Notes under the pieces: generated by a model
Seen by the model: only the letters and a program-made list of their open reading frames with translations
Told to the model about the DNA's origin: nothing
Database searches by the model: none
Position numbers and translations under genes: made by a program
Part shown: positions 1 through 64,000 of the stretch, one piece after another
How positions within the stretch are numbered: the stretch's first letter is position 1
How the letters are laid out: every line of letters starts with the position of its first letter
Source: Candidatus Nanopelagicaceae bacterium
GTDB lineage: Bacteria; Actinomycetota; Actinomycetes; Nanopelagicales; Nanopelagicaceae
Reading direction: 5' to 3'
NCBI GenBank assembly: GCA_018883345.1
Contig: VEQG01000007.1
Coordinates: 866-64,865, forward strand
DNA length: 64,000 nucleotides

Positions 1-395
1 TGGTTTTTGCAGGAAAAATTAGACCGAGATATCCAATTAGATTTGCACTTTTAACCCAATTTCCAACAGTGATCTGGATTCTAGCTGTCGGCAACAGTAA
101 TTCAGTTCTCTTAATTGCAATTACTGCTTTTATGCTCGGAATCGCAATGGATCTATTTTATGTCTTGTGGATTACAACAATTCAAAAAGTTGTTGCTAAA
201 GAATCTCTATCTAAAGTCTTGGCATACGATGCCTGGGGAAGCATGGCTTTAGCTCCGATTGCATTAGGTTTTGCAGGACCAATTTCTGAAAAATTTGGTA
301 ATTCCGCTACAGCCAATGCGCTTGCATTTGTGACTTTAGTAGCGCTACTACTTCCATTTCTAGTTAAAGAAGTGCGAGAAATTAGAGCGAATTAG
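1..395 (+). CDS. MFS-type transporter, C-terminal fragment (5' end outside window)
   Basis: Frame 3 is open from the window edge (no stop between nt 3 and 68) to the stop at 393-395. TM-rich sequence (LLIAITAFMLGIAMDLFYVLWITT, ALAPIALGFAGPISEKFG) resembles the last helices of MFS permeases. Family call is by resemblance only. Confidence 0.55.
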   Translation, partial: VFAGKIRPRYPIRFALLTQFPTVIWILAVGNSNSVLLIAITAFMLGIAMDLFYVLWITTIQKVVAKESLSKVLAYDAWGSMALAPIALGFAGPISEKFGNSATANALAFVTLVALLLPFLVKEVREIRAN

Positions 396-1041
396 CAATC
401 AACTCTGGGTTATCACTAATCAGAGTATCCACACCCCAACCGGCTAAACGTTTAGCAACTTCTGGATCGTTAACAGTCCACACATACATCTCTTGACCGC
501 GCGCATGCACCTGGTCCACCCATTCTTTGGTAACTAACTTCCAATAAGGTGCTACTACGTCTGCAAAAAATTTAGGGACATAAACTTTTTTTTCTAGCAG
601 CTGAACTTTTCGCCCGGGAAAATTTCGCATTCTCCAGACTGCCCTGGGATCGAACGACATGAAGCTCATATCTATCTTTGGATTTAATTGATCTAGCTCT
701 GCTTTCAATCTCTTCTCAAGTAAGCCCTTAAATTTCTGAGGATGCTTGGTCTCAATCAATACATCTTTACTTGCACTCATAGCGATTTCCATAAATTCTT
801 TAAAAAGAATTGGCTGTGGCGTTGCCTTGCTAATAGTTTCCCAGGTCATTTCATGTACATCGCCGGTCATGTTAGACGTTCGATCCATGGTGTCGTCATG
901 CCAGCAGAAGAGTTTTAGATCGCTGGTTAAATGCAAGTCACATTCAAAACCATCACTCACCGGAATCGCATTTACATATGCTTCTCGGCTCATCTCTGGA
1001 TATTTGGCCGAATAGCCGCGATGTGCAATCACTCTAGTCAT
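382..1041 (-). CDS. Glycerophosphodiester phosphodiesterase (GDPD family)
   Basis: 219 aa. VIAHRGYS..YPE and ECDLHLT motifs are typical of the GDPD family. The ATG overlaps the upstream stop as ATGA (1038-1041). Confidence 0.8.
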   Translation of the reverse strand: MTRVIAHRGYSAKYPEMSREAYVNAIPVSDGFECDLHLTSDLKLFCWHDDTMDRTSNMTGDVHEMTWETISKATPQPILFKEFMEIAMSASKDVLIETKHPQKFKGLLEKRLKAELDQLNPKIDMSFMSFDPRAVWRMRNFPGRKVQLLEKKVYVPKFFADVVAPYWKLVTKEWVDQVHARGQEMYVWTVNDPEVAKRLAGWGVDTLISDNPELIANSL

Positions 1042-1958
1042 TTACGTAGCCTAGCGATTCGCTGCCGAGCAAACTTCTGGCTAGGTGATTCATGGCCCAA
1101 AATTGCACTTAAGAATTCCAAAATAACCTTAGAAATCCTGAGCCAGACTTTGCCGCGTTTTTTCAGCCCTAATAGCGCCACCTCTCTTGGATCCAATGTT
1201 GCGACCGCCGCATTTGCAAAAATTGTAAATGGAATCAAGCCCAATTTAGAAAAAGGCGGCTTTAAAATAAATTTAACTACATCCTTTGTGGTCGCATTAG
1301 CGGTTAAAGCGTGGTTTCTAAAATAATCTAACTTCTCTTCTAGCTCTGCAACTGACTTTGGTGCATCTTTTAAACCTAGTGGTGCGGCGCTTTTTGCCCA
1401 CTCCATTACATATTGGTCCGCCGAAGTCTTAAATTTATAATTTAAATCAACATAGGTTTTCAAAAAGGCATCGGTGAAGGCGCAATGTACCCAAAGTAAA
1501 TATTCACTTGCTTTGGCAGCGTAATCATGAACTTGACCATCTTTCCCAATATAAGTTCCGGTAACACGACCATGCATTTCATTTACGCGTCGCGCTTCCT
1601 TTTCAATAAATTCAGTTGCGCCAAATGAGGTAATTGTTAACCATTTTGTAGTTCCTGCTAATCGACCAAGTGGATCTGCTTGATAACGCGAATGCTCTGC
1701 TACACCTGCTAGAGCTGCAGGATGCGCAGCTTGCAAAAGTAGCGCTCTAATTCCGCCCACAATTGTTGAGACGCAACCATGTACTTCCCAAACTGCTGAT
1801 TCTGGTCCAAAGTAGCCTTCATCATCACCTTCGAGCATCTGATAAGCCCATTTGGGAGTGCCGTCTTTTGAACCTGAAACAACTTCACGAAAACGATTAG
1901 CTAAAGGTTTTGTTAATGGAAAATTACTTAAGTCCGGCACAGGGCAAATAGTAGCCAT
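1038..1958 (-). CDS. MpaB/DUF2236-family oxygenase-like protein
   Basis: 306 aa. LLLQAAHPAALAGVAEHS...DPLGRLAGT region resembles the DUF2236 (ER-bound oxygenase MpaB / rubber oxygenase) family. Confidence 0.55.
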   Translation of the reverse strand: MATICPVPDLSNFPLTKPLANRFREVVSGSKDGTPKWAYQMLEGDDEGYFGPESAVWEVHGCVSTIVGGIRALLLQAAHPAALAGVAEHSRYQADPLGRLAGTTKWLTITSFGATEFIEKEARRVNEMHGRVTGTYIGKDGQVHDYAAKASEYLLWVHCAFTDAFLKTYVDLNYKFKTSADQYVMEWAKSAAPLGLKDAPKSVAELEEKLDYFRNHALTANATTKDVVKFILKPPFSKLGLIPFTIFANAAVATLDPREVALLGLKKRGKVWLRISKVILEFLSAILGHESPSQKFARQRIARLRK

Positions 1959-1974
1959 CAGTTAAACTTTATCT

Positions 1975-2373
1975 ATGTCTTACAATTCCAATGCAGCTGA
2001 TTCATATGAAGCAGAGGCCAAAGAACGTTGGGGCGATACTGCGGAATATAAAGATTCACAGAAACGTCTTGCTGGCTATTCAAAAGAAGATATCGCCAAG
2101 GCGCAGAGCGCTCTGCAAGATGCGACAAATTTAGTTCTGGCAGCATTTAACGAGGGATTACCTGCTAATAGCGAAAGGGCTATGGACGGCGCAGAAGCCC
2201 ACCGCAAGTCAATAAGTGATTGGTGGTATGACTGTAATTATCAGATACATACTGGCTTAGCTACTATGTATCTAGCAGATCCCCGATTTACTGCACACTA
2301 CGAAAAGCAACAAGCTGGATTAGCTAAATACATTCATGATGCCATCTTGGCCAATGCTGCACGCAATTCCTAA
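1975..2373 (+). CDS. TipAS antibiotic-recognition domain protein (no MerR DNA-binding domain)
   Basis: 132 aa. EAKERWGDTAEYK...W at the N-terminus and ADPRFTAHYEK near the C-terminus resemble stand-alone TipAS domains. Confidence 0.55.
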   Translation: MSYNSNAADSYEAEAKERWGDTAEYKDSQKRLAGYSKEDIAKAQSALQDATNLVLAAFNEGLPANSERAMDGAEAHRKSISDWWYDCNYQIHTGLATMYLADPRFTAHYEKQQAGLAKYIHDAILANAARNS

Positions 2374-2395
2374 AGACTGCTAACAGCTTTTCAAA

Positions 2396-3280
2396 TTAAT
2401 ACTTAAGCCAATAATCTTTCATGTATTTTTCACCTTCGTCACAGAAGAAGGTGACTACGGTTTGTAAATTATGTTCTTCTTTTAACTTCTTCGCTGCCAA
2501 TAGGTGCGCGCCAGATGATGGCCCAACAAAAATTCCATGCGTGCGGGCGATGCGGCGCATCTCTTCAATTGAGTCATTTGAATGGATATGAACAAAACCA
2601 TCGATTTCATGTTCGTGGCGCTGAATGATTCCTGGCACGAAACCATCTGAAATTCCTTCAATCAAATGCTTCTCAACTTCTCCGCAAGCAATAGTGCAAG
2701 ATTCAGAAGGTTCGAGTGCATAAGTTTCGCAATTTGGGTTTACCTCTTTAAATGCTTTACCCACACCAATGATGGTGCCACCAGTTCCGACGCCTCCAAT
2801 TACTAATTCTGGTTTTGATGGAAGCTCCTTCAATATTTCTTGAGCCAGCCATTCTGAATTCTCATTTACATTCCACTCATTATCAAATTGTTGCGGTGCA
2901 AAATAACCAGGTTCTTTGCTTAAACGTCGACACTCATCTAGAGCCTCATTTACATGGAAGTCGCCGATTTCTCTAACTTCTGCACCGAATGCTTTAGAGA
3001 TCGCAACGCGCTCTTGTGATAAACCAGTTGGCATCACAACTAACATTTTGTAGCCCTTAACTGCTGCAACCATAGACATTGCATTTCCGGTATTGCCAGA
3101 AGATGCTTCAACGATAGTGTCACCGGGCTTTAAAAGTCCCTCTTTTTCAGCACGTTCAATCATGTACTTAGCAATACGAGCTTTGATCGAACCAGATGGA
3201 TTCAAATACTCCATCTTTACCCAAATGCCTTCGATATTTATTAATGGGGTATTGCCAATGGCATCAAGGATGTTCTTCAT
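2396..3280 (-). CDS. PLP-dependent cysteine synthase/CBS-family enzyme (divergent paralogue)
   Basis: 294 aa. IGNTPL, PSGSIKAR (PLP lysine, KAR instead of the usual KDR), SSGNTG asparagine loop and GVGTGGTIIG glycine loop. Confidence 0.75.
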   Translation of the reverse strand: MKNILDAIGNTPLINIEGIWVKMEYLNPSGSIKARIAKYMIERAEKEGLLKPGDTIVEASSGNTGNAMSMVAAVKGYKMLVVMPTGLSQERVAISKAFGAEVREIGDFHVNEALDECRRLSKEPGYFAPQQFDNEWNVNENSEWLAQEILKELPSKPELVIGGVGTGGTIIGVGKAFKEVNPNCETYALEPSESCTIACGEVEKHLIEGISDGFVPGIIQRHEHEIDGFVHIHSNDSIEEMRRIARTHGIFVGPSSGAHLLAAKKLKEEHNLQTVVTFFCDEGEKYMKDYWLKY

Positions 3281-3342
3281 AGCGAGAAATAGTACGTAAA
3301 TTAAGTTTCACTTACTAGAACTGAAGTGCTACATAATGGAAT

Positions 3343-4452
3343 TTATTTAGAAGAAACTTGGCGTGTGGCCTTTGCCAGCCATTCTGGATTAATTGTCACT
3401 CCCCACCCTGGCTCGGAAGGAATTATCACTTTGCCGCCTTCAACTTTGAAGGGATCGCCAAGAAATAAACCAACCTGCCATGGATAGTAATCCTCTTGCT
3501 CGATTGAGAACTCCAGATATTTTCCAGGATTATCAATCGCGCCAAGTAGATGCATTGTGCAAATCGTAACGAGTGAAAGATTTGCACTATGTGGCGTAAT
3601 TGGTAGACCAGCTTTTTTAGCCAGATCTACGACTTTAAGAGTGCGCCAAATACCACCCATGTACATGACGTCTGGTTGTAGAACATCTACTGCACGCATA
3701 TCAATCATTCGTTGCCAAGTTGAGAGATCCCAATCTTGTTCGCCACCAGTAACATCAATTTCTAAAGCATCGGTTACTTCTTTGGTTTCTGACAACTCCC
3801 AATATTTACATGGTTCTTCAAAGTGAGAAATACCTTCGGCTTGTAGAAGTTTGCCAACTTCAATTGCACGTTTTGGAGAGAACCCAGAATTGCCATCGAC
3901 TAACTTTGAAATTCCATCACCTAGTGCCCTAGAAACTACTGGAACCACTTCCTCGGTTCGGCCCGGCCATTCATCAACATCATTTCCGCACTCAGCGCCT
4001 ACCCGCCACTTAAATGCATCAAATCCATACTTGTCACGTAGCTCTACGAATCGCTTTGCTTCATCTTGCGGAGTGATATCGCGCTTCATTGATGATGCAT
4101 AGGCTCGTAGCGCTTTAACTTTTCCACCTAATAATTCAACAACCGGCTTATTCTGCGCTTTTCCTTGCAAATCCCAGAGCGCAGTATCAAGTCCAGCATT
4201 AGCTCGACAACGGTAACTACCAGGATATTTATGTTCTTTAGCTTCTACCCTATTAATCAAAAATCCGATGTCATCTGCAGATTGCCCCAAAACCCAAGGA
4301 GCGACTTGGCGATGTAGCACTTGTGCAGTGATATCTGCGTTGTAGGTAGAGGTTTGTCCCCAACCTTCTAGGCCCTCATCGGTAGTTACCTTTACAAAGC
4401 AGACAAATTCATCTGTATAACTCTCTAATGAGGTTATCTTTCCGAAATTCAT
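3343..4452 (-). CDS. Enolase-superfamily enzyme (mandelate racemase/muconate lactonizing family), substrate unknown
   Basis: 369 aa. N-terminal capping domain plus barrel with candidate metal ligands VDGNSG (D), FEEP (E), GGEQDW (E) and a QPDV / TPHS Asp-His pair. Confidence 0.75.
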   Translation of the reverse strand: MNFGKITSLESYTDEFVCFVKVTTDEGLEGWGQTSTYNADITAQVLHRQVAPWVLGQSADDIGFLINRVEAKEHKYPGSYRCRANAGLDTALWDLQGKAQNKPVVELLGGKVKALRAYASSMKRDITPQDEAKRFVELRDKYGFDAFKWRVGAECGNDVDEWPGRTEEVVPVVSRALGDGISKLVDGNSGFSPKRAIEVGKLLQAEGISHFEEPCKYWELSETKEVTDALEIDVTGGEQDWDLSTWQRMIDMRAVDVLQPDVMYMGGIWRTLKVVDLAKKAGLPITPHSANLSLVTICTMHLLGAIDNPGKYLEFSIEQEDYYPWQVGLFLGDPFKVEGGKVIIPSEPGWGVTINPEWLAKATRQVSSK

Positions 4453-4453
4453 A

Positions 4454-5491
4454 TTACTTTACGAAAACTGCAAATTTATCTGCACTGACATCAACTGCAG
4501 TGCCTGGTAGCAATCCTGATGCATCTTGAGATTCCATCTGCGCGTTGATTCTGCTGCCATCTGGCAAGCTGACCATTACTCGGCAGATTGAACCCAAGAA
4601 TGATGTTGCAACTACGCGACCATCACCGCTCTTGCTCGCTTTTACTGTCAAAGATTCTGGGCGAATTAGCGCCACACCTTCACCAGATGTTATTGATCCA
4701 GGCAGTGTGCTCAGTTCGGTACCGAATGCACTGAATTTGCCGTTAGAGACTTTTACCTTTACTTGATTGGTAAGTCCTACGAACTCTGCAACGAATGAAG
4801 TTGCTGGACGATCATAAAGTTCGGCAGGTGAAGCGATCTGTTCGAGCAGACCGTTACGCATAACACCAACTCGATCAGCAATACCTAGCGCTTCTTCTTG
4901 GTCGTGAGTTACGAACAATGTGGTGGTGCCAAGCTCTAATTGAATACGACGAATTTCATCTCGCAGTTGGGTACGCACCTTTGCATCGAGCGCAGATAGT
5001 GGTTCATCAAGCAGCAAAACTTGCGGCGAAATAGCTAGCGCACGTGCCAACGCAATACGCTGCTGCTGACCGCCAGACATTTGATGTGGATAATGATTTG
5101 AGTGTGTTGATAGGCCAACTAGTTCGAGTAATTCACCTGAACGATCGGCACGCTTATCTGCCGCTGTTTTATGCGCCTTTAATTTCAAACCATATTCAAC
5201 ATTTTCACGAGCAGTCATGTGTGGAAATAGTGAATAAGCCTGGAAAACCATACCCATATTGCGCTTATTTGGCGCAGTGTAAGTAATGTCTTTTCCATCA
5301 ACAATGATCTGACCGCGATCTAACTCTTGTAAGCCAGCTAATGCGCGAAGCGCTGTGGTCTTACCGCAACCTGAAGGTCCAAGAAGCGCAACAAACTCAC
5401 CTTTGGCGATATCTAAAGTTAATCCATCAAGCGCTTTGACTGGGCCAAAGTGCTTAGCGATATCAACCAATTGCACATATGCAGAGCTCAC
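4454..5491 (-). CDS. ABC importer ATP-binding protein (PotA/Fe3+-type with C-terminal TOBE-like domain)
   Basis: 345 aa. Walker A GPSGCGKTT, signature MSGGQQQR, Walker B LLLDEPLSALD. Confidence 0.85.
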   Translation of the reverse strand: MSSAYVQLVDIAKHFGPVKALDGLTLDIAKGEFVALLGPSGCGKTTALRALAGLQELDRGQIIVDGKDITYTAPNKRNMGMVFQAYSLFPHMTARENVEYGLKLKAHKTAADKRADRSGELLELVGLSTHSNHYPHQMSGGQQQRIALARALAISPQVLLLDEPLSALDAKVRTQLRDEIRRIQLELGTTTLFVTHDQEEALGIADRVGVMRNGLLEQIASPAELYDRPATSFVAEFVGLTNQVKVKVSNGKFSAFGTELSTLPGSITSGEGVALIRPESLTVKASKSGDGRVVATSFLGSICRVMVSLPDGSRINAQMESQDASGLLPGTAVDVSADKFAVFVK

Positions 5492-5506
5492 TACATTTCC
5501 TTTCGA

Positions 5507-6301
5507 TTACGCAACATCTACGTCAAGAACTTCTTTTTGACGCTTCTTCTGTGGGATTGCCAATAACAAAATTAATACAAAGAAAATTGAAGCCAGTGAA
5601 ACTGCAACTGCCACGTTTCCGCTGGTACGGCCAATCTGTGCAATTACCACTTGGAAAGTCTTGTAATTGAGTAGATTAGAAATTGTAAATTCGCCAAGCA
5701 CCAGCGCAATGGCAATAAATGATCCATTCAAAATACCAGTTCGTAGAGTTGGCATGATTACGCCGGCCATCATTCTGGTGGTTGATGCGCCTAGGGTGCG
5801 GGCTGCTTCTGCCAAAGTATGGATATCTGCCGCATCCAGCGCAGCCGATAACGCTCGGTAGGTATACGGCAGGATCAACATCGAATAAACCAAAGCTAAT
5901 GAAATTGGCGACTCGGTGATATTAATTGATATCCAACGATAAAGCGGAGCAATACCAACCACAATCACAATTGCTGGAATCGCCAATGGAATTAAGCAAA
6001 TTAATTCAACTAACCTCTTTAATTTAGGTAACTTTAGATGCACCCAAACCACGGTTGGCACAATCAAAACCAAAATCAAAAACATCACGATTGCCGCTGT
6101 CACTAGCGATCTAAATACCGCAATTGTTAAATCTGGTTGGCTAGGAATAACCTTCCAGGCATCTAAAGTGCGACCCTTTTGAAAAAAGGCGAAAGGCTTT
6201 GTCGAGAAATCCAACATTGAATAAAGCGGAAGTAATAGATAAAATCCCACAATTCCGATAATTGTGTAGCGCCATAGTTTTACTTTCCAAGTTGGTTTCA
6301 T
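5507..6301 (-). CDS. ABC importer permease (PotC-like)
   Basis: Multi-TM BPD-transport permease. The start is refined to the ATG at 6301, which forms ATGA with the upstream stop (6298-6301). The ORF track start at 6316 is an extension. Confidence 0.8.
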   Translation of the reverse strand: MKPTWKVKLWRYTIIGIVGFYLLLPLYSMLDFSTKPFAFFQKGRTLDAWKVIPSQPDLTIAVFRSLVTAAIVMFLILVLIVPTVVWVHLKLPKLKRLVELICLIPLAIPAIVIVVGIAPLYRWISINITESPISLALVYSMLILPYTYRALSAALDAADIHTLAEAARTLGASTTRMMAGVIMPTLRTGILNGSFIAIALVLGEFTISNLLNYKTFQVVIAQIGRTSGNVAVAVSLASIFFVLILLLAIPQKKRQKEVLDVDVA

Positions 6302-7215
6302 CGTGATGACTCCCAACGACTTACTCGGCGGCGAATCTGGGCATATAACGCCATCACGATGATTACCACAATAACCATTGCAAGTGAAAGCGCTTTAGCA
6401 GTTTGTGGGTTTGCATTTCCGACTTCGCTAGATAGCGCATTACCGATTTGAAGTGGGGTTAAGAAGTCAGAGAGATTTACTAGCGTTGCTGCCGTTGCAT
6501 ATGCTGAGAAAGAATTAACAAATAAGAGCAACATCGCACCAAAGAAAGATGGAGTAAGAACTGGAATACCAACACTTCTCCAGTATTCAAGCGGGCTACC
6601 GCCAAGCGAATCAGATGCTTCACGCCATTGTGGTTTCATGTTTTCGATTGTTGGCAAGAAAACCAACACCATCAATGGAATTTGGAAAAATGTATAAACC
6701 ACAGCTAAGCCATTGATTGTGTAGAGCCATGATGATTGAGCTAAAAATGATTCAGGCGCTAGCTTCACAAATATTGAAGATACGACGCCGTTAAACCCGA
6801 AAGTTGCTAGGAATGCGAAGGTGAGCATTACGCCACCAAATTGCGCCAATACTGAAGAGATTGCAACGGTAATTTTATAGAAGCGGCCACCTGGTTTTCC
6901 AGAAACAAGTGCCCATGCAAATAATCCGCCCAGAATTGCACCAAGGACAGCGGTTTTAAATGAAATCTCTAATGAGTTATAGAAAGCTTTACGAACAATT
7001 GGTGATGCTAAAAGTTCATTAATTTTTGCGGTATCGAACTCTCCGGCTTCATTGCGGAAAGCTCCGGTAATCACGCTATAAGTTGGATAAATTAAAAAAA
7101 TTCCTGTGAAGATAAAAAATGGAACTACGCCTAAATATGCGCTGCGTTTGCGCCAATACCGAGAACCGGCACCACCTGTGGTGGTGCCGGTTCCCTGATA
7201 TTGAGTATTAGCCAT
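6298..7215 (-). CDS. ABC importer permease (PotB-like)
   Basis: 305 aa, 6 predicted TM helices, adjacent to its partner permease and the SBP. Confidence 0.8.
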   Translation of the reverse strand: MANTQYQGTGTTTGGAGSRYWRKRSAYLGVVPFFIFTGIFLIYPTYSVITGAFRNEAGEFDTAKINELLASPIVRKAFYNSLEISFKTAVLGAILGGLFAWALVSGKPGGRFYKITVAISSVLAQFGGVMLTFAFLATFGFNGVVSSIFVKLAPESFLAQSSWLYTINGLAVVYTFFQIPLMVLVFLPTIENMKPQWREASDSLGGSPLEYWRSVGIPVLTPSFFGAMLLLFVNSFSAYATAATLVNLSDFLTPLQIGNALSSEVGNANPQTAKALSLAMVIVVIIVMALYAQIRRRVSRWESSR

Positions 7216-7230
7216 CTAAGAAATTATTAC

Positions 7231-8352
7231 TTAGTTGGTTCCTACAGCAGCAGCCCATGCTGTCTTTAGATATTCACGAGCCTTTGTAGATTGATCACCA
7301 GTTGCCTTTAATGGTGCAGCCTTGCTCTTACCAATTGCAGCAATACCTGCAGCTGGTGCGCGCTTGGTCTTAACCATCCAGATCCAAAGTGTTGGAGTTG
7401 CTCCACCTTGTGCCCAGATTGCTGCGCCTTCTTCACCTAGTGTGTATTCCATCCATAGACGAGCACATGCTGGATGTGGCGCCCATGCTGAAATCGCTGA
7501 GTTATATGTTGAACCAAGTGATGCTGGGGTAAACATCTTCCAAGTCTTGCCAGCCTTAGCAAATTCCTTTGCAATGCCAGCTGAGATATAACCATTATCC
7601 ATAACTACAGGTGTTTGACCTGAAGCGATGGTTGCCTGTGTTGGGTTAACGTTGATGTAGTTACCAACTGCTTTTAGCTTCTTGAACCAAGCAACTGCTG
7701 GAGAAATATCATCAAGAGTTCCACCTAGCGCCAGGTTAACCATGAAGATTGAGTTAAGACCAGCAGATGAACCTTGTGGGTCACCGTTAATTGTTACTTT
7801 GCCCTTGAATACTGGCTTCATTAGATCATCAAGCTTGGTAATTGTGCCAAGTGATCCGTCGTAACCAATTGTCATGGTACCTGTGTAGTTTGGTGTGTAT
7901 TCTGCAGATGGAACATCTGTTGCACCTAAGTTGTTCTTCCAGTTACGTACCTTGTAAGGAGCAAATGTTCCTGTTCCGAGATACTTATCAGCAACTGCAA
8001 GACCGATATCAAATACGTCTGGAGAACGGTTGGTTCCCTTTAGGCGATTAGCTGCATCGATTTCATCCTGTGATGAACCCTCTGGATCAGCCTCATCGAC
8101 CTTTACGCCGTACTTCTTCTTAAATCCTTCAATCATGTCACCATAGTTTGCCCAGTAGTGTGGCAATGCGATGACGTTTAGTTGACCTTCCTTCTTGCAC
8201 TCTGCTGCTAATCCTGCAAGACCGCCAGCCTGTGAAGCGCTGGTAGCTGTTGCGAATTTGCTAGCCGCAGTAGCAGAAGTCAGTGTCGGAACCACAAGAG
8301 CTACTGAAACTGTTGCAACAACAGCCACTTTAGCTAGCTTTGAAAACTTCAC
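7231..8352 (-). CDS. ABC importer periplasmic/extracellular substrate-binding protein (family 1, PotD/AfuA-like), ligand unknown
   Basis: 373 aa. N-terminal signal peptide (MKFSKLAKVAVVATVSVALVVPTLTSATAAS). First gene of the SBP-permease-permease-ATPase string. Confidence 0.75.
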   Translation of the reverse strand: MKFSKLAKVAVVATVSVALVVPTLTSATAASKFATATSASQAGGLAGLAAECKKEGQLNVIALPHYWANYGDMIEGFKKKYGVKVDEADPEGSSQDEIDAANRLKGTNRSPDVFDIGLAVADKYLGTGTFAPYKVRNWKNNLGATDVPSAEYTPNYTGTMTIGYDGSLGTITKLDDLMKPVFKGKVTINGDPQGSSAGLNSIFMVNLALGGTLDDISPAVAWFKKLKAVGNYINVNPTQATIASGQTPVVMDNGYISAGIAKEFAKAGKTWKMFTPASLGSTYNSAISAWAPHPACARLWMEYTLGEEGAAIWAQGGATPTLWIWMVKTKRAPAAGIAAIGKSKAAPLKATGDQSTKAREYLKTAWAAAVGTN

Positions 8353-8408
8353 TGTTTTCTCCTTATTTGTTTGATATTGCTTTTAGTGGGGTGGATATTT
8401 AATTGTTA

Positions 8409-8449
8409 CCCGCTTCCTGAAAAATCACGTGAAATTTTCAGAACGCGGG
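8409..8449. promoter_or_regulatory. Extended imperfect hairpin/palindrome centred on CACGTG. Either the terminator of the ADH gene or an operator for the transporter operon.
   Basis: CCCGC-TTCCTGAAAAAT-CACGTG-AAATTTTCAGAA-CGCGGG lies in the 119-nt gap between the ADH stop (8472) and the SBP start (8352). Confidence 0.3.
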
Positions 8450-8471
8450 AATCTTTGCGTAGGTTGTCTGG

Positions 8472-9572
8472 TCAGTCAAACACCAAAACGTTTCTGGCCC
8501 CCTCGCCTGCCCTCAATCGCTTGACGGCATCATTAAGACCCTCTAAACCTATTCGCTCGCTGATGAGTTCGTCTAGGAATAATTGACCATTTAGATAACT
8601 TTTTACTAACGAAATGACATCCTTCTGAAGGTTGGCTGAGCCGAAATAGCAACCTTTTATCGATTGTTCATTGACAAAAGGCCCGGCATCGATGGTCAAT
8701 TGCGCTCCATTTTTTAGTAGTCCAACCAGAGTCAATTGGCCCTGAACACCCGTGGCCAGCCATGCCTGAGAAATTGTGGCTTCACGGCCAGAGGCATCGA
8801 AAACATAATCTGCGCCGCCACAAACTGATTTCACAAAGGCAACTGGATCCTCTTTGGCTGCGTTGACCGTATGAGTGGCGCCTACTTTCTTGGCAATCTC
8901 TAACTTTTCATCGCTCACATCGACCGCGATGATGGTTCTTGCGCCAATAATTCTTGCGCCTTGAATACTATTTAAGCCAACTCCACCGCAACCAAATACT
9001 GCAACTGAAGAGCCAGGTTGAACTTTCGCGGTGTTAACAACTGCGCCATAGCCGGTTAAGACTGCGCAACTTAAAAGCGCAGCGCGATCTAATGGCATCT
9101 CTTTTGGAATCACAACCGCACCAGATGCTGGTACTACTGCATATTCTGCAAAGGATGCTACACATAGAAATTGATTTAACTTTGAACCATTTTCAGATAA
9201 GCGGCTAGTTTTATCAAATAAGCCGCCAACGCTCATCGCATCTCCGGCGGTCGCGCAGTAATTTGGAATACCTCGTTTGCACCATTCACATTCGCCGCAG
9301 TTTGGCACGATAGACATTACAACATGATCGCCAACTGCAATTCCTGAAACATCTGGGCCAACTTCGGTTACGACACCTGCAGCCTCGTGGCCAATTACCG
9401 CTGGAAATGGCACCAGCTTTCGCTTGCCATCAATTGCATTTAAATCGCTGGCACATAGTCCGCTAGCTGCAACTTTTACGAGAATTTCACCTGATTTAGG
9501 TTTATCAATATCAACCTCTGCGATTCGGAAATCTTTACCTACTTCATCTAATACTGCAGCTTTGATTTTCAC
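8472..9572 (-). CDS. Zn-dependent alcohol dehydrogenase (MDR family)
   Basis: GHEAAG, structural-zinc CGECEWCKRGIPNYC and GCGGVGL Rossmann motifs. The start is refined to the GTG at 9572 (VKIKAAVLDE...), preceded by GGAAGGGCGAGAGG. The ORF-track start at 9737 would overlap the divergent iclR gene. Confidence 0.8.
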   Translation of the reverse strand: MKIKAAVLDEVGKDFRIAEVDIDKPKSGEILVKVAASGLCASDLNAIDGKRKLVPFPAVIGHEAAGVVTEVGPDVSGIAVGDHVVMSIVPNCGECEWCKRGIPNYCATAGDAMSVGGLFDKTSRLSENGSKLNQFLCVASFAEYAVVPASGAVVIPKEMPLDRAALLSCAVLTGYGAVVNTAKVQPGSSVAVFGCGGVGLNSIQGARIIGARTIIAVDVSDEKLEIAKKVGATHTVNAAKEDPVAFVKSVCGGADYVFDASGREATISQAWLATGVQGQLTLVGLLKNGAQLTIDAGPFVNEQSIKGCYFGSANLQKDVISLVKSYLNGQLFLDELISERIGLEGLNDAVKRLRAGEGARNVLVFD

Positions 9573-9694
9573 GTCTAAACCTCTCGCCTTCCCTCGTTGG
9601 AATGGAGTGAAAGTACACCTGGTTCGTATCGCGCGAAAGGCTTTTTGATGAATTTTCGCTGGTTTTGAGTTAAATTTTCCCAACAAATGAAACG

Positions 9695-10459
9695 GTGGTT
9701 CACATGGCGCAACGCGTTCAATCAGTCGAAAGAGCACTTAGTTTGCTCGATGCACTCGCAAGTTACTCGGCGCCACCTACTATTCCTGAATTAGCAAAAG
9801 CCGCAAAGGTAAATCGCGCAACTGCTTGGCGTTTAATGAATACGCTGGTTCATTTTGATTTAGCTGAAAGAAACGAAGTTACCGGAACTTACAAAGTTGG
9901 CCCTGGTGCGCTCAGACTCGCTGCCGCTACTGATAATTCAAGTTTTGTTAGAAAAGCACGACCGCTCTTAGAAAAAGTTGCAAAGAAAACTGGTGGAAGC
10001 GCATTTCTAGAAATTGCAACACGAGGAGACCTTGTGGTGATGGATCAAGTTAGATCTGATTCTCCAATTCAAGTGGACTTAGCTGGGATGGTAGTTCCAC
10101 TTCATTGTGGGTCGGTTGGAAAATTGTATTTATCGAATTTAAGTGATGAAGAGTTAAATGAATACCTCAAACAGAAGTTAGCCACACCGACCAGATTCAC
10201 TATAACTAAACCGCAACTACTGCGCAAAGAGATTTTGGAAGCACGCGTAACTGGCGTGGCTATTAATTACAAAGAGCACCGTGAAGAATGGTGTGGCATC
10301 TCTGCCGCCATTAAAGATCGCGCTGGTCGAACTATTGCCTACTTAAACGTAACCTTGCCGACTTTTAATAATACCAAGGAGAGAGTTAAATCTTTAGCGC
10401 CAACTCTTTTAAATGCGGCTGATGAAATTTCCAGCCTATTTAATAAAGCTGGTTATTAA
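9695..10459 (+). CDS. IclR-family transcriptional regulator
   Basis: 254 aa. N-terminal wHTH (SVERALSLLDALA...IPELAKAAKVNRATAWRLMNTL) plus a C-terminal IclR effector domain. The start may instead be the ATG at 9704. Confidence 0.85.
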   Translation: MVHMAQRVQSVERALSLLDALASYSAPPTIPELAKAAKVNRATAWRLMNTLVHFDLAERNEVTGTYKVGPGALRLAAATDNSSFVRKARPLLEKVAKKTGGSAFLEIATRGDLVVMDQVRSDSPIQVDLAGMVVPLHCGSVGKLYLSNLSDEELNEYLKQKLATPTRFTITKPQLLRKEILEARVTGVAINYKEHREEWCGISAAIKDRAGRTIAYLNVTLPTFNNTKERVKSLAPTLLNAADEISSLFNKAGY

Positions 10460-12024
10460 GCCATCTTCTCGTAAGCTGGCAAAGTCAAAAAATCTAAGTA
10501 TTCGTCATCTAAAGCACAAGCGATAAATGTTTCTTTGGCGGCCGCATATTTAGATGGGTCGCCGAGTTTGGCTACCTCTGCTTCGGTGAGCTCTCGGACT
10601 AGCTCCTTGGTGATTTTTTGACCATCTTCTAGCGTGATTTCGTTATAAATCCACTGCCAGATCTGACTCCTGGAAATCTCTGCAGTCGCCGCATCTTCCA
10701 TCAAATTGAAAATAGCTACCGCGCCAACTCCGCGTAGCCAGCTCTCTAAATATTGAATCGAAACACTTATATTATTTCTAAGCCCAACTTCTGTTACTAC
10801 TCCTGGGGTTGCTTTGACGTTCAATAAATCAGCAGCGCTTACTTGGCTCTGCTCCTTTTTCTTATCAATTTGATTTGGCTTAGCACCTAGGACTTTATCG
10901 AATTCGTTACGACAAAGTTCGACCATTCCTGGATGAGCCACCCATGAGCCATCAAAACCATCATTTGCCTCGCGCGATTTATCTGCTTGGACTTTAGCGA
11001 ATGCAACTTCATTAACAGCTGGATCTGCACTTGGAATAAAAGCAGCCATACCACCGATTGCAGAAGCTTCCCGTTTGTGACAGGTTTTTACAAGCAACTC
11101 CGTATAAGCTTTCATAAATGGCACGGTCATAGTTACTGCATTTCGTTCTGGTAGCACAAAATCTTTGCCGCTAGTTCTGTGAGTTTTTATAACGCTAAAC
11201 ATGTAATCCCAGCGACCAGCATTTAAACCAGCGCAGTGCTCCCGCAATTCGTAAAGAATCTCTTCCATTTCGAAAGCTGCTGGGTAAGTTTCGATCAGAA
11301 CCGTTGCTCTAATTGTTCCGCTAGGAATTCCCACATGATCTTGTGCAATTAAGAATGCCTCGTTCCACATTCTTGCCTCTAAGTGTGATTCCAGCTTTGC
11401 CAGATAGAAATATGGACCTAAACCATTTTCAATTTGAAGTTTGGCACTTGCCACCATGTAAAGCGCAAAATCTACAAATGAACCTGAAGTTACCTCCCCA
11501 TTTACAAGGATATGTTTTTCAGGAAGATGCAGACCTCTAGGTCGCATCACGATTGTGGCAAGTGGCGCATCTGTTCTTAACTGGTACTTCTTGCCGGCAT
11601 CATTAGTAAATTCAATACGGCCACGAATGGCGTCATTTAAGTTAATTTGGCCTTGGATGACGTTCTCCCAGTTTGGGGTCGTGGAATCTTCCTGGTCAGC
11701 AAGCCAGACCTTTGCCCCTGAATTGAGGGCATTGATAGTCATCTTCCGCTCTGTTGGACCGGTGATTTCTACCCTTCGATCAATCAACCCTGGTGCCAGC
11801 GGCGCAACTTTCCAGAAATTGTCATCACGAATTGCTTTGGTCTCTTCAAGAAAGGTAAGTTCCTTGCCATTAGCAATCGCTGCAATTCGTTCCTTACGCT
11901 TTGCAAGCAGTTCTAAACGTCTAGGATTTAATTGAGTATGTAATTTATTTATGAGTTCTAGCGCTGATTCCGAAAGAATTTCTTCTTGGCGATCAATTTT
12001 CTTCCCTAGAACTTCGATGTTCAT
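10456..12024 (-). CDS. aceB: Malate synthase A
   Basis: About 522 aa with full-length resemblance to malate synthase A (RRVEITGP, RPRGLHL, GLNAGRWDY). The start is refined to the ATG at 12024, forming ATGA with the aldehyde dehydrogenase stop. Confidence 0.85.
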   Translation of the reverse strand: MNIEVLGKKIDRQEEILSESALELINKLHTQLNPRRLELLAKRKERIAAIANGKELTFLEETKAIRDDNFWKVAPLAPGLIDRRVEITGPTERKMTINALNSGAKVWLADQEDSTTPNWENVIQGQINLNDAIRGRIEFTNDAGKKYQLRTDAPLATIVMRPRGLHLPEKHILVNGEVTSGSFVDFALYMVASAKLQIENGLGPYFYLAKLESHLEARMWNEAFLIAQDHVGIPSGTIRATVLIETYPAAFEMEEILYELREHCAGLNAGRWDYMFSVIKTHRTSGKDFVLPERNAVTMTVPFMKAYTELLVKTCHKREASAIGGMAAFIPSADPAVNEVAFAKVQADKSREANDGFDGSWVAHPGMVELCRNEFDKVLGAKPNQIDKKKEQSQVSAADLLNVKATPGVVTEVGLRNNISVSIQYLESWLRGVGAVAIFNLMEDAATAEISRSQIWQWIYNEITLEDGQKITKELVRELTEAEVAKLGDPSKYAAAKETFIACALDDEYLDFLTLPAYEKMA

Positions 12025-13523
12025 GACAAATCTACCCAAGTAGTCTTTAGCGCGCTATATGCATCTAAGGCATGGAGCGATTTATCTCTGCCGGTTCCTG
12101 ATGCGCCAAATCCACCGAAAGGAGTAATTACATCAAGCGCATCAAAGGTGTTAATCCAAACGGTTCCAGCTCTTAGAGCTCTGGCAAAATTATGTGCCTT
12201 TGAAACATTATCAGTCCACACAGATGCCGCTAAACCATACTCGGTTTGATTGGCAAGCTTTAGCGCTTCATCTGAATCTTTTGCCTCAATCGCTACTAAA
12301 ACAGGACCAAAAATCTCTTCTTGAGCAAGTCTAGAAGTGTTTGAAACATTAGAAATCAAAGTCGGTTGAATGTAGAGATCATCACCGGTCGCCTTTTCGC
12401 CACCGAAAACAACCTCTTCGTTATTTTGACCGATTAATTCAAGGTAGGAATTAACGCGATCTCTTTGCACCTTAGAAACTATTGGACCCATCATGGTTTC
12501 TGGATTTAATGGATCGCCAACTTTGAAATTCTTTGCAAACTCCTTTAAGTGGCTAAATAGCTCCTCTTTCACGCTCTTTTCAACGATAATTCGAGAGCCA
12601 GCATTGCAAGTTTGACCGGCGTTGTAATAAATAGCCCAGCCGATGGTCTCTGCCGCTAATTTCAAATTAGTGCAATCGCTAAGTACTACCTGCGGACTCT
12701 TGCCGCCCAGTTCTAACGAAACTTGCTTCATGTTTGATTCCGCTGCATATTGGAGCATCTTGCGACCGGTTGGACCGCTACCGGTAAAAGCAATCTTTGC
12801 CACATCCATATGTTTTGCCAGAGCTTGCCCAGCTTCTGCACCTAAACCAGGAACCACATTAAAGACACCTTCTGGCAAACCTGCTTCGATTGCCAGTTCT
12901 GCCATGCGAATTGCAGTTAACGATGAATTTTCAGCGGGTTTGATAACTATTGAATTACCCATTGCTAGAGCTGGTCCAAGTTTCCATGAAGTAATACTCA
13001 TTGGATAATTCCAAGGAACAATTGCGCCAATTACACCTAGTGGTTCTCGCGTCACCATTGCCAAAGCATTTCTAGGTGCTGGTGCAATTTCATCGTAGGT
13101 CTTATCTATAGTTTCGGCATACCATTGAATTACGCGAGCTGAGTTTCGAGTATCAACTGCTAAAGAATCACTAATTGGCTTTCCAACATCAAGTGTTTCT
13201 AGCAAAGCTAATTCATCTCGGTGTTGGTTTAACAATTCCGCCCAGCGCAACATGATCGCTTTTTTATCTCTTGGGTTCATTTGAGACCAGATGCCAGAAT
13301 CAAAAGCACGTTTTGCAGACGCAACTGCTTTATTGACGTCTTCGCTATCACCTGCTGCAATATTGGCAATGCTTCTATTTAGAACCGGTGAGAAATCTTC
13401 TAATGTTTTGCCGGAAGCAGATGGAATTGATTTACCATCAATAAATATATTGCCGTTAGGTTTTACTTTACTTGCTCGTTCTTGCCAGATCTCTGTTGTA
13501 GACATAGTGAGAATGGTAGGCAT
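12021..13523 (-). CDS. NAD(P)-dependent aldehyde dehydrogenase
   Basis: 500 aa. ALDH motifs FTGS, LELGGKSP and catalytic Cys in GQTCNAGSR. Substrate not assignable. Confidence 0.85.
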   Translation of the reverse strand: MPTILTMSTTEIWQERASKVKPNGNIFIDGKSIPSASGKTLEDFSPVLNRSIANIAAGDSEDVNKAVASAKRAFDSGIWSQMNPRDKKAIMLRWAELLNQHRDELALLETLDVGKPISDSLAVDTRNSARVIQWYAETIDKTYDEIAPAPRNALAMVTREPLGVIGAIVPWNYPMSITSWKLGPALAMGNSIVIKPAENSSLTAIRMAELAIEAGLPEGVFNVVPGLGAEAGQALAKHMDVAKIAFTGSGPTGRKMLQYAAESNMKQVSLELGGKSPQVVLSDCTNLKLAAETIGWAIYYNAGQTCNAGSRIIVEKSVKEELFSHLKEFAKNFKVGDPLNPETMMGPIVSKVQRDRVNSYLELIGQNNEEVVFGGEKATGDDLYIQPTLISNVSNTSRLAQEEIFGPVLVAIEAKDSDEALKLANQTEYGLAASVWTDNVSKAHNFARALRAGTVWINTFDALDVITPFGGFGASGTGRDKSLHALDAYSALKTTWVDLS

Positions 13524-13571
13524 CTACCTATATATGCTGGCAATAAGTCGGTTGCATCAGTTGCAACGCAA

Positions 13572-14399
13572 CTACAAAATAGTCGAAATGAAGCGCTTTC
13601 CAACCCCATTTCGGGCAAAGGCAATCAAGGTTAAGCCGAACTCATCGGCCAATTCGATGGCTAGTGAAGTGGGCGCACTAACGCCAACCATGGCTGAGAT
13701 TCCAGCAGTTATAGCTTTTTGAACAATTTCATAACCGGTGCGGCCAGAGACCACCAAAGTCCAATCTGAAAGTGGTAGCTGGCCATCCATTAGCGCTTGA
13801 CCAATTACTTTATCCACTGCGTTATGTCGACCAACATCCTCTTTGGAATATTTGATTTCACCATGTGGATTTACCAATAGCGCAGCATGCAATCCACCGG
13901 TTTTAGAGAAAATTGCTTGATTCTTATCTAGCAGTTCTGTGTAATGCGAAAGCTGCATATCACTTTTGGTAGTTGGTTTTACTTTTGCTATTCCACGATT
14001 ATGTAGATCAGAAATGTTTTCGGATCCACAAACTCCACATGCAGAGTTCATGGTAAATCTACGATCTAATTTTCTTGAAAAATCGGGGGCATCATTTGTA
14101 ACTTCTGCAATAACTACATTGGCTCTCTGACGTGGCGTTAAAGATCTATCGCCACAAACAATTACTGAGATTAATTGTTCTGGTTTAGTTAGAAATCCTT
14201 CTCCCCAAAGAAAACCAGCAGCCAGCTGCAAATCTGCGCCTGGGGTGCGCATAGTGATACCAAGTTGTTCTTCTTGGTCACCTTTTTTAATTCTAATTTC
14301 TAATGGCTCTTCAACCACCACGCTATCTGATGTGGTGGTCTCAGAATCACTTCTCTTTACCTTTACCTTTTGAATTGATGAAGGCGCATCATTTTGCAT
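13572..14399 (-). CDS. fdhD: Formate dehydrogenase accessory sulfurtransferase FdhD (FdsC equivalent)
   Basis: 275 aa. SACGVCG, GGLHAA and [11 protein letters not shown] motifs of FdhD. Its start overlaps the betA stop by 11 nt. Confidence 0.8.
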
Positions 14400-16032
14400 G
14401 ACGATAAAACTCAGTGTGATCTGGCGCTAATGTACCTTTGCCGATAATTAAATCAGCAGCACGTTCTGCAACCATCATCACTGGCGCATAGATATTTCCA
14501 TTGGTTACATATGGGAATACTGAAGCGTCTACAACGCGTAAACCTTCGACTCCATGAACTTTCATAGTCTCTGGATCTACAACAGACATTTCATCAGTTC
14601 CCATTTTCGCGGTGCATGATGGATGCAGCGCAGTTTCCGCATCTTTTCTCACCCAATCGAGAATCTCTTCATCGGTTGATACCGATGGGCCAGGTGAGGT
14701 TTCGCCTGCATTCATTGAATCCATTGCTGGTTGGGTCATGATGTGGCGTGCCTGGCGAATTGCCTCAATCCATTCACGTCGATCTTGATCCGTAGAGAGA
14801 TAATTAAAAAGCATTGCAGGTTTCTCAAGTGGATTTGTGCTCTTAATCTTTAACCAGCCACGAGAATCTGAATACATCGGGCCGATATGGAATTGATAGC
14901 CATGTCCACCTTTAGGTCCAGAACCGTCATAACGAATTGCCAGCGGCAAGAAGTGATACATCAAATTTGGATAGGCAACTTCATCATTACTTCTGGTAAA
15001 GCCGCCTGCTTCGAAATGATTTGTCGCGCCAGGGCCAGTGCGGAAGAAGAGCCAAAGGAAGCCAATCCATGGTCGCTTCCAGAATTTCAGTGAAGGTTGT
15101 TGAGTTACTGGCTGCTTACATTTGTATTGAACATAAACTTCTAGATGATCCTGCAAATTAGCGCCAACTCCAGGCAAATGATGAACCATTTGCACACCAA
15201 GTGGCGCTAAATCTTTCTCATTGCCAATACCAGATAGCTGTAGCAGCTGTGGTGAATTAATTGCACCTCCGGAGAGAATTACTTCTCGTCCTTTGATTGT
15301 CTGCTTCTTACCTTTGATCAACACTTCGACGCCTACTGCGGTTTTGCCTTCAAACAAAACTTTAGTCACCATCGCGCGAGTTTTGATCTCTAAATTCTTT
15401 CGCTTCTTAACAGGATATAAATAGGCGCGAGCCGCACTTAAACGTCGACCTCGATAAACATTTCGATCAAATCGCGCAAAACCTTCTTGGCGATATCCAT
15501 TTACATCTTTGGTTAAATTAAATCCAGCTTGTTGCACCGCTTCAAAAAAAGCTTTAAATAGCGGTCCCTTTGATGGACCTCTTTCGAGTTTGAGTGGACC
15601 ATCGCCACCGCGTAATTCACCTTTTGGATCTGCAATGCAAGTTTCCATTTTTTTAAAATATGGCAAGCAATGTGCAAAATCCCAATTCTGCATTCCTTGA
15701 TCTTTGCCCCAACGTTCGTAATCCAATGGATTGCCACGTTGAAAAATTTGGCCATTAATTGAAGAAGATCCGCCGAGGACTTTGCCGCGAGCATGATAAA
15801 TCTTTCGATTATTCATATGAGGCTCTGGTTCGGATTCGTACATCCAGTCGTAATACTTGCTACCGATTGGGAAAGCTAAACCTGCCGGCATATGTATGAA
15901 AACATCCCATATGTAATCTGGGCGACCCGCTTCGAGAACTAATACCTCTTTATTCGGATCTGCGCTCAAACGATTAGCTAAAACGCAACCTGCCGAACCA
16001 CCACCGACGATGATGTAATCATAGGTTTTCAA
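14389..16032 (-). CDS. betA: Choline dehydrogenase (GMC flavoprotein oxidoreductase)
   Basis: 547 aa. N-terminal [23 protein letters not shown] motif and GMC signatures ([22 protein letters not shown]). The betaine context supports the choline assignment. Confidence 0.8.
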
Positions 16033-16053
16033 AGAACTACTCCGTTCATAAAT

Positions 16054-16092
16054 AAAACCGCCCGGCTAAATTCTATCTAGCCGGGCGGTTTT
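16054..16092 (-). terminator. Rho-independent (bidirectional-looking) terminator after opuAC
   Basis: AAAA-CCGCCCGGCTA-(9 nt loop)-TAGCCGGGCGG-TTTT. It is followed by a U-rich tract on the minus strand and lies 13 nt downstream of the opuAC stop. Confidence 0.7.
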
Positions 16093-16104
16093 ATTAGTAA
16101 TTAA

Positions 16105-17055
16105 TTACTTACCGGTCCAAGCCTTAACTTGGTCAGCGTGAGCATCAATCCACTTCTGTGCTGCCTCTTCAGGCTTCATTCCGCCTTCGATATCTGCAGC
16201 TACAGAGTTCTGATCATCATTTGTCCACTTAAAGTTCTGGACAAGCGTTGCAAATGGTGAACCAGAGTCCATCAACTTCTTCGAAGCAAGCTTCACAAGA
16301 ACTGTTTCTGGATAATCGGTTAGGCCGCTTGCTTTCGCAGCATCTGCCCAATCGTTAGCTGGGAAGTTAACGCGTGACTTCAATAGGCCAGGCATCTTCA
16401 CGAAGAAGGTCTGTGGCTCATAGAAGTATGCAATTGCAGGAGTCTTATTTGCCTCTGCCTTTGTAAGAACTTCAATCAGCGCAGCTTCTGAACCAGTTGA
16501 GATTGCTTTGAAGTTCAACTTATTAGCTGAAATCATCTTCTCACCGATTGTGGTGTAGCCAGGAGGGCCTTCATACCAAGCACCCTTGCCGCCAGAGTCT
16601 GCAGTCTTAAATAGATCTGCATACTTATTTAAGTTCTTTGAATCTGTGATGTCTGGGTATTTTTCAACCATCCAAGGTGCAACGTACATGCCGATACGAC
16701 CAATGTTGCCGTTTGGACCAACTTCAACGATCGCACCGCGATCTACCCATTCTTGCCAACGGCCGCCGCCCCAGTCTTCGATTACTACGTCAACTGTGCC
16801 AGCTTCCATCGCATCGTAAGTCACGCCAGCTTCTTCAAGTGTGGTCTGGTTGATTGTGCAACCTAGTTCCTTCTTAGCAATTTCTGCAACAACTTGTGCT
16901 GATGCTGTGTAACCATTCCAAGCATGCATTGCAATACCCCAGGTACCGCAATCTGCTGAAGCCTCTTCGGACTTTGAGCTACAAGCTGTTAGCACAAGGG
17001 AGAATGCCAAGACTGAAGATGCAAGCGCAATTTTGCGACCATGCTTTAATCTCAT
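16105..17055 (-). CDS. opuAC: Glycine betaine ABC transporter substrate-binding lipoprotein
   Basis: 316 aa. Lipobox LVLTAC. OpuAC/ProX-type SBP with Trp-rich ligand-box residues (WGGGRWQEW, WMVEKY). Confidence 0.8.
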   Translation of the reverse strand: MRLKHGRKIALASSVLAFSLVLTACSSKSEEASADCGTWGIAMHAWNGYTASAQVVAEIAKKELGCTINQTTLEEAGVTYDAMEAGTVDVVIEDWGGGRWQEWVDRGAIVEVGPNGNIGRIGMYVAPWMVEKYPDITDSKNLNKYADLFKTADSGGKGAWYEGPPGYTTIGEKMISANKLNFKAISTGSEAALIEVLTKAEANKTPAIAYFYEPQTFFVKMPGLLKSRVNFPANDWADAAKASGLTDYPETVLVKLASKKLMDSGSPFATLVQNFKWTNDDQNSVAADIEGGMKPEEAAQKWIDAHADQVKAWTGK

Positions 17056-17135
17056 TACCCCTCCTTGGATAATTTAAGTGTGAGCGCAAGCCTAAGCGTT
17101 ATTGGCCTCACATGGAATAGCGAAACTAACTTTTT

Positions 17136-19073
17136 TTACGCTCTTTTTGCGGCAGCTTGAGCAATTCGATCAATAGTTACACCAAGCAAAAGAATGACTA
17201 ACCCAGCAACTAAACCTTTACCTTGAAGTTCTGGCTTTGAACCGCCAAGAATTACTAGGTATCCAAGACCACCTGAACCAACGAATCCACCAATGACAAT
17301 TACTGCCAGCACGAAAATCATTCCTTGATTGGTGGCAAGTAGTAGCGCCTTCTTAGAAGCAGGTAATTGCACTTTAGTAATAATTTGTCGGACATTAGAA
17401 CCGGCTGCAGTGGCCGCTTCAACAATGGTCGCAGGAACTGCCCTTATTCCCTCTCCAACAATTTTTACCACTACTGGAATTGAATAGATGATGCCCGTAG
17501 CAATCGCAGTAAATCTAGTTGGGCCAAATAGGCCAAGCATCGGAACTAGATATACGAAAGCAGGAAGTGTTTGTCCTGCATCTAAGAATGGACGTAAGAA
17601 GGCATCGGCTTTATTACTTCTACCAACCCAGATTCCTAGACCGATTCCAATAATCATTGTTAATAGAGTTGCCACAATTGTTTGGGTTAAAGTAATCATC
17701 GCATCAAACCAAAGGCCAGATCCCACAATTAACATCAAAAGTGAAAATGTAAGTATTGCTACGCGATAACCACCCATTACCAATGCCACAATCACAAACA
17801 TGGTGACCGTCACATACCAAGGTGCTCTTGCAAGAACATCTTCAATTGGATTTAGGACCCAATTTGAAATTAAATCTTTGAAACCCACAGTTAAAAAATA
17901 TAAGTCTGTGGTTAAGAAAGTATTAACTTTGTTAGTTACTGTTTCAACTTGCAAGGCAATACTAAATTTCTCAGGAAATACTGCTAGAAATTCCACAAAA
18001 CTTGATAACAAGGTCGCTACCGCTGCAAATACTCCAGCGCCAATCACCTTATTTCGGCGCGCCTTTAATTGAGCTGGTGTAGGTGGAATAAATGATTGTT
18101 GCTTCTTTGCGGCCGCACTTGTGGCTCGATCCAGCATGATGGCTACAAAAACCACTGCAAAACCTGCCACAAAACCACGACCAACATTTCGGATGATTAG
18201 CGCTTCGACCACTGGTTTACCAAGTCCAGGTGCGGCAATTAAAGCGGCGATAACCACAAATGAAAGTGCGGCCATAACTGTTTGATTAATACCTAGCACA
18301 ATCATTTGCTTTGCCATTGGCAGTTGTACTTTGCGCAAAGTCTGTTTATTGGTAGCGCCCATCGATATAGAAGCTTCTACGGGAGAAAAGTTTAAAGTCC
18401 TAATTGCATGTGAAGTAATTCTGATAGTTATCGGAATGCTGTAAACCATGGTTGCAATGGTTGCCGCAGCTACGCCAATCATAAAGAAGAGGGCTAACGG
18501 AGCGAGATAAACTAAAGTAGGAAGGATTTGGGCTAAATCCAACATTGGTGTAAGAATTTTTAATACTCGATCGGATAGGCCAGCCCAAATTCCAAGTGGA
18601 ATTCCGATTGCAAGTGAAAGTAATACTGCCGCGATGGTCATTGCAATTGTGTCCATCGTAAATTGCCACATGCCAAGTGCTCCGCAAGCAAGTAAGAGTG
18701 CAACCGATAGCAGTGCAATTCTTAAGCGACTTGTTGCATAAACAATGAAACCAACTATTGCGATAACTCCAAACCAACCAATGTATGGTGCTGGAGCGCC
18801 ATTAGTTGGAACCGAGATATAGGTACGAATAAATTCTACGAAGCCGGTTATTGCTAACCGGATTGGGTTAAATAGGTATATAAAAAGTGGACTCTTAGTG
18901 CGATTACCTCGGATTGATTCGGCGGCATCACCAAACACTGTAGTAACGGGAGTGTTTGAAGATACTGCCAATTCCATGGTGTCGCGGCCCTGTAACAGTT
19001 TGGCCAGGGCCCACCAGATGGCAACTAAGCCAAGCAGGAAATAACCCTTATGTTGCTTTACTTTTTCCAGCAT
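17136..19073 (-). CDS. opuAB: Glycine betaine ABC transporter permease, tandem-fused double ProW/OpuAB domain
   Basis: 645 aa. The two halves are clearly paralogous (LAIGIPLGIWAGLSDR...LPTLVYLAPLALFF vs IIGIGLGIWVGRSNK...LPAFVYLVPMLGLF). Each half ends in ...DR(A/I)..AAAK. Confidence 0.85.
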   Translation of the reverse strand: MLEKVKQHKGYFLLGLVAIWWALAKLLQGRDTMELAVSSNTPVTTVFGDAAESIRGNRTKSPLFIYLFNPIRLAITGFVEFIRTYISVPTNGAPAPYIGWFGVIAIVGFIVYATSRLRIALLSVALLLACGALGMWQFTMDTIAMTIAAVLLSLAIGIPLGIWAGLSDRVLKILTPMLDLAQILPTLVYLAPLALFFMIGVAAATIATMVYSIPITIRITSHAIRTLNFSPVEASISMGATNKQTLRKVQLPMAKQMIVLGINQTVMAALSFVVIAALIAAPGLGKPVVEALIIRNVGRGFVAGFAVVFVAIMLDRATSAAAKKQQSFIPPTPAQLKARRNKVIGAGVFAAVATLLSSFVEFLAVFPEKFSIALQVETVTNKVNTFLTTDLYFLTVGFKDLISNWVLNPIEDVLARAPWYVTVTMFVIVALVMGGYRVAILTFSLLMLIVGSGLWFDAMITLTQTIVATLLTMIIGIGLGIWVGRSNKADAFLRPFLDAGQTLPAFVYLVPMLGLFGPTRFTAIATGIIYSIPVVVKIVGEGIRAVPATIVEAATAAGSNVRQIITKVQLPASKKALLLATNQGMIFVLAVIVIGGFVGSGGLGYLVILGGSKPELQGKGLVAGLVILLLGVTIDRIAQAAAKRA

Positions 19074-20098
19074 TAATTGACTCCGGCAATTAGCCCAAGC
19101 ACATCTTCTGCTGAGACCACACCAATAGATTTTCCATTATCAACTACGTGCACTGGGTGATGAGCTTCAAGGATCTTTGAAGTCGCTTCGCGAATGATGG
19201 TATTTGAAGCTAATTCAATACTAGCCGCAGTTTCGTCTGAACGAAGCGGCCTTGCTAAGTACTTAAGAGTCAAAACATGTGACTTTGCGATATCTCGCAC
19301 GAAATTAGCTACGTAATCATCTTTTGGATTGGCAACTAACTCTTCTGGTGTGCCCACTTGTATCAGTGCACCATCGCGCATGATTGCAATTCGGTCACCA
19401 ACTTTTGCTGCTTCTTGCAAGTCATGAGTGATAAAGACCATGGTTTTACCTAAATCATGATGCAAACGAATAACTTCATTTTGCATGTCGCGACGAATCA
19501 ATGGATCTAAAGCTGAGAATGGTTCGTCTAAAAACATAATTTGTGGATCTACTGCAAGCGCGCGTGCCAAACCAACGCGCTGCTGCATGCCGCCAGATAG
19601 TTGTTCTGGGTAAGCTTCGGAATAACCTTGTAGGCCAACTAATTCAATTACTTCATGGGCTCGCTTGTGACGTTCTGCTTTTGATACTCCATTAATTTCT
19701 AAAGAGTATGCGATGTTATCGACAACTTTTCGATGTGGAAGTAATCCGAAATGTTGAAAGACCATTGAAAATTTAGTGCGTCTAAGTTCACGTAGTCGAT
19801 TGGCATCTACTTTGAGAATATCTTCCCTGTCATAAACCAATTCGCCTTGGGTTGGTTCGATTAATCGAGTCATGCAGCGAACCAGGGTTGACTTACCTGA
19901 ACCAGATAAGCCCATTACAACGAAAACTTCGCCCTTTGCTACTTCAAAAGAGACATCTCTTACGGCGATGGTGTTGCCGGTCTTGTTTCGAAGTTCGGTG
20001 CGAGTTAAATCAGCATCCGGAGTACCAATTAACTTCTCAGCGTTTGGCCCGAAAACTTTCCAAACATTCTTAACTGAGATCATCGACGTTGATGACAT
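19073..20098 (-). CDS. opuAA: Glycine betaine/proline ABC transporter ATP-binding protein with C-terminal CBS-like domain
   Basis: 341 aa. Walker [10 protein letters not shown], signature LSGGMQQR, Walker [12 protein letters not shown]. 1-nt overlap with the permease gene. Confidence 0.85.
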
Positions 20099-20121
20099 TT
20101 ATCCTCCGGATTTGTCTGTGG

Positions 20122-21597
20122 TTAGCGTTCGGCAAACCAACCTGATTTAGCAGGCATATTGTTGGTCCAAATGTGTTTACTTTCAAGGAATTCCGAGAGT
20201 CCGTGCTCTCCTAATTCTCTGCCGATGCCAGAGGCTTTAAATCCGCCCCACTCTGCCTGCGGTTTGTATGGACCGTAATCATTTACCCAAACGGTTCCGT
20301 GGCGAAGTGCCCGTGAAACACGTTTGGCTTTAGCATCGTCTTTGGTCCAGACCGCACCGCTTAAGCCATAAATCGTGTCATTTGCAATCGCAATGGCTTC
20401 TGCTTCAGTCTCAAAAGTTTCTACCGTAATTACTGGGCCAAATGATTCATCTTGGACACAACTCATTTTGGTATTGCAACCATCAAGAACGGTTGGCGGG
20501 AAGAAGTTGCCCTTTGCAAAATCTCCTTCGGTTAATTTCTTGCCGCCCACTAAGAGTTTTGCACCTTCAGCAACTGCCTTATCGACATACTCCTGCACTT
20601 TATTTAAATGGTTTGCACTAATTAATGGACCCGTTTCCGCTTCTGTTGAATCTGGTCCGCCAACTTTAATTTCTTTAGCGCGAAGTGCAATTTCAGAGAC
20701 TACTTTTTGGTGAATTGATTTTTCCACTACTAATCGAGTGCCGGCTGAACATACTTGACCTGAATGTAGGAAACCTGCGGTGACCGCGTTATCGATTGCC
20801 GCATCTAAGTCAGCATCAGCAAAGATGATATTTGGATTCTTGCCACCTAGCTCTAGGGCAACTTTCTTTATGGTCTTTGATGCCAAAGACATGATTCGCT
20901 GGCCAATGCCAAGACTTCCCGTAAATGAGACTAAATCAATTCGTGGATCTGCAGTAAGTAAATCTCCGATTGAGGAACCTTTGCCAAGAATTAAATTTGC
21001 AACACCAGCTGGAACACCGGCTTCATCGATTAATTTAAATAGATGTATTGCAGTCGACGGCGTAAGTTCAGCTGGTTTTACGATGAAAGTACATCCGGCA
21101 ACCAACGCGGGCGCAACTTTCCAAGAGACTTGAAGCAATGGGTAATTCCAAGGTCCAATTAAAGTGCAAACTCCAACTGGCTCTTGAACCACACGAGAAT
21201 CAATGTGTTCAATGCCTACATTTACAACGCGGTCATGTTCCTTCTTGCCAATCTCAGCAAAATGGCGAAAACAGGCAATCACATCTGCAATGTCATATTC
21301 AGCTTCAATGAGGCGCTTTCCAGTGTCATCGCTTTCAAGTTTTGCCAAAATCTTTAGATCGCGTTCCATCAAATCGGCAATCTTGCTTACTAAGTCAGAA
21401 CGTTTTTCAAAACTCCAGCTAGTAAATTCACCTGAATCAAAGGCGGTACGAGCTGCTTTGATTGCAAGTTCAACATCAGGTGCAGTTGCTTCAGCAACAG
21501 TTGCAACTAAATGTCCATCAGCGGGACTTATGACATCGCAGGTCTGACCTTCTACCGGCGAGACCCACTTCCCGTTTACGTAAAGAGTATTACTCAC
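20122..21597 (-). CDS. betB: Betaine aldehyde dehydrogenase
   Basis: 491 aa ALDH (FTGS, LELGGKNP, GQVCSAGTR). The GTG start lies 8 nt inside the end of the MttB-family gene. Operon context is with opuA and betA. Confidence 0.8.
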   Translation of the reverse strand: MSNTLYVNGKWVSPVEGQTCDVISPADGHLVATVAEATAPDVELAIKAARTAFDSGEFTSWSFEKRSDLVSKIADLMERDLKILAKLESDDTGKRLIEAEYDIADVIACFRHFAEIGKKEHDRVVNVGIEHIDSRVVQEPVGVCTLIGPWNYPLLQVSWKVAPALVAGCTFIVKPAELTPSTAIHLFKLIDEAGVPAGVANLILGKGSSIGDLLTADPRIDLVSFTGSLGIGQRIMSLASKTIKKVALELGGKNPNIIFADADLDAAIDNAVTAGFLHSGQVCSAGTRLVVEKSIHQKVVSEIALRAKEIKVGGPDSTEAETGPLISANHLNKVQEYVDKAVAEGAKLLVGGKKLTEGDFAKGNFFPPTVLDGCNTKMSCVQDESFGPVITVETFETEAEAIAIANDTIYGLSGAVWTKDDAKAKRVSRALRHGTVWVNDYGPYKPQAEWGGFKASGIGRELGEHGLSEFLESKHIWTNNMPAKSGWFAER

Positions 21598-23029
21598 CTA
21601 ACTCTGATTTTCTCTTTGCTACATAATCTTGTAGCCCAGTAAGAATTGAGGCATCCATCTCTGGTTGTACATACTCTTCGAGTTTCTTCTTCCAAATTTC
21701 TTCTGCACGAGCACGGGTGTCCTTCGCGCCAAGACGTGTCCAGCGATCGTAGTTATCGCTATTTGTTAAAAATGGACGATAGAAACAATCACGGAAACGC
21801 TCCATGGTGTGTGCAGCTCCCAAGAAGTGTCCACCATGGCCAACTTCTTGATGAGCATCAAATGCAAGTGATGCTTCGTTAAATTCAAGCGGAGTAAATT
21901 CGGCCATTAATGCTTGAAGAATTTCAATATCAACAATGAACTTGTCATATGACGAAACAAGTCCACCTTCTAGCCAACCGGCTGAGTGCATAACCCAGTT
22001 GGTTCCGGCTAAGAATGTAGGCAACATGGTCATCAAAGTTTGATATCCAGCTTGCGCATCAACAGTTTGAGATGAATTTAGCGTTCCACCGCCACGGAAA
22101 GGCAAGTTAAAACTGCGGGCAATTTGGCCGGTGCAAAGTAGGCCAATACCTGATTCTGGAGTACCAAATTGTGGTGAACCTGATTGCATATCTACGTTTG
22201 ATAAGAATGAACCAAATACCACCGGTGTTCCTGGGCGAATCAATTGTGCAAGTGCAATACCGGTGAGCGCTTCCGCAATTTGCTGTGCCAAAGTTGCTGG
22301 AATTGTTACTGGTGACATCGCACCCATTAATAGGAATGGAGTAAATACCACTGGCTGACCTGCGAGCGCATATTCACGCATCGAATCAAGCATGCGATCA
22401 TCCCAACGAAGTGGTGAGTTGCAGTTGATAAGAGAGATAAGTGCAGGAGTTTCTTCAATAGCCTTGCGGCCACCGTGAATAATTTCGGTCATCGCAATTA
22501 CATCGCGTGCATTCTCAGCCGACACCACGTTGCCCATGAAGAATTTATCGGTCAAAGTAGCTTGCGCCATCACCATATCTAAATGGCGAGAATCAAGTGA
22601 AAGGTCATTTGGCTCTACTACAACGCCACCAACAGAATCGAGTGCATCAAAACTCTGCGCAAGCTTGCAGAAGTTTTGGAAATCATTGAACGTACCATCG
22701 CGACGAGTTGAACCTTCCAATACGAAAGGCGGGCCATAAACTCCACCAAAGACCATGTGGTTGCCACCAATGTGCACATTTCGTTTTGGATTGCGAGCGC
22801 GTAGATCAAATTCAGAAGGCGCCTTAGCTATTTGCTTCAAAATCCATTCTGGATCGAACTTAACTAATTCACCGGTAACTTCTTGGCCAGCTTCTTTCAA
22901 CATATCGACTGCCCACGGACTTGCGAACTCAAGACCGATTTCGGAAACAATTCGCTTCCAACCAGCATTTAATGTTGCCATCGATTCTTCAGAGAGAATC
23001 TCGTAACGAGGCATTTTATTTACAAACAT
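21590..23029 (-). CDS. MttB-superfamily methyltransferase without pyrrolysine (candidate glycine betaine:corrinoid methyltransferase, MtgB-like)
   Basis: About 479 aa uninterrupted ORF with no in-frame stop. RYEILSEES...IVSEIGLEF N-terminus and overall MttB-family resemblance. The start is refined to the ATG at 23029, preceded by GAAAGG. The ORF-track start at 23101 runs into the promoter palindrome. Confidence 0.85.
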   Translation of the reverse strand: MFVNKMPRYEILSEESMATLNAGWKRIVSEIGLEFASPWAVDMLKEAGQEVTGELVKFDPEWILKQIAKAPSEFDLRARNPKRNVHIGGNHMVFGGVYGPPFVLEGSTRRDGTFNDFQNFCKLAQSFDALDSVGGVVVEPNDLSLDSRHLDMVMAQATLTDKFFMGNVVSAENARDVIAMTEIIHGGRKAIEETPALISLINCNSPLRWDDRMLDSMREYALAGQPVVFTPFLLMGAMSPVTIPATLAQQIAEALTGIALAQLIRPGTPVVFGSFLSNVDMQSGSPQFGTPESGIGLLCTGQIARSFNLPFRGGGTLNSSQTVDAQAGYQTLMTMLPTFLAGTNWVMHSAGWLEGGLVSSYDKFIVDIEILQALMAEFTPLEFNEASLAFDAHQEVGHGGHFLGAAHTMERFRDCFYRPFLTNSDNYDRWTRLGAKDTRARAEEIWKKKLEEYVQPEMDASILTGLQDYVAKRKSELGE

Positions 23030-23080
23030 TTTTCGCCTTTCGCTTGCTTGACCTGAGCCAACCTTAGAGAATACGCTCAG

Positions 23081-23104
23081 ATAATGGAACAGGGGTTCCA
23101 TTAT
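23081..23104. promoter_or_regulatory. Perfect 10-bp inverted repeat, candidate IclR operator in the divergent promoter
   Basis: ATAATGGAAC-AGGG-GTTCCATTAT lies in the 122-nt spacer between the mttB homologue (start 23029) and iclR (start 23152). A further GGAAC half-site is at 23107-23111. Confidence 0.45.
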
Positions 23105-23151
23105 GCGGAACAGTAAATTTTAACCATAGTGCAGGCATAGGCGGTGAATTT

Positions 23152-23916
23152 ATGGCTCTAACCGGAACACAAGCAGTTGATCGTGCAACTTCGCTGCTGA
23201 TTGCAATTTTAAATTCACCCGAACCACCACTGCTCTCCGAACTTTCACGCCAACTTGGTTTACCTAAATCAACTACCTCCAGAATTCTTGGTGCGCTAGA
23301 ACGTCAGGGTCTTGTTCGTCGAGATCGCAACAGCGCATACCTAGGTGGCGAAGTATTACTTCGATATGCATCAACTCAGAATCAGGATGCAGCATTGATT
23401 GCGAGAATGCGCCCGGTTCTAGAAAGTTTGGCTGCGAAAACTTCGGAATCAGTTAATTTAGCAGTGCCAGGTTCTGATGATCTTAAATTAATTGATCAAG
23501 TTGATGGCAAGCATTTGCTAGGTGCCACTAATTGGATTGGGCGTAATGTTCCTTATCATGCTTCCGCACTTGGAAAAGTTTTGCTCGCATTTGGTGCAGC
23601 TTCACTGCCAACCGGAACACTTCAAACAAAAACTACTCGCACCATCACAACTCGTTCAATGCTAAATGCAGAGTTGGAAAAAGTGCGAAAAACAGGTTTT
23701 GCAATTATCGACAATGAACTTGAAGATGGTTTAGTTGCAGTAGCTGCGCCAGTTTTCTCCATTGATGGAAATGTCATTGCGGCAATCTCAATTTCAGGAC
23801 CGGATGCTCGAATCAGTCGCGAGCAATTAAATAAGTTTGGTGAACTAATCATCAAAGAGTTAAAGATAGAAAGCACACAGATAGCGAAAGCTAAAGGAAA
23901 GGTAGGCGCAGCATGA
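23152..23916 (+). CDS. IclR-family transcriptional regulator
   Basis: 254 aa. wHTH (AVDRATSLLIAIL...LSELSRQLGLPKSTTSRILGAL) plus IclR effector domain. First gene of the corrinoid operon. Confidence 0.85.
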   Translation: MALTGTQAVDRATSLLIAILNSPEPPLLSELSRQLGLPKSTTSRILGALERQGLVRRDRNSAYLGGEVLLRYASTQNQDAALIARMRPVLESLAAKTSESVNLAVPGSDDLKLIDQVDGKHLLGATNWIGRNVPYHASALGKVLLAFGAASLPTGTLQTKTTRTITTRSMLNAELEKVRKTGFAIIDNELEDGLVAVAAPVFSIDGNVIAAISISGPDARISREQLNKFGELIIKELKIESTQIAKAKGKVGAA

Positions 23917-24572
23917 GCCATGAAGAGATCCTCAAAGGCTTATTCGATGAGACTCTTGTAGGAAACGCTCCTGCAGTACTCGAACTAACCAATAAAGGAA
24001 TTGCAGATGGCATGGACCCATCATCAATCCTCTTTGACGCTTTGATTCCAGCTCTTGAAGAGGTTGGCGCCCGTTTCGAGCGTGGCGATTTCTTCGTACC
24101 AGAGATGTTGATTTCAGGTAAGGCAATGTCAGGTGCGCTTAACGTTTTGCGTCCACTTCTAGCGCAAACTGGCGCTGAATCTGTCGGTACATTCTTAATG
24201 GGTACCGTAAAGGGCGATGTTCACGACATCGGCAAGAACTTGGTAAACATCATGCTTGAAGGCGCTGGCTTTACCGTAATTGATATTGGAGTTCAGGTTG
24301 CACCTGAGAAATTTGTTGCGGCAATCAACGAACATAAGCCAGATATTGTTGGTATGTCAGCCTTCTTAACTACCACCATGCCAATGTTCAAAGTTAACAT
24401 CCATGAAATTAATAAAGCTGGTCTTCGTGATCAAGTAATCATCATGGTTGGCGGCGCTCCAGTTACTCAAGAATATGCAGATGTAGTCGGTGCTGATGGT
24501 TATGCCGCAGATGCTTCAAGTGCCGTAAAGGTTGCAAAAGATCTTCTAGCAAAGAGACGCGCAGCGGTATGA
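23913..24572 (+). CDS. Corrinoid (B12-binding) methyl-carrier protein, MtgC/MtbC-like
   Basis: 219 aa. N-terminal helical cap domain plus Rossmann B12 domain with DVHDIGKN (DxHxxG), SAFLTTT (SxL) and MVGGAP (GG). ATGA overlap with iclR. Confidence 0.85.
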   Translation: MSHEEILKGLFDETLVGNAPAVLELTNKGIADGMDPSSILFDALIPALEEVGARFERGDFFVPEMLISGKAMSGALNVLRPLLAQTGAESVGTFLMGTVKGDVHDIGKNLVNIMLEGAGFTVIDIGVQVAPEKFVAAINEHKPDIVGMSAFLTTTMPMFKVNIHEINKAGLRDQVIIMVGGAPVTQEYADVVGADGYAADASSAVKVAKDLLAKRRAAV

Positions 24573-24934
24573 AATTCCTGCCATTAATCGAAGACGCAAT
24601 CAAGAAGCCGGTTTTTGGTTGCCAGATGTGTGGTCAATGTGTGCTCCACTCAACTGGAATGGTTTGTCCAATGACATGCCCAAAAACTCTTCGCAATGGA
24701 CCTTGTGGCGGAGTTCGAGAAAATGGCAATTGCGAAGTTAAACCAGAGATGCAATGCATTTGGGTTAAAGCATATGATCGCAAAGAAACTCTACATCTAC
24801 CTCAGGTTTGGAAAGATCACTACAACGATTTGCGCCCACCTGTAGATATGCGTCTAAAAGGAACTTCTTCTTGGTTAAATTTAATTACCAAGCGAGATAA
24901 GCAAACACCAGCTGGCTGGGCGGCTAATGAGTAA
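24569..24934 (+). CDS. MetV-like protein (methylene-THF reductase C-terminal Zn-ribbon domain)
   Basis: 121 aa, Cys-rich (CQMCGQCVL...CPMTCPK..NGPCGG...C), as in the MTHFR_C/MetV proteins that partner MetF in acetogens. ATGA overlap upstream and 8-nt overlap with metF. Confidence 0.7.
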   Translation: MKFLPLIEDAIKKPVFGCQMCGQCVLHSTGMVCPMTCPKTLRNGPCGGVRENGNCEVKPEMQCIWVKAYDRKETLHLPQVWKDHYNDLRPPVDMRLKGTSSWLNLITKRDKQTPAGWAANE

Positions 24935-25826
24935 TCTGCAACATTTATTTGAAAATACTAATGATTTAGTTTTTACTGCTGAATTTCCATCTATTGATGG
25001 TGGCGGCATGGAGAAAGTGGCTAAAGAGGCAGATCGTTTACGTCCATGGTTTGATGCAGTTAATTCAACAGATAATGCTGCGGCTCATGCGCATGCTTCG
25101 AATTTATCTGTCGCGATTGCGATCAAACAACATGGTCTCGAACCAGTTATGCAGATCGCGCAACGCGATAAGAATCGTCTGGCAGTTCAGGCTGACATTA
25201 TGGGCGCTGCGCTACATGGCATTGAAAATATTGCGCTTATGACTGGCGATGATGTGACGGCTGGCGATGAACCAGAAACGCGCCGAGTCTTTGACTTAGA
25301 TGGCCCAATCGCAATTAAAGTCGCTGAAATTATCCGTAACGGAACTTACCTTTCCGGACGCAAAATCAATCCCGCTCCTTCGCTATTTATTAGCGCGGTA
25401 GAAAATCCCGGAACTCATCCTTTTGAATATCGAATTGATCGAGCCATCAAGAAGCAGAAAGCTGGCGCTCGTTGGTTGCAATTACAACTTTGCTTCCACA
25501 TGGATCGCTTAGAAAATTTCTGCAAAGGCGTAGCGGCTCACGGAACAAATTTGCCAATCTTGCCTAACGTAATTTTGATAAAGGGCGCTAAAGGGATGCA
25601 GTTCATGAACGAAAATGTTCGTGGCATCAATATTCCGCAAGAAATGATTGACCGCGTTGCTAAAGCAGCTGACCCAGCTGAAGAGGCTTACCAATTAACG
25701 CTCGAACTAGCTAAGCATGCATTGGCACAACCAGGTGTGCGTGGCTTACATGTAACAGATTTCCGTCACGACGACTCACTCGATCGATTAATGACGGATC
25801 TTGGCCGAACCAGGAAGAATGGATAA
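24927..25826 (+). CDS. metF: Methylenetetrahydrofolate reductase (MetF, MetV-associated type)
   Basis: 299 aa TIM-barrel MTHFR-like sequence (VNSTDNAAA, QRDKNRLAVQADIMGAALHGIENIALMTGDD). Confidence 0.8.
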   Translation: MSNLQHLFENTNDLVFTAEFPSIDGGGMEKVAKEADRLRPWFDAVNSTDNAAAHAHASNLSVAIAIKQHGLEPVMQIAQRDKNRLAVQADIMGAALHGIENIALMTGDDVTAGDEPETRRVFDLDGPIAIKVAEIIRNGTYLSGRKINPAPSLFISAVENPGTHPFEYRIDRAIKKQKAGARWLQLQLCFHMDRLENFCKGVAAHGTNLPILPNVILIKGAKGMQFMNENVRGINIPQEMIDRVAKAADPAEEAYQLTLELAKHALAQPGVRGLHVTDFRHDDSLDRLMTDLGRTRKNG

Positions 25827-25829
25827 GAA

Positions 25830-26696
25830 ATGCAAACAGTAGTTAGCTCACCAACCAAGACCGTAACTATCGGTGATGACAATCCTTTTTGTATCATCGG
25901 AGAACGCATCAACCCAACTGGTCGCCGAATTTTCCAAGAGCAAGTACGTGCTGGAGATTTATCAGCAATCATTAAAGATGTTAAGGCGCAGGTAGAAGGT
26001 GGCGCAGATATGTTGGACGTCAACATGGGCGTACCACTAACCGATGAAGCAGATTTGATGCGCCAAGCAATCAAGATGGTGCAGGAACTTACCGATCTTC
26101 CAATTTGTATCGACTCATCAGTACTCGAAGCGTTAGAAGCAGGACTTCAGACATATCAAGGTCGTGCTTTAGTTAATTCAACAACTGGTGAAGATGATCG
26201 ATTAGACCATATCTTGCCGCTGATTAAGAAGTATGACGCTGCAGTGATCGCACTTCCAAACGATGAAACTGAAATCCCAATGACTGTTGCAGATCGGCTA
26301 AAAATTACCGAAAAAATCCTTCGGGCATGCGACAAACATGGCATTTCACATGACCGAATTGTGCTCGATCCGCTAGCTATGCCGATTGGCGCAGAACCAC
26401 AAGCTGGCAATCTTTTCTTTGAAACAGTTCATGAAATTAAGCAACGTTGGGATTTGAACATGACTTGTGGAGCATCAAATGTTTCATTTGGTATGCCAAA
26501 CCGACATGCAATTAATGCGGCATTCTTGCCTGCTGCAATGACCGTAGGTTTAACCTCAGCTGTTATGGATGCACGTACTCCTGAAATCGTCTCTGCAGTA
26601 CGCGCTACTGATATTCTGCTTGGAAACGATCAATATGGCGGAGCATGGATTACTCGCTTCCGCGCCATGGAAGCAGCTGCTAAAGCACAGGCATGA
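25830..26696 (+). CDS. Methyl-THF:corrinoid methyltransferase (pterin-binding domain; AcsE/MtgA/MetH-domain-like)
   Basis: 288 aa. IIGERINPTG, GADMLDVNMG, ICIDSS, LVNSTTG and CGASNVSFG(M)PNR motifs of the pterin-binding (DHPS-like) fold. Confidence 0.8.
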   Translation: MQTVVSSPTKTVTIGDDNPFCIIGERINPTGRRIFQEQVRAGDLSAIIKDVKAQVEGGADMLDVNMGVPLTDEADLMRQAIKMVQELTDLPICIDSSVLEALEAGLQTYQGRALVNSTTGEDDRLDHILPLIKKYDAAVIALPNDETEIPMTVADRLKITEKILRACDKHGISHDRIVLDPLAMPIGAEPQAGNLFFETVHEIKQRWDLNMTCGASNVSFGMPNRHAINAAFLPAAMTVGLTSAVMDARTPEIVSAVRATDILLGNDQYGGAWITRFRAMEAAAKAQA

Positions 26697-26706
26697 TTTT
26701 CTAGTT

Positions 26707-28551
26707 ATGGCAAAAGAATTCAATCCGGATCTTGCCGGACATGATGGCGCTAGCCGTGTTAAATTACATTTTCGCGCGCTAGAAAAAGATGGCGAAGTAT
26801 CTGCTGAAAAGATAGTTACAGTCCCATCTGGCGTTAGTGCATTTGATGCAGCATCATGGAATGGCATTGCGATTGATTCAACTTGTGGCGGTTACGGAAC
26901 TTGTAAGAAATGTAAAATTCAAATCACGGATGGCAGCGTAGAGCCTTCAAAATTAGATTTCCGCGCTTTCACCCCAGATGAGATTCAAAGTGGTTGGCGC
27001 CTTGCTTGCATGGTCCGAACTACAAAAGATATCTCTATTGATGTGCCACCGCTTACTACTAGACCAAAAGCGGCCACCGTTGGTGTTGGCAGACAAATTA
27101 TTTTGCGACCTGGAATCCAAAAGCGATATGTCGAACTTTCAGAACCTACCCTCTCAGATCAACGCACTGACATTGTTAGACTTCTTGAAGCTATTGAAGA
27201 TATTGAGCCAACATATTCTTTAGATATTCTGCGAGAGCTACCAACAGTCCTGCGCAAGAATAATTTTAAAGTCACCGCGGTATTCGCAGACCAAGAGTTA
27301 ATCGCAATAGAAGGTGGAGATACCAGCGAAATTCGTTACGGAATTGCCTTTGATTTGGGCACCACGACCGTAGTTGCCACTTTGATTGACTTAAATACTG
27401 GAGCGCCTGCGGCCGTTAAATCGATACTAAATAAGCAACAACCTTTTGGTGCAGATGTCATCACTCGAATAAGTGCAACCATGATGGATCCAGAAGGTTT
27501 GGGCAAACTTCGAACTTTGGCGCAAGAGACTTTGGCGCAATTAACAAGAGAAGTATGTGAAGAAGCAGACGTTAATCCGCTTAATGTCTACGAAGTTGCG
27601 ATGGCTGGCAATGCAACTATGACTCAAATAATTCTAGGTATAGATCCAGAACCACTAGGTGTTGCGCCATTTATTATGGCTACTGCTGATTATCAGCCAG
27701 TTGATGCAACCGAACTTGGACTTTCAATTCACCCAAGAGGCAAAGCAATCATCTTGCCTTCACTTGGCGCATACGTTGGTGGAGATATCGTTGCCGGAGC
27801 ACTTGCCTCAGGTATGGATCGTGACAAACGTTTACGTTTATTTATCGATGTCGGAACTAATTGCGAAATTATTTTAGGTAATGGCGAAAAAATTCTGGCA
27901 ACTGCTGCCCCAGCAGGACCTGCCTTTGAAGCTGCCTCAATTAAATGTGGTGTTCGTGCTGCGGCTGGCGCTATTGAAACCGTAAAAGTTGTAGATGGCA
28001 AACTTGAAATTGGCACTATTGATGACGCACCAGCAATCGGTATCTGTGGTTCTGGTCTAGTTGACGCCGTAGCTTGTTTGGTGCAATTAGGTATTCTCGA
28101 CTCATCTGGCAAGTTCAATGCAGTGGATGATCCAAATTTAGTCGAACGAGATGGCGAAAAGATTTACATGCTCACAGAAGATGTTTTCTTAAGCCAAAGA
28201 GATGTCCGCGAATTGCAATTTGCCAAGGCTGCAATTGCTACTGGATGGGCGTTATTGGCTGAAGAGTTTGGCATTGAAGATAAAGATATTCAGCAAGTGC
28301 TACTGGCAGGTTCTTTTGGTTCCTACCTATCCCCTGCATCTGCAGTAAAGATTGGACTTGTGCCAAAAATCAGCGTTTTGCGAATAGTTTCAGCAGGTAA
28401 CGTAGCTGGTGAAGGTGCAAAGATGGCGCTACTTTCAACTCAAGAGCGCCATGGTGCTATGACCCTGCTGGATGAAATCAAATACGTAGAACTATCTGAT
28501 CGCGAAGATTTCAATGATAAGTTCGTAGAAAGATTGGCTTTCCCAGTTTGA
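26707..28551 (+). CDS. Corrinoid reductive activase, RACo/RamA-type ([2Fe-2S] ferredoxin domain + ASKHA ATPase/DUF4445)
   Basis: About 614 aa. N-terminal plant-type ferredoxin cysteines (CGGYGTCKKCKI...LAC). C-terminal ASKHA-like region (GIAFDLGTTTV, FIDVGTNCEI, ICGSGLVD). The start is refined to the ATG at 26707 (MAKEFNP). The ORF-track start at 26569 overlaps the upstream gene. Confidence 0.8.
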   Translation: MAKEFNPDLAGHDGASRVKLHFRALEKDGEVSAEKIVTVPSGVSAFDAASWNGIAIDSTCGGYGTCKKCKIQITDGSVEPSKLDFRAFTPDEIQSGWRLACMVRTTKDISIDVPPLTTRPKAATVGVGRQIILRPGIQKRYVELSEPTLSDQRTDIVRLLEAIEDIEPTYSLDILRELPTVLRKNNFKVTAVFADQELIAIEGGDTSEIRYGIAFDLGTTTVVATLIDLNTGAPAAVKSILNKQQPFGADVITRISATMMDPEGLGKLRTLAQETLAQLTREVCEEADVNPLNVYEVAMAGNATMTQIILGIDPEPLGVAPFIMATADYQPVDATELGLSIHPRGKAIILPSLGAYVGGDIVAGALASGMDRDKRLRLFIDVGTNCEIILGNGEKILATAAPAGPAFEAASIKCGVRAAAGAIETVKVVDGKLEIGTIDDAPAIGICGSGLVDAVACLVQLGILDSSGKFNAVDDPNLVERDGEKIYMLTEDVFLSQRDVRELQFAKAAIATGWALLAEEFGIEDKDIQQVLLAGSFGSYLSPASAVKIGLVPKISVLRIVSAGNVAGEGAKMALLSTQERHGAMTLLDEIKYVELSDREDFNDKFVERLAFPV

Positions 28552-29129
28552 CCACTGCAGTGATTGCGTGTGGTGCGATAGCTAGCCATATTTCTAATAT
28601 CGCATCACGAGAGAATTTTGATATCACTATTTACCCATTGCCGCCACTACTTCACAACCAGCCTGAAAAAATTGCTGGCGAAGTAGAGTCAAAAATTGCA
28701 GAAATTAAAGATAGGTACCAGAAAATTGCAGTTGCTTACTCCGATTGTGGTACCTATGGAGCGCTAGATAAAGTTATTGAAAAGTACGGAATACAAAGAC
28801 TTGGCGGGGATCATTGCTATGACGTTTTTGCTGGAAAAGAACGAGTCTTCGAATTAACAACTAGCGGTACCTATTTCTTTACAGACTATTTAGTTAAATC
28901 ATTTCATAGAAGCGTAGTTGTGGAATTAGGTTTGGATAAACACCCGGAACTGATTGATGATTACTTTAAGAATTACCAAAAAGTTGTCTGGCTTGCGCAG
29001 AATCCAACTGAAGAATTAAAAATTGCTGCACAAGCCGCCGCCGATTTAATGAAATTACCTCTAGAAATTGAAATAGTAGGTGAATCAGGATTGCTTGACG
29101 AGCTCAAGCGCCTTCTTAACCACATCTGA
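28548..29129 (+). CDS. DUF1638-family protein (function unknown)
   Basis: 193 aa. IACGAI...PPLLHNQPEKI...YSDCGTYG...GDHCYD pattern resembles DUF1638. The TTG start overlaps the activase stop (TTGA). An alternative GTG start is at 28560. Confidence 0.65.
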   Translation: MTTAVIACGAIASHISNIASRENFDITIYPLPPLLHNQPEKIAGEVESKIAEIKDRYQKIAVAYSDCGTYGALDKVIEKYGIQRLGGDHCYDVFAGKERVFELTTSGTYFFTDYLVKSFHRSVVVELGLDKHPELIDDYFKNYQKVVWLAQNPTEELKIAAQAAADLMKLPLEIEIVGESGLLDELKRLLNHI

Positions 29130-32081
29130 TAGCAGCTTCGGATCAACATCTTCAGCTAAACGCTGACGCATGATTGGTGTCCAAAACTGTGTCATGTGAT
29201 GAGCTACTTCGATTTCAGGTGCTCCAGCAGATGGAATATTCAACGCAATTTGATTTGCCATGCGAATAATTGAATCCAACTGAACATCACCATGTTCTCC
29301 ATGATGTGCCAACTTAGCAACCGCTTCACTCGGTTCCACCTGTACCGCGGTTACCTTATATTCTGGGCAATTTGTTGCCCAATCTGAATAATCAGTTGTG
29401 ATTACGTTTGCACCAGATTCTGGGAAGTGGAATGTAGTCCAAACCACGCCTGGTGCCACTTCATCAGTTACTCGCGCGCGCATCAAAGTTTCTCCAACAC
29501 GACTTGAGAGTTTGACCCATGATCCATCCTTAATGCCACGCATCTCCGCATCTGATTCGTGAATATCAAGAGTATCTTGCGGATGCCAAACGTTATTTTC
29601 AGTGCGTCGAGTTTGTGCACCCACGTTGTACTGACTTAAAACACGACCAGTTGTAAGCAATAATGGGAATTTACGATTGGTCTTCTCTTCAGTTGCTACA
29701 TATGGAGTCAACATAAAGTTTCCGGAACCGCGCACAAATCTTTCTATATGCATAATTGGTGTGCCGTCAGGCGCTTTTTCGTTAACAGGCCATTGCATGC
29801 TGCCTTCGGCATCAAGGCGAGCATGTGAAACGCCAGCAAAGGTTGGCGTTGTGGCTGCAATCTCTTCCATGATTTGTGCGGCATTTTCGTAATGCATGTT
29901 GTAACCCATTGCTTTAGCAAGGTCGCAGGTAACTTCCCATTCATCTTTACCAGTTTGAGATGGCATTGCTGGACGAACTCGATTGATGCGTCGCTCTGCA
30001 TTTGTGAAAGTGCCATCTTTTTCAAGGAAAGAAGTTCCAGGTAAGAATACGTGTGCGTATTTTGCAGTTTCATTTAGGAATAGATCCTGAACAATCACCA
30101 TATCCATGGCTGCAAGGCCCGCTGTTACGTGTTGAGTATTTGGATCAGATTGCGCAATGTCTTCGCCTTGAATATAAATTCCTTTATATTCACCGGCAAT
30201 TGCCGCATCCAACATATTTGGAATACGCATTCCTGGTTTCTCTTTTAACTTTACGCCCCAAAGATTTTCATAAATTGCACGAGTATCTGGATTAGAGATG
30301 TGGCGATAACCCGGTAATTCATGCGGGAAAGAGCCCATATCGCAGGAACCTTGGACATTGTTCTGACCACGTAGTGGGTTTACGCCAACTCCCTTGCGGC
30401 CAATATTTCCAGTTGCCATCGCTAGGTTTGCAATGCCCATAACCATGGTAGATCCCTGGCTATGTTCGGTAACACCTAAGCCGTAATAGATCGCACCGTT
30501 TGGCACTGAAGCATAAAGTCGAGCAGCGGCACGAATTTCAGATGCAGGAACAGAAGAAATTTTCTCCATCGCCTCTGGAGAATTCTCTGGTCTCTTGATG
30601 AACTCAGCCCAGACTTTAAATGCTTCAGTATCGCAACGTTCCTCAATGAATTTCTTATCTTCAAGTCCTTCGGTCATAACAACGTGTGCAATCGCATTAA
30701 TAATTGCGACGTTGGTCCCCGGCAGAAGTTGAAGATGATGTTCTGCTTTGATGTGTGGGGACTTAACTAAATCAATCTGTCGAGGATCCACCACAATAAG
30801 TTTTGCACCTTTTCGAAGCGCTTGCTTTACGCGTGAACCAAATACTGGGTGTGCATCAGTTGGATTTGCACCAATAACCATGATTACATCTGAATGTTCA
30901 ACTGATTCGAAATCTTGAGTGCCCGCAGATGTACCGAAAGTCTTATTTAATCCATAACCGGTTGGTGAATGGCACACACGCGCACAGGTATCAACATTGT
31001 TTGTACCGAAAGCTGCACGTACCATTTTCTGTACTACATAAACTTCTTCGTTGGTGCAGCGAGATGAAGTGATTCCACCAATAGAGTTCCAACCATAAGT
31101 TTCTTGAACTTTTTTCAAACCATTTGCAGCATAAGCAATAGCTTCATCCCAAGTTACTTTGCGCCATTCATCCGTGATTTTTTCGCGAATCATTGGAGAA
31201 AGCTGACGATCATTATGAGAGGCGTAACCCCAAGCAAAGCGACCTTTCACGCATGAATGACCTTCATTTGCTCCACCATTTTTCAGAGGAATCATGCGGA
31301 CAACTTCATTGCCCTTCATCTCTGCTCTAAATGAACAACCAACTCCGCAATATGCGCAGGTAGTGTCTACAGATCTTGTTGGTGCGCCAATAGTCAGCAG
31401 ATTCTTCTCTTTTAGCGCGCCAGTTGGGCAGGCTTGAACACAAGCGCCGCAGGAAACGCACTCAGATTCAACGAAATTCTTATTTCCGGCGCTTACACGA
31501 GCATCGAATGCACGGCCGGTGATAGTGAGTGCGAACGTACCTTGGACTTCATCGCAAGCGCGAACACATCGATTACAGACAATGCACTCTGTTGAATCAA
31601 AATTGAAGTATGGATTTGATTCATCCTTTGGTAAATCTAAATGGGTCTTTCTATTGTCGTTAGCTTCGTAACGAACTTCCTTAAGTCCAACTTTCTTAGC
31701 AACGCCATGCACTTGGCAGGCATCTCCTACTTCGCAATTCTCTGGATGATCAGAGAGGTAAAGTTCCATAACGCCTTGGCGCATGCGATCTAATTTCTCT
31801 GATTTTGTTGAAACCTTCATACCATCAGCAACTGGAGTGGTACATGAAGAAGGCGTTCCTTTGCGGCCATCAATTTCAACTACGCAAAGTCGGCAAGAAC
31901 CAAAAGCTTTTAAGCGATCGGTTGCGCATAACTTAGGGATATCGATGCCGCACTCTGCTGCTGCGCGCATGATTGAGGTATCGGCAGGGACTTCTACAGT
32001 TTGGCCATCAATTTCGACCGTAACTTTTTCGGTGCGCTTAGATTTAGGAGTACCGAAATCTGGTTCCATTATTAAGCTCAT
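29085..32081 (-). CDS. fdsA: NAD-dependent formate dehydrogenase alpha subunit (Mo-bisMGD, Cys type) with FdsD-like C-terminal extension
   Basis: About 998 aa. NuoG-like N-terminus ([2Fe-2S] CATDRLKAFGSCRLC and 4Fe-4S clusters). MopB domain with CAYCGVGC and active-site ARVCHSPTG. The start is refined to the ATG at 32081, preceded by GGAGGAG and forming ATGA with the fdsB stop. The last ~81 aa (IIRMANQIA...FWTPIMRQRL) resemble FdsD. Confidence 0.85.
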   Translation of the reverse strand: MSLIMEPDFGTPKSKRTEKVTVEIDGQTVEVPADTSIMRAAAECGIDIPKLCATDRLKAFGSCRLCVVEIDGRKGTPSSCTTPVADGMKVSTKSEKLDRMRQGVMELYLSDHPENCEVGDACQVHGVAKKVGLKEVRYEANDNRKTHLDLPKDESNPYFNFDSTECIVCNRCVRACDEVQGTFALTITGRAFDARVSAGNKNFVESECVSCGACVQACPTGALKEKNLLTIGAPTRSVDTTCAYCGVGCSFRAEMKGNEVVRMIPLKNGGANEGHSCVKGRFAWGYASHNDRQLSPMIREKITDEWRKVTWDEAIAYAANGLKKVQETYGWNSIGGITSSRCTNEEVYVVQKMVRAAFGTNNVDTCARVCHSPTGYGLNKTFGTSAGTQDFESVEHSDVIMVIGANPTDAHPVFGSRVKQALRKGAKLIVVDPRQIDLVKSPHIKAEHHLQLLPGTNVAIINAIAHVVMTEGLEDKKFIEERCDTEAFKVWAEFIKRPENSPEAMEKISSVPASEIRAAARLYASVPNGAIYYGLGVTEHSQGSTMVMGIANLAMATGNIGRKGVGVNPLRGQNNVQGSCDMGSFPHELPGYRHISNPDTRAIYENLWGVKLKEKPGMRIPNMLDAAIAGEYKGIYIQGEDIAQSDPNTQHVTAGLAAMDMVIVQDLFLNETAKYAHVFLPGTSFLEKDGTFTNAERRINRVRPAMPSQTGKDEWEVTCDLAKAMGYNMHYENAAQIMEEIAATTPTFAGVSHARLDAEGSMQWPVNEKAPDGTPIMHIERFVRGSGNFMLTPYVATEEKTNRKFPLLLTTGRVLSQYNVGAQTRRTENNVWHPQDTLDIHESDAEMRGIKDGSWVKLSSRVGETLMRARVTDEVAPGVVWTTFHFPESGANVITTDYSDWATNCPEYKVTAVQVEPSEAVAKLAHHGEHGDVQLDSIIRMANQIALNIPSAGAPEIEVAHHMTQFWTPIMRQRLAEDVDPKLLSDVVKKALELVKQS

Positions 32082-33559
32082 TTTGCTCCTCCGAAGTCCT
32101 CTGGGAAGTTTGTTAAAGCGCTCTTTACTGGAAGTGGTGTTAAACCACCCATGGCGCAAAGAGATCCATCTGTCATCACTTCGCAAAGATCTAGCAATAA
32201 CTCCTTGTTTTTCGCTACATCCTTACCATTGATAATTAAATCAATAGTTTCTACACCTCGAGTAGAACCAATACGGCATGGCGTGCATTTGCCGCATGAT
32301 TCGATCGAACAGAATTCCATTGCAAAGCGTGCTTGCTTGGCCAAATTAACCGAATCATCAAAGACCACGATTCCACCGTGGCCCAACATGCCACCGGCCG
32401 TAACCATAGATTCGTAATCTGCACTTACAGATAATTTATCAACATCAAAATAAGCGCCTAGCGGGCCGCCAACTTGAATTGCGCGAATCGGTTTTCCAGT
32501 CAAAGTTCCGCCGCCATAACCATTAACTAATTCATCAAGAGAAATTCCAAAACCGGTTTCGACAATTCCACCTTGTTTGATATTCCCAGCTAATTGGAAA
32601 ATTTGAGTTCCGAGCGAGCGCCCCACACCACGTGCTTTGTAAGCAGCGGAACCACTTGCCAAAATTTCTGGCACGGAAGCCAATGTCAAAACATTGTTAA
32701 TCACAGTTGGTTTTCCAAATAATCCTTCAAGTGCAGGTAGCGGCGGCTTTGCCCGAACTACTCCACGTTTGCCTTCTAGTGATTCAAGCATCGCGGTCTC
32801 TTCGCCACAAACATATGAACCGGCACCTGCGCGTACCTTTAATTCAAAATTACCCAACTTAGGTGCAGCAATTTCGATCGCTTTATTCATTTGCGAAATT
32901 GCAGCTGGATATTCAGATCTAATATAAATAAAACCCTTAGTCGCACCGACTGCAAGCGCTGCAATCGCCATACCTTCTATTAATGTAAACGGATCGCCTT
33001 CCATCAATATTCGGTCTGCAAAAGTTCCGCTATCTCCCTCATCGGCATTGCAGCAAATGTATTTCTGATCGGCTTCTGCCTCCATAACAGTTTTCCATTT
33101 AATGCCTGCTGGAAACCCTGCACCACCGCGACCACGTAAGCCTGATTCAGTAACTTCTGCAATTATTTCTGCTTGCGATAATTTCTGCGCCTTAGCCAAT
33201 CCGACAAAGCCACCATGGGCCTCGTAATCGGCAATTGAGAGTGGATCAATTATTCCAACTCTCTTATAGGTAATTCGATCTTGTTTTGTTAACCAATCAA
33301 AGCTGTCCACAGCGCCAATTGAAAGATGGCTACCATCTAATACTGCTGCGGCATCATCGCTAGTTACATTGGTATAGCCAATTCTTTGACCAGATATCTC
33401 TACTTCAACTAATGGCTCAAGCCATAGCGCACCGCGGGTGCCGTTACGCACAATGGTGATGTCAAGATTTCGCTTTGCAGCTTCCGCTGCAATCGCCACT
33501 GCAACTAAATCTGAACCAACTGATTGAGCTGCAGCATCTCCTGGAATATAAATTTTCAT
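32078..33559 (-). CDS. fdsB: Formate dehydrogenase beta subunit (NuoF-like, FMN/NAD/4Fe-4S)
   Basis: 493 aa. GRGGAGFPAG FMN/NADH motif and ESCGKCTPCR 4Fe-4S motif. Confidence 0.85.
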   Translation of the reverse strand: MKIYIPGDAAAQSVGSDLVAVAIAAEAAKRNLDITIVRNGTRGALWLEPLVEVEISGQRIGYTNVTSDDAAAVLDGSHLSIGAVDSFDWLTKQDRITYKRVGIIDPLSIADYEAHGGFVGLAKAQKLSQAEIIAEVTESGLRGRGGAGFPAGIKWKTVMEAEADQKYICCNADEGDSGTFADRILMEGDPFTLIEGMAIAALAVGATKGFIYIRSEYPAAISQMNKAIEIAAPKLGNFELKVRAGAGSYVCGEETAMLESLEGKRGVVRAKPPLPALEGLFGKPTVINNVLTLASVPEILASGSAAYKARGVGRSLGTQIFQLAGNIKQGGIVETGFGISLDELVNGYGGGTLTGKPIRAIQVGGPLGAYFDVDKLSVSADYESMVTAGGMLGHGGIVVFDDSVNLAKQARFAMEFCSIESCGKCTPCRIGSTRGVETIDLIINGKDVAKNKELLLDLCEVMTDGSLCAMGGLTPLPVKSALTNFPEDFGGAK

Positions 33560-33966
33560 TTCAATTTCTCCAGAGTTGCTCTACCAATCAAGCGATTACC
33601 GACCATCGCAGCAGGGCCGAGCGCGCAATTGCCAAAGCAATAAGCTTTCTCAACTTCAAGTCCAGCTTTTTCTGCTTCTGCAATTAAGGAATCGCAACCA
33701 ACTGCTTGACATGCTTCGGCTGCACATATCTTCACCGCATTATTTGCATGCGGTACTTTCTTTAAGTCGTGATAATAAGTAAAGACGCCAAATACTTCAG
33801 CACGCGAGACATTAAATTGATCCGCAATCATTTGAAGTGCATCTTCATGCACAAATCCAAATTTCTCTTGAATTGCCTGTAGCGCGATGAGTACCGGTCC
33901 TGGCTCATCGCGAAGCGCTGCGATTACATCTTCGGCAATCGCAGCGTTCCACGAATTTGAACTCAT
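33556..33966 (-). CDS. fdsG: Formate dehydrogenase gamma subunit (NuoE-like [2Fe-2S])
   Basis: 136 aa. Cys pattern ICAAEACQAVGC ... CFGNCALGP. Confidence 0.8.
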   Translation of the reverse strand: MSSNSWNAAIAEDVIAALRDEPGPVLIALQAIQEKFGFVHEDALQMIADQFNVSRAEVFGVFTYYHDLKKVPHANNAVKICAAEACQAVGCDSLIAEAEKAGLEVEKAYCFGNCALGPAAMVGNRLIGRATLEKLK

Positions 33967-33976
33967 AATTTATAGC

Positions 33977-35641
33977 CTAGAAAAGGCCAACAACCTTTCC
34001 ATCAATGTAATCAATCTTCTCGGCGGAAGGTAGCTTTGGTAAGCCAGGCATTGTCATAATCTCTCCACAAACTAGAACCACAAACTCTGCACCAGCAGAT
34101 AGTCGCACTTCGCGGATGTTTAGGGAATGGCCAGATGGTGCCCCACGCAGAGATGCATCAGTTGAGAAGGAGTACTGCGTCTTAGCAACGCAGATTGGAT
34201 AGTGGCCATAGCCGCCTTCCTGTAACTCTTTCAACTTATTGCGCACCTTCGCATCAGCTGTTACCTCTGCTGCACCGTAAATCTTGGTCGCCACTGCAAC
34301 TGCCTTATCCCAAAGAGTTGCCTCATCTGGATAAACGAAAGTTACCTGGTTTGGCTGTTCGCAGAGCTCTACAACAATATTCGCTAACTCTGTTGCACCT
34401 TTACCGCCTTCAGCCCAGTGATTAGCCAAAGTAATTTTTGCGCCCATCGCCTCTACTTTTTTACGTAGAAGGGCAATTTCATTATCAGTATCGCTAACAA
34501 ACTTATTGATCGAGACCACCACAGGGATGTTGTAAACCTTTGAAACGTTATGTACGTGACGCTCTAAGTTAACAATGCCTGCTTCAAGAGCTGCAAGGTT
34601 TTCGTTTGTTAGTTCCTTAAGATCCGCACCACCGTGATACTTAAGCGCACGAACAGTTGCCACGATTACGCAAGCATCTGGGCGTAGGCCTGACTTACGG
34701 CACTTGATATCAATGAACTTCTCAGCGCCGAGGTCTGCGCCGAAGCCTGCTTCAGTAACAACATAATCGGCAATCTTCATAGCGGACTTGGTTGCAATTA
34801 CTGAGTTGCAGCCGTGTGCAATATTTGCGAACGGTCCACCGTGAATAAATGCTGGTGTGTTCTCAAGAGTCTGCACCAAGTTTGGCTGAAATGCATCCTT
34901 CAAGATGACTGTCATCGCACCTTGTGCATTTAGATCCTTTGCAAGAACTGGCTTCTTATCTGTGGTGTAACCAACTACGATTTTTGAAATGCGTTCCTTA
35001 AGATCTTCGATTGATGTTGCTAGGCAGAAGATTGCCATGATCTCTGAAGCTACAACAATGTCGAAACCATCTTGACGTGGGTAGCCATTGCCAACGCCAC
35101 CAAGTGAATTAACGATGTCGCGAAGTGCGCGATCATTCATATCAACCACGCGCTTCCATGCCACACGTCGTACGTCAATGTTTAACGCATTGCCATGGTG
35201 GATGTGGTTATCTACAAGCGCCGCAAGCAAGTTATTTGCAAGCGCAATTGCATTGAAATCACCGGTGAAGTGAAGATTGATATCTTCCATCGGAACAACT
35301 TGTGCGTATCCGCCACCTGCGGCGCCACCCTTCATGCCAAAAACTGGGCCTAATGAAGGCTCGCGAAGGCAGATAAGAGAGTTCTTACCAATATGGCGAA
35401 GCGCATCTCCAAGACCAACAGTTGTTGTGGTCTTACCTTCACCAGCTGGTGTTGGTGAGATCGCAGTAACCAAAATCAGCTTGCTGTCCTTCTTCTCTGG
35501 AAGTGAATCCAAATACTTCAAAGACATCTTTGCTTTGTAATGACCATACGGCTCTAGATGTTCTGCTGCAATTCCAAGCGATGCACCAATTTCAGTAATT
35601 GGTTTCATTACTGCTTTTTGTGCAATTTCAATATCTGACAT
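33977..35641 (-). CDS. fhs: Formate--tetrahydrofolate ligase
   Basis: 554 aa with full-length FTHFS resemblance ([36 protein letters not shown]). Confidence 0.9.
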
Positions 35642-36595
35642 TTATTTAGCCGCCTTAACTGCTTCGATTAACTTTGGAAGTACCTGATGAAGATCTCCAA
35701 CAATGCCGTAATCTGCATAGCGGAAAATAGTTGCTTCTGGATCGGTATTGATTGCAATGATGGTTTTGCTGTTCTTCATACCAGCAATATGTTGCATCGC
35801 ACCTGAAATGCCACAAGCAAGATAAAGATTTGGTGCCACTTTCGAACCTGTCTGTCCGACCTGCTCTGAATGTGGACGCCAACCTGATGCGGTCACAACG
35901 CGTGAACAACCAACTGCACCACCAAGTAGAGATGCGAGTTCTTCAATAACTCCGAAGCCTTCTGGTCCGCCAACACCGCGACCGCCAGAGACAATTACCT
36001 TTGCATCGGTGAGGGTTACACCGCCAGTTGAAGATTCGCCTACGCGATCTAAAACTTTAACAACGGTATCTTCTGGAGACAATGAAACTGAAATCTCTTT
36101 AACTTCGGCTGAACCACCAACTTCTTCTGGTTCGAATGCCAGCGCCATCACTGAAGCGATTAACAAATCAGAGTGAACATTTGCATCCTCAAGTAAGTTG
36201 CCTGCCCAACGAGCACGAACCACTTTATGTGGAGCTCCCAATGTAATGCTGGTGCATTCTGCTGCCATCGGAATATCTCTAAATGCAGCTAAATGGGCTA
36301 ATTGCTCATTGCCGCGCGGAGAACCTGCTGCAATTACGGCAGCCGGCTTTAAAGAATCTACTAATTCTGAAAGCGCACGACCAGATGCCATTGGAGCGTA
36401 ATCTGAAATTTCAGCATTATTTACGACATGCAGAACTTTCGCACCAAACTTTCCAACTTCAGCTGCAACTGCGGCGCCCGCAGCGCCAATTACAACAGCT
36501 TGAATATCAGCATCAATCTTGCGAGCCGCGGTAAGTGCGCGAGTTGAGAGTGGATCTAGTGTTCCACGATCGTGATCTACCAATACCAAAATCAT
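35642..36595 (-). CDS. etfA: Electron transfer flavoprotein alpha subunit
   Basis: 317 aa. C-terminal FAD-binding region (VSGGRGVG, LYLACGISGAMQHIAGM, IIAINTDP). Confidence 0.85.
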   Translation of the reverse strand: MILVLVDHDRGTLDPLSTRALTAARKIDADIQAVVIGAAGAAVAAEVGKFGAKVLHVVNNAEISDYAPMASGRALSELVDSLKPAAVIAAGSPRGNEQLAHLAAFRDIPMAAECTSITLGAPHKVVRARWAGNLLEDANVHSDLLIASVMALAFEPEEVGGSAEVKEISVSLSPEDTVVKVLDRVGESSTGGVTLTDAKVIVSGGRGVGGPEGFGVIEELASLLGGAVGCSRVVTASGWRPHSEQVGQTGSKVAPNLYLACGISGAMQHIAGMKNSKTIIAINTDPEATIFRYADYGIVGDLHQVLPKLIEAVKAAK

Positions 36596-37350
36596 TAGAG
36601 CACTCCAATCTGCTTAAACTTTTCAACTAACGCAGGAACTGCATCAGCGCCATTTCCAAGGATTTCTGCGCCAGTATCTTTTGAAGGAACTACGGTTAAT
36701 TTCAACTTCTCCAGCTTCGGTGCTGCGCCGCCAGCTGCCTTTATATCAACTGGCTTTTTACGTGCTTGCATACGACCAGGTACAGATGGATAGCGAGGAA
36801 CATTTAATCCATCGCGAACGGTGACAATAGCTGGAAGCGGTGCTTCATAAACTTCACGTTGCGTTCCGACTACACGTTCACCGCGTACTTTTCCGCCTTC
36901 AACTTTCATCGCCTTTACGTTTGTAATGATTGGCATGCCAAGGGCATGCGCTACACGAATGTGAATTTGATAGCCAGCACTGTCTGCAGATTCTGCGCCA
37001 AAAATAATCATGTCGAATTTAGTAGGTTCGGCTTTGATTGCTTCTACTAACGCATTTGCAGTTGCTTGCGGATCCCAATCGTTTCCATCAGTTTCCAGCA
37101 AGATGGCACGTGCTGCACCAACTGCAAGAGAGGCACGAAGTTGTTCTTCGGCATCTGTTGGCCCAAGTGTTAATAGAGTTAACTGACCGCCAATTTGTTC
37201 TGTTAACTGGACGCCAGCTTCAACGGCATTCTCCTCATGTGGAGAGATGCCGTATCCCATGTTGTCCGTCTGCAGCGCTTGATTATCAGGAGTAAGAATT
37301 AACTGACTACCAGTAATCGGCACACGCTTAATACATGCCAAAATCTCCAT
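36595..37350 (-). CDS. etfB: Electron transfer flavoprotein beta subunit
   Basis: About 251 aa. The start is refined to the ATG at 37350 (MEILACIKRVP). 1-nt TAATG overlap with etfA. The ORF-track start at 37446 overlaps the upstream gene. Confidence 0.85.
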   Translation of the reverse strand: MEILACIKRVPITGSQLILTPDNQALQTDNMGYGISPHEENAVEAGVQLTEQIGGQLTLLTLGPTDAEEQLRASLAVGAARAILLETDGNDWDPQATANALVEAIKAEPTKFDMIIFGAESADSAGYQIHIRVAHALGMPIITNVKAMKVEGGKVRGERVVGTQREVYEAPLPAIVTVRDGLNVPRYPSVPGRMQARKKPVDIKAAGGAAPKLEKLKLTVVPSKDTGAEILGNGADAVPALVEKFKQIGVL

Positions 37351-37354
37351 GTTT

Positions 37355-39874
37355 TTAGCCCAAAATCCTTTCATTGCTTGAATCGAATACAGGAGTAATT
37401 CCAACCTCTGCAATGCTGCATGGATATTGCTCACCCAAATACTCAACTAAGAATTTATTTCCAACCTTAGCCATTTCGGTAGGAATGAATGACATCAGAA
37501 TGTGCTTGCCAAGTGATGGCGCTGAACCTGCAGAAGTTACATAAGAACGACGTCCATGTGAATCTTCGATGGTCTTTCCATCAAGAGTAAGAATTGGTTC
37601 CTTGCCAAGCATGTATCGCTTAACACCTGACTTTGATGTGTGATCATCAACGAAAAGTGTGCAAAGCATTGTTACTGGCTTCTCAGCGCGATGCTTCTCA
37701 TGCGCAGCGCGACCAATGAAATCCTGCTCTTTCAACTTTGGTGTTTGCATTCCGCATTCAACAACGTTGTATTCAGTTTCAAGTTCTGCGCCATAAGCAC
37801 GATAGTTCTTCTCAAGTCGCCCAGTGGTTCCGTAAACACCGATACCAACTGGAATCAAACCGTGGTTCTTTCCTGATTCCCAAATTAGATCCCAAAGCTT
37901 CTCGCCTTGTTCCATTGGAATGTAAAGTTCCCAACCAAGATCTCCAACGTAAGAGATACGAGATGCCAGAACTCGAAGTGAACCAATTTCGATAGTCTTG
38001 CAAGTACCAAACTTAAATGCTTCATTTGAAACATCTGCTTTGGTAATCGCTTGCAAAATCTTGCGGGCATTTGGACCCCAAATACCAATAGTTGTGTATG
38101 TAGATGTTAAATCTGCAATTGCGGCAGTGCCATCTTCTGGCAGTAGATCTGAGAACCACTTCTTATCTGCCATACCGTGTGCACCACCCGTTACTACTCG
38201 GAAGTGATTCTGGCCCAAACGCATGATGGTTAAGTCAGACTTGAAGCCACCATTTGGACCAAGCACTGGCGTGTAAACCACGCGACCAATTGCGACATCC
38301 ATCTGACGTAGCGCTGCCTTCTGAACTACTGCGAGCGCAGATGGGCCGGTGATATCGAAGATAAAGAACGCTGAAAGATCAACAATTCCAGCAGTTTCAC
38401 GCATCTGTAAGTGCTCAGCGTTAATAATCGGCGACCACCAACGTGATTCCCATTCAGCTTCGCGCGGCATAACTTTTTCACCGAATTTTGCAACTAGTTC
38501 TTTATTTGATTCATACCAGAATGGACGCTCCCAACCAGCGGTCTCATAGAAAACTGCACCTAGTGCTTTTTCACGATCATACATAGCTGATTTACGAACG
38601 CCACGGTTTGATTCGTACTGTTCGTTTGGATGAACGATTCCGTAAGTCTTGTTAAAGCTTTCCGCTACGCGGACCTTTACGTGTTCGCGTGCTTTCTGAT
38701 GCTCATGGAAACGGGCAATGTTTGATGCATGTAGATCAATCTCAGAATCGCCTAACACCATCCACTCTGCAACTGCGCGACCGGTTCCTGGGCCTTCTTT
38801 GATCCAAACAGCTGCAGCAGACCAAAGTCCCTTAACTTCTGGAGTCTCACCAAGAATTGGCATGCCATCTGGAGTGTAAGAAAGAATTCCATTGATTGCA
38901 TATTTTTCACGGACAGTTTCATCGCCAAGAATTGATGGAACTAATTCGTAAGCATGCTCATCTTGAATATCGAAATCCTTCTGAGTGAATGGGAATTCGG
39001 TTGGAGATAAAGCTGCTGCTGCATTTGAAGGAATTTCATTTGCTTCGTAAAGAATTGGTCGGTGAGCATATGAACCAATTTCCAAACCGGTACCGTGTTG
39101 ACGCTCGTACATATTGGTATCCATGTCGCGCAGAATTGGCCATTCGATATCGCCCTTTGCATCCTTGAAGAATGGCACCGGACCAACGTCCTTCATCTGG
39201 TGAACCGCTGGAGTCAATGGAATCTCTGCGCCTGCCATCTTTGCAAGCTGTGCTGACCAGCAACCAGTTGCAATTAATACATACTCTGCTTCGATGAAAC
39301 CTTGATCAGTTTCTACGCCTTTGATGCGACCGTTTTCAACTTTCATGCCAGTAACTTCGATGTTTGCAAAGCTTTGCGCTGCACCCATTTCAATCGCCTT
39401 TTCACGCATTAAAGTACCGGCGCGCAGTGAATCCACCACACCCACTGTTGGCTGGTAATAACCACCGAGAATCACTGATTCTTCAACATAAGGCACTAAC
39501 TCTTTAACTTCTGCCGGAGTAACAATTCGACCACCATCAATGCCCCATGACTTAGCACTTGTGATGCGTCTAGCTAATTCCTGCATACGTTCCGGAGTAC
39601 GTGCAATTTCGATGCCGCCACATTCAGTAAAGCAATTTAGCTCTTTGTACTGCTTCATTGAATCCGCAGTGATATGAGCCATTTCTTTTGAATGATCCAC
39701 TGGGAAAATAAAGTTTGATGCGTGGCCAGTAGATCCACCTGGATTAGGTAGTGGCCCTTTATCAATCTGAACTAAGTCTTTCCAACCTAGTCGAGCTAAG
39801 TGATACATAACGGAATTGCCAACAATGCCAGCGCCGATAATTACGCACTTAGCTTTTGCAGGTAGTTGTGCCAT
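37355..39874 (-). CDS. Dimethylglycine (or sarcosine) dehydrogenase/oxidase: FAD domain fused to GcvT-type folate-binding aminomethyltransferase domain
   Basis: About 839 aa. VIIGAGIVGNS dinucleotide motif. GGSTGHASN lies at the position of the covalent-FAD histidine in DMGDH/SARDH/DMGO. C-terminal GcvT-like domain. The start is refined to the ATG at 39874, preceded by AAGGAG. Confidence 0.8.
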   Translation of the reverse strand: MAQLPAKAKCVIIGAGIVGNSVMYHLARLGWKDLVQIDKGPLPNPGGSTGHASNFIFPVDHSKEMAHITADSMKQYKELNCFTECGGIEIARTPERMQELARRITSAKSWGIDGGRIVTPAEVKELVPYVEESVILGGYYQPTVGVVDSLRAGTLMREKAIEMGAAQSFANIEVTGMKVENGRIKGVETDQGFIEAEYVLIATGCWSAQLAKMAGAEIPLTPAVHQMKDVGPVPFFKDAKGDIEWPILRDMDTNMYERQHGTGLEIGSYAHRPILYEANEIPSNAAAALSPTEFPFTQKDFDIQDEHAYELVPSILGDETVREKYAINGILSYTPDGMPILGETPEVKGLWSAAAVWIKEGPGTGRAVAEWMVLGDSEIDLHASNIARFHEHQKAREHVKVRVAESFNKTYGIVHPNEQYESNRGVRKSAMYDREKALGAVFYETAGWERPFWYESNKELVAKFGEKVMPREAEWESRWWSPIINAEHLQMRETAGIVDLSAFFIFDITGPSALAVVQKAALRQMDVAIGRVVYTPVLGPNGGFKSDLTIMRLGQNHFRVVTGGAHGMADKKWFSDLLPEDGTAAIADLTSTYTTIGIWGPNARKILQAITKADVSNEAFKFGTCKTIEIGSLRVLASRISYVGDLGWELYIPMEQGEKLWDLIWESGKNHGLIPVGIGVYGTTGRLEKNYRAYGAELETEYNVVECGMQTPKLKEQDFIGRAAHEKHRAEKPVTMLCTLFVDDHTSKSGVKRYMLGKEPILTLDGKTIEDSHGRRSYVTSAGSAPSLGKHILMSFIPTEMAKVGNKFLVEYLGEQYPCSIAEVGITPVFDSSNERILG

Positions 39875-39896
39875 GGTTTTTTCTCCTTGATTTGCC

Positions 39897-40535
39897 TTAG
39901 AGGCTCTTTCTGATGGTGGTTTCGAAACCTTCGATATGTTCTCGCATCGCAAGCTCTGCCGCATTCTTGTCTCCGTCAAGAATTGATTGCAAGAGCGCGC
40001 GGTGTTCGATGATTGCATCTTCTAATTCAGAGACGCGGTCTAGAGCCATAAACCAGATGCGCAGCGCGTGTGCGTAATACTGATCTAACGTTGACACTAG
40101 AAAATCATTATGTGTTGCAGCATAAATCTGATGATGAATTCTTTGATCCAAGTGAATCAACTTCTCCATCTTAGGTTCGCCTTTAATTGCATCAATTTCT
40201 TTTATTAATTGATCTATTACAGATTTATCGGTCGCGCTAGCGCGCTCTGCTGCAAGACCTGCTGCTTGGATCTCTAATTGGCCACGTACTTCCGAAATCG
40301 CAGCCAAATCTTTTACATCGACGCCAGCTACAAACATTCCGCGCCGTGGATAAACTTCAATTAATTTCTCGTTGGCTAAATTACGTAGCGCTTCTCGTAT
40401 TGGTGTACGTCCCATTTCTAATTGGGACATTAATTCGACTTCAGAAATTACTGATCCTGGACGGAGCTGACAGCTAATAATCATCGAGCGAATCTGGGCA
40501 TAGGCCTCATCGCTTAACGATTGATTTTCCCTCAT
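39897..40535 (-). CDS. GntR-family (FadR/FCD subfamily) transcriptional regulator
   Basis: About 212 aa. wHTH (ISEVELMSQLEMGRTPIREALRNL) plus helical FCD domain. The start is refined to the ATG at 40535. Confidence 0.8.
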   Translation of the reverse strand: MRENQSLSDEAYAQIRSMIISCQLRPGSVISEVELMSQLEMGRTPIREALRNLANEKLIEVYPRRGMFVAGVDVKDLAAISEVRGQLEIQAAGLAAERASATDKSVIDQLIKEIDAIKGEPKMEKLIHLDQRIHHQIYAATHNDFLVSTLDQYYAHALRIWFMALDRVSELEDAIIEHRALLQSILDGDKNAAELAMREHIEGFETTIRKSL

Positions 40536-40563
40536 TGGCTGAATCAAACTCACGGCGCCAAGG

Positions 40564-40578
40564 TATATCAGTGATATA
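40564..40578. promoter_or_regulatory. 15-nt palindrome, candidate GntR operator
   Basis: TATATCA-G-TGATATA lies in the 76-nt gntR/moaD divergent spacer. Confidence 0.3.
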
Positions 40579-40611
40579 TCAACTTCAAGGGGGTGCGCTA
40601 CGCTATTTCTC

Positions 40612-40848
40612 GTGGCGAGGGTCAACTTTTATGCGGCGGCGAAGGCGGCAGCCGGCACGGCCGAACTCAAGGTTCCCGCTTCATCCATCGGGGAGCTGAT
40701 TTCAAGCCTTAGCCAGCTAAGCCCCGAAATGACCAAATTGCTGCCAACCTGCTCTTACCTGCTAAATGGGGAATCCTGCACCAACTTGGCGCAATCTTTA
40801 TCAGATGGCGATCAAGTGGATGTGCTGCCTCAGTTTGCCGGAGGCTAA
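40612..40848 (+). CDS. moaD: Molybdopterin synthase sulfur carrier subunit (MoaD/ThiS fold)
   Basis: 78 aa ending in ...QFAGG (C-terminal Gly-Gly). GTG start. Lies adjacent to the Moco genes. Confidence 0.75.
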   Translation: MARVNFYAAAKAAAGTAELKVPASSIGELISSLSQLSPEMTKLLPTCSYLLNGESCTNLAQSLSDGDQVDVLPQFAGG

Positions 40849-41843
40849 CCGCCAATCGCGGACATTGGCCGAACTGGTTTTACGAAATCTGGATTATTAA
40901 TTCCATGTCCTGGCAATTTAGCTTTAACGCTTAGTCCAAAAGCTTTCACAATATCTTCTAGTTTTTCTCGCTCAGTCAAATTTCGATTGCGCAAAATAGA
41001 TCTCAAATCTGTCTCTTCGTTTGAAAATAGGCAGTTCCTTAATTGACCATCAGATGTAAGTCGTAACCGATCACAATTTGCACAGAATGAACGGGTAACA
41101 CTTCCAATGATTCCAACCGTTGCCGGACCACCATTTATGTAAAACTCTTCAGCTGGAGATGAACCGCGCTCTGCCACTGGTGTTAATTCAAATTCTGAAC
41201 TTATTTGGTTATAAATTTCATCTGCCGTAATCAAATTACTTCTAGTCCAAGCATCACCTGCATCAAGTGGCATTTGTTCGATAAACCTTAAATTTAAACT
41301 CTCTTTAAGTGCCCACTTTAATAATGGCAAGGCTTCATCACCATTTATATCTCTCATCAAAACTGTATTTATTTTGATAGGGGCCAATCCTGCCGCTCTA
41401 GCTGCGGCAATTCCTTCGATAACATCGTCGTATCTATCTCTAAAGGTAAGCCTCTTAAAACGTTCCCAATCCAAAGTATCTAGACTTATATTGATTCTTT
41501 TTAAACCAGCTTTAGCTAATTCGTTTGCGACTTTTGCTAAAGCTACGCCATTTGTCGTCATGGATAGTTCTGGCACATTTTCTAATGCATTGATTCGAGA
41601 GACTATCTCTACAATATCTGGGCGTAATAAAGGTTCTCCCCCGGTTAATCTGACCTCTTTAATCCCTTGAGATACGGCAATTTCAATTACTTTAACTATT
41701 TCTGGGGCTGTCAATAAGGTCTCGCTAGGTAGCCATTTATCGAAATTAAATGGCATGCAATAGGTGCAACGCAGTGAACAGCGATCTGTAAGTGAAACTC
41801 GTAAATCTCTATGCACTCGGCCATATTTATCAATCAAACTCAT
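40845..41843 (-). CDS. moaA: GTP 3',8-cyclase (radical SAM)
   Basis: 332 aa. CSLRCTYCMP radical-SAM cluster motif and C-terminal CANCDRLRLTSDG auxiliary cluster motif. Confidence 0.9.
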   Translation of the reverse strand: MSLIDKYGRVHRDLRVSLTDRCSLRCTYCMPFNFDKWLPSETLLTAPEIVKVIEIAVSQGIKEVRLTGGEPLLRPDIVEIVSRINALENVPELSMTTNGVALAKVANELAKAGLKRINISLDTLDWERFKRLTFRDRYDDVIEGIAAARAAGLAPIKINTVLMRDINGDEALPLLKWALKESLNLRFIEQMPLDAGDAWTRSNLITADEIYNQISSEFELTPVAERGSSPAEEFYINGGPATVGIIGSVTRSFCANCDRLRLTSDGQLRNCLFSNEETDLRSILRNRNLTEREKLEDIVKAFGLSVKAKLPGHGINNPDFVKPVRPMSAIGG

Positions 41844-42253
41844 GCGCTATTCACCCACTCGGTACTACCGTCAGCAAATTTTTGATATTTCCAGATAGGT
41901 AATTCCGCTTTAACTCGCTCAACCAACTCTTGGCAACATTCAAATGCTGGGCCACGATGAGCCGAAGATACCGCAACTACAAATGCACTTTCTCCGATTG
42001 GAATCAAGCCGTATCGATGCGCAACAGCTACTGCTTTTACTTCATACTTGCTAGCAACTTCGTTTGTAATTTTTTCAATTACCGCTTGGGCAGTTGGATG
42101 AATTTCGTAATTTAAAGATATCACTGCTTTGTTTTTATCATTGTTGCGCACATCTCCACTAAAGGTAGCAATAGCACCTGCTTCATCCAGCTTAACCAAT
42201 TCAGTTAAAGCCGTTGCAGATATTTTCTTATCAGTTACTTGTGCTGTGATCAT
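41840..42253 (-). CDS. moaE: Molybdopterin synthase catalytic subunit
   Basis: MoaE-like (GAIATFSGDVRN, AVAHRYGLIPIGE, SSAHR, PIWK). The start is uncertain (42253 or the ORF-track 42295). Confidence 0.8.
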   Translation of the reverse strand: MITAQVTDKKISATALTELVKLDEAGAIATFSGDVRNNDKNKAVISLNYEIHPTAQAVIEKITNEVASKYEVKAVAVAHRYGLIPIGESAFVVAVSSAHRGPAFECCQELVERVKAELPIWKYQKFADGSTEWVNSA

Positions 42254-42716
42254 TTCCAGCCAACTGATCATGAATATGTGGTGCAAGTCTTTCAATAATT
42301 ACCAAGCCATCTTTAACCGCTCCTGGTGAACCGGGTAGATTTACGATTAATGATTTGCCGGTTACGCCCGCTAATGCGCGAGATAAGTCTGCAGTTGGAA
42401 CTTTTTCGCGAGAGTATGCTCTGATTGCTTCAGCAAATCCTGGTAACTCACGTTCAATCAATGGTTTTGTGGCTTCTGGTGTTACATCTGTTGGTGAGAT
42501 TCCAGTTCCGCCAGTTGTGACTATTAAATCTATCTCTTCTGACAGCGCGCTCTTTATTGTGGTTGCAATTTGATTGATGTCATCTTGAACCAGCTTATGG
42601 CCCAAAACTTGATAACCCAATTGCGTTAATCCCTCTTTGAGCGCTGCCCCACTTAAGTCTTTGTAAACTCCAGCACTTGCACGATTACTAGCAGTAATGA
42701 TTAATGCCTTTTTCAT
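42231..42716 (-). CDS. mog: Molybdopterin adenylyltransferase (Mog/MoaB family)
   Basis: SNRASAGVYKD, TTGGTGISPTDVTPEAT, LPGFAEAIR and NLPGSPGAVK resemble E. coli Mog. The start is refined to 42716 (ATGA with the moaC stop). Confidence 0.8.
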   Translation of the reverse strand: MKKALIITASNRASAGVYKDLSGAALKEGLTQLGYQVLGHKLVQDDINQIATTIKSALSEEIDLIVTTGGTGISPTDVTPEATKPLIERELPGFAEAIRAYSREKVPTADLSRALAGVTGKSLIVNLPGSPGAVKDGLVIIERLAPHIHDQLAGNDHSTSN

Positions 42717-43186
42717 CGCTGCCAATCGCCAGTTTTGCCGCCGCTTTTACTCTCTACTTGGACCGCATTAATGCTTGCATGGGGATCCATTGCTTTGATC
42801 ATGTCTATCAAGGTAAGTCCTGCTACCGAAACTGCAGTCAGGGCTTCCATTTCAACTCCAGTGCGATCAGTTGTTTTTGCAGTTGCCTGAATCGCTACGC
42901 CGTCGCTTACAATTCTTAGATCAATTTCTACTTTATTTAGGGCAATTGGATGGCAGAGAGGAATCAGCTCGCTGGTTTTCTTGGCGCCCATAATTCCAGC
43001 AATTCGTGCAGTTGCTAATACATCACCCTTTGGAGTTTGGCCAGAAGCAATCGCATTCAATACTTCAGATTTCATGGTTACTTTGCCAGTTGCGATTGCG
43101 ATACGAACCGAGATCTCTTTGCCAGAAGTGTCGACCATATTTGCTTCGCCTTTATCGTTGATATGGCTTAGATTGCCAGAACTCAT
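42713..43186 (-). CDS. moaC: Cyclic pyranopterin monophosphate synthase
   Basis: LSHINDKGEANMVD, KGDVLATARIAGIMGAKKTSELIPLCHP and EMEALTAVSVAGLTLIDM match MoaC. The start is refined to 43186 (ATGA with the moeA stop). Confidence 0.9.
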   Translation of the reverse strand: MSSGNLSHINDKGEANMVDTSGKEISVRIAIATGKVTMKSEVLNAIASGQTPKGDVLATARIAGIMGAKKTSELIPLCHPIALNKVEIDLRIVSDGVAIQATAKTTDRTGVEMEALTAVSVAGLTLIDMIKAMDPHASINAVQVESKSGGKTGDWQR

Positions 43187-44340
43187 AGTGGTAATCCTAG
43201 CCAACGAAGGGTGGTTGGTGGGTTGGTGCAAACTGCAAAACCATCAGCGTGCGCCAAACTTCTAAGCATTGCACTTCCTAAATACTTACCAATTTTGAAA
43301 TGTCCCTTATCTAAAGTTCCCAGTACCAATCTGGTGAATCCTGATTGAGCTTCAAAAAGATCATCACTAGAAATTACCGGAAGCGGCAAATTTGGCTTTC
43401 CTAGAATCGTGTTAATTAGCGGCGCGCCTAAAGTTAGCAATGCGACTACGGCTGACTGTGGATTTCCAGGCAAACCAATTAATGGTTTTCCATTCACCAT
43501 TGCTAATAGTTGTGGGTGTCCCGGCCGCACGGCAACTTTATCAACATGTATTACGCCATTTAATTTAGCTATTGCAGAGTGCAAAAAATCTCTTGGCCCA
43601 TCTGCAGTACCACCAGTTGTCACCAAAATATCAAACTGCTTTGATGCTTTATCTATGGCAGAGATTGTTAAATCTAACTGATCAGAAATATATTCAACTT
43701 GTAAGACTTGGCAGCCTAAATTTTCAAGCCATATTGGAAGCTGTGGACCTAAAGAATCTCTTACAAGTCCATCTTTGGGAAGTCCGGATAGTTGAATTTC
43801 ATCACCAAGAAGAAGTAACCCAACTGTTGGGCGTTTTGCTACTTCAATCTCATCGTAACCAGATGCAGCCAATAGACCGACCATGGCTGGTGTCAGCGTA
43901 GTACCTTTTTCAATTAGCACTTCATTCAATTTTGCTTCTTCACCGGCTGGACGAAAATCCTTTTCTTCTGAGGTTTCACCGCTAATTTGGTTGCCATTTA
44001 CAGTTGCATTTTCCCAACGCAGTATTCCAAATGCTCCTTCTGGAATTACGGCACCAGTAGCGATACCTAAAGCTTGTCCAGGTTCTAGCCTTCCTTGAAA
44101 AGGTGAACCAGCTTTGATCTCTCCGATTAAATTCCAAGGCCCATTTCCTGCGACTGCATATCCATCCATTGCACTTGTTATGTAAGTTGGTAATTCAACT
44201 AAAGATTTTGCAGCTATCGCTAGCACACGATTACTTGATTGATTTATCGGAACAATTTCAGTTGCTTGTAAGCGGACCAAATTTGCTAAATTGGCAGCGG
44301 CTACGCGAGCTTCATCCCAACTAGGCTCAATTAAGGTCAT
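43183..44340 (-). CDS. moeA: Molybdopterin molybdenumtransferase
   Basis: 385 aa MoeA architecture (SAMDGYAV, TTGGTADG, GLPGNPQSA). Confidence 0.85.
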   Translation of the reverse strand: MTLIEPSWDEARVAAANLANLVRLQATEIVPINQSSNRVLAIAAKSLVELPTYITSAMDGYAVAGNGPWNLIGEIKAGSPFQGRLEPGQALGIATGAVIPEGAFGILRWENATVNGNQISGETSEEKDFRPAGEEAKLNEVLIEKGTTLTPAMVGLLAASGYDEIEVAKRPTVGLLLLGDEIQLSGLPKDGLVRDSLGPQLPIWLENLGCQVLQVEYISDQLDLTISAIDKASKQFDILVTTGGTADGPRDFLHSAIAKLNGVIHVDKVAVRPGHPQLLAMVNGKPLIGLPGNPQSAVVALLTLGAPLINTILGKPNLPLPVISSDDLFEAQSGFTRLVLGTLDKGHFKIGKYLGSAMLRSLAHADGFAVCTNPPTTLRWLGLPL

Positions 44341-44882
44341 TGCGCCAATCTACTAGCCAAGTCAATTGCTTTAAACAGATCTGCTTGGGTATCAATGTCT
44401 AACAGGAACTCCGTTTCAACCAATGGAACTTGGTTAATTTTTAAGATCGCCACCAACTCCTTGAGCGACCTATTTTCAAGTGCCCCTAACGAACATAATG
44501 CACTTCTTAACTGATTGCTCTTATATAGCGCAGCTAGCGGCTGTACAAATCCTTCACTATCAACTGGCAGCGCCGCATCATCAACCAGTGATTGCTCTAA
44601 CTTTTCCAAAATTTTCGGAGCAAAAGGCATATCCGTTGCAAAAATCGCAACCAGTTCTGTATCAACTACATTCATAGCAGCTCCAATCGCTGCCACCGGA
44701 CCGCCACCGATTGGTTCTTCACGTACATAAATTGCATCAATATTGGTTTTAGGACCGACGATAATCAAATCATCTAACTCTGAAGTCAATATTTCCAAAA
44801 GAGATCTACCATTGATCTCTGCTTCAGATTTATTTGAACCAAAACGATGGCTGGTGCCTCCAGTCAATATAATTTTTTTCAT
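44337..44882 (-). CDS. mobA: Molybdenum cofactor guanylyltransferase
   Basis: 181 aa. ILTGGTSHRFGSNKSE N-terminal nucleotide-binding motif. ATGA overlaps on both sides. Confidence 0.75.
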   Translation of the reverse strand: MKKIILTGGTSHRFGSNKSEAEINGRSLLEILTSELDDLIIVGPKTNIDAIYVREEPIGGGPVAAIGAAMNVVDTELVAIFATDMPFAPKILEKLEQSLVDDAALPVDSEGFVQPLAALYKSNQLRSALCSLGALENRSLKELVAILKINQVPLVETEFLLDIDTQADLFKAIDLASRLAQ

Positions 44883-45649
44883 CGCATCGCTTCTCTAAGC
44901 GGCTTGCGCAATAAGAAAACTATTAATACTCCAATTACTAACATCACAGCAGAAAGCACATAAGCAGTATCAACATTTACATCTAATTCTTGGTAAATCA
45001 ACATGGTCCAGGTTTGTGTTACGCCAGGCAGCGAACCCGCAAACATTAAAGTGGCACCAAACTCTCCCATCGCTCTAGCCCAAGCCAATATTCCACCAGT
45101 TGCGATTGCACTTCTAGATTGTGGAATTGCAATCTTCTGAAAAAGTTCGTTGCCACTTACTCGATCAATAATTGCGGCATCTTCTATCTCTTTCGGCAAT
45201 TGTCTGAAATTAGATTCACAAATTAATACAACGAATGGCAATCCTACAAAGATGCCAGCTAGAACTACTGCACTTGAAGTAAATGGCATAGACCAGCCAG
45301 TTATTTCGTAAATATATTTACCAAGCAATCCATTTCTACCCATCAATGAAATGAGTGCAATTCCGGCAACAGTTGGCGGCAAAACAATTGGCGCCAGTAC
45401 TAAAGGACGTATTAAATTGCTAATTCTGTTTGAACTTTTCGCCAAAATCCAAGCCAATGGCACACCTAAGGTAAGCGAAATAACGGCAGCTAAAGTTGAG
45501 GTCCAAATAGATAATTTGATTGCAGTTAAATCAGATAGTGAACCCAAAAAGTTGCTCCAGGGAACTTTTGCCATTAGAGATACCAACGGTGCAATAATGA
45601 TTGCGGCCGCCGTAATTGACAATAACTTTGTCATTATTCCAAATTTCAC
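44879..45649 (-). CDS. modB: Molybdate ABC transporter permease
   Basis: 256 aa. CysTW/ModB-type permease with the EAA loop (EIEDAAIIDRVSGNELFQKIAIP). GTGA overlap with modA. Confidence 0.85.
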   Translation of the reverse strand: MKFGIMTKLLSITAAAIIIAPLVSLMAKVPWSNFLGSLSDLTAIKLSIWTSTLAAVISLTLGVPLAWILAKSSNRISNLIRPLVLAPIVLPPTVAGIALISLMGRNGLLGKYIYEITGWSMPFTSSAVVLAGIFVGLPFVVLICESNFRQLPKEIEDAAIIDRVSGNELFQKIAIPQSRSAIATGGILAWARAMGEFGATLMFAGSLPGVTQTWTMLIYQELDVNVDTAYVLSAVMLVIGVLIVFLLRKPLREAMR

Positions 45650-46329
45650 TTTGTATCAAACCCTTTGCTTTGTAGGTATTTGATTGCAGAACGCGATTTT
45701 ATGTAGCTCATAAAAGTATTAGCCCATCGATTCGTTTTCAATTGTGCTATTTGATAGGTAGTTGAGGCTGCCTGAAGATTTGCAAACTCTATTGCCCGTA
45801 AATTTTTGTTTGCTAAAACATCGGTGCGGTAAACAATAGCGGCATCGACTTCACCAGCCAGCAATTTAGCTAACACGCTAGAAGCTTTTGGTTCCAAAGA
45901 AACGGGTTTTGAAGTCACATTTTCTCCAATGAGGGCTGCTTCCGCTACAGATCCGCAAGGAACTTCACGCGCACATTGAATCCAAATTACCTCTTTATTA
46001 TTCAGGTCTGAAATCTTTTTAATTGATGAGCGATTAGGAACGGCTAGGACTACCCGGTTAATCAAATAGTCGCTACCTCCTGTAAATGGTTCGGCAGAGA
46101 CAAAAATATCTGCCGGTGCCCCCGACTTTATTTGCGTCATCAAAGTTGTTGATGATTGAAAAGAAAAAGTAATTTTTACTCCGGGGTGCGCCTTCTCGAA
46201 TCTCTTTCCTAGCTCTATATAACTCTCAATCAAGCTTGATGCGGCGAAAATGGTCACTTTTGATGAGGCATATGAATTATTTGAAGAAAATAAAGCAATC
46301 ATGAGTGCGAGTGCGATTTTCTTCTTCAT
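45646..46329 (-). CDS. modA: Molybdate-binding periplasmic protein
   Basis: Signal peptide MKKKIALALMIALFSS, then ModA-like FAASSL...F.SS..L..QI..GAPADIFVSA. The start is refined to 46329. Confidence 0.8.
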   Translation of the reverse strand: MKKKIALALMIALFSSNNSYASSKVTIFAASSLIESYIELGKRFEKAHPGVKITFSFQSSTTLMTQIKSGAPADIFVSAEPFTGGSDYLINRVVLAVPNRSSIKKISDLNNKEVIWIQCAREVPCGSVAEAALIGENVTSKPVSLEPKASSVLAKLLAGEVDAAIVYRTDVLANKNLRAIEFANLQAASTTYQIAQLKTNRWANTFMSYIKSRSAIKYLQSKGFDTK

Positions 46330-46364
46330 TTCGCGAGTATATAAGGCTATTCTTAACGTCACTC

Positions 46365-47096
46365 ATGGTTGAAATTGTCGCAATTTTCATTGTTGGATTA
46401 GCTGTTGGTTTTCTCAACGGGTTTGCAGGTGGCGCCTCCGTACTATCTTTTCCTGCAATGATTGCGGTCGGATTGAATCCGGTGACAGCCGCGATGACCA
46501 ATGCGCTAGGCGTTTGGACTGCAAATGTTGGTGCATTATTTGGAAGATTTAATGAGATTAAAGGAATCATCAAAGCGGAGAGTCAACTAATCGGATTTTC
46601 AATGATTGGTGCCGTTATTGGTGGACTGGCGCTAGCGCTGATGCCAATAGCAGGGTTTCAAAAGTTAGTTCCAATTCTGATCTTAATAGCATCCTTATCG
46701 CTTTTTATTAAAGTAAAAGAGAATTTAACTCCCTTAAAGCAGAAAATTGAATACTTCTGGCTGACTGCTATTGGATTCTATGCGGGCTACTTTGGTCCTG
46801 GTCAAGGTGTTATGACTATTGCAGTTCTTGCTAGAGATGCCAAAAGAACTGTCTCTGATATCAATGTAAGTAAGAATGTGGTTGTAACAATGACCTGCAT
46901 CGGTTCTAATTTGATTTATATCGCTAGTGGAAAAGTTGATTGGACATTTGCTGCAGTTTTGGCGGTTAGCTGTGCAATTGGCGGTTATTTCGGTGCAAAA
47001 GTTGTAGACAAATTTAGTCGTGATGCATACCGAATGGGAATATTTGCAATCGGACTGCTTTGCGCAGTCTGGTTTGCTTACGAATATTGGGCTTAA
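46365..47096 (+). CDS. TauE/SafE-family anion (sulfite/organosulfonate) exporter-like membrane protein
   Basis: About 243 aa multi-TM protein with GFLNGFAGGAS and GYFGPGQG repeats typical of the family. The start is refined to the ATG at 46365. Confidence 0.7.
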   Translation: MVEIVAIFIVGLAVGFLNGFAGGASVLSFPAMIAVGLNPVTAAMTNALGVWTANVGALFGRFNEIKGIIKAESQLIGFSMIGAVIGGLALALMPIAGFQKLVPILILIASLSLFIKVKENLTPLKQKIEYFWLTAIGFYAGYFGPGQGVMTIAVLARDAKRTVSDINVSKNVVVTMTCIGSNLIYIASGKVDWTFAAVLAVSCAIGGYFGAKVVDKFSRDAYRMGIFAIGLLCAVWFAYEYWA

Positions 47097-47104
47097 ATAC
47101 TCAA

Positions 47105-47566
47105 TTACTCATCGTCGTGACGACGATTTGCGGTAATTTCCAACATATGTGTAGAACGTAAAACAATCAAAATAATAATTGTTAATCCGATTGAAGCAAC
47201 CTGGAAGCCAAGGCCAACTGCACAACCCATCGCGGCTGTTGCAAAGACTGTTGCTGCGGTTGTAACGCCTTTAGTACCTGAATCACGCGTCTGGAAAATT
47301 AAGCCGGCACCAAGAAAACCAATGCCAGTAATGATTGCGTGCATTGCACGTGTTGGATCTCCGAACTGTGCATTTTCGCCAAGGATATGACCAATATTTA
47401 CTATTGCGGCTGCCGAGGCGCCAACCAGAGCCATGGTGCGAGGTCCTACAGATTTACCTGCGCGATCACGTTCCCAACCAATTGCTGAACCTAGTAATGC
47501 AGCGATAGCCGCGTTAATTACAACTAAAAATTGGTCAGCTAATGCGATGGCTTCAAAATCAATCAT
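47105..47566 (-). CDS. MgtC/SapB-family membrane protein
   Basis: 153 aa. GWERDRAGK...GPRTMALV..AA and ITGIGFLGAG motifs. Confidence 0.75.
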   Translation of the reverse strand: MIDFEAIALADQFLVVINAAIAALLGSAIGWERDRAGKSVGPRTMALVGASAAAIVNIGHILGENAQFGDPTRAMHAIITGIGFLGAGLIFQTRDSGTKGVTTAATVFATAAMGCAVGLGFQVASIGLTIIILIVLRSTHMLEITANRRHDDE

Positions 47567-48272
47567 TTGATGAGTTTACGCTTCTTTGACGCGCATTCCA
47601 AGTATGAATGATGGAGATTCCAAAAATATAAAGTGGAAATAGAACCAAAATTGGTTTTAGCGCCGATTCACCCGATGGATATTGGAACGAGAGCGCAGTC
47701 AATGCAACAAAATAGATAACAGCCAACGACCAAGTTAATGGCCGTAAAAATTCCACTTTAACTAAATGTGGAAACTGCAGCTTACTTAGGCTCAAAACAG
47801 ATAGCACAATAATGATTGCAATTATGTAACTTTGTCTTGTTCCTAAAATTATGAAAGTAGGAATAACCAAATTCCAAGCCGCCGGAAAACCATTAAACCA
47901 ATGATCATCTGTTTCTTGATCTGTGCGAGCAAACCACAAGGCGCCTGTGAAAATAATTAGACCTGAAAAAAATAATCCCCAGTGGCCAGTTAATAAATCC
48001 AATCTGACCAACATCACAACTGGCACTACAACGCAAGTTACATAGTCGACTACTAAGTCAAGAATATGACCGTCAAATCTGGTGGCATGAATGTGGATAT
48101 CGATTTTTCTTGCCATCGGACCATCAAATCCATCAATGATTTGGCAAGCGATTAACCAAAGTAATCCACTGCGATAGTCGCCATTGATGAATTCTTCAAG
48201 CGAAATTAGCCCTGCAATTGCACCAAAAGCTGTGATGGAATGAATTAAATAGCCGGCAACGACTTTACGCAT
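47559..48272 (-). CDS. pcs: CDP-alcohol phosphatidyltransferase, phosphatidylcholine synthase (Pcs)-like
   Basis: 237 aa. The motif DGFDGPMAR-x12-G-HIL-D-LVV-D has the 12-residue spacing I recall as Pcs-specific. It also resembles rhizobial Pcs as I remember it (HSITAFG, FNGFPAAWN, FPHLVKVEFLRP). Confidence 0.65.
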   Translation of the reverse strand: MRKVVAGYLIHSITAFGAIAGLISLEEFINGDYRSGLLWLIACQIIDGFDGPMARKIDIHIHATRFDGHILDLVVDYVTCVVVPVVMLVRLDLLTGHWGLFFSGLIIFTGALWFARTDQETDDHWFNGFPAAWNLVIPTFIILGTRQSYIIAIIIVLSVLSLSKLQFPHLVKVEFLRPLTWSLAVIYFVALTALSFQYPSGESALKPILVLFPLYIFGISIIHTWNARQRSVNSSND

Positions 48273-49147
48273 TAGATAGCTTCAGACATCGCTTTAGTAT
48301 GAGCGGGCGAGGATCCGCAGCATGAACCAATCACATTAACGCCAAGCTCTTTCATGTCCAGTGCGTATTTAGCCATCTCTTCAGGTGTTCCGTCATAAAC
48401 AAAATCGCCGCCGACTAATTTTGGCAGCCCGGCATTGGATTGCGTAATGATGAAGACACCATCAGGACGTGCTTCGGTTAACTCTTTTGCGATTACTCGC
48501 ATCTCATCAACTCCGCGACCACAATTTGCTCCGATAATGCGAACACCTTCAGCAGCTAGAGTTTTTACTGCAACCGCTGGCTTGACTCCCATCATGGTGC
48601 GTAAATTTGTATCAAAAGAAAAAGTAACAATTATTGGCAAATTTGGCGCAATTTCTTTAGCTGCTCTAACTGCAGCTTCTACTTCTTGTAAGTCGCTCAT
48701 GGTTTCGATCAATATTGCATCAACACCGCCAGCTACTAACGCTTTGATTTGATCCGCAAAAAGCGCCTTGGCTTCGTCAATTGTCATTGTGCCCATAGGT
48801 TCCATCAATTCACCTGAAGGTCCTACATCACCCATTACAAAACAGCCTGGATGACGATCTGCAACTTTGCGGGCAATCTCTGCGCCGGCTTTATTTAATT
48901 CAAAAAGTCGATCTTCAAGACCATGCATCTGCAATCTACCGCGAGTGCCACCGAAAGTATTGGTGGTAATTAAATTTGCGCCAGCCGCTGCATATTCTTC
49001 CAGGACCTCTTCAATTGCGGTTGGGTTTTCTACATTCCATAATTCAGGAGCGCCACCGTCAGTTAATCCTTTTCCCTGCAACATGGTTCCCATGGCGCCA
49101 TCTGAAATCAATATTCCCTTTTCAAGCGCTTCATAAATTGCTGACAT
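48272..49147 (-). CDS. Homocysteine S-methyltransferase domain protein (BHMT-like or stand-alone MetH Hcy module)
   Basis: About 291 aa. DGAMGT, TNTFGG and Zn-ligand cysteines GANCG and GSCCGSSP. The start is refined to the ATG at 49147. 1-nt TAATG overlap with pcs. Confidence 0.75.
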   Translation of the reverse strand: MSAIYEALEKGILISDGAMGTMLQGKGLTDGGAPELWNVENPTAIEEVLEEYAAAGANLITTNTFGGTRGRLQMHGLEDRLFELNKAGAEIARKVADRHPGCFVMGDVGPSGELMEPMGTMTIDEAKALFADQIKALVAGGVDAILIETMSDLQEVEAAVRAAKEIAPNLPIIVTFSFDTNLRTMMGVKPAVAVKTLAAEGVRIIGANCGRGVDEMRVIAKELTEARPDGVFIITQSNAGLPKLVGGDFVYDGTPEEMAKYALDMKELGVNVIGSCCGSSPAHTKAMSEAI

Positions 49148-49202
49148 AACTACCCCTATCGGAAGCTGAATTCTACTAACCTTGCATTGAGGAGACCAAC
49201 AC

Positions 49203-50315
49203 ATGACTATGAAAACCGGTTACGTTTATCACGAACTCTTTGGCTGGCATGACACCGGCACAAATGCAGGCTTCTTTCCAAGCGATCCTGCCAAAGGATT
49301 ACAGCCATTCTTAAATTATGAGAACGCTGAGACCAAGAAACGTATTCATGAGCTGATAGTCGTATCTGGACTAATTGATCATTTGCATCGTATCCCTGCG
49401 CGTCATGCAACTGATGATGAATTGCTATTAGTGCATCCGCAAAGTTATTTAACCAATCTCAAGAAAATTAGCGAACAAAGACTTGGTGGCGATGCCGGAG
49501 ATGGTGAGACACCGCTTGCAAAAGGTGGATATGAAATTGGAACAATGGCGGTTGGTGCGGTTACGGCGCTGGCACAATCCATAATGTCAGGAGAAGTTGA
49601 TAACGGTTACGCACTCGTACGCCCACCTGGACATCATGCAATACGTTCGGGCGGAATGGGTTATTGTCTCTTTTCAAATCTTGGTATCGCGCTCTCTGTA
49701 ATCAAACGTGACAATCCCGGAATTCGAATCGCTACTGTTGATTGGGACGTTCACCACGGAAATGGAACTCAAGATGTTTTTTACAATGATCCAAATGTTC
49801 TAACAATTTCATTACATCAAGATCGTCTTTATCCAAGAAATTCTGGAATGAGAAGTGAAATAGGTGAAGGTGCAGGTATTAACACCAATTTAAATATCCC
49901 ATTGCCTGCAGGAACCGGTAATGGCGGTTACCAGTATGCCTTTGAACACGTGGTTGCTCCTGCCATCAAGAAATTTAATCCTGATTTAATTGCAGTGGCT
50001 TCCGGCTTTGATTCTTGCGTATACGATCCATTGGGTCGAATGATGCTCACTGCTAATGGTTACGCAAAGTTAACTGAAATTCTGATGAGTGTATCTAAGA
50101 ATAATAAATTAATGATTGCCCACGAAGGTGGTTATAACGCGGTCTATTCACCGTTCTGTGGACTTTTTGTTTTACAACAATTATCTGGTGTTAAGAAGTT
50201 AGATGACCCATTCGACCACACAGAGAATTACCCAGGGCAGGCGCTATTTGAACATCAAAAATTCGAAGTGGATGAAGCTGCAAAACTCTTAAGTGCACTA
50301 CCTGATAATCGATAA
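49203..50315 (+). CDS. Histone deacetylase-family amidohydrolase (acetylpolyamine/acetoin-utilisation type)
   Basis: 370 aa. RPPGHHA, DWDVHHGNGTQ and GFD...DPLG motifs of the arginase/deacetylase fold. Confidence 0.8.
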   Translation: MTMKTGYVYHELFGWHDTGTNAGFFPSDPAKGLQPFLNYENAETKKRIHELIVVSGLIDHLHRIPARHATDDELLLVHPQSYLTNLKKISEQRLGGDAGDGETPLAKGGYEIGTMAVGAVTALAQSIMSGEVDNGYALVRPPGHHAIRSGGMGYCLFSNLGIALSVIKRDNPGIRIATVDWDVHHGNGTQDVFYNDPNVLTISLHQDRLYPRNSGMRSEIGEGAGINTNLNIPLPAGTGNGGYQYAFEHVVAPAIKKFNPDLIAVASGFDSCVYDPLGRMMLTANGYAKLTEILMSVSKNNKLMIAHEGGYNAVYSPFCGLFVLQQLSGVKKLDDPFDHTENYPGQALFEHQKFEVDEAAKLLSALPDNR

Positions 50316-50740
50316 ACAGTCCATTCATCCATCGCTTCAGCACCGATAGATTTATAGAACTTAATCGAAGGTTCATTCCAATCCAAAACCCACCATTGAA
50401 ATCTTTCGTAGCCGTGGTCAAAACAATGTTTTGCCAAAGTTTTCATTAATTGCAGACCCAAGCCTTGGCCGCGAAATTCAGGTTTAACAAATAGATCCTC
50501 TAGATATAAACCTGCTTTACCTAACCAGGTGGAGTAATTAAGAAACCAAATTGCTATGCCAACTATTTGACCATCCACTTCTGCAACATGGCAGAAAGCA
50601 ACAGGATTTGCCCCAAATAAATTCTCTTCTATATCGGAAACTGTGGCTACAACTGCATCAGGTTCACGCTCATAAATCGCCAGCTCAATAATGAGTTCAT
50701 AGATGGCTTGTACATCACTTTTCTTCGCTTCACGGATCAT
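50255..50740 (-). CDS. GNAT N-acetyltransferase, spermidine/spermine (diamine) acetyltransferase-like
   Basis: About 161 aa. LYLEDLFVKPEFRGQGLGLQL and WNEPSIKFYKSIGA resemble SSAT-type enzymes. The start is refined to 50740. The 3' end overlaps the deacetylase gene by 61 nt. Confidence 0.75.
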   Translation of the reverse strand: MIREAKKSDVQAIYELIIELAIYEREPDAVVATVSDIEENLFGANPVAFCHVAEVDGQIVGIAIWFLNYSTWLGKAGLYLEDLFVKPEFRGQGLGLQLMKTLAKHCFDHGYERFQWWVLDWNEPSIKFYKSIGAEAMDEWTVYRLSGSALKSFAASSTSNF

Positions 50741-50763
50741 GAAGCAAAGGCTACTCTTAAGGT

Positions 50764-51648
50764 ATGAATGTTGTTGAGATTCAAGGCTTAACAAAGTTCT
50801 ATGGCGATGTTGTAGGTATTGAAAATCTAAACCTAGAAATTAAAGCTGGCGAAGTTGTTGGGTTTCTCGGTCCTAACGGTGCCGGCAAATCAACCACAAT
50901 TCGAGTGCTACTTGGATTAATAAATGCCAGTAGCGGTAGAGCATCTTTTAATGGCGCTGATGCGCTTACCAAAAATCCAGATTTAAGGAGCCAAGTTGGT
51001 TACTTACCTGGTGCGCCAACTTATTACAATCGATATAAAGCTCTGGATTTCCTAAAGATGTTTGCGGATATCCGTGGTGTAAATTGCGATGAAATTATTT
51101 ATGACTATGCCAGACGGCTGAAATTGGACTTAACCAAGAAAATTGGTGAACTTTCTAAGGGTAATCGTCAGAAAGTTGCTGTTATTCAAGCCTTTATGCA
51201 CCAACCAAAAATCTTATTCCTGGACGAACCAACTAGTGGGTTAGATCCATTGGTTCAAATCGAATTTGAAAAAATACTTGATGAAGCCAAAGCTCGAGGT
51301 GCGGCAGTCCTGCTCTCTTCACATGTAATGAGCGAGGTAGAACATTTGGCAGACCGAGTAGCCATTATAAACAAGGGGCGACTAATGGTCTTTGAAGATA
51401 TTGCCACCTTGAGGTCAAGAACAATCAGAAAAATAGATCTGCATTTTCCGGCAATTACTTCAGCAGAGCGATTTAAATCCTTATCTTCAGTTTCGGAAGT
51501 TGATGTACATGGAAAGCGCATTACCTGCACCGTCGTAGGGTCTGAACATGAACTACTAAAGCTTGCAGTTGAACTTGGCGTAGAAAATGTTAAAACTCAC
51601 GAAACTAGTTTGGAAGATATTTTTCTTGCGGAAGTTGGTCGCAATTGA
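50764..51648 (+). CDS. ABC-2-type exporter ATP-binding protein
   Basis: 294 aa. Walker A GPNGAGKST, signature LSKGNRQK, Walker B LFLDEPTSGLD. Confidence 0.85.
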   Translation: MNVVEIQGLTKFYGDVVGIENLNLEIKAGEVVGFLGPNGAGKSTTIRVLLGLINASSGRASFNGADALTKNPDLRSQVGYLPGAPTYYNRYKALDFLKMFADIRGVNCDEIIYDYARRLKLDLTKKIGELSKGNRQKVAVIQAFMHQPKILFLDEPTSGLDPLVQIEFEKILDEAKARGAAVLLSSHVMSEVEHLADRVAIINKGRLMVFEDIATLRSRTIRKIDLHFPAITSAERFKSLSSVSEVDVHGKRITCTVVGSEHELLKLAVELGVENVKTHETSLEDIFLAEVGRN

Positions 51649-52445
51649 ATCGCCAGCTCTTCTTTCAAACTTGGCGTAGCCATTGGAAATCTTTCATCTC
51701 ATGGGCCGCCGTACTGATAGTTATGAATTCAATAGAACTTTCGGTTTACCCCACAATGAGTAAATCCGGTGATTCTATGAAGAGCTTCTTAGACTCCTTT
51801 CCTGAAGGCTTTAAGAAAATGTTTCGAATGGAAGACTATTTTTCAGGTCCAGGTTTTCTAAACACTGAGCTTTTTAGCCTAATAATTCCAATGGTAATGA
51901 TTGGTGTCGGGTTGGCATGGGGTGCCGGTGCCACTGCAGACGATGAGGAACGCGGAACAGCAGATATGCTCTTTGCACTTCCAATCACAAGATCCAAAAT
52001 TCTTTGGTCAAGATTGATTGCAATGATTAGTGCACTTGGTTTGCTCGCAGTTATTAATTTCATTAATCTCATGATTGGCGCCAGGATTGTAAATATGCAA
52101 TTAACGGCTACTCAGGTTGCCGCTGGATCTGTTGGCTGTTTCTTAATCGGAATGCTCTTTGCCTCATTAGGTGCGCTATTGGGAGCACTTTTAGGCAAGA
52201 GAGGTGCTTCACTTGGAATCGGATCTGGGTTGGCAATCCTTTTCTATGTTTTCTACACCTTAACAGCTTTAGTAACAAGATTTGATTTCATTAAGCCAAT
52301 TAATCCATTTCAGTGGTTAATTGAAGCTAATCAATTGATTGAAGGCTTTAAATGGAGTACAAATTTCAAGTTCTTGATTCTTTCAGCGCTTTGCGCCATT
52401 TCTGCCTCATGGATAATTAATCGTAGAGACATTCATTCAAATTGA
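51645..52445 (+). CDS. ABC-2-family exporter permease
   Basis: 266 aa, about 6 TM helices. 4-nt overlap with the ATPase gene. Confidence 0.65.
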   Translation: MNRQLFFQTWRSHWKSFISWAAVLIVMNSIELSVYPTMSKSGDSMKSFLDSFPEGFKKMFRMEDYFSGPGFLNTELFSLIIPMVMIGVGLAWGAGATADDEERGTADMLFALPITRSKILWSRLIAMISALGLLAVINFINLMIGARIVNMQLTATQVAAGSVGCFLIGMLFASLGALLGALLGKRGASLGIGSGLAILFYVFYTLTALVTRFDFIKPINPFQWLIEANQLIEGFKWSTNFKFLILSALCAISASWIINRRDIHSN

Positions 52446-52446
52446 A

Positions 52447-54246
52447 CTATTTTGAACTTAAAGTTGTTAAAGCCCACATAATTGCTAGCAAGTCAATAAA
52501 TTCTTGAGCAATTGCTCCTTGGCTGGGAGTTAATAGATTGAAAGCCGCAGCGAACATCGCAATCAACGCCAGACCCATTCCACCAATTGATGCCTGCATA
52601 GCCTTTGAGTGAGAAAGCTTTGCAATTGAAATCGCGCTCACGACCCGATCGATTGAGTCCTCAATAATTACCACGTCTGCGGCTTCGCTAGCTGCGGATG
52701 CCCCTCTTGCGCCCATCGCAATACCTACATCAGAAGCCGCTAAAGCTGGGGCATCATTAATTCCATCGCCGACCACAATGACACTTCCTGAAACTTTATT
52801 TCGATACTCGTGAACTACATTTAATTTAGTTTCAGGAGATGAATTGGCTATGACTCTGTTGATTCCTAACTCACTGGCGACAATAGAGGCAGTCTCTTCT
52901 TTGTCACCAGTGACCATAACGATTTCGATTACTCCCAATTTATGTAAGTCACTAATTGTTTTTTTCGATTCAGAACGAATTGGGTCTTCTAATCCAAAAA
53001 TTGCAATCAGCTGATTGTTGATGTGCAATGCAACAATTAAAGGTTGTTTCAGATTTGCCCAGCTTGGCAGGTCTGTCGGCGCCGCACCCACTCGTATCAG
53101 GACTCCATCTATTTCTCCAGATACTTCTTTGCCATGTTCTTCGACCACATTTGAAGCGCTAAGCAATGAAATGCCTCTGTTTTTAGCTTCATCCACCAAT
53201 GATTTAGCAACTACATGTGGGCTGTATTGATCTAAAGATGCCGCCATTTGTAATGCATATTCATGGGTAATTCCCGATGAAGTAACAATTTCGGTAATGA
53301 CTGGCCCGCCGTGCGTAACTGTTCCGGTTTTATCTAAAAGAACAACTTCGGCTTTGCTTAACTTCTCTAATACCGCGCCACCTTTAATAACCGCACCACT
53401 TTTAGTGGCTCTAGACATCCCAGAAACTAAAGCAATTGGTACTGCCAGAATTAGAGGGCAAGGAGTAGCAACTACTAAAACCGCAACAGTTCGAGTTGCA
53501 TCGCCAGTAAGCAAAAATGTTAATGCTGCCATTGCCATAGTGATTGGCACAAAACGTAGCGCCCATTTATTTGCAAGTCGAATATTCGGAGAAGATTGTG
53601 CTCTTGAATTGCGAACCATTGTGACAATTCCAGAATATGTACTTTGGCTTACATTTCCGGAAGCTATCATTTCAAATGCATTCCCTGCATTAATGGTGCC
53701 ACTAATTACAGAACCTGCTTTTTCCAATAGAACTGGCATTGGTTCTCCAGTTAATGCAGATTGATCTAGGTAACAAGTTTCTTGAGCAATTCCGTCTACA
53801 GGAACAATTTCACCGGATTTAACTAGCAATCGATTATTTATCTCGACATCCTCAATTTTAATTACTTCTAATTGACCAGTCTTTGTAATTCTGTTTGCCA
53901 ACTTTGGCATTCGATCGATTAGTGATTTCAATGCAAAATCTGCGCGCCCCTCTGCCCAACTTTCCAGAGCTCGACCGGAAGCCAACATGAATGAGATCAC
54001 GGCGGCGGCAAAAAACTCTCTTATTGCCAGAGCTCCAACGATTGAAAAGATGGCTAAAACATCAGATCCCATCTGTTTATCTTTAAGTTCATCTAAAACC
54101 CATTTAATAGATGGGATTAATCCGATAAAACCACCAATTGCCCATGGAATATCGGCGCTAATGTTCAGAAAATATTTAAAAATTAGACCAAGCGCTAACG
54201 CAGTCGTCGATGAATAAAGTAACGCCGCAGTCACCTTGTCTTTCAC
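52447..54246 (-). CDS. P1B-type heavy-metal ATPase, TPCP transmembrane motif, no N-terminal metal-binding domain
   Basis: 599 aa. TGEP, DKTGTVT and GDGINDAPAL motifs. The TM metal site is ATPCPLILAVP. No CxxC/HMA domain. GTG start. Confidence 0.85.
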   Translation of the reverse strand: MKDKVTAALLYSSTTALALGLIFKYFLNISADIPWAIGGFIGLIPSIKWVLDELKDKQMGSDVLAIFSIVGALAIREFFAAAVISFMLASGRALESWAEGRADFALKSLIDRMPKLANRITKTGQLEVIKIEDVEINNRLLVKSGEIVPVDGIAQETCYLDQSALTGEPMPVLLEKAGSVISGTINAGNAFEMIASGNVSQSTYSGIVTMVRNSRAQSSPNIRLANKWALRFVPITMAMAALTFLLTGDATRTVAVLVVATPCPLILAVPIALVSGMSRATKSGAVIKGGAVLEKLSKAEVVLLDKTGTVTHGGPVITEIVTSSGITHEYALQMAASLDQYSPHVVAKSLVDEAKNRGISLLSASNVVEEHGKEVSGEIDGVLIRVGAAPTDLPSWANLKQPLIVALHINNQLIAIFGLEDPIRSESKKTISDLHKLGVIEIVMVTGDKEETASIVASELGINRVIANSSPETKLNVVHEYRNKVSGSVIVVGDGINDAPALAASDVGIAMGARGASAASEAADVVIIEDSIDRVVSAISIAKLSHSKAMQASIGGMGLALIAMFAAAFNLLTPSQGAIAQEFIDLLAIMWALTTLSSK

Positions 54247-54269
54247 ATTCCTTACGATAGTCTTTAAAC

Positions 54270-55655
54270 ATGTCTCCGACCATCAAATTCCTCGGCGCAG
54301 TCGGAACTGTGACTGGTAGTCGTTTCATCGTGCAAGGAAAATCATCAAAAGTGATGATTGATTGTGGTTTATATCAAGGCTTAAAAGAGCTGCGGCTTAA
54401 GAATTGGGAGAAGTTCTCCGAGGATCCACAATCTATTGATGCAATAGTTATTTCACATGCGCATTTAGACCATTGTGGTTATCTGCCGAAATTGGTTCGA
54501 GAAGGATATGACGGTCCGATTTATTGCACCCCATACACTGCAAAACTAGCGGCAATCGTTTTACGAGATTCTGCAAAATTACAAACCGAAGATGCTAAAT
54601 ATGCAAAGAAAAAGGGTTTTTCAAAACATAAAGACCCCACCGGCCTTTATAACGCCGAAGAGGCAGAAAAGGCGATTTCGCTATTTCACCCAATTCCTTT
54701 CCACGAACCCTTTGAAGTAGCCAAAGATGTCACAGTGACATTCCATAGAAGCGGACATATTTTGGGTTCCTCTTTTGTCGATCTAACGGTTGAGGGTAAG
54801 AGAGTTGTATTCACTGGAGATATTGGACGCGGTAATCACATGGTGCTTACCAATCCTGACTTAATTCCGAAAGGTGCTATTTCAGCTTTGGTAACCGAAT
54901 CCACTTACGGTGATCGCACGCACCCTAAGACAGATGACTCTTTGGCTGATGCGATTAATCGCACTATCAAACGACGTGGCAATATTTTGATTCCAGCTTT
55001 TGCCGTAGATCGCACTGAAATTATGTTGATGACATTAAAGAAGTTGATTAAAACTAAGAAGATCCCAAATTTACCAATTTATGTCGATTCTCCTATGGCA
55101 CTTTCCGCCCTTAATCATTATAGAGATGCAATAAATTCAAAATCTCCCGAAATTCGCCCAGAGCTTTTTAATCTCAGTGAAGACCCTTTTGATCCGGGAA
55201 CATTAAATGAAGCAACAACTGTTGAAGCATCTAAAGCAATTAATGATATTGATCAGCCTTCAATAATCATTTCGGCAAGTGGCATGGCTACCGGTGGTCG
55301 TGTTGTGCATCATCTCGAACATATGTTGCCGAACCCGAATAATTCGGTTCTGCTCGTCGGTTATCAGGCTGCAGGTACTCGTGGCCAATATCTATTATCT
55401 GGCGCCAAAACTATAAAAATGTATGGCAAATTCGTTGATGTGAACGCCGAAATAGTTCAAATAGAAGAGTTTTCAGTTCATGCCGATAGCGAAGAATTAA
55501 TTAAATGGTTTAGGAGTGCCGATTCCACTCCAAATTGTGTATATGCGGTTCACGGTGAATCCAGCTCAGCAGAAAGTTTTGCTAATTTGATTCATAATAA
55601 ACTCAATTGGAATGCGCAAGTTCCTAAATTAGATCAAATTTATGAACTTAATTAG
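54270..55655 (+). CDS. MBL-fold beta-CASP hydrolase (RNA-metabolising nuclease family)
   Basis: 461 aa. HAHLDHCG metallo-beta-lactamase motif, beta-CASP region, and a C-terminal SVHAD...VHGE motif. Confidence 0.8.
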   Translation: MSPTIKFLGAVGTVTGSRFIVQGKSSKVMIDCGLYQGLKELRLKNWEKFSEDPQSIDAIVISHAHLDHCGYLPKLVREGYDGPIYCTPYTAKLAAIVLRDSAKLQTEDAKYAKKKGFSKHKDPTGLYNAEEAEKAISLFHPIPFHEPFEVAKDVTVTFHRSGHILGSSFVDLTVEGKRVVFTGDIGRGNHMVLTNPDLIPKGAISALVTESTYGDRTHPKTDDSLADAINRTIKRRGNILIPAFAVDRTEIMLMTLKKLIKTKKIPNLPIYVDSPMALSALNHYRDAINSKSPEIRPELFNLSEDPFDPGTLNEATTVEASKAINDIDQPSIIISASGMATGGRVVHHLEHMLPNPNNSVLLVGYQAAGTRGQYLLSGAKTIKMYGKFVDVNAEIVQIEEFSVHADSEELIKWFRSADSTPNCVYAVHGESSSAESFANLIHNKLNWNAQVPKLDQIYELN

Positions 55656-56220
55656 CCTGGGGTTGGTGGTATTTGCTTGCAATTTAGCCCCGATGTTTGC
55701 ACCACCTACTTGGTCGATTCTCGTATATTTCATAATTACCCATGAATTAAATACGGCAGCTGTAGTGCTTATCGGTGCGTTGGCGGCTGGACTAGGTAGG
55801 TATTTATTAGCTCTAGCCACACGTGCTTTACGAAATTACATTCCAGAAAAAGCTCGGAAGAATCTTTATGACGCAGGTCAAGTTTTAGAAACCGATAACA
55901 AAAGAAAATTTGGCACGTTAGCACTTTTTATTGTCTCTCCCCTGCCTTCAGCGCAACTTTTTGAAGCAGCAGGGTTAATGCATATGAATCTCAAAAGATT
56001 AACTTTGGCTTTCTTTTCTGGACGCATTTTTACATATACTTTTTACGCAACTTCTGCATCTCAATTAAAGGCTACTGATTTGGGTAATGTAATAAGTAAC
56101 GCCTTTAAATCACCCTATGCTTGGGCGCTCCAATTATTCTCAATTGGAATTATTTATTTGATTTCTAGAATTGACTGGCGAAAGCACCTTAAGCCAACAA
56201 ATCACGCACAATTGGAATAA
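55642..56220 (+). CDS. Membrane protein, possibly DedA/VTT-domain-like
   Basis: 192 aa, about 5 TM helices. Weak resemblance only. 14-nt overlap with the upstream gene suggests co-translation. Confidence 0.4.
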   Translation: MNLISLGLVVFACNLAPMFAPPTWSILVYFIITHELNTAAVVLIGALAAGLGRYLLALATRALRNYIPEKARKNLYDAGQVLETDNKRKFGTLALFIVSPLPSAQLFEAAGLMHMNLKRLTLAFFSGRIFTYTFYATSASQLKATDLGNVISNAFKSPYAWALQLFSIGIIYLISRIDWRKHLKPTNHAQLE

Positions 56221-57214
56221 CTTTAGTTCCATAAAGTTCCAGGCACCTCATTAATTGTGCCTGAGTTTGTGGTCCATTTGCATATTTAAAGTCGAAACGA
56301 TTCGCTCCAACTGACTTAACGGCATATGCAATTTTCTTTGCGACAGTTTCTGGCGAACCTACATATAACGAACCATATTGAACTTCTTGCAAGAAATGAT
56401 CTTTAGTCATCGGTGCCCAGCCTCGTTCGCGGCCGATACGTCCAAACATTGCAAAATGGTTTGGCCAATGTGTCTCGATTGCCTCTTCATCGGTTTCTGC
56501 CACATAACCAGGTGAATGAATTGAGATGCTCTTGGAAGCATGTCCGAATTCAGACATCGCTTGGTGATAAAGCTGCGCAAATGGCGCAAAGCGAGCTGGG
56601 TCCCCACCAATGATGGCCAGCGCTAAATGCAGATTTAGGCGGGCTGCTCTAACTACAGATTCTGGAGTGCCACCAACACCAACACGTAAAGGAATCGCTC
56701 CACTTTCGCTCTTTGGGTAAACCTCTTGATTATTAAGTGGCGCTCTCAGTTGGCCAGCCCAGGTAACCGGTCTCTCCTTAAGCAATTCAACTAATAGCTC
56801 TAGCTTTTCTTCAAACAAATTTCCGTAATCTTGTAAGTCATATCCAAATAGCGGAAATGATTCAATAAATGATCCACGGCCAGCCGTAATTTCCGCACGA
56901 CCATTTGATAACGCATCTACAGTGGAAAATCTCTGGAAAACACGAACTGGGTCATCGCTTGATAAAACCGTGACGCCTGATCCCAATGTAATTTGCTTTG
57001 TACGTGTCGCAATTCCTGCAAGCACCGAATCTGGTGCTGAAACTGCAAAATCATCGCGATGGTGTTCACCAATATTAAAATGATTAATTCCTAATTGATC
57101 AGCAAAGACTGCTTGTTCTACTAAATTTCTGATGGTTTGAGCAGCTGTAATTGGATTACCTTGATCATCAGACTGCATATCCCCGAAAGTATCGAGGCCA
57201 AAGGTAATAGTCAT
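56189..57214 (-). CDS. LLM-class (luciferase-like) flavin-dependent oxidoreductase
   Basis: 341 aa with a typical LLM N-terminus (FGLDTF...NLVEQAVFADQLGINHFNIGEHH). Confidence 0.8.
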   Translation of the reverse strand: MTITFGLDTFGDMQSDDQGNPITAAQTIRNLVEQAVFADQLGINHFNIGEHHRDDFAVSAPDSVLAGIATRTKQITLGSGVTVLSSDDPVRVFQRFSTVDALSNGRAEITAGRGSFIESFPLFGYDLQDYGNLFEEKLELLVELLKERPVTWAGQLRAPLNNQEVYPKSESGAIPLRVGVGGTPESVVRAARLNLHLALAIIGGDPARFAPFAQLYHQAMSEFGHASKSISIHSPGYVAETDEEAIETHWPNHFAMFGRIGRERGWAPMTKDHFLQEVQYGSLYVGSPETVAKKIAYAVKSVGANRFDFKYANGPQTQAQLMRCLELYGTKVIPIVRDLLA

Positions 57215-57801
57215 CAGTTAAGAGAAAAGCTTGGATATTTATCTGTAACTAGGGCAATTGCGTATCCATAAACACGATTCCAATATCGAATTGTATTTAA
57301 AGTTATTTCTCCGGCCCATGCTGGGTAAGAACCAGTTAAAGATGTCAATGCCCAAGCAAGTACCGTTGCGATAAAAGTTAGTGCCATATAGAAAAAACCG
57401 ACTAAGTAAAGTGGAATAGCTAGAAACCATTTAACTAGCGGCAACCAGCGATTTAATTTCTTGCCACCTTCCACGTCTGGGAAGATCACAGCCACTTTAG
57501 AATTTCGCTCGAAAGTTGGGTATTCATCTGTAAGCAAGAAAAAGTAAGCAGCAAATCGTGTGCCAAATTCCATTACTGCATGATTGAAAGTCAAAAGCCA
57601 GCTTGGGTAGATATTTCTAGCAACCAATGCAGCCGCTACCGGAGCTGCAAGAACCAAGGTTCCCCACTCACTTTCAGCCATTTGCCCAAAGAGATAAATG
57701 AATAGAAACACTGGCAAACTCAAAAAGAATCGGAATAAGACTGTCGCGCGATTGCGATTTTCTAGTGAAATTTCTACTTGAGTTTCGATTTGATTTAGCA
57801 T
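57214..57801 (-). CDS. DUF4389-like membrane protein
   Basis: 195 aa. RWLPLVKWFLAIPLYLV...YPAWA...RYWNRV...TDKYPSF pattern. Confidence 0.5.
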   Translation of the reverse strand: MLNQIETQVEISLENRNRATVLFRFFLSLPVFLFIYLFGQMAESEWGTLVLAAPVAAALVARNIYPSWLLTFNHAVMEFGTRFAAYFFLLTDEYPTFERNSKVAVIFPDVEGGKKLNRWLPLVKWFLAIPLYLVGFFYMALTFIATVLAWALTSLTGSYPAWAGEITLNTIRYWNRVYGYAIALVTDKYPSFSLN

Positions 57802-57912
57802 GGGTTAAGTTTATAACTAATTACAACTACTTCCTATTTGCAAAAAGTTCGCGTTTAGTCTTTTTTGGGCTACTTCTCTAAAATTCCCCCATTCTTCAAA
57901 TAAGGAGCAAAA

Positions 57913-58842
57913 ATGAAGGTCCATTCCGATATTACAAAGATTGTTGGCAATACTCCGCTAGTTCGAATTAATCATGTAACTGATGGAGCTGCTGCAGAAG
58001 TTTATGCAAAGCTTGAATTTTATAATCCAACAAGTACTGTTAAAGATCGTATCGGTATTGCAATGGTGGATGCTGCGGAAGCAGCAGGTGCATTGAAACC
58101 AGGCGGCACAATTGTTGAAGCAACTTCTGGAAATACTGGAATCGCACTTGCAATGGTTGGTGCTGCACGTGGTTACAAAACAATTCTTACTATGCCTGAT
58201 TCAATGTCAAAGGAACGTCGCGCTTTGCTACGCGCATTCGGCGCAGAGTTAGTTCTGACTCCTGCTGCTGAAGGCATGAAAGGTGCGGTTGCAAAGGCAG
58301 AAGAGTTAGGCGCTAAAGATGGCGCAGTATTGGTTCGTCAATTTGAGAATGCTGCAAACCCAGAGATACATCGTAAGACTACTGCTCAAGAAATTTGGAA
58401 TGATACAGATGGAAAAGTTGCTGCATTAGTTGCAGGCATTGGAACCGGTGGAACAATTACCGGAATTGGACAAGTTCTTAAAGAGAAGAATCCTGATGTA
58501 AAAGTTTTTGCAGTTGAACCAGCTGCATCACCAATTCTCAATGGAGGATCTCCTTCAGGTCATCCAATCCAAGGTATTGGCCCAAACTTCGTCCCACCGA
58601 TTCTCGACACAAAGGTGTATGACGAAGTGCTTGATGCTCCAAGTGATGAGGCGATTAATTACGCACGTCGCGCTGCAAAAGAAGAAGGTCTACTAGTTGG
58701 AATCTCTTCGGGTGCTGCTCTTTGGGGTGCAGCTCAAATTGCTAAGCGACCTGAATTCGCAGGAAAAATCATTGTTGTGATTATTCCTTCATTCGGTGAG
58801 CGCTATCTGTCGACAGTGCTTTACCAAGATTTAATGGATTAA
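57913..58842 (+). CDS. cysK: Cysteine synthase A (O-acetylserine sulfhydrylase)
   Basis: 309 aa. [29 protein letters not shown] and [10 protein letters not shown] motifs. AAGGAG RBS. Confidence 0.9.
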
Positions 58843-58851
58843 AATCCCTAA

Positions 58852-59349
58852 GTGTTTAAAACTATTAGAGAAGACCTCGAAACTGCATTAAAGCGCGACC
58901 CAGCGGCGCGCAATAAGTTAGAGGTCTTTCTTACTTATCCAGGGGTACATGCGGTTTGGAACTATCGAATTTCGCATTGGCTTTGGCAGAGAAATGTAAA
59001 ACTGTTGGCAAGAATGTTTTCAAACAGAGCACGTCGACGCACCGGAATTGAAATCCATCCTGGTGCAACTATTGGACGTCGCTTCTTCATAGATCATGGC
59101 ATTGGTGTGGTTATTGGAGAAACCACTCAGATCGGTGATGATGTCATGCTCTATCACAACGTAACTTTGGGTGCGCGACGTTTCGCAACTGGAAAACGTC
59201 ATCCAACCATTGGAAACCGAGTAATTATCGGAGCTGGTGCAAAAATTCTTGGCCCGGTCAATATCGCTGATGATGCACGCGTTTCCTATAACAGCGTCGT
59301 AATTGAAGACGTCAAAAAGACCAACGATTCAGATATTTTCTATATTTAA
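58852..59349 (+). CDS. cysE: Serine O-acetyltransferase (short form)
   Basis: 165 aa. DPAA...[17 protein letters not shown] plus hexapeptide repeats ([19 protein letters not shown]). Lies next to cysK. GTG start. Confidence 0.8.
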
Positions 59350-59364
59350 TCGTAGACTCCAGAT

Positions 59365-60108
59365 ATGGAGCAGCATCTTTCAGGTCAAGAAATCTCAAAT
59401 TTCTTAGCATCTCGCCGTAGTACTCGCGATTTTCTACCTACTCCGATACCGCAAGAACTCTTGGAGCAAGTATTAACAGATGCATTGACGGCGCCTAGCT
59501 GGTCAAATACTCGACCATTTATGATTGCGGTAGCTGAAGGCGAAGTTAAAGAACGAATCAGTGCGGAATTTCAAAAACGCTGGGCTTATTTATCTAAACA
59601 ATTAAAGTCTGGCATTATCGGAAAAATTAGGTTGCTTATCACTAGATACGGCTTACCAACAAGCAATCGCATTATTAGTAAGCCTTATTCAAAAGATCTG
59701 CAACCGAGAGCGATGAGGCTTGGAGCCGATCTTTACGGTCATTACGGAATCAAGAGAGAAGATCGTGAAGCGAGAGATAATTGGTGGGCTGCAAACTATA
59801 AATTCTTTGGTGCTCCAACGGAATTATTTGTTTATGTACACAAGAGTTTAGGTATTTATGCAGCCAACGATGCAGGTTTGATGATGGAGAATTTAATTCT
59901 CTCTGCCCATGGCCATGGTTTAGGTACATGCCCGCAAGGCGCAGTAGGAATTTGGGATGATGTCGTTCGAAAAGAATTTGATATTCCAAAGAATTATCGA
60001 CTGTTGTGCGGAGTTGCTATTGGTTACCCAAGTAGTTCAAATGCAAATGCCTTTAAAGCAAACCGAATTGCACCTTCAGAAATTAAAGCAAAGCTCAAAG
60101 AAGATTAA
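59365..60108 (+). CDS. Nitroreductase-family flavoprotein
   Basis: 247 aa. RRSTRDF...PSWSNTRPF N-terminal motif and a C-terminal GYP region. Confidence 0.75.
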   Translation: MEQHLSGQEISNFLASRRSTRDFLPTPIPQELLEQVLTDALTAPSWSNTRPFMIAVAEGEVKERISAEFQKRWAYLSKQLKSGIIGKIRLLITRYGLPTSNRIISKPYSKDLQPRAMRLGADLYGHYGIKREDREARDNWWAANYKFFGAPTELFVYVHKSLGIYAANDAGLMMENLILSAHGHGLGTCPQGAVGIWDDVVRKEFDIPKNYRLLCGVAIGYPSSSNANAFKANRIAPSEIKAKLKED

Positions 60109-60111
60109 TCT

Positions 60112-61089
60112 TTAGCCAAACAAAGCTAGAGCAATTTCAAGATATAACGGAATTCCGATAATTAAATTAAACGGGAATGTAACTCCGATGCTAGACATCA
60201 AAGCCAATCCTGCATTTGCCTCTGGAATTCCGATTGAAACTGCAGCTGGCGCAGCTATGTAAGAGGCGCTTGCGCTAAGAACGCCCAACATCGTGGCGCC
60301 ACCTATTGATAACCCAGCAAAGTGTCCAACTATCACACCTAAAGTGCCGGCAAGAATTGGGAAAACTATGGCAAATATGCCGACAGATAAACCAACTCTA
60401 CGAATTTCTGACCATCTGCTTCCTGCCAAGTAGCCCAGGTGAAGTAAGAACAAAGTAAGTAAGCCAAATTGCAGATCAATGAAAAATGGTGAAACTTTCT
60501 GGTAACCGGCAGCGCTTGTTATTGCGCCAATTACAAGACCGCCTACTAGCAAAAGTATGGTCTTTCCGGTGATGACTTCATGCATGGTCTTGCCCCATTG
60601 CACATCTTTTTTGGTATGTCTTGCACCCAGATAAACGCCAACGACGATTCCGGGGATCTCCATAATTGTTAACAGAGCGGTTGCGGAACCTTCTACTTTA
60701 ATTCCGCTGTTTTCGAGAAAAAGTAATGCGGCCGAAAAGGTAACTAATGAGGTAGAGCCGTAATGTGCTGCAATCGCGCCTCTATCCAAATCGTTAATGT
60801 TCTTTATCAATTTCAAAGTTAAGAAAGCAAGAATTGGTATTAATACACCAAGAAACAAAGTGCCGAATACTGGCTTGATAATTGAATCAAAGCTTGTTTC
60901 TTTTAAGGCATGACCACCTTTTAGACCAATTCCAAAGAGTAAAAATATGGAGATCATTTGATAAATAGAATCCGGAATTCTTACATCGCTTTTTAGTCTG
61001 GCTCCCAGAATTCCTAGTACAAATATTAGAGTCGCTACCGAAGTTAAATTCTCAATTGTTACAGCCGAAATGCTCAAGAGTTCCTCCAA
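60112..61089 (-). CDS. Sbt/DUF897-family permease (sodium-dependent bicarbonate transporter-like)
   Basis: About 321-325 aa, 10 TM helices. ARLKSD..IPD.IY..IS..LLF.IGLKGG motif. The start is an alternative codon (TTG at 61089, or the TTG at 61077 behind GGAGGA). Confidence 0.6.
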   Translation of the reverse strand: MEELLSISAVTIENLTSVATLIFVLGILGARLKSDVRIPDSIYQMISIFLLFGIGLKGGHALKETSFDSIIKPVFGTLFLGVLIPILAFLTLKLIKNINDLDRGAIAAHYGSTSLVTFSAALLFLENSGIKVEGSATALLTIMEIPGIVVGVYLGARHTKKDVQWGKTMHEVITGKTILLLVGGLVIGAITSAAGYQKVSPFFIDLQFGLLTLFLLHLGYLAGSRWSEIRRVGLSVGIFAIVFPILAGTLGVIVGHFAGLSIGGATMLGVLSASASYIAAPAAVSIGIPEANAGLALMSSIGVTFPFNLIIGIPLYLEIALALFG

Positions 61090-61160
61090 TAGCAGTTGGC
61101 GAATATTACCAAGTATTTATCTTGAGTAAATTCAGATTACCTAAAGAAGAGAAAGAAGAA

Positions 61161-61373
61161 CTACAAGCCCTGTTTCTTTCTGAAATATGCAACTAACGCA
61201 TTTGCGTGGCCATGACCCATTTCAAATTTTTCCTTCAAATGTGCAACTTGTTCCATATGAGCTAATTTTGAAACTTTCTTAAGCTCCTTCATCCAATGTT
61301 CAATTGGCTTTCCATACTTCTTCTCTATAGAAGGAAAATATGAAGCCGGACCCATTACTTTTTTCTCTGCCAT
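61161..61373 (-). CDS. DUF4287-like small protein
   Basis: About 70 aa from MAEKKVMGPASYF...KKYGKPIEHW...GHGHANALV. The longer ORF-track start (61463) would overlap the SMR gene. Confidence 0.5.
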   Translation of the reverse strand: MAEKKVMGPASYFPSIEKKYGKPIEHWMKELKKVSKLAHMEQVAHLKEKFEMGHGHANALVAYFRKKQGL

Positions 61374-61443
61374 TGTTAAAGTGTAATTGAAATCTTTGAC
61401 TGTGGTTAAATCTTTACAATTTAGGTTTTCTGGATGGGTTAAC

Positions 61444-61767
61444 TTAGTGACTAGCTCCTCCAAGGTTCATTACAACAACGCCTACGATAATTATTGCCAT
61501 GCCAAGCATAGAAACCTTACTTATTTCTTGATTGAAAAATACGTATCCTCCAATTGCGGCGCCAATAATTCCTACTCCAGACCAGATTGCATATGTGATT
61601 CCAACATCCAATTTCTTAAGAGAAACGGCCATAAGCGCAAAGGCACTCGCATATCCAACTAAGACTCCAATCGACGGCCACAATTTACTCAAGCCATCAC
61701 TTGCTTTAAGCGAGAGCGTTCCAAACACTTCAGCAACAATTGCTACTGAAAGCAATAACCAAGGCAT
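61444..61767 (-). CDS. SMR-family small multidrug/quaternary-cation efflux protein
   Basis: 107 aa, 4 TM helices. The conserved membrane Glu sits in AIVAEVFGTLSLK. YAIWSGVG motif. Confidence 0.85.
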   Translation of the reverse strand: MPWLLLSVAIVAEVFGTLSLKASDGLSKLWPSIGVLVGYASAFALMAVSLKKLDVGITYAIWSGVGIIGAAIGGYVFFNQEISKVSMLGMAIIIVGVVVMNLGGASH

Positions 61768-61797
61768 TAGATCTCATTTCTCTTCGTCGAGCTAAAC

Positions 61798-62940
61798 CTA
61801 GACCATTTTCCGACTAATATGCATTAATTTCTCTAAAGGACCTTGTCTATAAATTTTTAACCAAAGTGATGATAAATAGACGAGGGTGAGCCAAATTCCT
61901 AATGCAAGAATTAAAACTACCCAAGTGGGTAATTCTTGAAATAGCCCAAAACCCCAGGATCCAAAAATAATAGAAGTTAATACTGACTGGGAAATGTAAT
62001 TTGTGAGGGACATTCGGCCTGCAGATGCCATCCAAGACACAACTTTAGGTCTGATAAATACTAGTTTACGGATAACTCCTACATATGCCATTGAGAGTAA
62101 GGGTGCAGATATAAAGCCAATAAATAGTGTCGCCAAATAAAGCGCTTCAGAAGTTTCATCCGCTTGTTCATTTAGGACCATTAAAAAAGCTGCAATTACC
62201 TGTATTGGTAGCCCGATTAAGAATCCAATTTTAATCATTCGAGAATTTTGAACTTCATCTATAGGGGCAGAAAGAAAATTGCTTCTAGCCAATCTCAAGC
62301 CGAGAAGAAATGCAGCAAATGCCATTCCTCCTTGTAAGAATATTCCAGTAATCAGTCCAAGACTCCAAAGTTCGACACGTGGTGCAATGGATTCAAGATA
62401 TGTACCATTTCTCATAACCTCATCAAGACTCGGTTCAATATATCCACTATTGATTGGTTCGTTAGAATATTGTTCTGCAAGTAACAAAATTGATGTAATA
62501 ATAGTTATAAATAATCCTGATACTCCGTAAATTATGCGTGTCCAAATTTTTATTACACGATCAGATCTGAACATAAATGCTAAGAGAATTAACCCAAATA
62601 GTCCGTAGAGAAAAATGATGTCACCATGCCACAAAAATGTAAAGTGAATTGCACCAAAAGCCATCAATGTGAAGCACCGCTTTATCCAGCGTCCTCTATT
62701 AGCTTTATCATTCTTGATAATGTAACTAGAACTGTATCCAAATAAAAAAGAGAATAGTAGGTAAAACTTTCCAGTAAAAAAGGCTGCGATTAGGAAAGTT
62801 GCTAAACCATTGGCAAATCCGTTAGTCCATTCGCCGCGAGCTCCTTCATCGCTGCTCAAGCCCATAAATTGAATGTTCACTGCAAGAATTCCAAGAAGCG
62901 AGAATCCTCGAAGAACATCAGGTGTTATTTCACGTTGCAT
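61798..62940 (-). CDS. DUF418 (YeiB-like) membrane protein
   Basis: 380 aa, multi-TM. N-terminal DVLRGFSLLGILAVN and C-terminal GRMSLTNYI...GPLE motifs. Confidence 0.65.
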   Translation of the reverse strand: MQREITPDVLRGFSLLGILAVNIQFMGLSSDEGARGEWTNGFANGLATFLIAAFFTGKFYLLFSFLFGYSSSYIIKNDKANRGRWIKRCFTLMAFGAIHFTFLWHGDIIFLYGLFGLILLAFMFRSDRVIKIWTRIIYGVSGLFITIITSILLLAEQYSNEPINSGYIEPSLDEVMRNGTYLESIAPRVELWSLGLITGIFLQGGMAFAAFLLGLRLARSNFLSAPIDEVQNSRMIKIGFLIGLPIQVIAAFLMVLNEQADETSEALYLATLFIGFISAPLLSMAYVGVIRKLVFIRPKVVSWMASAGRMSLTNYISQSVLTSIIFGSWGFGLFQELPTWVVLILALGIWLTLVYLSSLWLKIYRQGPLEKLMHISRKMV

Positions 62941-62943
62941 TTG

Positions 62944-63489
62944 CTAAATATCTCGCTCGCGCCAAGCTATAACCATCGATGGCAAAGAGGCATAGGCAAA
63001 TAGCGTTGCAATGAGTAGATAACTGCCATCATTAGCTGTATCGCTAAAAAGGCTTATTTCTGGTCCGAAAATGTAAAGCAGCAACAAAGTTATCAAAAGG
63101 TAGCCAGAGATCAGATACGCGTACCTATATGAGGTATCCCTGACCCTCACTTGCCTTTCATCTAGAAGCTCTGTAGGGGCATCTGCAATCCCACGAACTG
63201 CAATGCGTAGAAGGCTGTATCCAACAAGAACAGCAAATAAAAGGAACAGAACAGCAACTGTCAGCCAGACTATCTCTGCACTTCCATCAAGACGAAGTTC
63301 TTCTTTTAGGCCACTGTAATATGAACCCATTGCGGTAACGATGATTCCCATAGCCATAAATAGGACAAGTACCCGTCGATTGCGTTGCCGACGCAACCAT
63401 GAAAACCTGGAATTCTCGTCATTCAGCAGAGATTTAACTCCTTTCTCGGTAACGCCCTCTAACCAATAAATCTTGTTTTTATTAGACAT
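62944..63489 (-). CDS. Hypothetical 4-TM membrane protein
   Basis: 181 aa. No recognisable motif. Lies 2 nt downstream of the XRE regulator gene. Confidence 0.45.
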   Translation of the reverse strand: MSNKNKIYWLEGVTEKGVKSLLNDENSRFSWLRRQRNRRVLVLFMAMGIIVTAMGSYYSGLKEELRLDGSAEIVWLTVAVLFLLFAVLVGYSLLRIAVRGIADAPTELLDERQVRVRDTSYRYAYLISGYLLITLLLLYIFGPEISLFSDTANDGSYLLIATLFAYASLPSMVIAWRERDI

Positions 63490-63491
63490 CT

Positions 63492-63725
63492 TTACTTGCC
63501 TTTCTTCAGTGGTGTTAAGGAAAAGAGCTCTGATACCTCTTGATTCAGTGACTTAGCAATACGCAAAGCAAGTACAAGTGAGGGGCTGTATTCCTCGCGC
63601 TCTAGGTATCCAATGGTTTGGTAATGCACGCCTGCTTTATCGGCTAGATCTTGCCTTGATAGCCCCAAGGCAACACGGGCTTCTTCAATACGGTTATAGA
63701 CCGGTTCTTCAGGGTTGCGACTCAT
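63492..63725 (-). CDS. XRE/Cro-family helix-turn-helix transcriptional regulator
   Basis: 77 aa. RIEEARVALGLSRQDLADKAGVHYQTIGYLE is a classic HTH_3 pattern. Confidence 0.8.
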   Translation of the reverse strand: MSRNPEEPVYNRIEEARVALGLSRQDLADKAGVHYQTIGYLEREEYSPSLVLALRIAKSLNQEVSELFSLTPLKKGK

Positions 63726-63771
63726 AAGAAATAGTATATATGCTATGTAGCATTAATGCAACATCAATGGA

Positions 63772-63802
63772 GAAGGTCCCCACGATTTTCGTGAGGACCT
63801 TC
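63772..63802 (-). terminator. Stem-loop immediately 3' of rnpB (probable terminator/processing hairpin)
   Basis: GAAGGTCCCCACG-ATTTT-CGTGAGGACCTTC gives a 13-bp stem with one mismatch. There is no strong U-tract on the minus strand. Confidence 0.5.
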
Positions 63803-63807
63803 ATGTT

Positions 63808-64000
63808 TAATTGAGTTGCCCTATAAGCCGGATTCTGTGATCGATCACCATCCATCTAGGTTTGTTATTACTAACAAACTCAAGCAACCTACCCGTTAAC
63901 TCGAGCGAGCAGCTCTCAAACGCTAACTACATGGTCTTGCTCCAAGCGAGGTTTACCTAGCTACCTGTATTGCTACAGATACTGGTGGTCTCTTACACCA
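63808..64000 (-). ncRNA. rnpB: RNase P RNA (bacterial type A), 3' portion; the 5' part lies beyond the window edge
   Basis: The reverse complement reads GGTAAACCTCGCTTGGAGCAAGACCA...CGGGTAGGTTGCTTGAG...CCTAGATGGATG...CACAGAATCCGGCTTATAGGGCAACTC. This matches block-for-block the E. coli M1 RNA 3' half (GGUAAACUCCACCCGGAGCAAGGCCA, GGGUAGGCUGCUUGAG, CCUAGAUGAAUG, ACAGAACCCGGCUUAUCGGUCAG). Confidence 0.88.

Follow-up and report, generated by a model that had tools for sequence, protein, structure and literature searches.

A candidate B12-dependent betaine demethylation and one-carbon oxidation island in a freshwater acI actinobacterium

Gene content and layout of the block

The window analyzed here, a 64,000-nucleotide stretch, comes from a freshwater acI actinobacterium (Nanopelagicaceae) with a streamlined genome (85% complete, 6% contamination) and carries a block of ~33 kb. 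GC content is even over the window and the rest of the genome (0.41–0.47), so there is no sign of a foreign contig. Pfam and NCBIfam profile scans located all of the ~32 genes named in the original prediction where it had placed them and in the named order (Table 1). These genes are grouped in five tightly packed transcription units, and the near-absence of spacers that had been described is borne out: in most cases neighboring genes overlap or stand 0–80 nt apart, as with an 8-nt overlap between the betB-like open reading frame and mtgB, a 0-nt fhs/etfA junction and a 45-nt overlap of the convergent DUF1638 and fdsA genes.

Table 1. Features of the block and of the adjoining mtgE-like gene.
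Feature	Coordinates	Strand	Evidence
fdhD/fdsC-type sulfurtransferase, FDH maturation	13572-14399	-	PF02634 195 bits; TIGR00129 149 bits, above cut-off
betA, choline dehydrogenase (GMC flavoprotein)	14389-16032	-	TIGR01810 827 bits, cut-off 732
OpuA-type ABC importer, three genes	16105-20098	-	PF04069, PF00528 x2, PF00005
OpuAC binding protein	16105-17055	-	Pfam
Fused double permease of OpuA importer	17136-19073	-	PF00528 x2
ATPase of OpuA importer	19073-20098	-	PF00005
betB-like ALDH, probable betaine-aldehyde DH	20122-21597	-	Best NCBIfam = BADH TIGR01804
mtgB-like non-pyrrolysine MttB-superfamily methyltransferase	21590-23101	-	PF06253 624 bits; uninterrupted ORF
Perfect 10+10 palindrome, divergent mtgB/iclR spacer	23081-23104	.	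Sequence read
IclR-family regulator, heads corrinoid operon	23152-23916	+	PF01614, PF09339
mtgC-like corrinoid (B12-binding) protein	23913-24572	+	PF02310, PF02607
metV	24569-24934	+	PF12225 and PF02219 cover metV + metF pair
metF	24927-25826	+	PF12225 and PF02219 cover metV + metF pair
mtgD-like methyl-THF:corrinoid methyltransferase (pterin-binding MeTr)	25830-26696	+	NF005719 325 bits, above cut-off
RACo/RamA-type reductive corrinoid activase	26569-28551	+	PF14574, PF17651, PF17650, Fer2; AcsV-like 422 bits
DUF1638	28548-29129	+	PF07796
fdsA with FdsD fused C-terminally	29085-32186	-	TIGR01591 920 bits; FdsD PF11390 at residues 973-1027
fdsB	32078-33559	-	Nuo51
fdsG	33556-33966	-	2Fe-2S thioredoxin-like
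fhs, formate-THF ligase	33977-35641	-	PF01268 881 bits
etfB-etfA, electron-transfer flavoprotein	etfA 35642-36595; etfB 36595-37446	-	PF01012, PF00766
DMGDH/DMGO-family enzyme (FAD + GcvT folate domain)	37355-40018	-	PF01266, PF16350, PF01571, PF08669
GntR/FCD regulator heading DMGDH-etf-fhs-fds operon	39897-40625	-	PF00392, PF07729
moaD	40612-40848	+	ThiS fold, GG terminus
moaA, moaE, mog, moaC, moeA, mobA, modB, modA	40845-46362	-	Pfam
mtgE-like homocysteine S-methyltransferase module, outside the block	48272-49204	-	PF02574 242 bits

Within the block itself, two assignments fall below the cut-offs of their best NCBIfam models, namely the betB-like aldehyde dehydrogenase (TIGR01804, 561 bits against 669) and the MtgC-like protein (MtgC_2, 208 bits). 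The palindrome between mtgB and iclR is the sole perfect copy within the window and is likely an IclR operator. Together, metV and metF encode an acetogen-type methylene-THF reductase, which canonical MetF structures match at only about 30 bits; the island metF is the single PF02219 match in the host genome and thus its sole methylene-THF reductase (MTHFR).

The fdsG-fdsB-fdsA::fdsD genes (29085-33966) encode a soluble NAD+-dependent molybdenum formate dehydrogenase (FDH), with FdsA scoring 1,412 bits to Rhodobacter capsulatus 6TG9. Class-level search matches reaching query positions 1012–1030 suggest that the FdsA::FdsD fusion exists in other Actinomycetes too. Fhs and FDH can each run in either direction or serve more than one purpose. 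The DMGDH-type enzyme, whose true start probably lies near residue 46, scores 512 bits to Arthrobacter dimethylglycine oxidase 1PJ5 as against 316 bits to mitochondrial DMGDH. Because its nearest relative is an O2-using oxidase, we infer coupling to ETF from conserved adjacency only, etfBA standing beside the DMGDH gene in genera g1, g5 and g7.

A proposed route from choline to CO2

The gene set suggests the following scheme. Choline or betaine would be imported by the OpuA-type transporter, and BetA and the BetB-like enzyme would yield glycine betaine. MtgB would move a methyl group onto the corrinoid protein MtgC, and MtgD would hand it to THF, with oxidized cobalamin re-reduced by RamA, possibly together with DUF1638; MetVF would then oxidize CH3-THF to CH2-THF. 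The DMGDH-type enzyme would demethylate dimethylglycine, its GcvT domain releasing CH2-THF and its electrons passing to EtfAB, from which a membrane FeS/CCG protein encoded outside the island would probably accept them, and sarcosine would probably be converted to glycine by a paralog encoded on another contig. Housekeeping FolD would take CH2-THF to 10-formyl-THF, Fhs running in reverse would release formate and ATP, and FdsGBA(D) would convert formate to CO2 and NADH.

FolD, a sarcosine enzyme and an ETF acceptor had been called conspicuously missing. They are indeed not in this island, but the genome does not appear to lack them. FolD is encoded on contig C42. A second DMGDH/SARDH-family paralog on contig C11, 34% identical to the island DMGDH, is likely a sarcosine dehydrogenase, and a SARDH-like paralog lies inside the island in the sister genus g7. 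The candidate ETF acceptor is a membrane FeS/CCG protein on contig C15 with the architecture of mycobacterial EtfD. PurU, for which the original prediction had proposed a search, turned up in none of the island-bearing genomes of genus g1 and is present in three island-less genomes of that genus; the negative result in the island genomes favors the Fhs route.

The mod, moa, mog, moe and mob genes and fdhD would serve essentially to supply the sulfurated bis-MGD cofactor of FDH. This role, already proposed, gains support from the fact that FDH is the only molybdoenzyme recognized in the host genome (the other PF00384 match is NuoG, and PF02738 and PF00174 gave no match there), and from the linkage of moaA to FDH, which is kept even without MtgB in two genomes (G004 and G184). 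The cobalamin of the host must be imported: acI genomes are without B12 synthesis (PMC5301498), and an AdoCbl-II riboswitch lies upstream of an ECF transporter.

Gene content, operons, conserved synteny and inventories of the host's own genome support the predicted conversion of choline to glycine with passage of the methyl groups via THF to CO2. The gene identities are shown by sequence, and the flux through the pathway is deduced from them. We assign a probability of about 0.72 to the reading that the island encodes B12-dependent choline/glycine-betaine demethylation and one-carbon (C1) oxidation, with a gene set almost complete in one block, and that it also provides a split methionine synthase. 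The pathway logic itself is already known from THF-linked C1 oxidation in SAR11 (PMC3160333) and from marine MtgBCDE (PMC12478193).

Distribution, methionine synthesis and alternative readings

The order and spacing of the MtgB, FdsA and DMGDH genes are repeated on single contigs in genera g1, g5 and g7 (73–87% amino-acid identity). In two further actinomycete families (G413 and G292), MtgBCD, MetVF, RamA and DUF1638 are linked to Fhs and/or FdsGBA in other orders. The conserved order in three genera, taken with this re-linkage in two families, indicates that the adjacency is functional rather than due to chance.

The original prediction had suggested asking whether the 33-kb block is gained or lost as a unit; the relatives show a modular block that does not always travel whole. 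In g7, MtgB, FdsA and the DMGDH ortholog co-occur in presence and absence (all three in 4 of 20 genomes). A strict unit is contradicted by other genomes of the family, some of which carry the Fhs-FDH-Moco module, DMGDH or the Mtg module alone. One 99%-complete genome (G006) has MtgB and MtgE without FdsA or a DMGDH ortholog; three (G004, G122 and G184) have FDH without MtgB, with adjoining Moco genes in G004 and G184. The module mapped in G004 runs gntR-fhs-fds-fdhD-Moco, and its occurrence without MtgB or DMGDH suggests that it may primarily handle external formate. The Moco genes have different flanks in g1 than in g5 and g7, moaA is on another contig in G053 and G172, and in most genomes of family f39 MtgB and FdsA are 86–780 kb apart. 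No operator shared across the sub-operons was found; the control elements seen were a single IclR palindrome and a GntR regulator distinct from it.

The mtgE-like gene is the first in an mtgE-pcs-mgtC operon and adjoins gntR in genus g7; its product scores under the NCBIfam equivalog cut-off. On the MetH model, MtgE covers positions 2–318, MtgD 310–589 and MtgC 626–878, and these three are the sole MetH-like pieces in the host genome (85% complete), where no MetH, MetE or second MetF was found. Full MetH is absent from all 16 island genomes of g1 and present in three island-less ones, and it is also absent from island genomes of g6 (6 of 6) and g7 (3 of 4); MetE was not found anywhere in g1. 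By contrast, g5 and g14 retain MetH alongside the whole island. MtgE occurs in 38 genomes, all within the 41 MtgB carriers, and in none of the 160 MtgB-less genomes. Judging from these inventories, MtgC, MtgD, MtgE and MetVF most likely have a second role in which they supply the sole methionine synthase and MTHFR of the cell, with Ruegeria and Phaeobacter as precedents. What is new here is that the B12 part of the island seems to have replaced the ordinary methionine synthase. The complementary distributions of MetH and PurU in g1 could stem from one phylogenetic split. The block had been presented as purely catabolic; its catabolic logic stands, but not its exclusivity, since the corrinoid part probably also makes methionine.

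One could instead regard the corrinoid module as mainly an anabolic split methionine synthase, Fhs-FDH-Moco as a separate formate device and the block as a C1 gene neighborhood, with MtgB feeding betaine methyls into methionine/SAM and Fhs-FDH-Moco oxidizing or assimilating environmental formate. The lack of MetH, MetE and another MetF in the host and of these enzymes in most island genomes, the G006 gene set, the three genomes with FDH and no MtgB, and the separate IclR and GntR regulators all point in this direction. We nevertheless consider it unlikely, because DMGDH-etfBA is co-operonic with fhs-fdsGBA and abuts the corrinoid operon in g1, g5 and g7, Fhs lies immediately 3' of mtgB in G413, betA, betB and opuA are co-operonic with mtgB, and the retention of MetH with the whole island in g5 and g14 implies a catabolic benefit. 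Moreover, the two roles are compatible, each having been demonstrated in Ruegeria (PMC12478193).

A second alternative concerns the substrate of MtgB, the only MttB homolog in the host genome. Its closest solved structure is 4YYC (417 bits), deposited merely as a putative trimethylamine methyltransferase; scores are 391–393 bits to Desulfitobacterium hafniense MtgB (2QNE/9YCE) and 134 bits to trimethylamine MttB. The betaine contacts Y97, R312 and H348 are kept, whereas the aromatic F356 aligns to the Gly of a WLEGG motif, as in 4YYC (residues per PMC13080624). Because this contact is lost, the enzyme might act on another quaternary amine (proline betaine, carnitine, gamma-butyrobetaine, choline or phosphocholine), and the first product would then not be dimethylglycine; MttB-superfamily members with other substrates also retain R312 and partly H348 (PMC13080624). 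We find this improbable given the three conserved contacts, the absence of a second homolog, the shared operon with betB, opuA and betA, and the adjacent DMGDH operon, an association kept across genera and families. Finally, the very high coding density of acI genomes, the variable Moco flank, unlinked moaA and the f39 distances could be taken to mean that streamlining brought uncoupled operons together by accident, a reading we scarcely credit in view of the core order kept in three genera, the same gene set reordered in G413 and G292, and the co-occurrence in g7.

Comparison with known systems

The DMGDH-type enzyme has the FAD-DAO, FAO_M and GcvT architecture of Arthrobacter globiformis dimethylglycine oxidase (1PJ5) and mitochondrial DMGDH/SARDH, a type that forms CH2-THF and no free formaldehyde. 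It is nearest to the oxidase in sequence, yet co-operonic with etfBA like the mitochondrial ETF-linked dehydrogenases. The FDH shares its alpha subunit, Nuo51-like beta subunit, 2Fe-2S gamma subunit and FdhD/FdsC-type sulfurtransferase with FdsGBAD of R. capsulatus and Cupriavidus necator (6TG9/6TGA), but FdsD is fused to the FdsA C terminus and fdhD lies at the far end of the block. The 37-kb compatible-solute catabolic island of Colwellia psychrerythraea 34H likewise gathers into one large locus the genes that remove the methyl groups of betaine one after another to leave glycine; it uses a heterotetrameric sarcosine oxidase and has no corrinoid system, and neither FDH nor Moco genes are reported as belonging to it (PMC3691474).

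MtgB belongs to the same superfamily as MtgB of D. hafniense, described with MtgC and MtgA, and of Methanolobus (PMC13080624, PMC6855144). The logic of corrinoid protein and activase is the same, and three of four betaine contacts are kept; however, the island host is an aerobe with CO2 as the proposed fate of the methyl groups, whereas the anaerobes direct them to acetogenesis, respiration or methanogenesis.

In SAR11 'methylovory' (Sun et al. 2011), betaine methyls pass to CO2 via metF, folD, fhs and FDH (PMC3160333). SAR11 and the island host are both streamlined oligotrophs in which metF, folD and fhs lead to an NAD-type FDH with adjoining fdhD, mobA and moeA, and the C1 pathway would serve energy rather than C1 growth. 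SAR11 has no MtgC homolog and its first step is thought to be BHMT-type (PMC12478193), unlike the corrinoid-based island, and its genes are spread over several loci rather than a single block.

In Ruegeria pomeroyi DSS-3 and Phaeobacter inhibens, MtgBCD(E) is a betaine demethylase and split methionine synthase; betaine induces MtgBCDE, MetF2, RamA and DUF1638, and mutants in mtgC or mtgD require methionine for growth (Mausz et al. 2025, PNAS 2025; PMC12478193). These marine systems are backed by genetics and proteomics and the SAR11 pathway by 14CO2 and ATP experiments, whereas the island pathway is a prediction from gene content. Common to the island and marine MtgBCDE are a non-Pyl MtgB, a separate corrinoid protein, a pterin-binding methyltransferase, a homocysteine-binding MtgE, MetF beside mtgD, RamA and DUF1638, and the loss of MetH in many carriers; in the marine genomes, as here, genes for the later demethylases and for THF-linked C1 oxidation often lie at the same locus. 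The island differs in its host (freshwater Actinomycetota versus Proteobacteria), in having a single MtgB rather than up to seven, in the pairing of MetF with MetV, and in uniting a full NAD-FDH, Moco biosynthesis and molybdate uptake in the same block.

Layout of the choline and betaine island

The source genome is a 1.40-Mb assembly of 58 contigs (85% complete, 6% contamination), and the window covers bases 866-64865 of its contig C27. Our ORF listing, combined with Pfam and NCBIfam scans, recovered in the stated order all the genes named in the original prediction, which had read a block of about 33 kb (13572-46329) as a single-locus pathway that oxidizes the methyl groups of choline and betaine to CO2 and brings its own molybdenum cofactor (Moco) supply. 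The island consists of five transcription units, with junctions that are mostly overlaps or gaps of less than 80 nt. GC content is even over the window and over the contigs of the genome. The closest public loci to FdsA, the alpha subunit of the formate dehydrogenase (FDH), belong to MAGs labelled Candidatus Nanopelagicaceae or Nanopelagicales (freshwater acI; 84-97% identity).

Transcription units of the island and other features of the window
Feature	Coordinates	Strand	Remark
mtgB-like, betB-like, opuAA, opuAB, opuAC, betA, fdhD	23101 to 13572	minus	one transcription unit
iclR, corrinoid protein, metV, metF, MeTr, RamA-type activase, DUF1638	23152 to 29129	plus	one unit
gntR, DMGDH-type, etfB, etfA, fhs, fdsG, fdsB, fdsA::fdsD	40625 to 29085	minus	one unit
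moaD		plus	own transcription unit
modA, modB, mobA, moeA, moaC, mog, moaE, moaA	46362 to 40845	minus	one unit
Zn-ADH, IclR regulator, malate synthase, PuuC-like ALDH	8472-13523		directly left of the island
mtgE-like Hcy methyltransferase (48272-49204), phosphatidylcholine-synthase-like, MgtC	47105-49204	minus	operon
Glycerophosphodiester phosphodiesterase	382-1041	minus	possible choline-supplying gene
Sbt_1 Na+-dependent bicarbonate transporter family	60112-61089	minus	339 bits
Bacterial RNase P RNA class A	63808-64000	minus	147 bits, truncated by window edge

The malate synthase of the left flank is found in 10 of 16 island genomes of the same genus (g1) besides the source genome; the four g1 genomes without the island gave no match. 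It keeps its position relative to the island in G023, G156, G051, G005, G038 and G064, where contigs are comparable, and does not adjoin the island in the related genera g5 or g7. This flank may serve to process glyoxylate or the C2 skeleton. Near the far end of the window, the bicarbonate transporter gene stands in a heterotrophic acI genome.

The spacer between mtgB and iclR contains one perfect 10+10 palindrome, ATGGAAC-N4-GTTCCAT. We rejected it as an IclR operator common to the sub-operons: the window holds a single perfect copy, and with three mismatches it gave 7 matches versus 3.2 expected, none at another promoter. A separate GntR/FCD regulator heads the DMGDH-fhs-fds operon. Riboswitch control of the island is likewise not indicated, with no Moco, B12, THF or glycine riboswitch reaching the gathering score in the window, where RNase P RNA was the only RNA detected.

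Substrate and completeness of the route

The MttB-family gene is the only one in the genome, and its uninterrupted ORF contains no in-frame TAG. The product (MtgB; PF06253, 624 bits, profile positions 19-500) scores 391-417 bits against 4YYC and D. hafniense MtgB versus 134 bits against a true TMA MttB. Of the residues that contact glycine betaine in D. hafniense MtgB (Y97, R312, H348 and F356; PMC13080624), the Tyr, Arg and His are kept as Y122, R336 and H372, and F356 aligns to Gly. A Trp four residues upstream of this position, in an AGWLEGG motif also present in 4YYC, may substitute for F356. The genomic context of betA, betB, opuA and DMGDH supports glycine betaine as the probable substrate.

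Three steps had been listed as missing from the island, namely folD, a separate sarcosine enzyme and ETF:quinone oxidoreductase (ETF-QO). The first lies outside the island but is present in the genome: FolD is encoded on contig C42, above the NCBIfam cut-off, and completes with the island's metF, fhs and fds a full gene set for THF-linked C1 oxidation. PurU went undetected in the source genome and throughout the 16 island genomes of g1; within the genus it scored above cut-off only in the island-less G123, G140 and G192. Fhs is therefore the only recognizable exit from 10-formyl-THF to formate in these genomes.

The sarcosine step has no separate gene in the island, but contig C11 encodes another member of the DMGDH/SARDH family, which has 811 aa and shares 34% identity with the island enzyme. 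Both proteins contain the same four Pfam domains (FAD DAO, FAO_M, GcvT folate-binding and GcvT C-terminal barrel). Against a structure comparison set that included no SARDH, the best match of the C11 paralogue is mitochondrial DMGDH (486 bits), and that of the island enzyme, which is co-operonic with etfBA, is Arthrobacter dimethylglycine oxidase (512 bits). Paralogues of the C11 type occur in 12 of the 18 genera of our family sample, and in two g7 genomes (G053 and G133) the gene lies a few kb past gntR, adjoining mtgE. No SoxA-type GcvT protein was detected in the source genome. The C11 paralogue is the best candidate for the sarcosine step. Its neighbours on C11 are genes for a choline-kinase-like protein and for a type I phosphodiesterase (L009:14274-16031), which might supply choline.

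As for the third step, canonical ETF-QO was not found in the source genome or in any of 20 genomes of the genus. A 677-aa protein on contig C15 carries hydrophobic segments at its N terminus along with two CCG domains and two 4Fe-4S motifs, the layout of mycobacterial EtfD (Rv0338c); by this architecture, it is a candidate EtfD-like ETF acceptor.

FdsA matches the R. capsulatus NAD-dependent FDH (6TG9) with 1412 bits and carries a fused FdsD (PF11390, residues 973-1027). All parts of the enzyme are present: the alpha subunit (2Fe-2S/4Fe-4S N terminus, bis-MGD domains), a Nuo51-like beta subunit, a 2Fe-2S gamma subunit, FdsD and FdhD/FdsC. Apart from FdsA, PF00384 matches only NuoG in the genome, and no molybdoenzyme of the xanthine dehydrogenase or sulfite oxidase type was found there. 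The proposal that the Moco genes serve this FDH holds for the source genome and its genus but not throughout the family, because moaA occurs in 53 genomes of the sample, which comprise almost every FDH carrier and also about 15 genomes that lack this FDH.

Distribution and modularity of the block

To our family sample of 201 species-representative genomes from 18 genera, MtgB contributes orthologues in 41 genomes: 15/19 in g1, 12/20 in g5, 6/6 in g6, 4/20 in g7, 2/2 in g14 and 1/1 in g15. FdsA, also present in 41, has nearly the same distribution, and DMGDH orthologues (at least 73% identity) occur in the same genomes and in four of genus g10. These data show that about one fifth of the representatives searched, mainly from five or six genera, carry a complete B12-dependent line for choline/betaine methyl oxidation, which takes in an ATP-yielding Fhs and an NADH-yielding FDH. 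MtgB, FdsA and DMGDH share a contig in those genomes of g1, g5 and g7 whose assemblies permit the comparison; their order is the same there, with spacings of ~7.5 kb and ~8 kb. A tblastn search with the window proteins revealed an identical core order in G053, G133 and the closed g5 genome G063.

Beyond the family, MtgB orthologues (67-73% identity) were found in 28 of 300 other Actinomycetes of a class-level sample. G413, a 1.7-Mb genome from another family, encodes fdsABG, DUF1638, ramA, mtgD, metF, metV, mtgC and iclR on one side and, divergent from iclR, mtgB, fhs, a further iclR, betB, opuA and a DMGDH-like gene; in G292, a 22-kb stretch holds the corrinoid operon together with mtgB, betA, betB and fdsGBA. 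Linkage of the same gene set in different orders in separate lineages argues for functional coupling rather than chance. In most genomes of another actinomycete family (f39), MtgB and FdsA are far apart, which makes the acI arrangement a compacted extreme. The best FdsA loci outside acI were all from Burkholderiales (62-69% identity), which prompted the idea of horizontal acquisition of fds from that order; it was ruled out by homologues with 65-74% identity in many Actinomycetes of the class sample, several of them matching into the fused FdsD part.

MtgB, FdsA and DMGDH are mostly co-distributed, but the block is modular rather than strictly a unit of gain or loss, with parts standing alone in some genomes. 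G004 (g5, 100% complete) has gntR, fhs, fdsGBA, fdhD, modAB, moaD, moaAE, mog, moaC, moeA and mobA (L106, G004:C2:170000-189999), headed by the same type of GntR/FCD regulator as in the island, and no orthologue of MtgB or DMGDH was found in it. From this stand-alone module, oxidation of formate and formyl-THF appears to be an independent unit. The g10 genomes have the DMGDH orthologue alone, and in G006 (g6, 99% complete) MtgB and MtgE are present and orthologues of FdsA and DMGDH were not found. The Moco genes also move: they lie 1 kb past DMGDH in g1, in g5 and G133 they are found next to fdhD at the opposite end, and moaA is on a separate contig in G053 and G172, the former still having moeA and mobA adjoining gntR. 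In G198, the DMGDH orthologue is broken into two neighbouring matches and contains an in-frame stop (G198:C41:33244-35652), possibly a frameshift, pseudogene or assembly error.

A probable split methionine synthase and comparison with known systems

The original prediction left a probable anabolic role of the block, in methionine synthesis, unnoticed. A search with the MetH model found no full-length MetH in the source genome and only three separate pieces, all inside the window: the Hcy domain in the mtgE-like gene 2 kb past the island's end, the pterin domain in MeTr (MtgD; model positions 310-589; NF005719, 325 bits, above cut-off) and the B12 domain in the corrinoid protein (MtgC; model positions 626-878; PF02310 and PF02607). 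The corrinoid operon also holds an activase with RACo and Fer2 domains and a PF07796 (DUF1638) protein. MetE was not found in the source genome or in any of 20 genomes of the genus, and the source genome has no MTHFR other than the MetF of the island. The operon that begins with mtgE encodes, in addition, a phosphatidylcholine-synthase-like (Pcs-like) protein, whose score against Pcs models (132 bits) does not reach their cut-offs; its presence suggests that choline also goes to membrane phosphatidylcholine.

All 16 island genomes of g1 have only the split pieces; three of the island-less genomes encode full-length MetH, a pattern that PurU parallels, and the fourth, G192 (56% complete), gave no MetH match. 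These genomes are MAGs, and the contrast may reflect a single phylogenetic split within g1. MetH was not found in 6/6 genomes of g6 and in 3/4 island genomes of g7, and it is kept alongside the island in g5, g14 and G133. MtgE-like genes occur in 38 genomes, all among the 41 MtgB carriers, and in 0/160 genomes without MtgB. On this comparative evidence, the corrinoid core has apparently displaced MetH, and Fhs PurU, in several acI genera. We give an even chance (about 0.5) to the fuller reading that, in several genera of acI, the most abundant freshwater bacterioplankton, MetH and PurU could be lost once the island had been gained, so that an accessory, B12-dependent block for betaine catabolism became the only methionine synthase, MTHFR and route from formyl-THF to formate. 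If true, the methionine, C1 balance and supplementary energy of these B12-auxotrophic cells would all hinge on imported cobalamin and on algal choline and betaine.

According to PMC5301498, acI genomes lack B12 biosynthesis and have an ECF transporter behind B12 riboswitches. Contig C54 of the source genome carries an AdoCbl-II riboswitch (41.4 bits, above gathering score) and, behind it, a SCO2322-family gene and the parts of an ECF transporter: a T component resembling CbiQ, a double ATPase and the S component. This locus (G000:C54:~42060-45930, L113:8059-11930) directly adjoins gcvT and probably encodes the cobalamin importer.

Lake bacterioplankton is often dominated by acI Actinobacteria, for which the sources of carbon and energy and the dependence on vitamins are still mostly inferred. 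Our literature search found no description of the island in Nanopelagicaceae, with partial hints in two studies: betaine use was predicted for acI-B by Hamilton et al. (PMC5574706), and Kang et al. reported a betaine/proline transporter together with FDH and Moco genes solely in the acI-A7 isolate IMCC19121, with the pathway undescribed (PMC5301498). The island explains that co-occurrence in a single strain.

The island is real, its earlier reading is largely sound and the logic of methyl oxidation is already known. Likeness to the methyl branch of the Wood-Ljungdahl pathway is limited to Fhs, FolD, MetVF, MeTr and FDH, which equally make up a generic THF C1 pathway, so we do not class the block as Wood-Ljungdahl. 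In SAR11, the flow of methyl groups through THF to CO2 via metF, folD, fhs and NAD-FDH, with adjacent fdhD, mobA and moeA, is experimentally established (PMC3160333). For aerobes, work of 2025 on marine MtgBCDE established the corrinoid first step, tied it to methionine synthesis and showed that downstream genes often lie close by: mtgC and mtgD mutants are methionine auxotrophs, ~70% of carriers have no MetH, and betaine induces MetF2, RamA and DUF1638 (PMC12478193). The restriction of MtgE to MtgB genomes and the frequent absence of MetH seen here match the pattern reported there. What is added is the completeness of the Fhs, FDH and Moco package, the sites of the three steps thought missing and the comparative evidence for displacement of MetH and PurU. 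The apparent replacement of MetH carries the marine result to another phylum and biome and predicts growth needs (B12; methionine or betaine) that could help cultivation, and the island provides a freshwater, testable counterpart of the 'methylovory' of SAR11 and roseobacters.

Follow-up and report, generated by a model that had tools for sequence, protein, structure and literature searches.

Co(I) chemistry is ordinary in aerobes for MetH, and corrinoid-dependent demethylation of glycine betaine also has an aerobic precedent. In the aerobic marine bacterium Ruegeria pomeroyi, MtgB, MtgC, MtgD, a RamA-like protein, a DUF1638 protein and MetF2 were shown by genetics and proteomics to demethylate betaine: knockouts of mtgC and mtgD do not grow on betaine, while MtgB, RamA, DUF1638 and MetF2 are induced on it (Mausz et al., PNAS 2025, PMC12478193). 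The same study found that such gene sets occur widely among aerobic Alpha-, Gamma- and Deltaproteobacteria, named the S. meliloti cluster MtgBCDE, and attributed about 5% of ocean mtgC reads to Actinomycetota (PMC12478193). The glycine betaine:corrinoid methyltransferase system that has been defined by biochemistry and structure is MtgABC of D. hafniense (and Methanolobus vulcani), in which the betaine-contact residues of MtgB include Y97, R312, H348 and F356 (PMC13080624). The anaerobic acetogen Eubacterium limosum serves MtpB, MtcB, MtyB and MthB with one corrinoid protein (MtqC), one THF methyltransferase (MtqA) and one activase (RamQ), and has 42 MttB-family paralogues and other substrates (PMC8604678). 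In aerobically grown Phaeobacter inhibens, a RamA-like activase and a DUF1638 protein serve a split three-part methionine synthase with separate B12-, pterin- and homocysteine-binding proteins (Price et al. 2018, PMC5764234).

The locus described here lies in a window of 64,000 nucleotides, the whole stretch of DNA that was analysed, from a common freshwater actinobacterium of the Nanopelagicaceae (acI, Planktophila-like) that the literature describes as an aerobic B12 auxotroph. It is probably, judging from homology and gene context, the acI version of an MtgBCD-type cobalamin-dependent glycine betaine demethylase, set within a choline/betaine catabolism and C1 oxidation island of approximately 31 kb. 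The initial annotation took the host to be aerobic, which is borne out by accounts of acI strains as chemoheterotrophs that live aerobically and possess cytochrome c oxidase (PMC5301498), but its premise that corrinoid-dependent betaine demethylation is out of the ordinary in an aerobe is out of date, because the same system has been demonstrated in R. pomeroyi (PMC12478193; see also PMC5764234). Its statement that the characterised enzymes come only from anaerobes still stands, as the accessible literature contains no in vitro characterisation of such an enzyme of aerobic origin.

Two divergent operons share a spacer of 122 nt (23030-23151), a length that follows from the mtgB start at 23029, where conserved coding begins exactly in an alignment of 77 related loci and which is preceded by a ribosome-binding site. 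Each of the 80 related species genomes retrieved has this same arrangement as far as its contig extends, and the best-conserved proteins of the island among related loci are MtgB (79-98% identity) and MtgC (81-96%). The minus arm runs mtgB-betB-opuAA-opuAB-opuAC, followed by a terminator and then betA-fdhD:

21590-23029, minus strand: mtgB, non-pyrrolysine MttB-superfamily protein of 479 aa, proposed glycine betaine:corrinoid methyltransferase (PF06253 MTTB, 624 bits)
20122-21597, minus strand: betB, betaine-aldehyde dehydrogenase (PF00171, 557 bits; best NCBIfam match TIGR01804 BADH, 561 bits, under its cutoff of 669)
19073-20098, minus strand: opuAA, ABC ATPase (PF00005)
17136-19073, minus strand: opuAB, fused double permease (two BPD_transp_1 stretches in 645 aa)
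16105-17055, minus strand: opuAC, betaine/choline-type substrate-binding protein (PF04069, 112 bits)
16054-16092, minus strand: intrinsic terminator (or attenuator) that separates opuAC from betA (-38.6 kcal/mol, z = -8.8; stem of 21 bp and U tract)
14389-16032, minus strand: betA, GMC choline dehydrogenase (TIGR01810 betA, 827 bits, above its cutoff of 732; GMC_oxred_N/C)
13572-14399, minus strand: fdhD, formate dehydrogenase maturation, overlapping the end of betA (PF02634, 195 bits)

The plus arm runs iclR-mtgC-metV-metF-mtgD-ramA-DUF1638:

23152-23916, plus strand: iclR-family regulator, first gene of the arm (HTH_IclR and IclR_C)
23913-24572, plus strand: mtgC, corrinoid (cobalamin) carrier protein (B12-binding_2 and B12-binding; best NCBIfam match the MtgC model NF047996, 208 bits, under its cutoff of 370)
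24569-24934, plus strand: metV-like small Cys-rich MTHFR subunit (DUF5981; PF12225, 95 bits; 8 Cys)
24927-25826, plus strand: metF, methylene-THF reductase (MTHFR), the MetF2 equivalent (PF02219, 97 bits)
25830-26696, plus strand: mtgD, pterin-binding methyl-corrinoid:THF methyltransferase (PF00809 Pterin_bind; NF005719 (PRK07535), 325 bits, above its cutoff of 259)
26707-28551, plus strand: ramA/RACo-type [2Fe-2S] and ASKHA ATP-dependent reductive activase (Fer2 and RACo_linker/middle/C_ter)
28548-29129, plus strand: DUF1638 protein (PF07796, 86 bits)

The gene content of the plus arm and of the minus arm up to the terminator, the spacer, the uninterrupted MttB-family reading frame, the strong terminator and the overlap of 8 nt between the end of mtgB and the GTG start of betB had been read in the initial annotation, and open reading frames, domain matches and the 77-locus alignment agree with it almost to the base. 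A hairpin with a U tract occupies the same opuAC/betA site in about 55 related loci, with different stem sequences, and fdhD is kept downstream of betA. The plus-arm junctions do not all overlap as had been claimed: metF and mtgD are separated by 3 nt, and the activase most likely starts not at 26569 but at an in-frame ATG at 26707, which lies 10 nt beyond the stop of mtgD. An ATGA at 26693 is not in the reading frame of the activase.

The R. pomeroyi system, MtgBCD(E) with RamA, DUF1638 and MetF2, has gene-clustered versions in S. meliloti and Paracoccus methylovorus; the same seven components are present in acI, along with a candidate MtgE, likewise in an aerobe with a context of THF-linked C1 oxidation. 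Compared with the two clustered cassettes, each acI protein is 30-51% identical: MtgC 45-47%, the MetV-like protein 51%, MetF 32-34%, MtgD 46%, the activase 30-32% and the DUF1638 protein 38-42%. In both cassettes mttB is divergent from mtgC-DUF1638-metV-metF-mtgD-ASKHA, as it is in acI; the acI order differs in placing DUF1638 last and iclR first, whereas LysR- and GlxA-type regulators are found near the proteobacterial genes, and in the overlap between acI mtgB and betB, with opuA coming after. The host differs too, being a freshwater, genome-streamlined, B12-auxotrophic actinobacterium. MtgC carries the motifs DxHxxG (GDVHDIGKN), SxL and GG, and DUF1638 has been linked genetically to B12 reactivation in other bacteria (PMC5764234).

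The best structural match of acI MtgB is 4YYC (416 bits), which is 100% identical to the cluster-encoded S. meliloti MtgB, followed by D. hafniense MtgB (2QNE/9YCE, 392 bits, 40.5% identity); identity to MtgBs that are backed by experiment or genetics is only 40-45%. Like acI, D. hafniense combines a non-pyrrolysine MttB-family TIM-barrel enzyme with a separate corrinoid protein and a methyl-corrinoid:THF methyltransferase, but it is a strict anaerobe in which the methyl group enters energy metabolism in a different way, and its MtgA is described as without sequence identity to known structures (PMC7154762), while the acI methyltransferase is clearly of the Pterin_bind/MeTr type. Three of the four betaine contacts are kept, Y98, R312 and H348 of acI aligning with Y97, R312 and H348. 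The fourth, F356, is glycine (G356) in acI MtgB, which has tryptophan at 352. Aromatic residues at both 352 and 356 occur in none of 109 sequences, a mutual exclusivity that suggests that W352 may stand in for F356 in the aromatic box. The seven-residue signature YRLHWGG is common to acI MtgB and the cluster-linked MtgBs of S. meliloti and Paracoccus, and is absent from orphan paralogues (A97) and from the nearest non-acI relatives (S/Q97). In an unbootstrapped neighbour-joining tree constructed without R. pomeroyi SPO2108/SPO2134, MtpB, MtcB, MtyB and MthB, acI MtgB is placed apart from the proteins of S. meliloti and Paracoccus.

Further genes of the island and its surroundings lie on the minus strand:

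29085-33966, minus strand: fdsA (with C-terminal FdsD domain), fdsB and fdsG, NAD-type formate dehydrogenase (TIGR01591, 920 bits; PF11390; Complex1_51K; 2Fe-2S_thioredx)
33977-35641, minus strand: fhs, formate-THF ligase (PF01268, 881 bits)
35642-37446, minus strand: etfA and etfB, electron-transfer flavoprotein (ETF_alpha and ETF domains)
37355-40018, minus strand: dimethylglycine/sarcosine dehydrogenase-type enzyme (DAO-FAO_M-GCV_T Pfam architecture), for which no NCBIfam equivalog reaches its cutoff and whose true start is probably downstream of 40018
48272-49204, minus strand: candidate mtgE, stand-alone homocysteine-binding methyltransferase module (PF02574, 242 bits)

Choline or betaine would be imported by OpuA, and choline would be converted to glycine betaine by BetA and BetB. 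MtgB would transfer one N-methyl group of betaine to Co(I) on MtgC, giving dimethylglycine, and MtgD would pass the methyl group to THF. MetVF, for which the oxidative direction is proposed, would oxidise methyl-THF to methylene-THF with a presumed electron acceptor, and a housekeeping FolD, formate-THF ligase and NAD-linked formate dehydrogenase would complete the oxidation to CO2 with formation of ATP and NADH. Further methyl groups would be stripped by the ETF-linked dimethylglycine dehydrogenase. The [2Fe-2S]-ASKHA activase and DUF1638 would jointly re-reduce Co(II) formed by oxidation, and cobalamin would have to be imported; FolD, a sarcosine step and a cobalamin transporter were not found in the window. 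The prediction that betaine is demethylated to dimethylglycine through a corrinoid protein, and that the methyl group is retained as methyl-THF, is well supported by the conserved contacts, the homology of the components and the gap in the pathway that MtgB would fill. The role of MtgB is supported because its gene overlaps betB, whose product forms betaine, because the dimethylglycine dehydrogenase/ETF pair, which would use the product of MtgB, is encoded 14 kb away, and because no other betaine-demethylating enzyme was found in the 64-kb window; specifically, a scan of nearly every window ORF of 150 aa or more bears out the initially noted absence of Rieske GbcAB/BmoAB-type genes.

The spacer contains two conserved elements:

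23067-23076, minus strand: AGCGTATTCT element (-10-like TATTCT), putative mtgB promoter, at least 90% conserved across 77 loci
23085-23111, strand not assigned: putative IclR operator of three half-sites, TGGAAC-N4-GTTCCA-N5-(C/T)GGAAC

The first element may be part of the mtgB promoter. The operator is conserved in the 77 related loci while its flanks diverge, and its exact palindrome is unique in the window. The adjacent iclR gene has the same place in all related loci that extend to it, with an identity of only 50-96%, and its product may bind the operator. IclR probably represses both divergent promoters through the three half-sites until an effector (betaine, choline or dimethylglycine) binds.

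According to the initial annotation, the substrate could not be read from the sequence. The MttB homologue might act on proline betaine, carnitine, gamma-butyrobetaine, phosphocholine, choline or another quaternary amine, with betaine serving as an osmolyte or being demethylated elsewhere. MttB-family paralogues that are 53% identical can differ in substrate, so that specificity is not readable from overall similarity (PMC8604678), F356 is not conserved in acI, and OpuAC-type binding proteins often also accept proline betaine and choline (PMC13080624). However, mtgB overlaps betB and stays linked to betA, opuA and the dimethylglycine dehydrogenase gene in a single conserved block in all 80 genomes, the other three contacts are kept, MtcB, MtpB, MthB and MtyB reportedly do not conserve MtgB's aromatic pair (PMC13080624), and the signature is that of the cluster-linked MtgBs. 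The window encodes only one MttB homologue, so if this enzyme did not act on betaine, the product of BetAB would be left without a catabolic route there. Another substrate is therefore unlikely; the choice has been narrowed in favour of glycine betaine, which stays a prediction from context and active-site residues.

It is improbable that MtgC, MtgD, the activase and DUF1638 mainly supply the core of a cobalamin-dependent split methionine synthase completed by the candidate MtgE, with betaine demethylation secondary or feeding methionine. The candidate is encoded 19 kb from the cassette, is 44% identical to S. meliloti bmt/MtgE, and is MetH-like: its closest solved structure is the MetH homocysteine domain 1Q7M (175 bits, versus 77 for human BHMT), and it scores 290 bits against PRK07534 'BHMT', under the cutoff of 338. 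No full-length MetH or MetE was found in the window. However, the acI cassette is linked physically, and probably also by shared regulation, to bet/opu, formate dehydrogenase, fhs and dimethylglycine dehydrogenase genes, not to methionine genes; the P. inhibens system was defined for methionine synthesis only. Formate dehydrogenase, Moco synthesis and a betaine transporter occur in only one of four acI strains (Kang et al., PMC5301498); should the mtg cassette be inherited together with them, it would be an accessory trait and not a universal methionine synthase. A methionine role is also compatible with betaine demethylation, as R. pomeroyi has both functions. That mtgB encodes a trimethylamine methyltransferase, as source annotations ('trimethylamine--corrinoid protein Co-methyltransferase') and the PF06253 domain would have it, is extremely improbable, since it has no in-frame UAG and has leucine at the pyrrolysine position, its product scores 262 bits against TIGR02369 (cutoff 525) and is 26% identical to pyrrolysine-containing MttB (134 bits), and non-pyrrolysine MtgB does not use trimethylamine (PMC13080624).

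The locus is thus a known system in a new host, an acI actinobacterium. Also new are its fusion with bet/opu genes, the conserved three-half-site operator, the candidate MtgE and the apparent exchange of Phe356 for Trp352 in the aromatic box.

The gene map that the initial annotation had drawn for both divergent arms was upheld by ORF listing and profile searches. The arms diverge from a 122-nt spacer (23030-23151) and consist of the following genes:

16105-17055, minus strand: OpuAC binding protein
17136-19073, minus strand: fused double permease (opuAB)
19073-20098, minus strand: opuAA, from domain searches
20122-21597, minus strand: betB, betaine-aldehyde dehydrogenase (below the equivalog cutoff), whose GTG start overlaps the mtgB stop by 8 nt
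21590-23029, minus strand: mtgB, MttB-family protein (PF06253, 624 bits) without an internal stop
23152-23916, plus strand: IclR regulator
23913-24572, plus strand: mtgC, corrinoid protein (B12-binding_2 and B12-binding domains; GDVHDIGKN)
24569-24934, plus strand: MetV-like cysteine-rich protein (8 Cys)
24927-25826, plus strand: MetF
25830-26696, plus strand: mtgD, pterin-binding methyltransferase (NF005719, 325 bits, above cutoff)
26707 (most likely start, ATG), plus strand: activase of [2Fe-2S] and RACo/ASKHA type (Fer2 and RACo domains)
28548-29129, plus strand: DUF1638 protein (PF07796), in the same operon as the activase

MtgC is a separate cobalamin-binding protein in which the His-on DxHxxG motif is present. 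The MTHFR belongs to the two-gene (MetV/MetF) type (24569-25826) and is located directly upstream of mtgD, just as a MetF paralogue adjoins MtgD in the aerobic MtgBCD(E) kind of system; the small subunit MetV, with its eight cysteines, is probably an Fe-S protein. The description of the plus-arm junctions as overlaps throughout had to be amended at metF-mtgD, where a 3-nt separation means that not every junction is an overlap. The activase most likely begins at the in-frame ATG at 26707, 10 nt past the mtgD stop, which was preferred to a start at 26569; the ATGA at 26693 lies in another frame. An upstream ATG at 23101, which would give a 503-aa mtgB product, was rejected; an alignment of 77 spacers places the start of conserved coding exactly at 23029, where the window has ATG and most other loci have GTG.

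An island from approximately 13.5 to 45 kb has this locus at its centre and also contains:

Past the terminator: betA, choline dehydrogenase (TIGR01810, 827 bits, above the equivalog cutoff), and fdhD
Other side of the locus: NAD-type formate dehydrogenase, alpha (FdsD fused), beta and gamma subunits
Formate-dehydrogenase side of the island: formate-THF ligase; ETF alpha and beta
Formate-dehydrogenase side of the island: DAO-FAO_M-GCV_T dimethylglycine/sarcosine dehydrogenase-type enzyme
Formate-dehydrogenase side of the island: GntR regulator, molybdenum-cofactor synthesis genes and molybdate-type ABC transporter

No Rieske oxygenase was found among the window ORFs scanned. In the product of the formate dehydrogenase alpha gene (29085-32186, minus strand), delta is fused to alpha, as residues 973-1027 at the C terminus form an FdsD domain (PF11390); the gene converges on that for DUF1638, and their 3′ ends share 45 nt.

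In the aerobe Ruegeria pomeroyi, betaine catabolism and methionine synthesis both require MtgC and the pterin-binding MtgD (Mausz et al., PNAS 2025, PMC12478193), and betaine, choline and carnitine induce two PF06253 proteins, a RamA-like protein, a DUF1638 protein and a MetF paralogue there. In other aerobic Proteobacteria, including S. meliloti, mtg-type genes often lie in clusters (PMC12478193). Two mtg clusters were recovered by tblastn against plasmid and chromid records. On p1 of Paracoccus methylovorus, mttB is divergent from genes for a B12-binding protein, a DUF1638 protein, an MTHFR C-terminal-domain protein, MTHFR, a methyl-THF:cobalamin methyltransferase and an ASKHA protein, and the same set is found with a nearby "betaine-homocysteine methyltransferase" on a 3.7-Mb S. 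meliloti record labelled pSymB. That record (CP090106.1), despite its label "plasmid pSymB", is by its size probably the chromosome, and plasmid-based statistics that include it would mislead. The S. meliloti cluster served as a proxy for the tested R. pomeroyi proteins SPO2160, SPO1863 and SPO2108/2134. Every acI component matches its S. meliloti and Paracoccus counterparts over the full length:

Sequence identity of acI components to their S. meliloti/Paracoccus counterparts
MtgB: 43-45%
MtgC: 45-47%
MetV: 51%
MetF: 32-34%
MtgD: 46%
Activase: 30-32%
DUF1638: 38-42%

Judged by gene content, the acI system is of the aerobic MtgBCD(E) kind (Mausz 2025), with which it shares the PF06253 subunit, MtgC, MtgD and the MetF paralogue, RamA-like activase and DUF1638 protein; the cassettes of Paracoccus and S. 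meliloti likewise include the MetV/MetF pair.

The mtgB product is a non-pyrrolysine member of the MttB superfamily, with leucine at the Pyl position and no internal stop. A Pyl-MttB function with TMA was rejected, as the gene has no in-frame UAG, the TIGR02369 score is 262 bits against a cutoff of 525, and identity to Pyl-MttB (7XCL) is 26%. The best PDB match is 4YYC, which is 100% identical to the MtgB of the S. meliloti cluster and contains an unknown ligand; 9YCE is a betaine-bound structure of D. hafniense MtgB. Mutagenesis and a liganded structure have defined the betaine site of D. hafniense MtgB (Picking et al., JBC 2026, PMC13080624): Y97 and F356 make cation-pi contacts, R312 and H348 bind the carboxylate, and the aromatic pair is reported as not conserved in the enzymes for carnitine, proline betaine, butyrobetaine and phosphocholine (PMC13080624). 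In the numbering of the D. hafniense protein (the offset of 2QNE was checked), R312 and H348 align exactly in acI MtgB and Y97 is kept (as Y98), but position 356 is glycine, so the aromatic pair is incomplete and, lacking the defining residue F356, acI MtgB is not strictly of the D. hafniense type. Position 352 is tryptophan. The residues at positions 97/312/317/348/352/355/356 (YRLHWGG) are identical in acI and in the cluster-linked MtgB of S. meliloti and Paracoccus. Plasmid-borne MttB homologues of Leisingera and S. meliloti pSymA are orphan paralogues beside FAD oxidoreductases, with Ala97, and were used as a contrast to acI MtgB rather than as models.

Aromatic residues at positions 352 and 356 never occur together in 109 members of the family: 48 sequences have one only at 352, 40 only at 356, and 21 at neither. 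This mutual exclusivity, and the location of Trp352 one helical turn before position 356, make Trp352 a plausible substitute for Phe356 in the betaine aromatic box. Since BetB makes betaine, the dimethylglycine dehydrogenase consumes dimethylglycine, and mtgB is the only candidate between them, the active-site residues and pathway logic point to glycine betaine as the most likely substrate of MtgB. The nearest non-acI relatives, at 56-58% identity, have serine or glutamine at position 97. Three protein clusters (P0121, P0122 and P0125) represent the closest sequences outside acI, two of them metagenomic (56-58% identity, Ser/Gln at 97) and one from Candidatus Dormibacteraeota (49%), which extends the W352 group of acI MtgB to other phyla, whose members probably have other substrates. 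The neighbor-joining tree of 97 library representatives with PDB and plasmid-derived sequences, built without bootstrap and without MtpB, MtcB, MtyB and MthB, is indicative only.

The acI bacteria (Nanopelagicaceae) dominate lake bacterioplankton and rank first in abundance among freshwater bacterioplankton. All of the closest proteins and loci belong to Nanopelagicaceae or "Candidatus Planktophila" (acI) freshwater Actinobacteria; 80 species-representative genomes contain a homologue (80-99% identity), and river MAGs are the nearest of them. The G+C content is 41-46%. In these 80 loci, tblastn of the window proteins detected a single invariant arrangement wherever the contig is long enough, in the order fdsB-fdsA> <DUF1638-ramA-mtgD-metF-metV-mtgC-iclR, then mttB-betB-opuAA-opuAB-opuAC-betA-fdhD> on the other arm. 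The best-conserved products are MtgB (79-98%) and MtgC (81-96%), and the least conserved is IclR (50-96%). Among four acI strains, Kang et al. noted formate dehydrogenase, molybdenum-cofactor synthesis and a betaine transporter in just one and drew no connection between them (PMC5301498); the island would explain their co-occurrence in that strain. Strains of acI are described as aerobic chemoheterotrophs with cytochrome c oxidase and as B12 auxotrophs, which lack cobalamin biosynthesis and have a putative ECF transporter for cobalamin that is preceded by a riboswitch (PMC5301498), and cobinamide salvage is possible in some Planktophila (PMC12817590). An Rfam scan of the 64-kb window found no cobalamin riboswitch, so the argument for a B12 supply rests on the literature. 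The sole Rfam match, at 63808-64000 (minus strand, 147 bits), is a bacterial class A RNase P RNA of which the window end leaves just the 3′ part.

In the alignment of 77 spacers, the element GTTCCA-N5-TGGAAC-N4-GTTCCA (23085-23111) is conserved while its flanking bases diverge, and it is followed on the mtgB side by a conserved -10-like sequence, AGCGTATTCT (23067-23076). The perfect palindrome of the element occurs once in the window, and a search of the window for further operator copies gave only weak, chance-level matches. The element is presumably an operator for the adjacent IclR regulator; this putative operator would overlie the -35 region of a putative mtgB promoter, with iclR starting 40 nt downstream of it. 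A sigma-70 consensus scan was set aside, since shuffled sequence yielded more matches than the window did and neither the spacer nor the strong terminator was picked up. In several acI lineages (spacers of loci L015, L011-L014 and L019-L026) the 5′ leader of mtgB is longer by 60-90 nt; a conserved block in it, …TTAATATCGGCTCA…GAGYG…, is missing from the lineage of the window and may be an additional regulatory element.

The strong terminator proposed after opuAC also stood: at 16054-16092, a U tract comes after a hairpin with a 21-bp stem (-38.6 kcal/mol, z = -8.8). A hairpin and U tract recur between opuAC and betA in approximately 55 loci with differing stem sequences, which argues for a real terminator or attenuator that leaves betA-fdhD as a separate or read-through unit.

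The following pathway may be proposed. OpuA, to judge from its family, would take up choline or betaine, and BetA and BetB are predicted from family assignments to convert choline to betaine. By homology, MtgB would then transfer a methyl group to Co(I)-MtgC and release dimethylglycine, while MtgD, assigned to its family above cutoff, would make methyl-THF. MetVF is predicted to oxidize methyl-THF to methylene-THF, a direction suggested by gene context and by the induction of MetF2 in R. pomeroyi, and oxidation to CO2 would be completed by FolD (encoded outside the window), formate-THF ligase and formate dehydrogenase, yielding ATP and NADH. The activase and DUF1638 protein would repair oxidized Co(II). 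In contrast to an oxygenase route, this pathway would spend neither NADH nor O2 and produce no free formaldehyde.

A stand-alone homocysteine S-methyltransferase module is encoded elsewhere in the window:

48272-49204, minus strand: candidate mtgE (PF02574)

This candidate homocysteine-binding module scores 175 bits with the MetH homocysteine domain versus 77 bits with human BHMT, and is 44% identical to S. meliloti bmt, which was reinterpreted as MtgE by Mausz et al. (PMC12478193). Given these likenesses, the acI MtgC/MtgD core may double as a split methionine synthase with the candidate MtgE. The candidate mtgE overlaps by 1 nt a gene of 237 aa (together 47559-49204, minus strand), for which the best NCBIfam matches are phosphatidylcholine synthases (132 bits, below cutoff) and no Pfam match was found at E <= 1e-5; it is unusual for an actinobacterium to have a choline-consuming Pcs-like enzyme that is coupled to a methionine-synthase module and encoded 25 kb away from choline catabolic genes. 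A more comprehensive but rather doubtful reading is that acI spends scavenged cobalamin on catabolism, one MtgC/MtgD/RamA/DUF1638 core being both its only betaine demethylase (with MtgB) and its only methionine synthase (with the distant MtgE-like module), with a Tyr97 and Trp352 box in the W352 group as opposed to Tyr97 and Phe356 in the D. hafniense type, and with an acetogen-type Fe-S MetVF operating oxidatively under air. If so, freshwater choline/betaine turnover and the methionine supply of acI would both be limited by B12.

Also on the minus strand, genes for a glycerophosphodiester phosphodiesterase (GDPD, 382-1041) and for a protein with an MpaB/Lcp-type oxygenase domain (1038-1958) are close to those of an ABC importer (4454-8352; ATPase, two permeases and binding protein), from which they are separated by a PLP cysteine-synthase-like gene (2396-3280) and one of the enolase superfamily (3343-4452); it is speculative that the block 382-8352 supplies choline from glycerophosphocholine. 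Directly beside the island, the region 8472-13523 contains a second IclR regulator (9695-10459, plus strand) with a Zn-alcohol dehydrogenase, malate synthase (10456-12039) and a PuuC/BADH-like aldehyde dehydrogenase (12021-13523), possibly a module for glyoxylate or glycolate assimilation.

Co(I) chemistry is routine under air in MetH. Corrinoid Co(I) demethylation of betaine in an aerobe, which the initial annotation had found surprising, is already published for R. pomeroyi (PMC12478193), and neither this kind of system nor its working in aerobes is conceptually new. Literature searches combining acI with betaine, mttB and choline dehydrogenase (the last swamped by "acid") gave no report of the system in acI; absent from the searched literature are its presence and strict conservation there, its fusion with bet/opu genes, the putative IclR operator, and the Trp352/Phe356 exclusivity, which suggests a second, testable construction of the betaine aromatic box. 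The locus gives the formate dehydrogenase, molybdenum-cofactor genes and betaine transporter of acI one purpose, a cobalamin-dependent route to energy and C1 units from the methyl groups of choline and betaine. It extends the 2025 marine MtgBCD finding to fresh water and to Actinomycetota, and links B12 cross-feeding in lakes to the turnover of osmolytes and phospholipid head groups.
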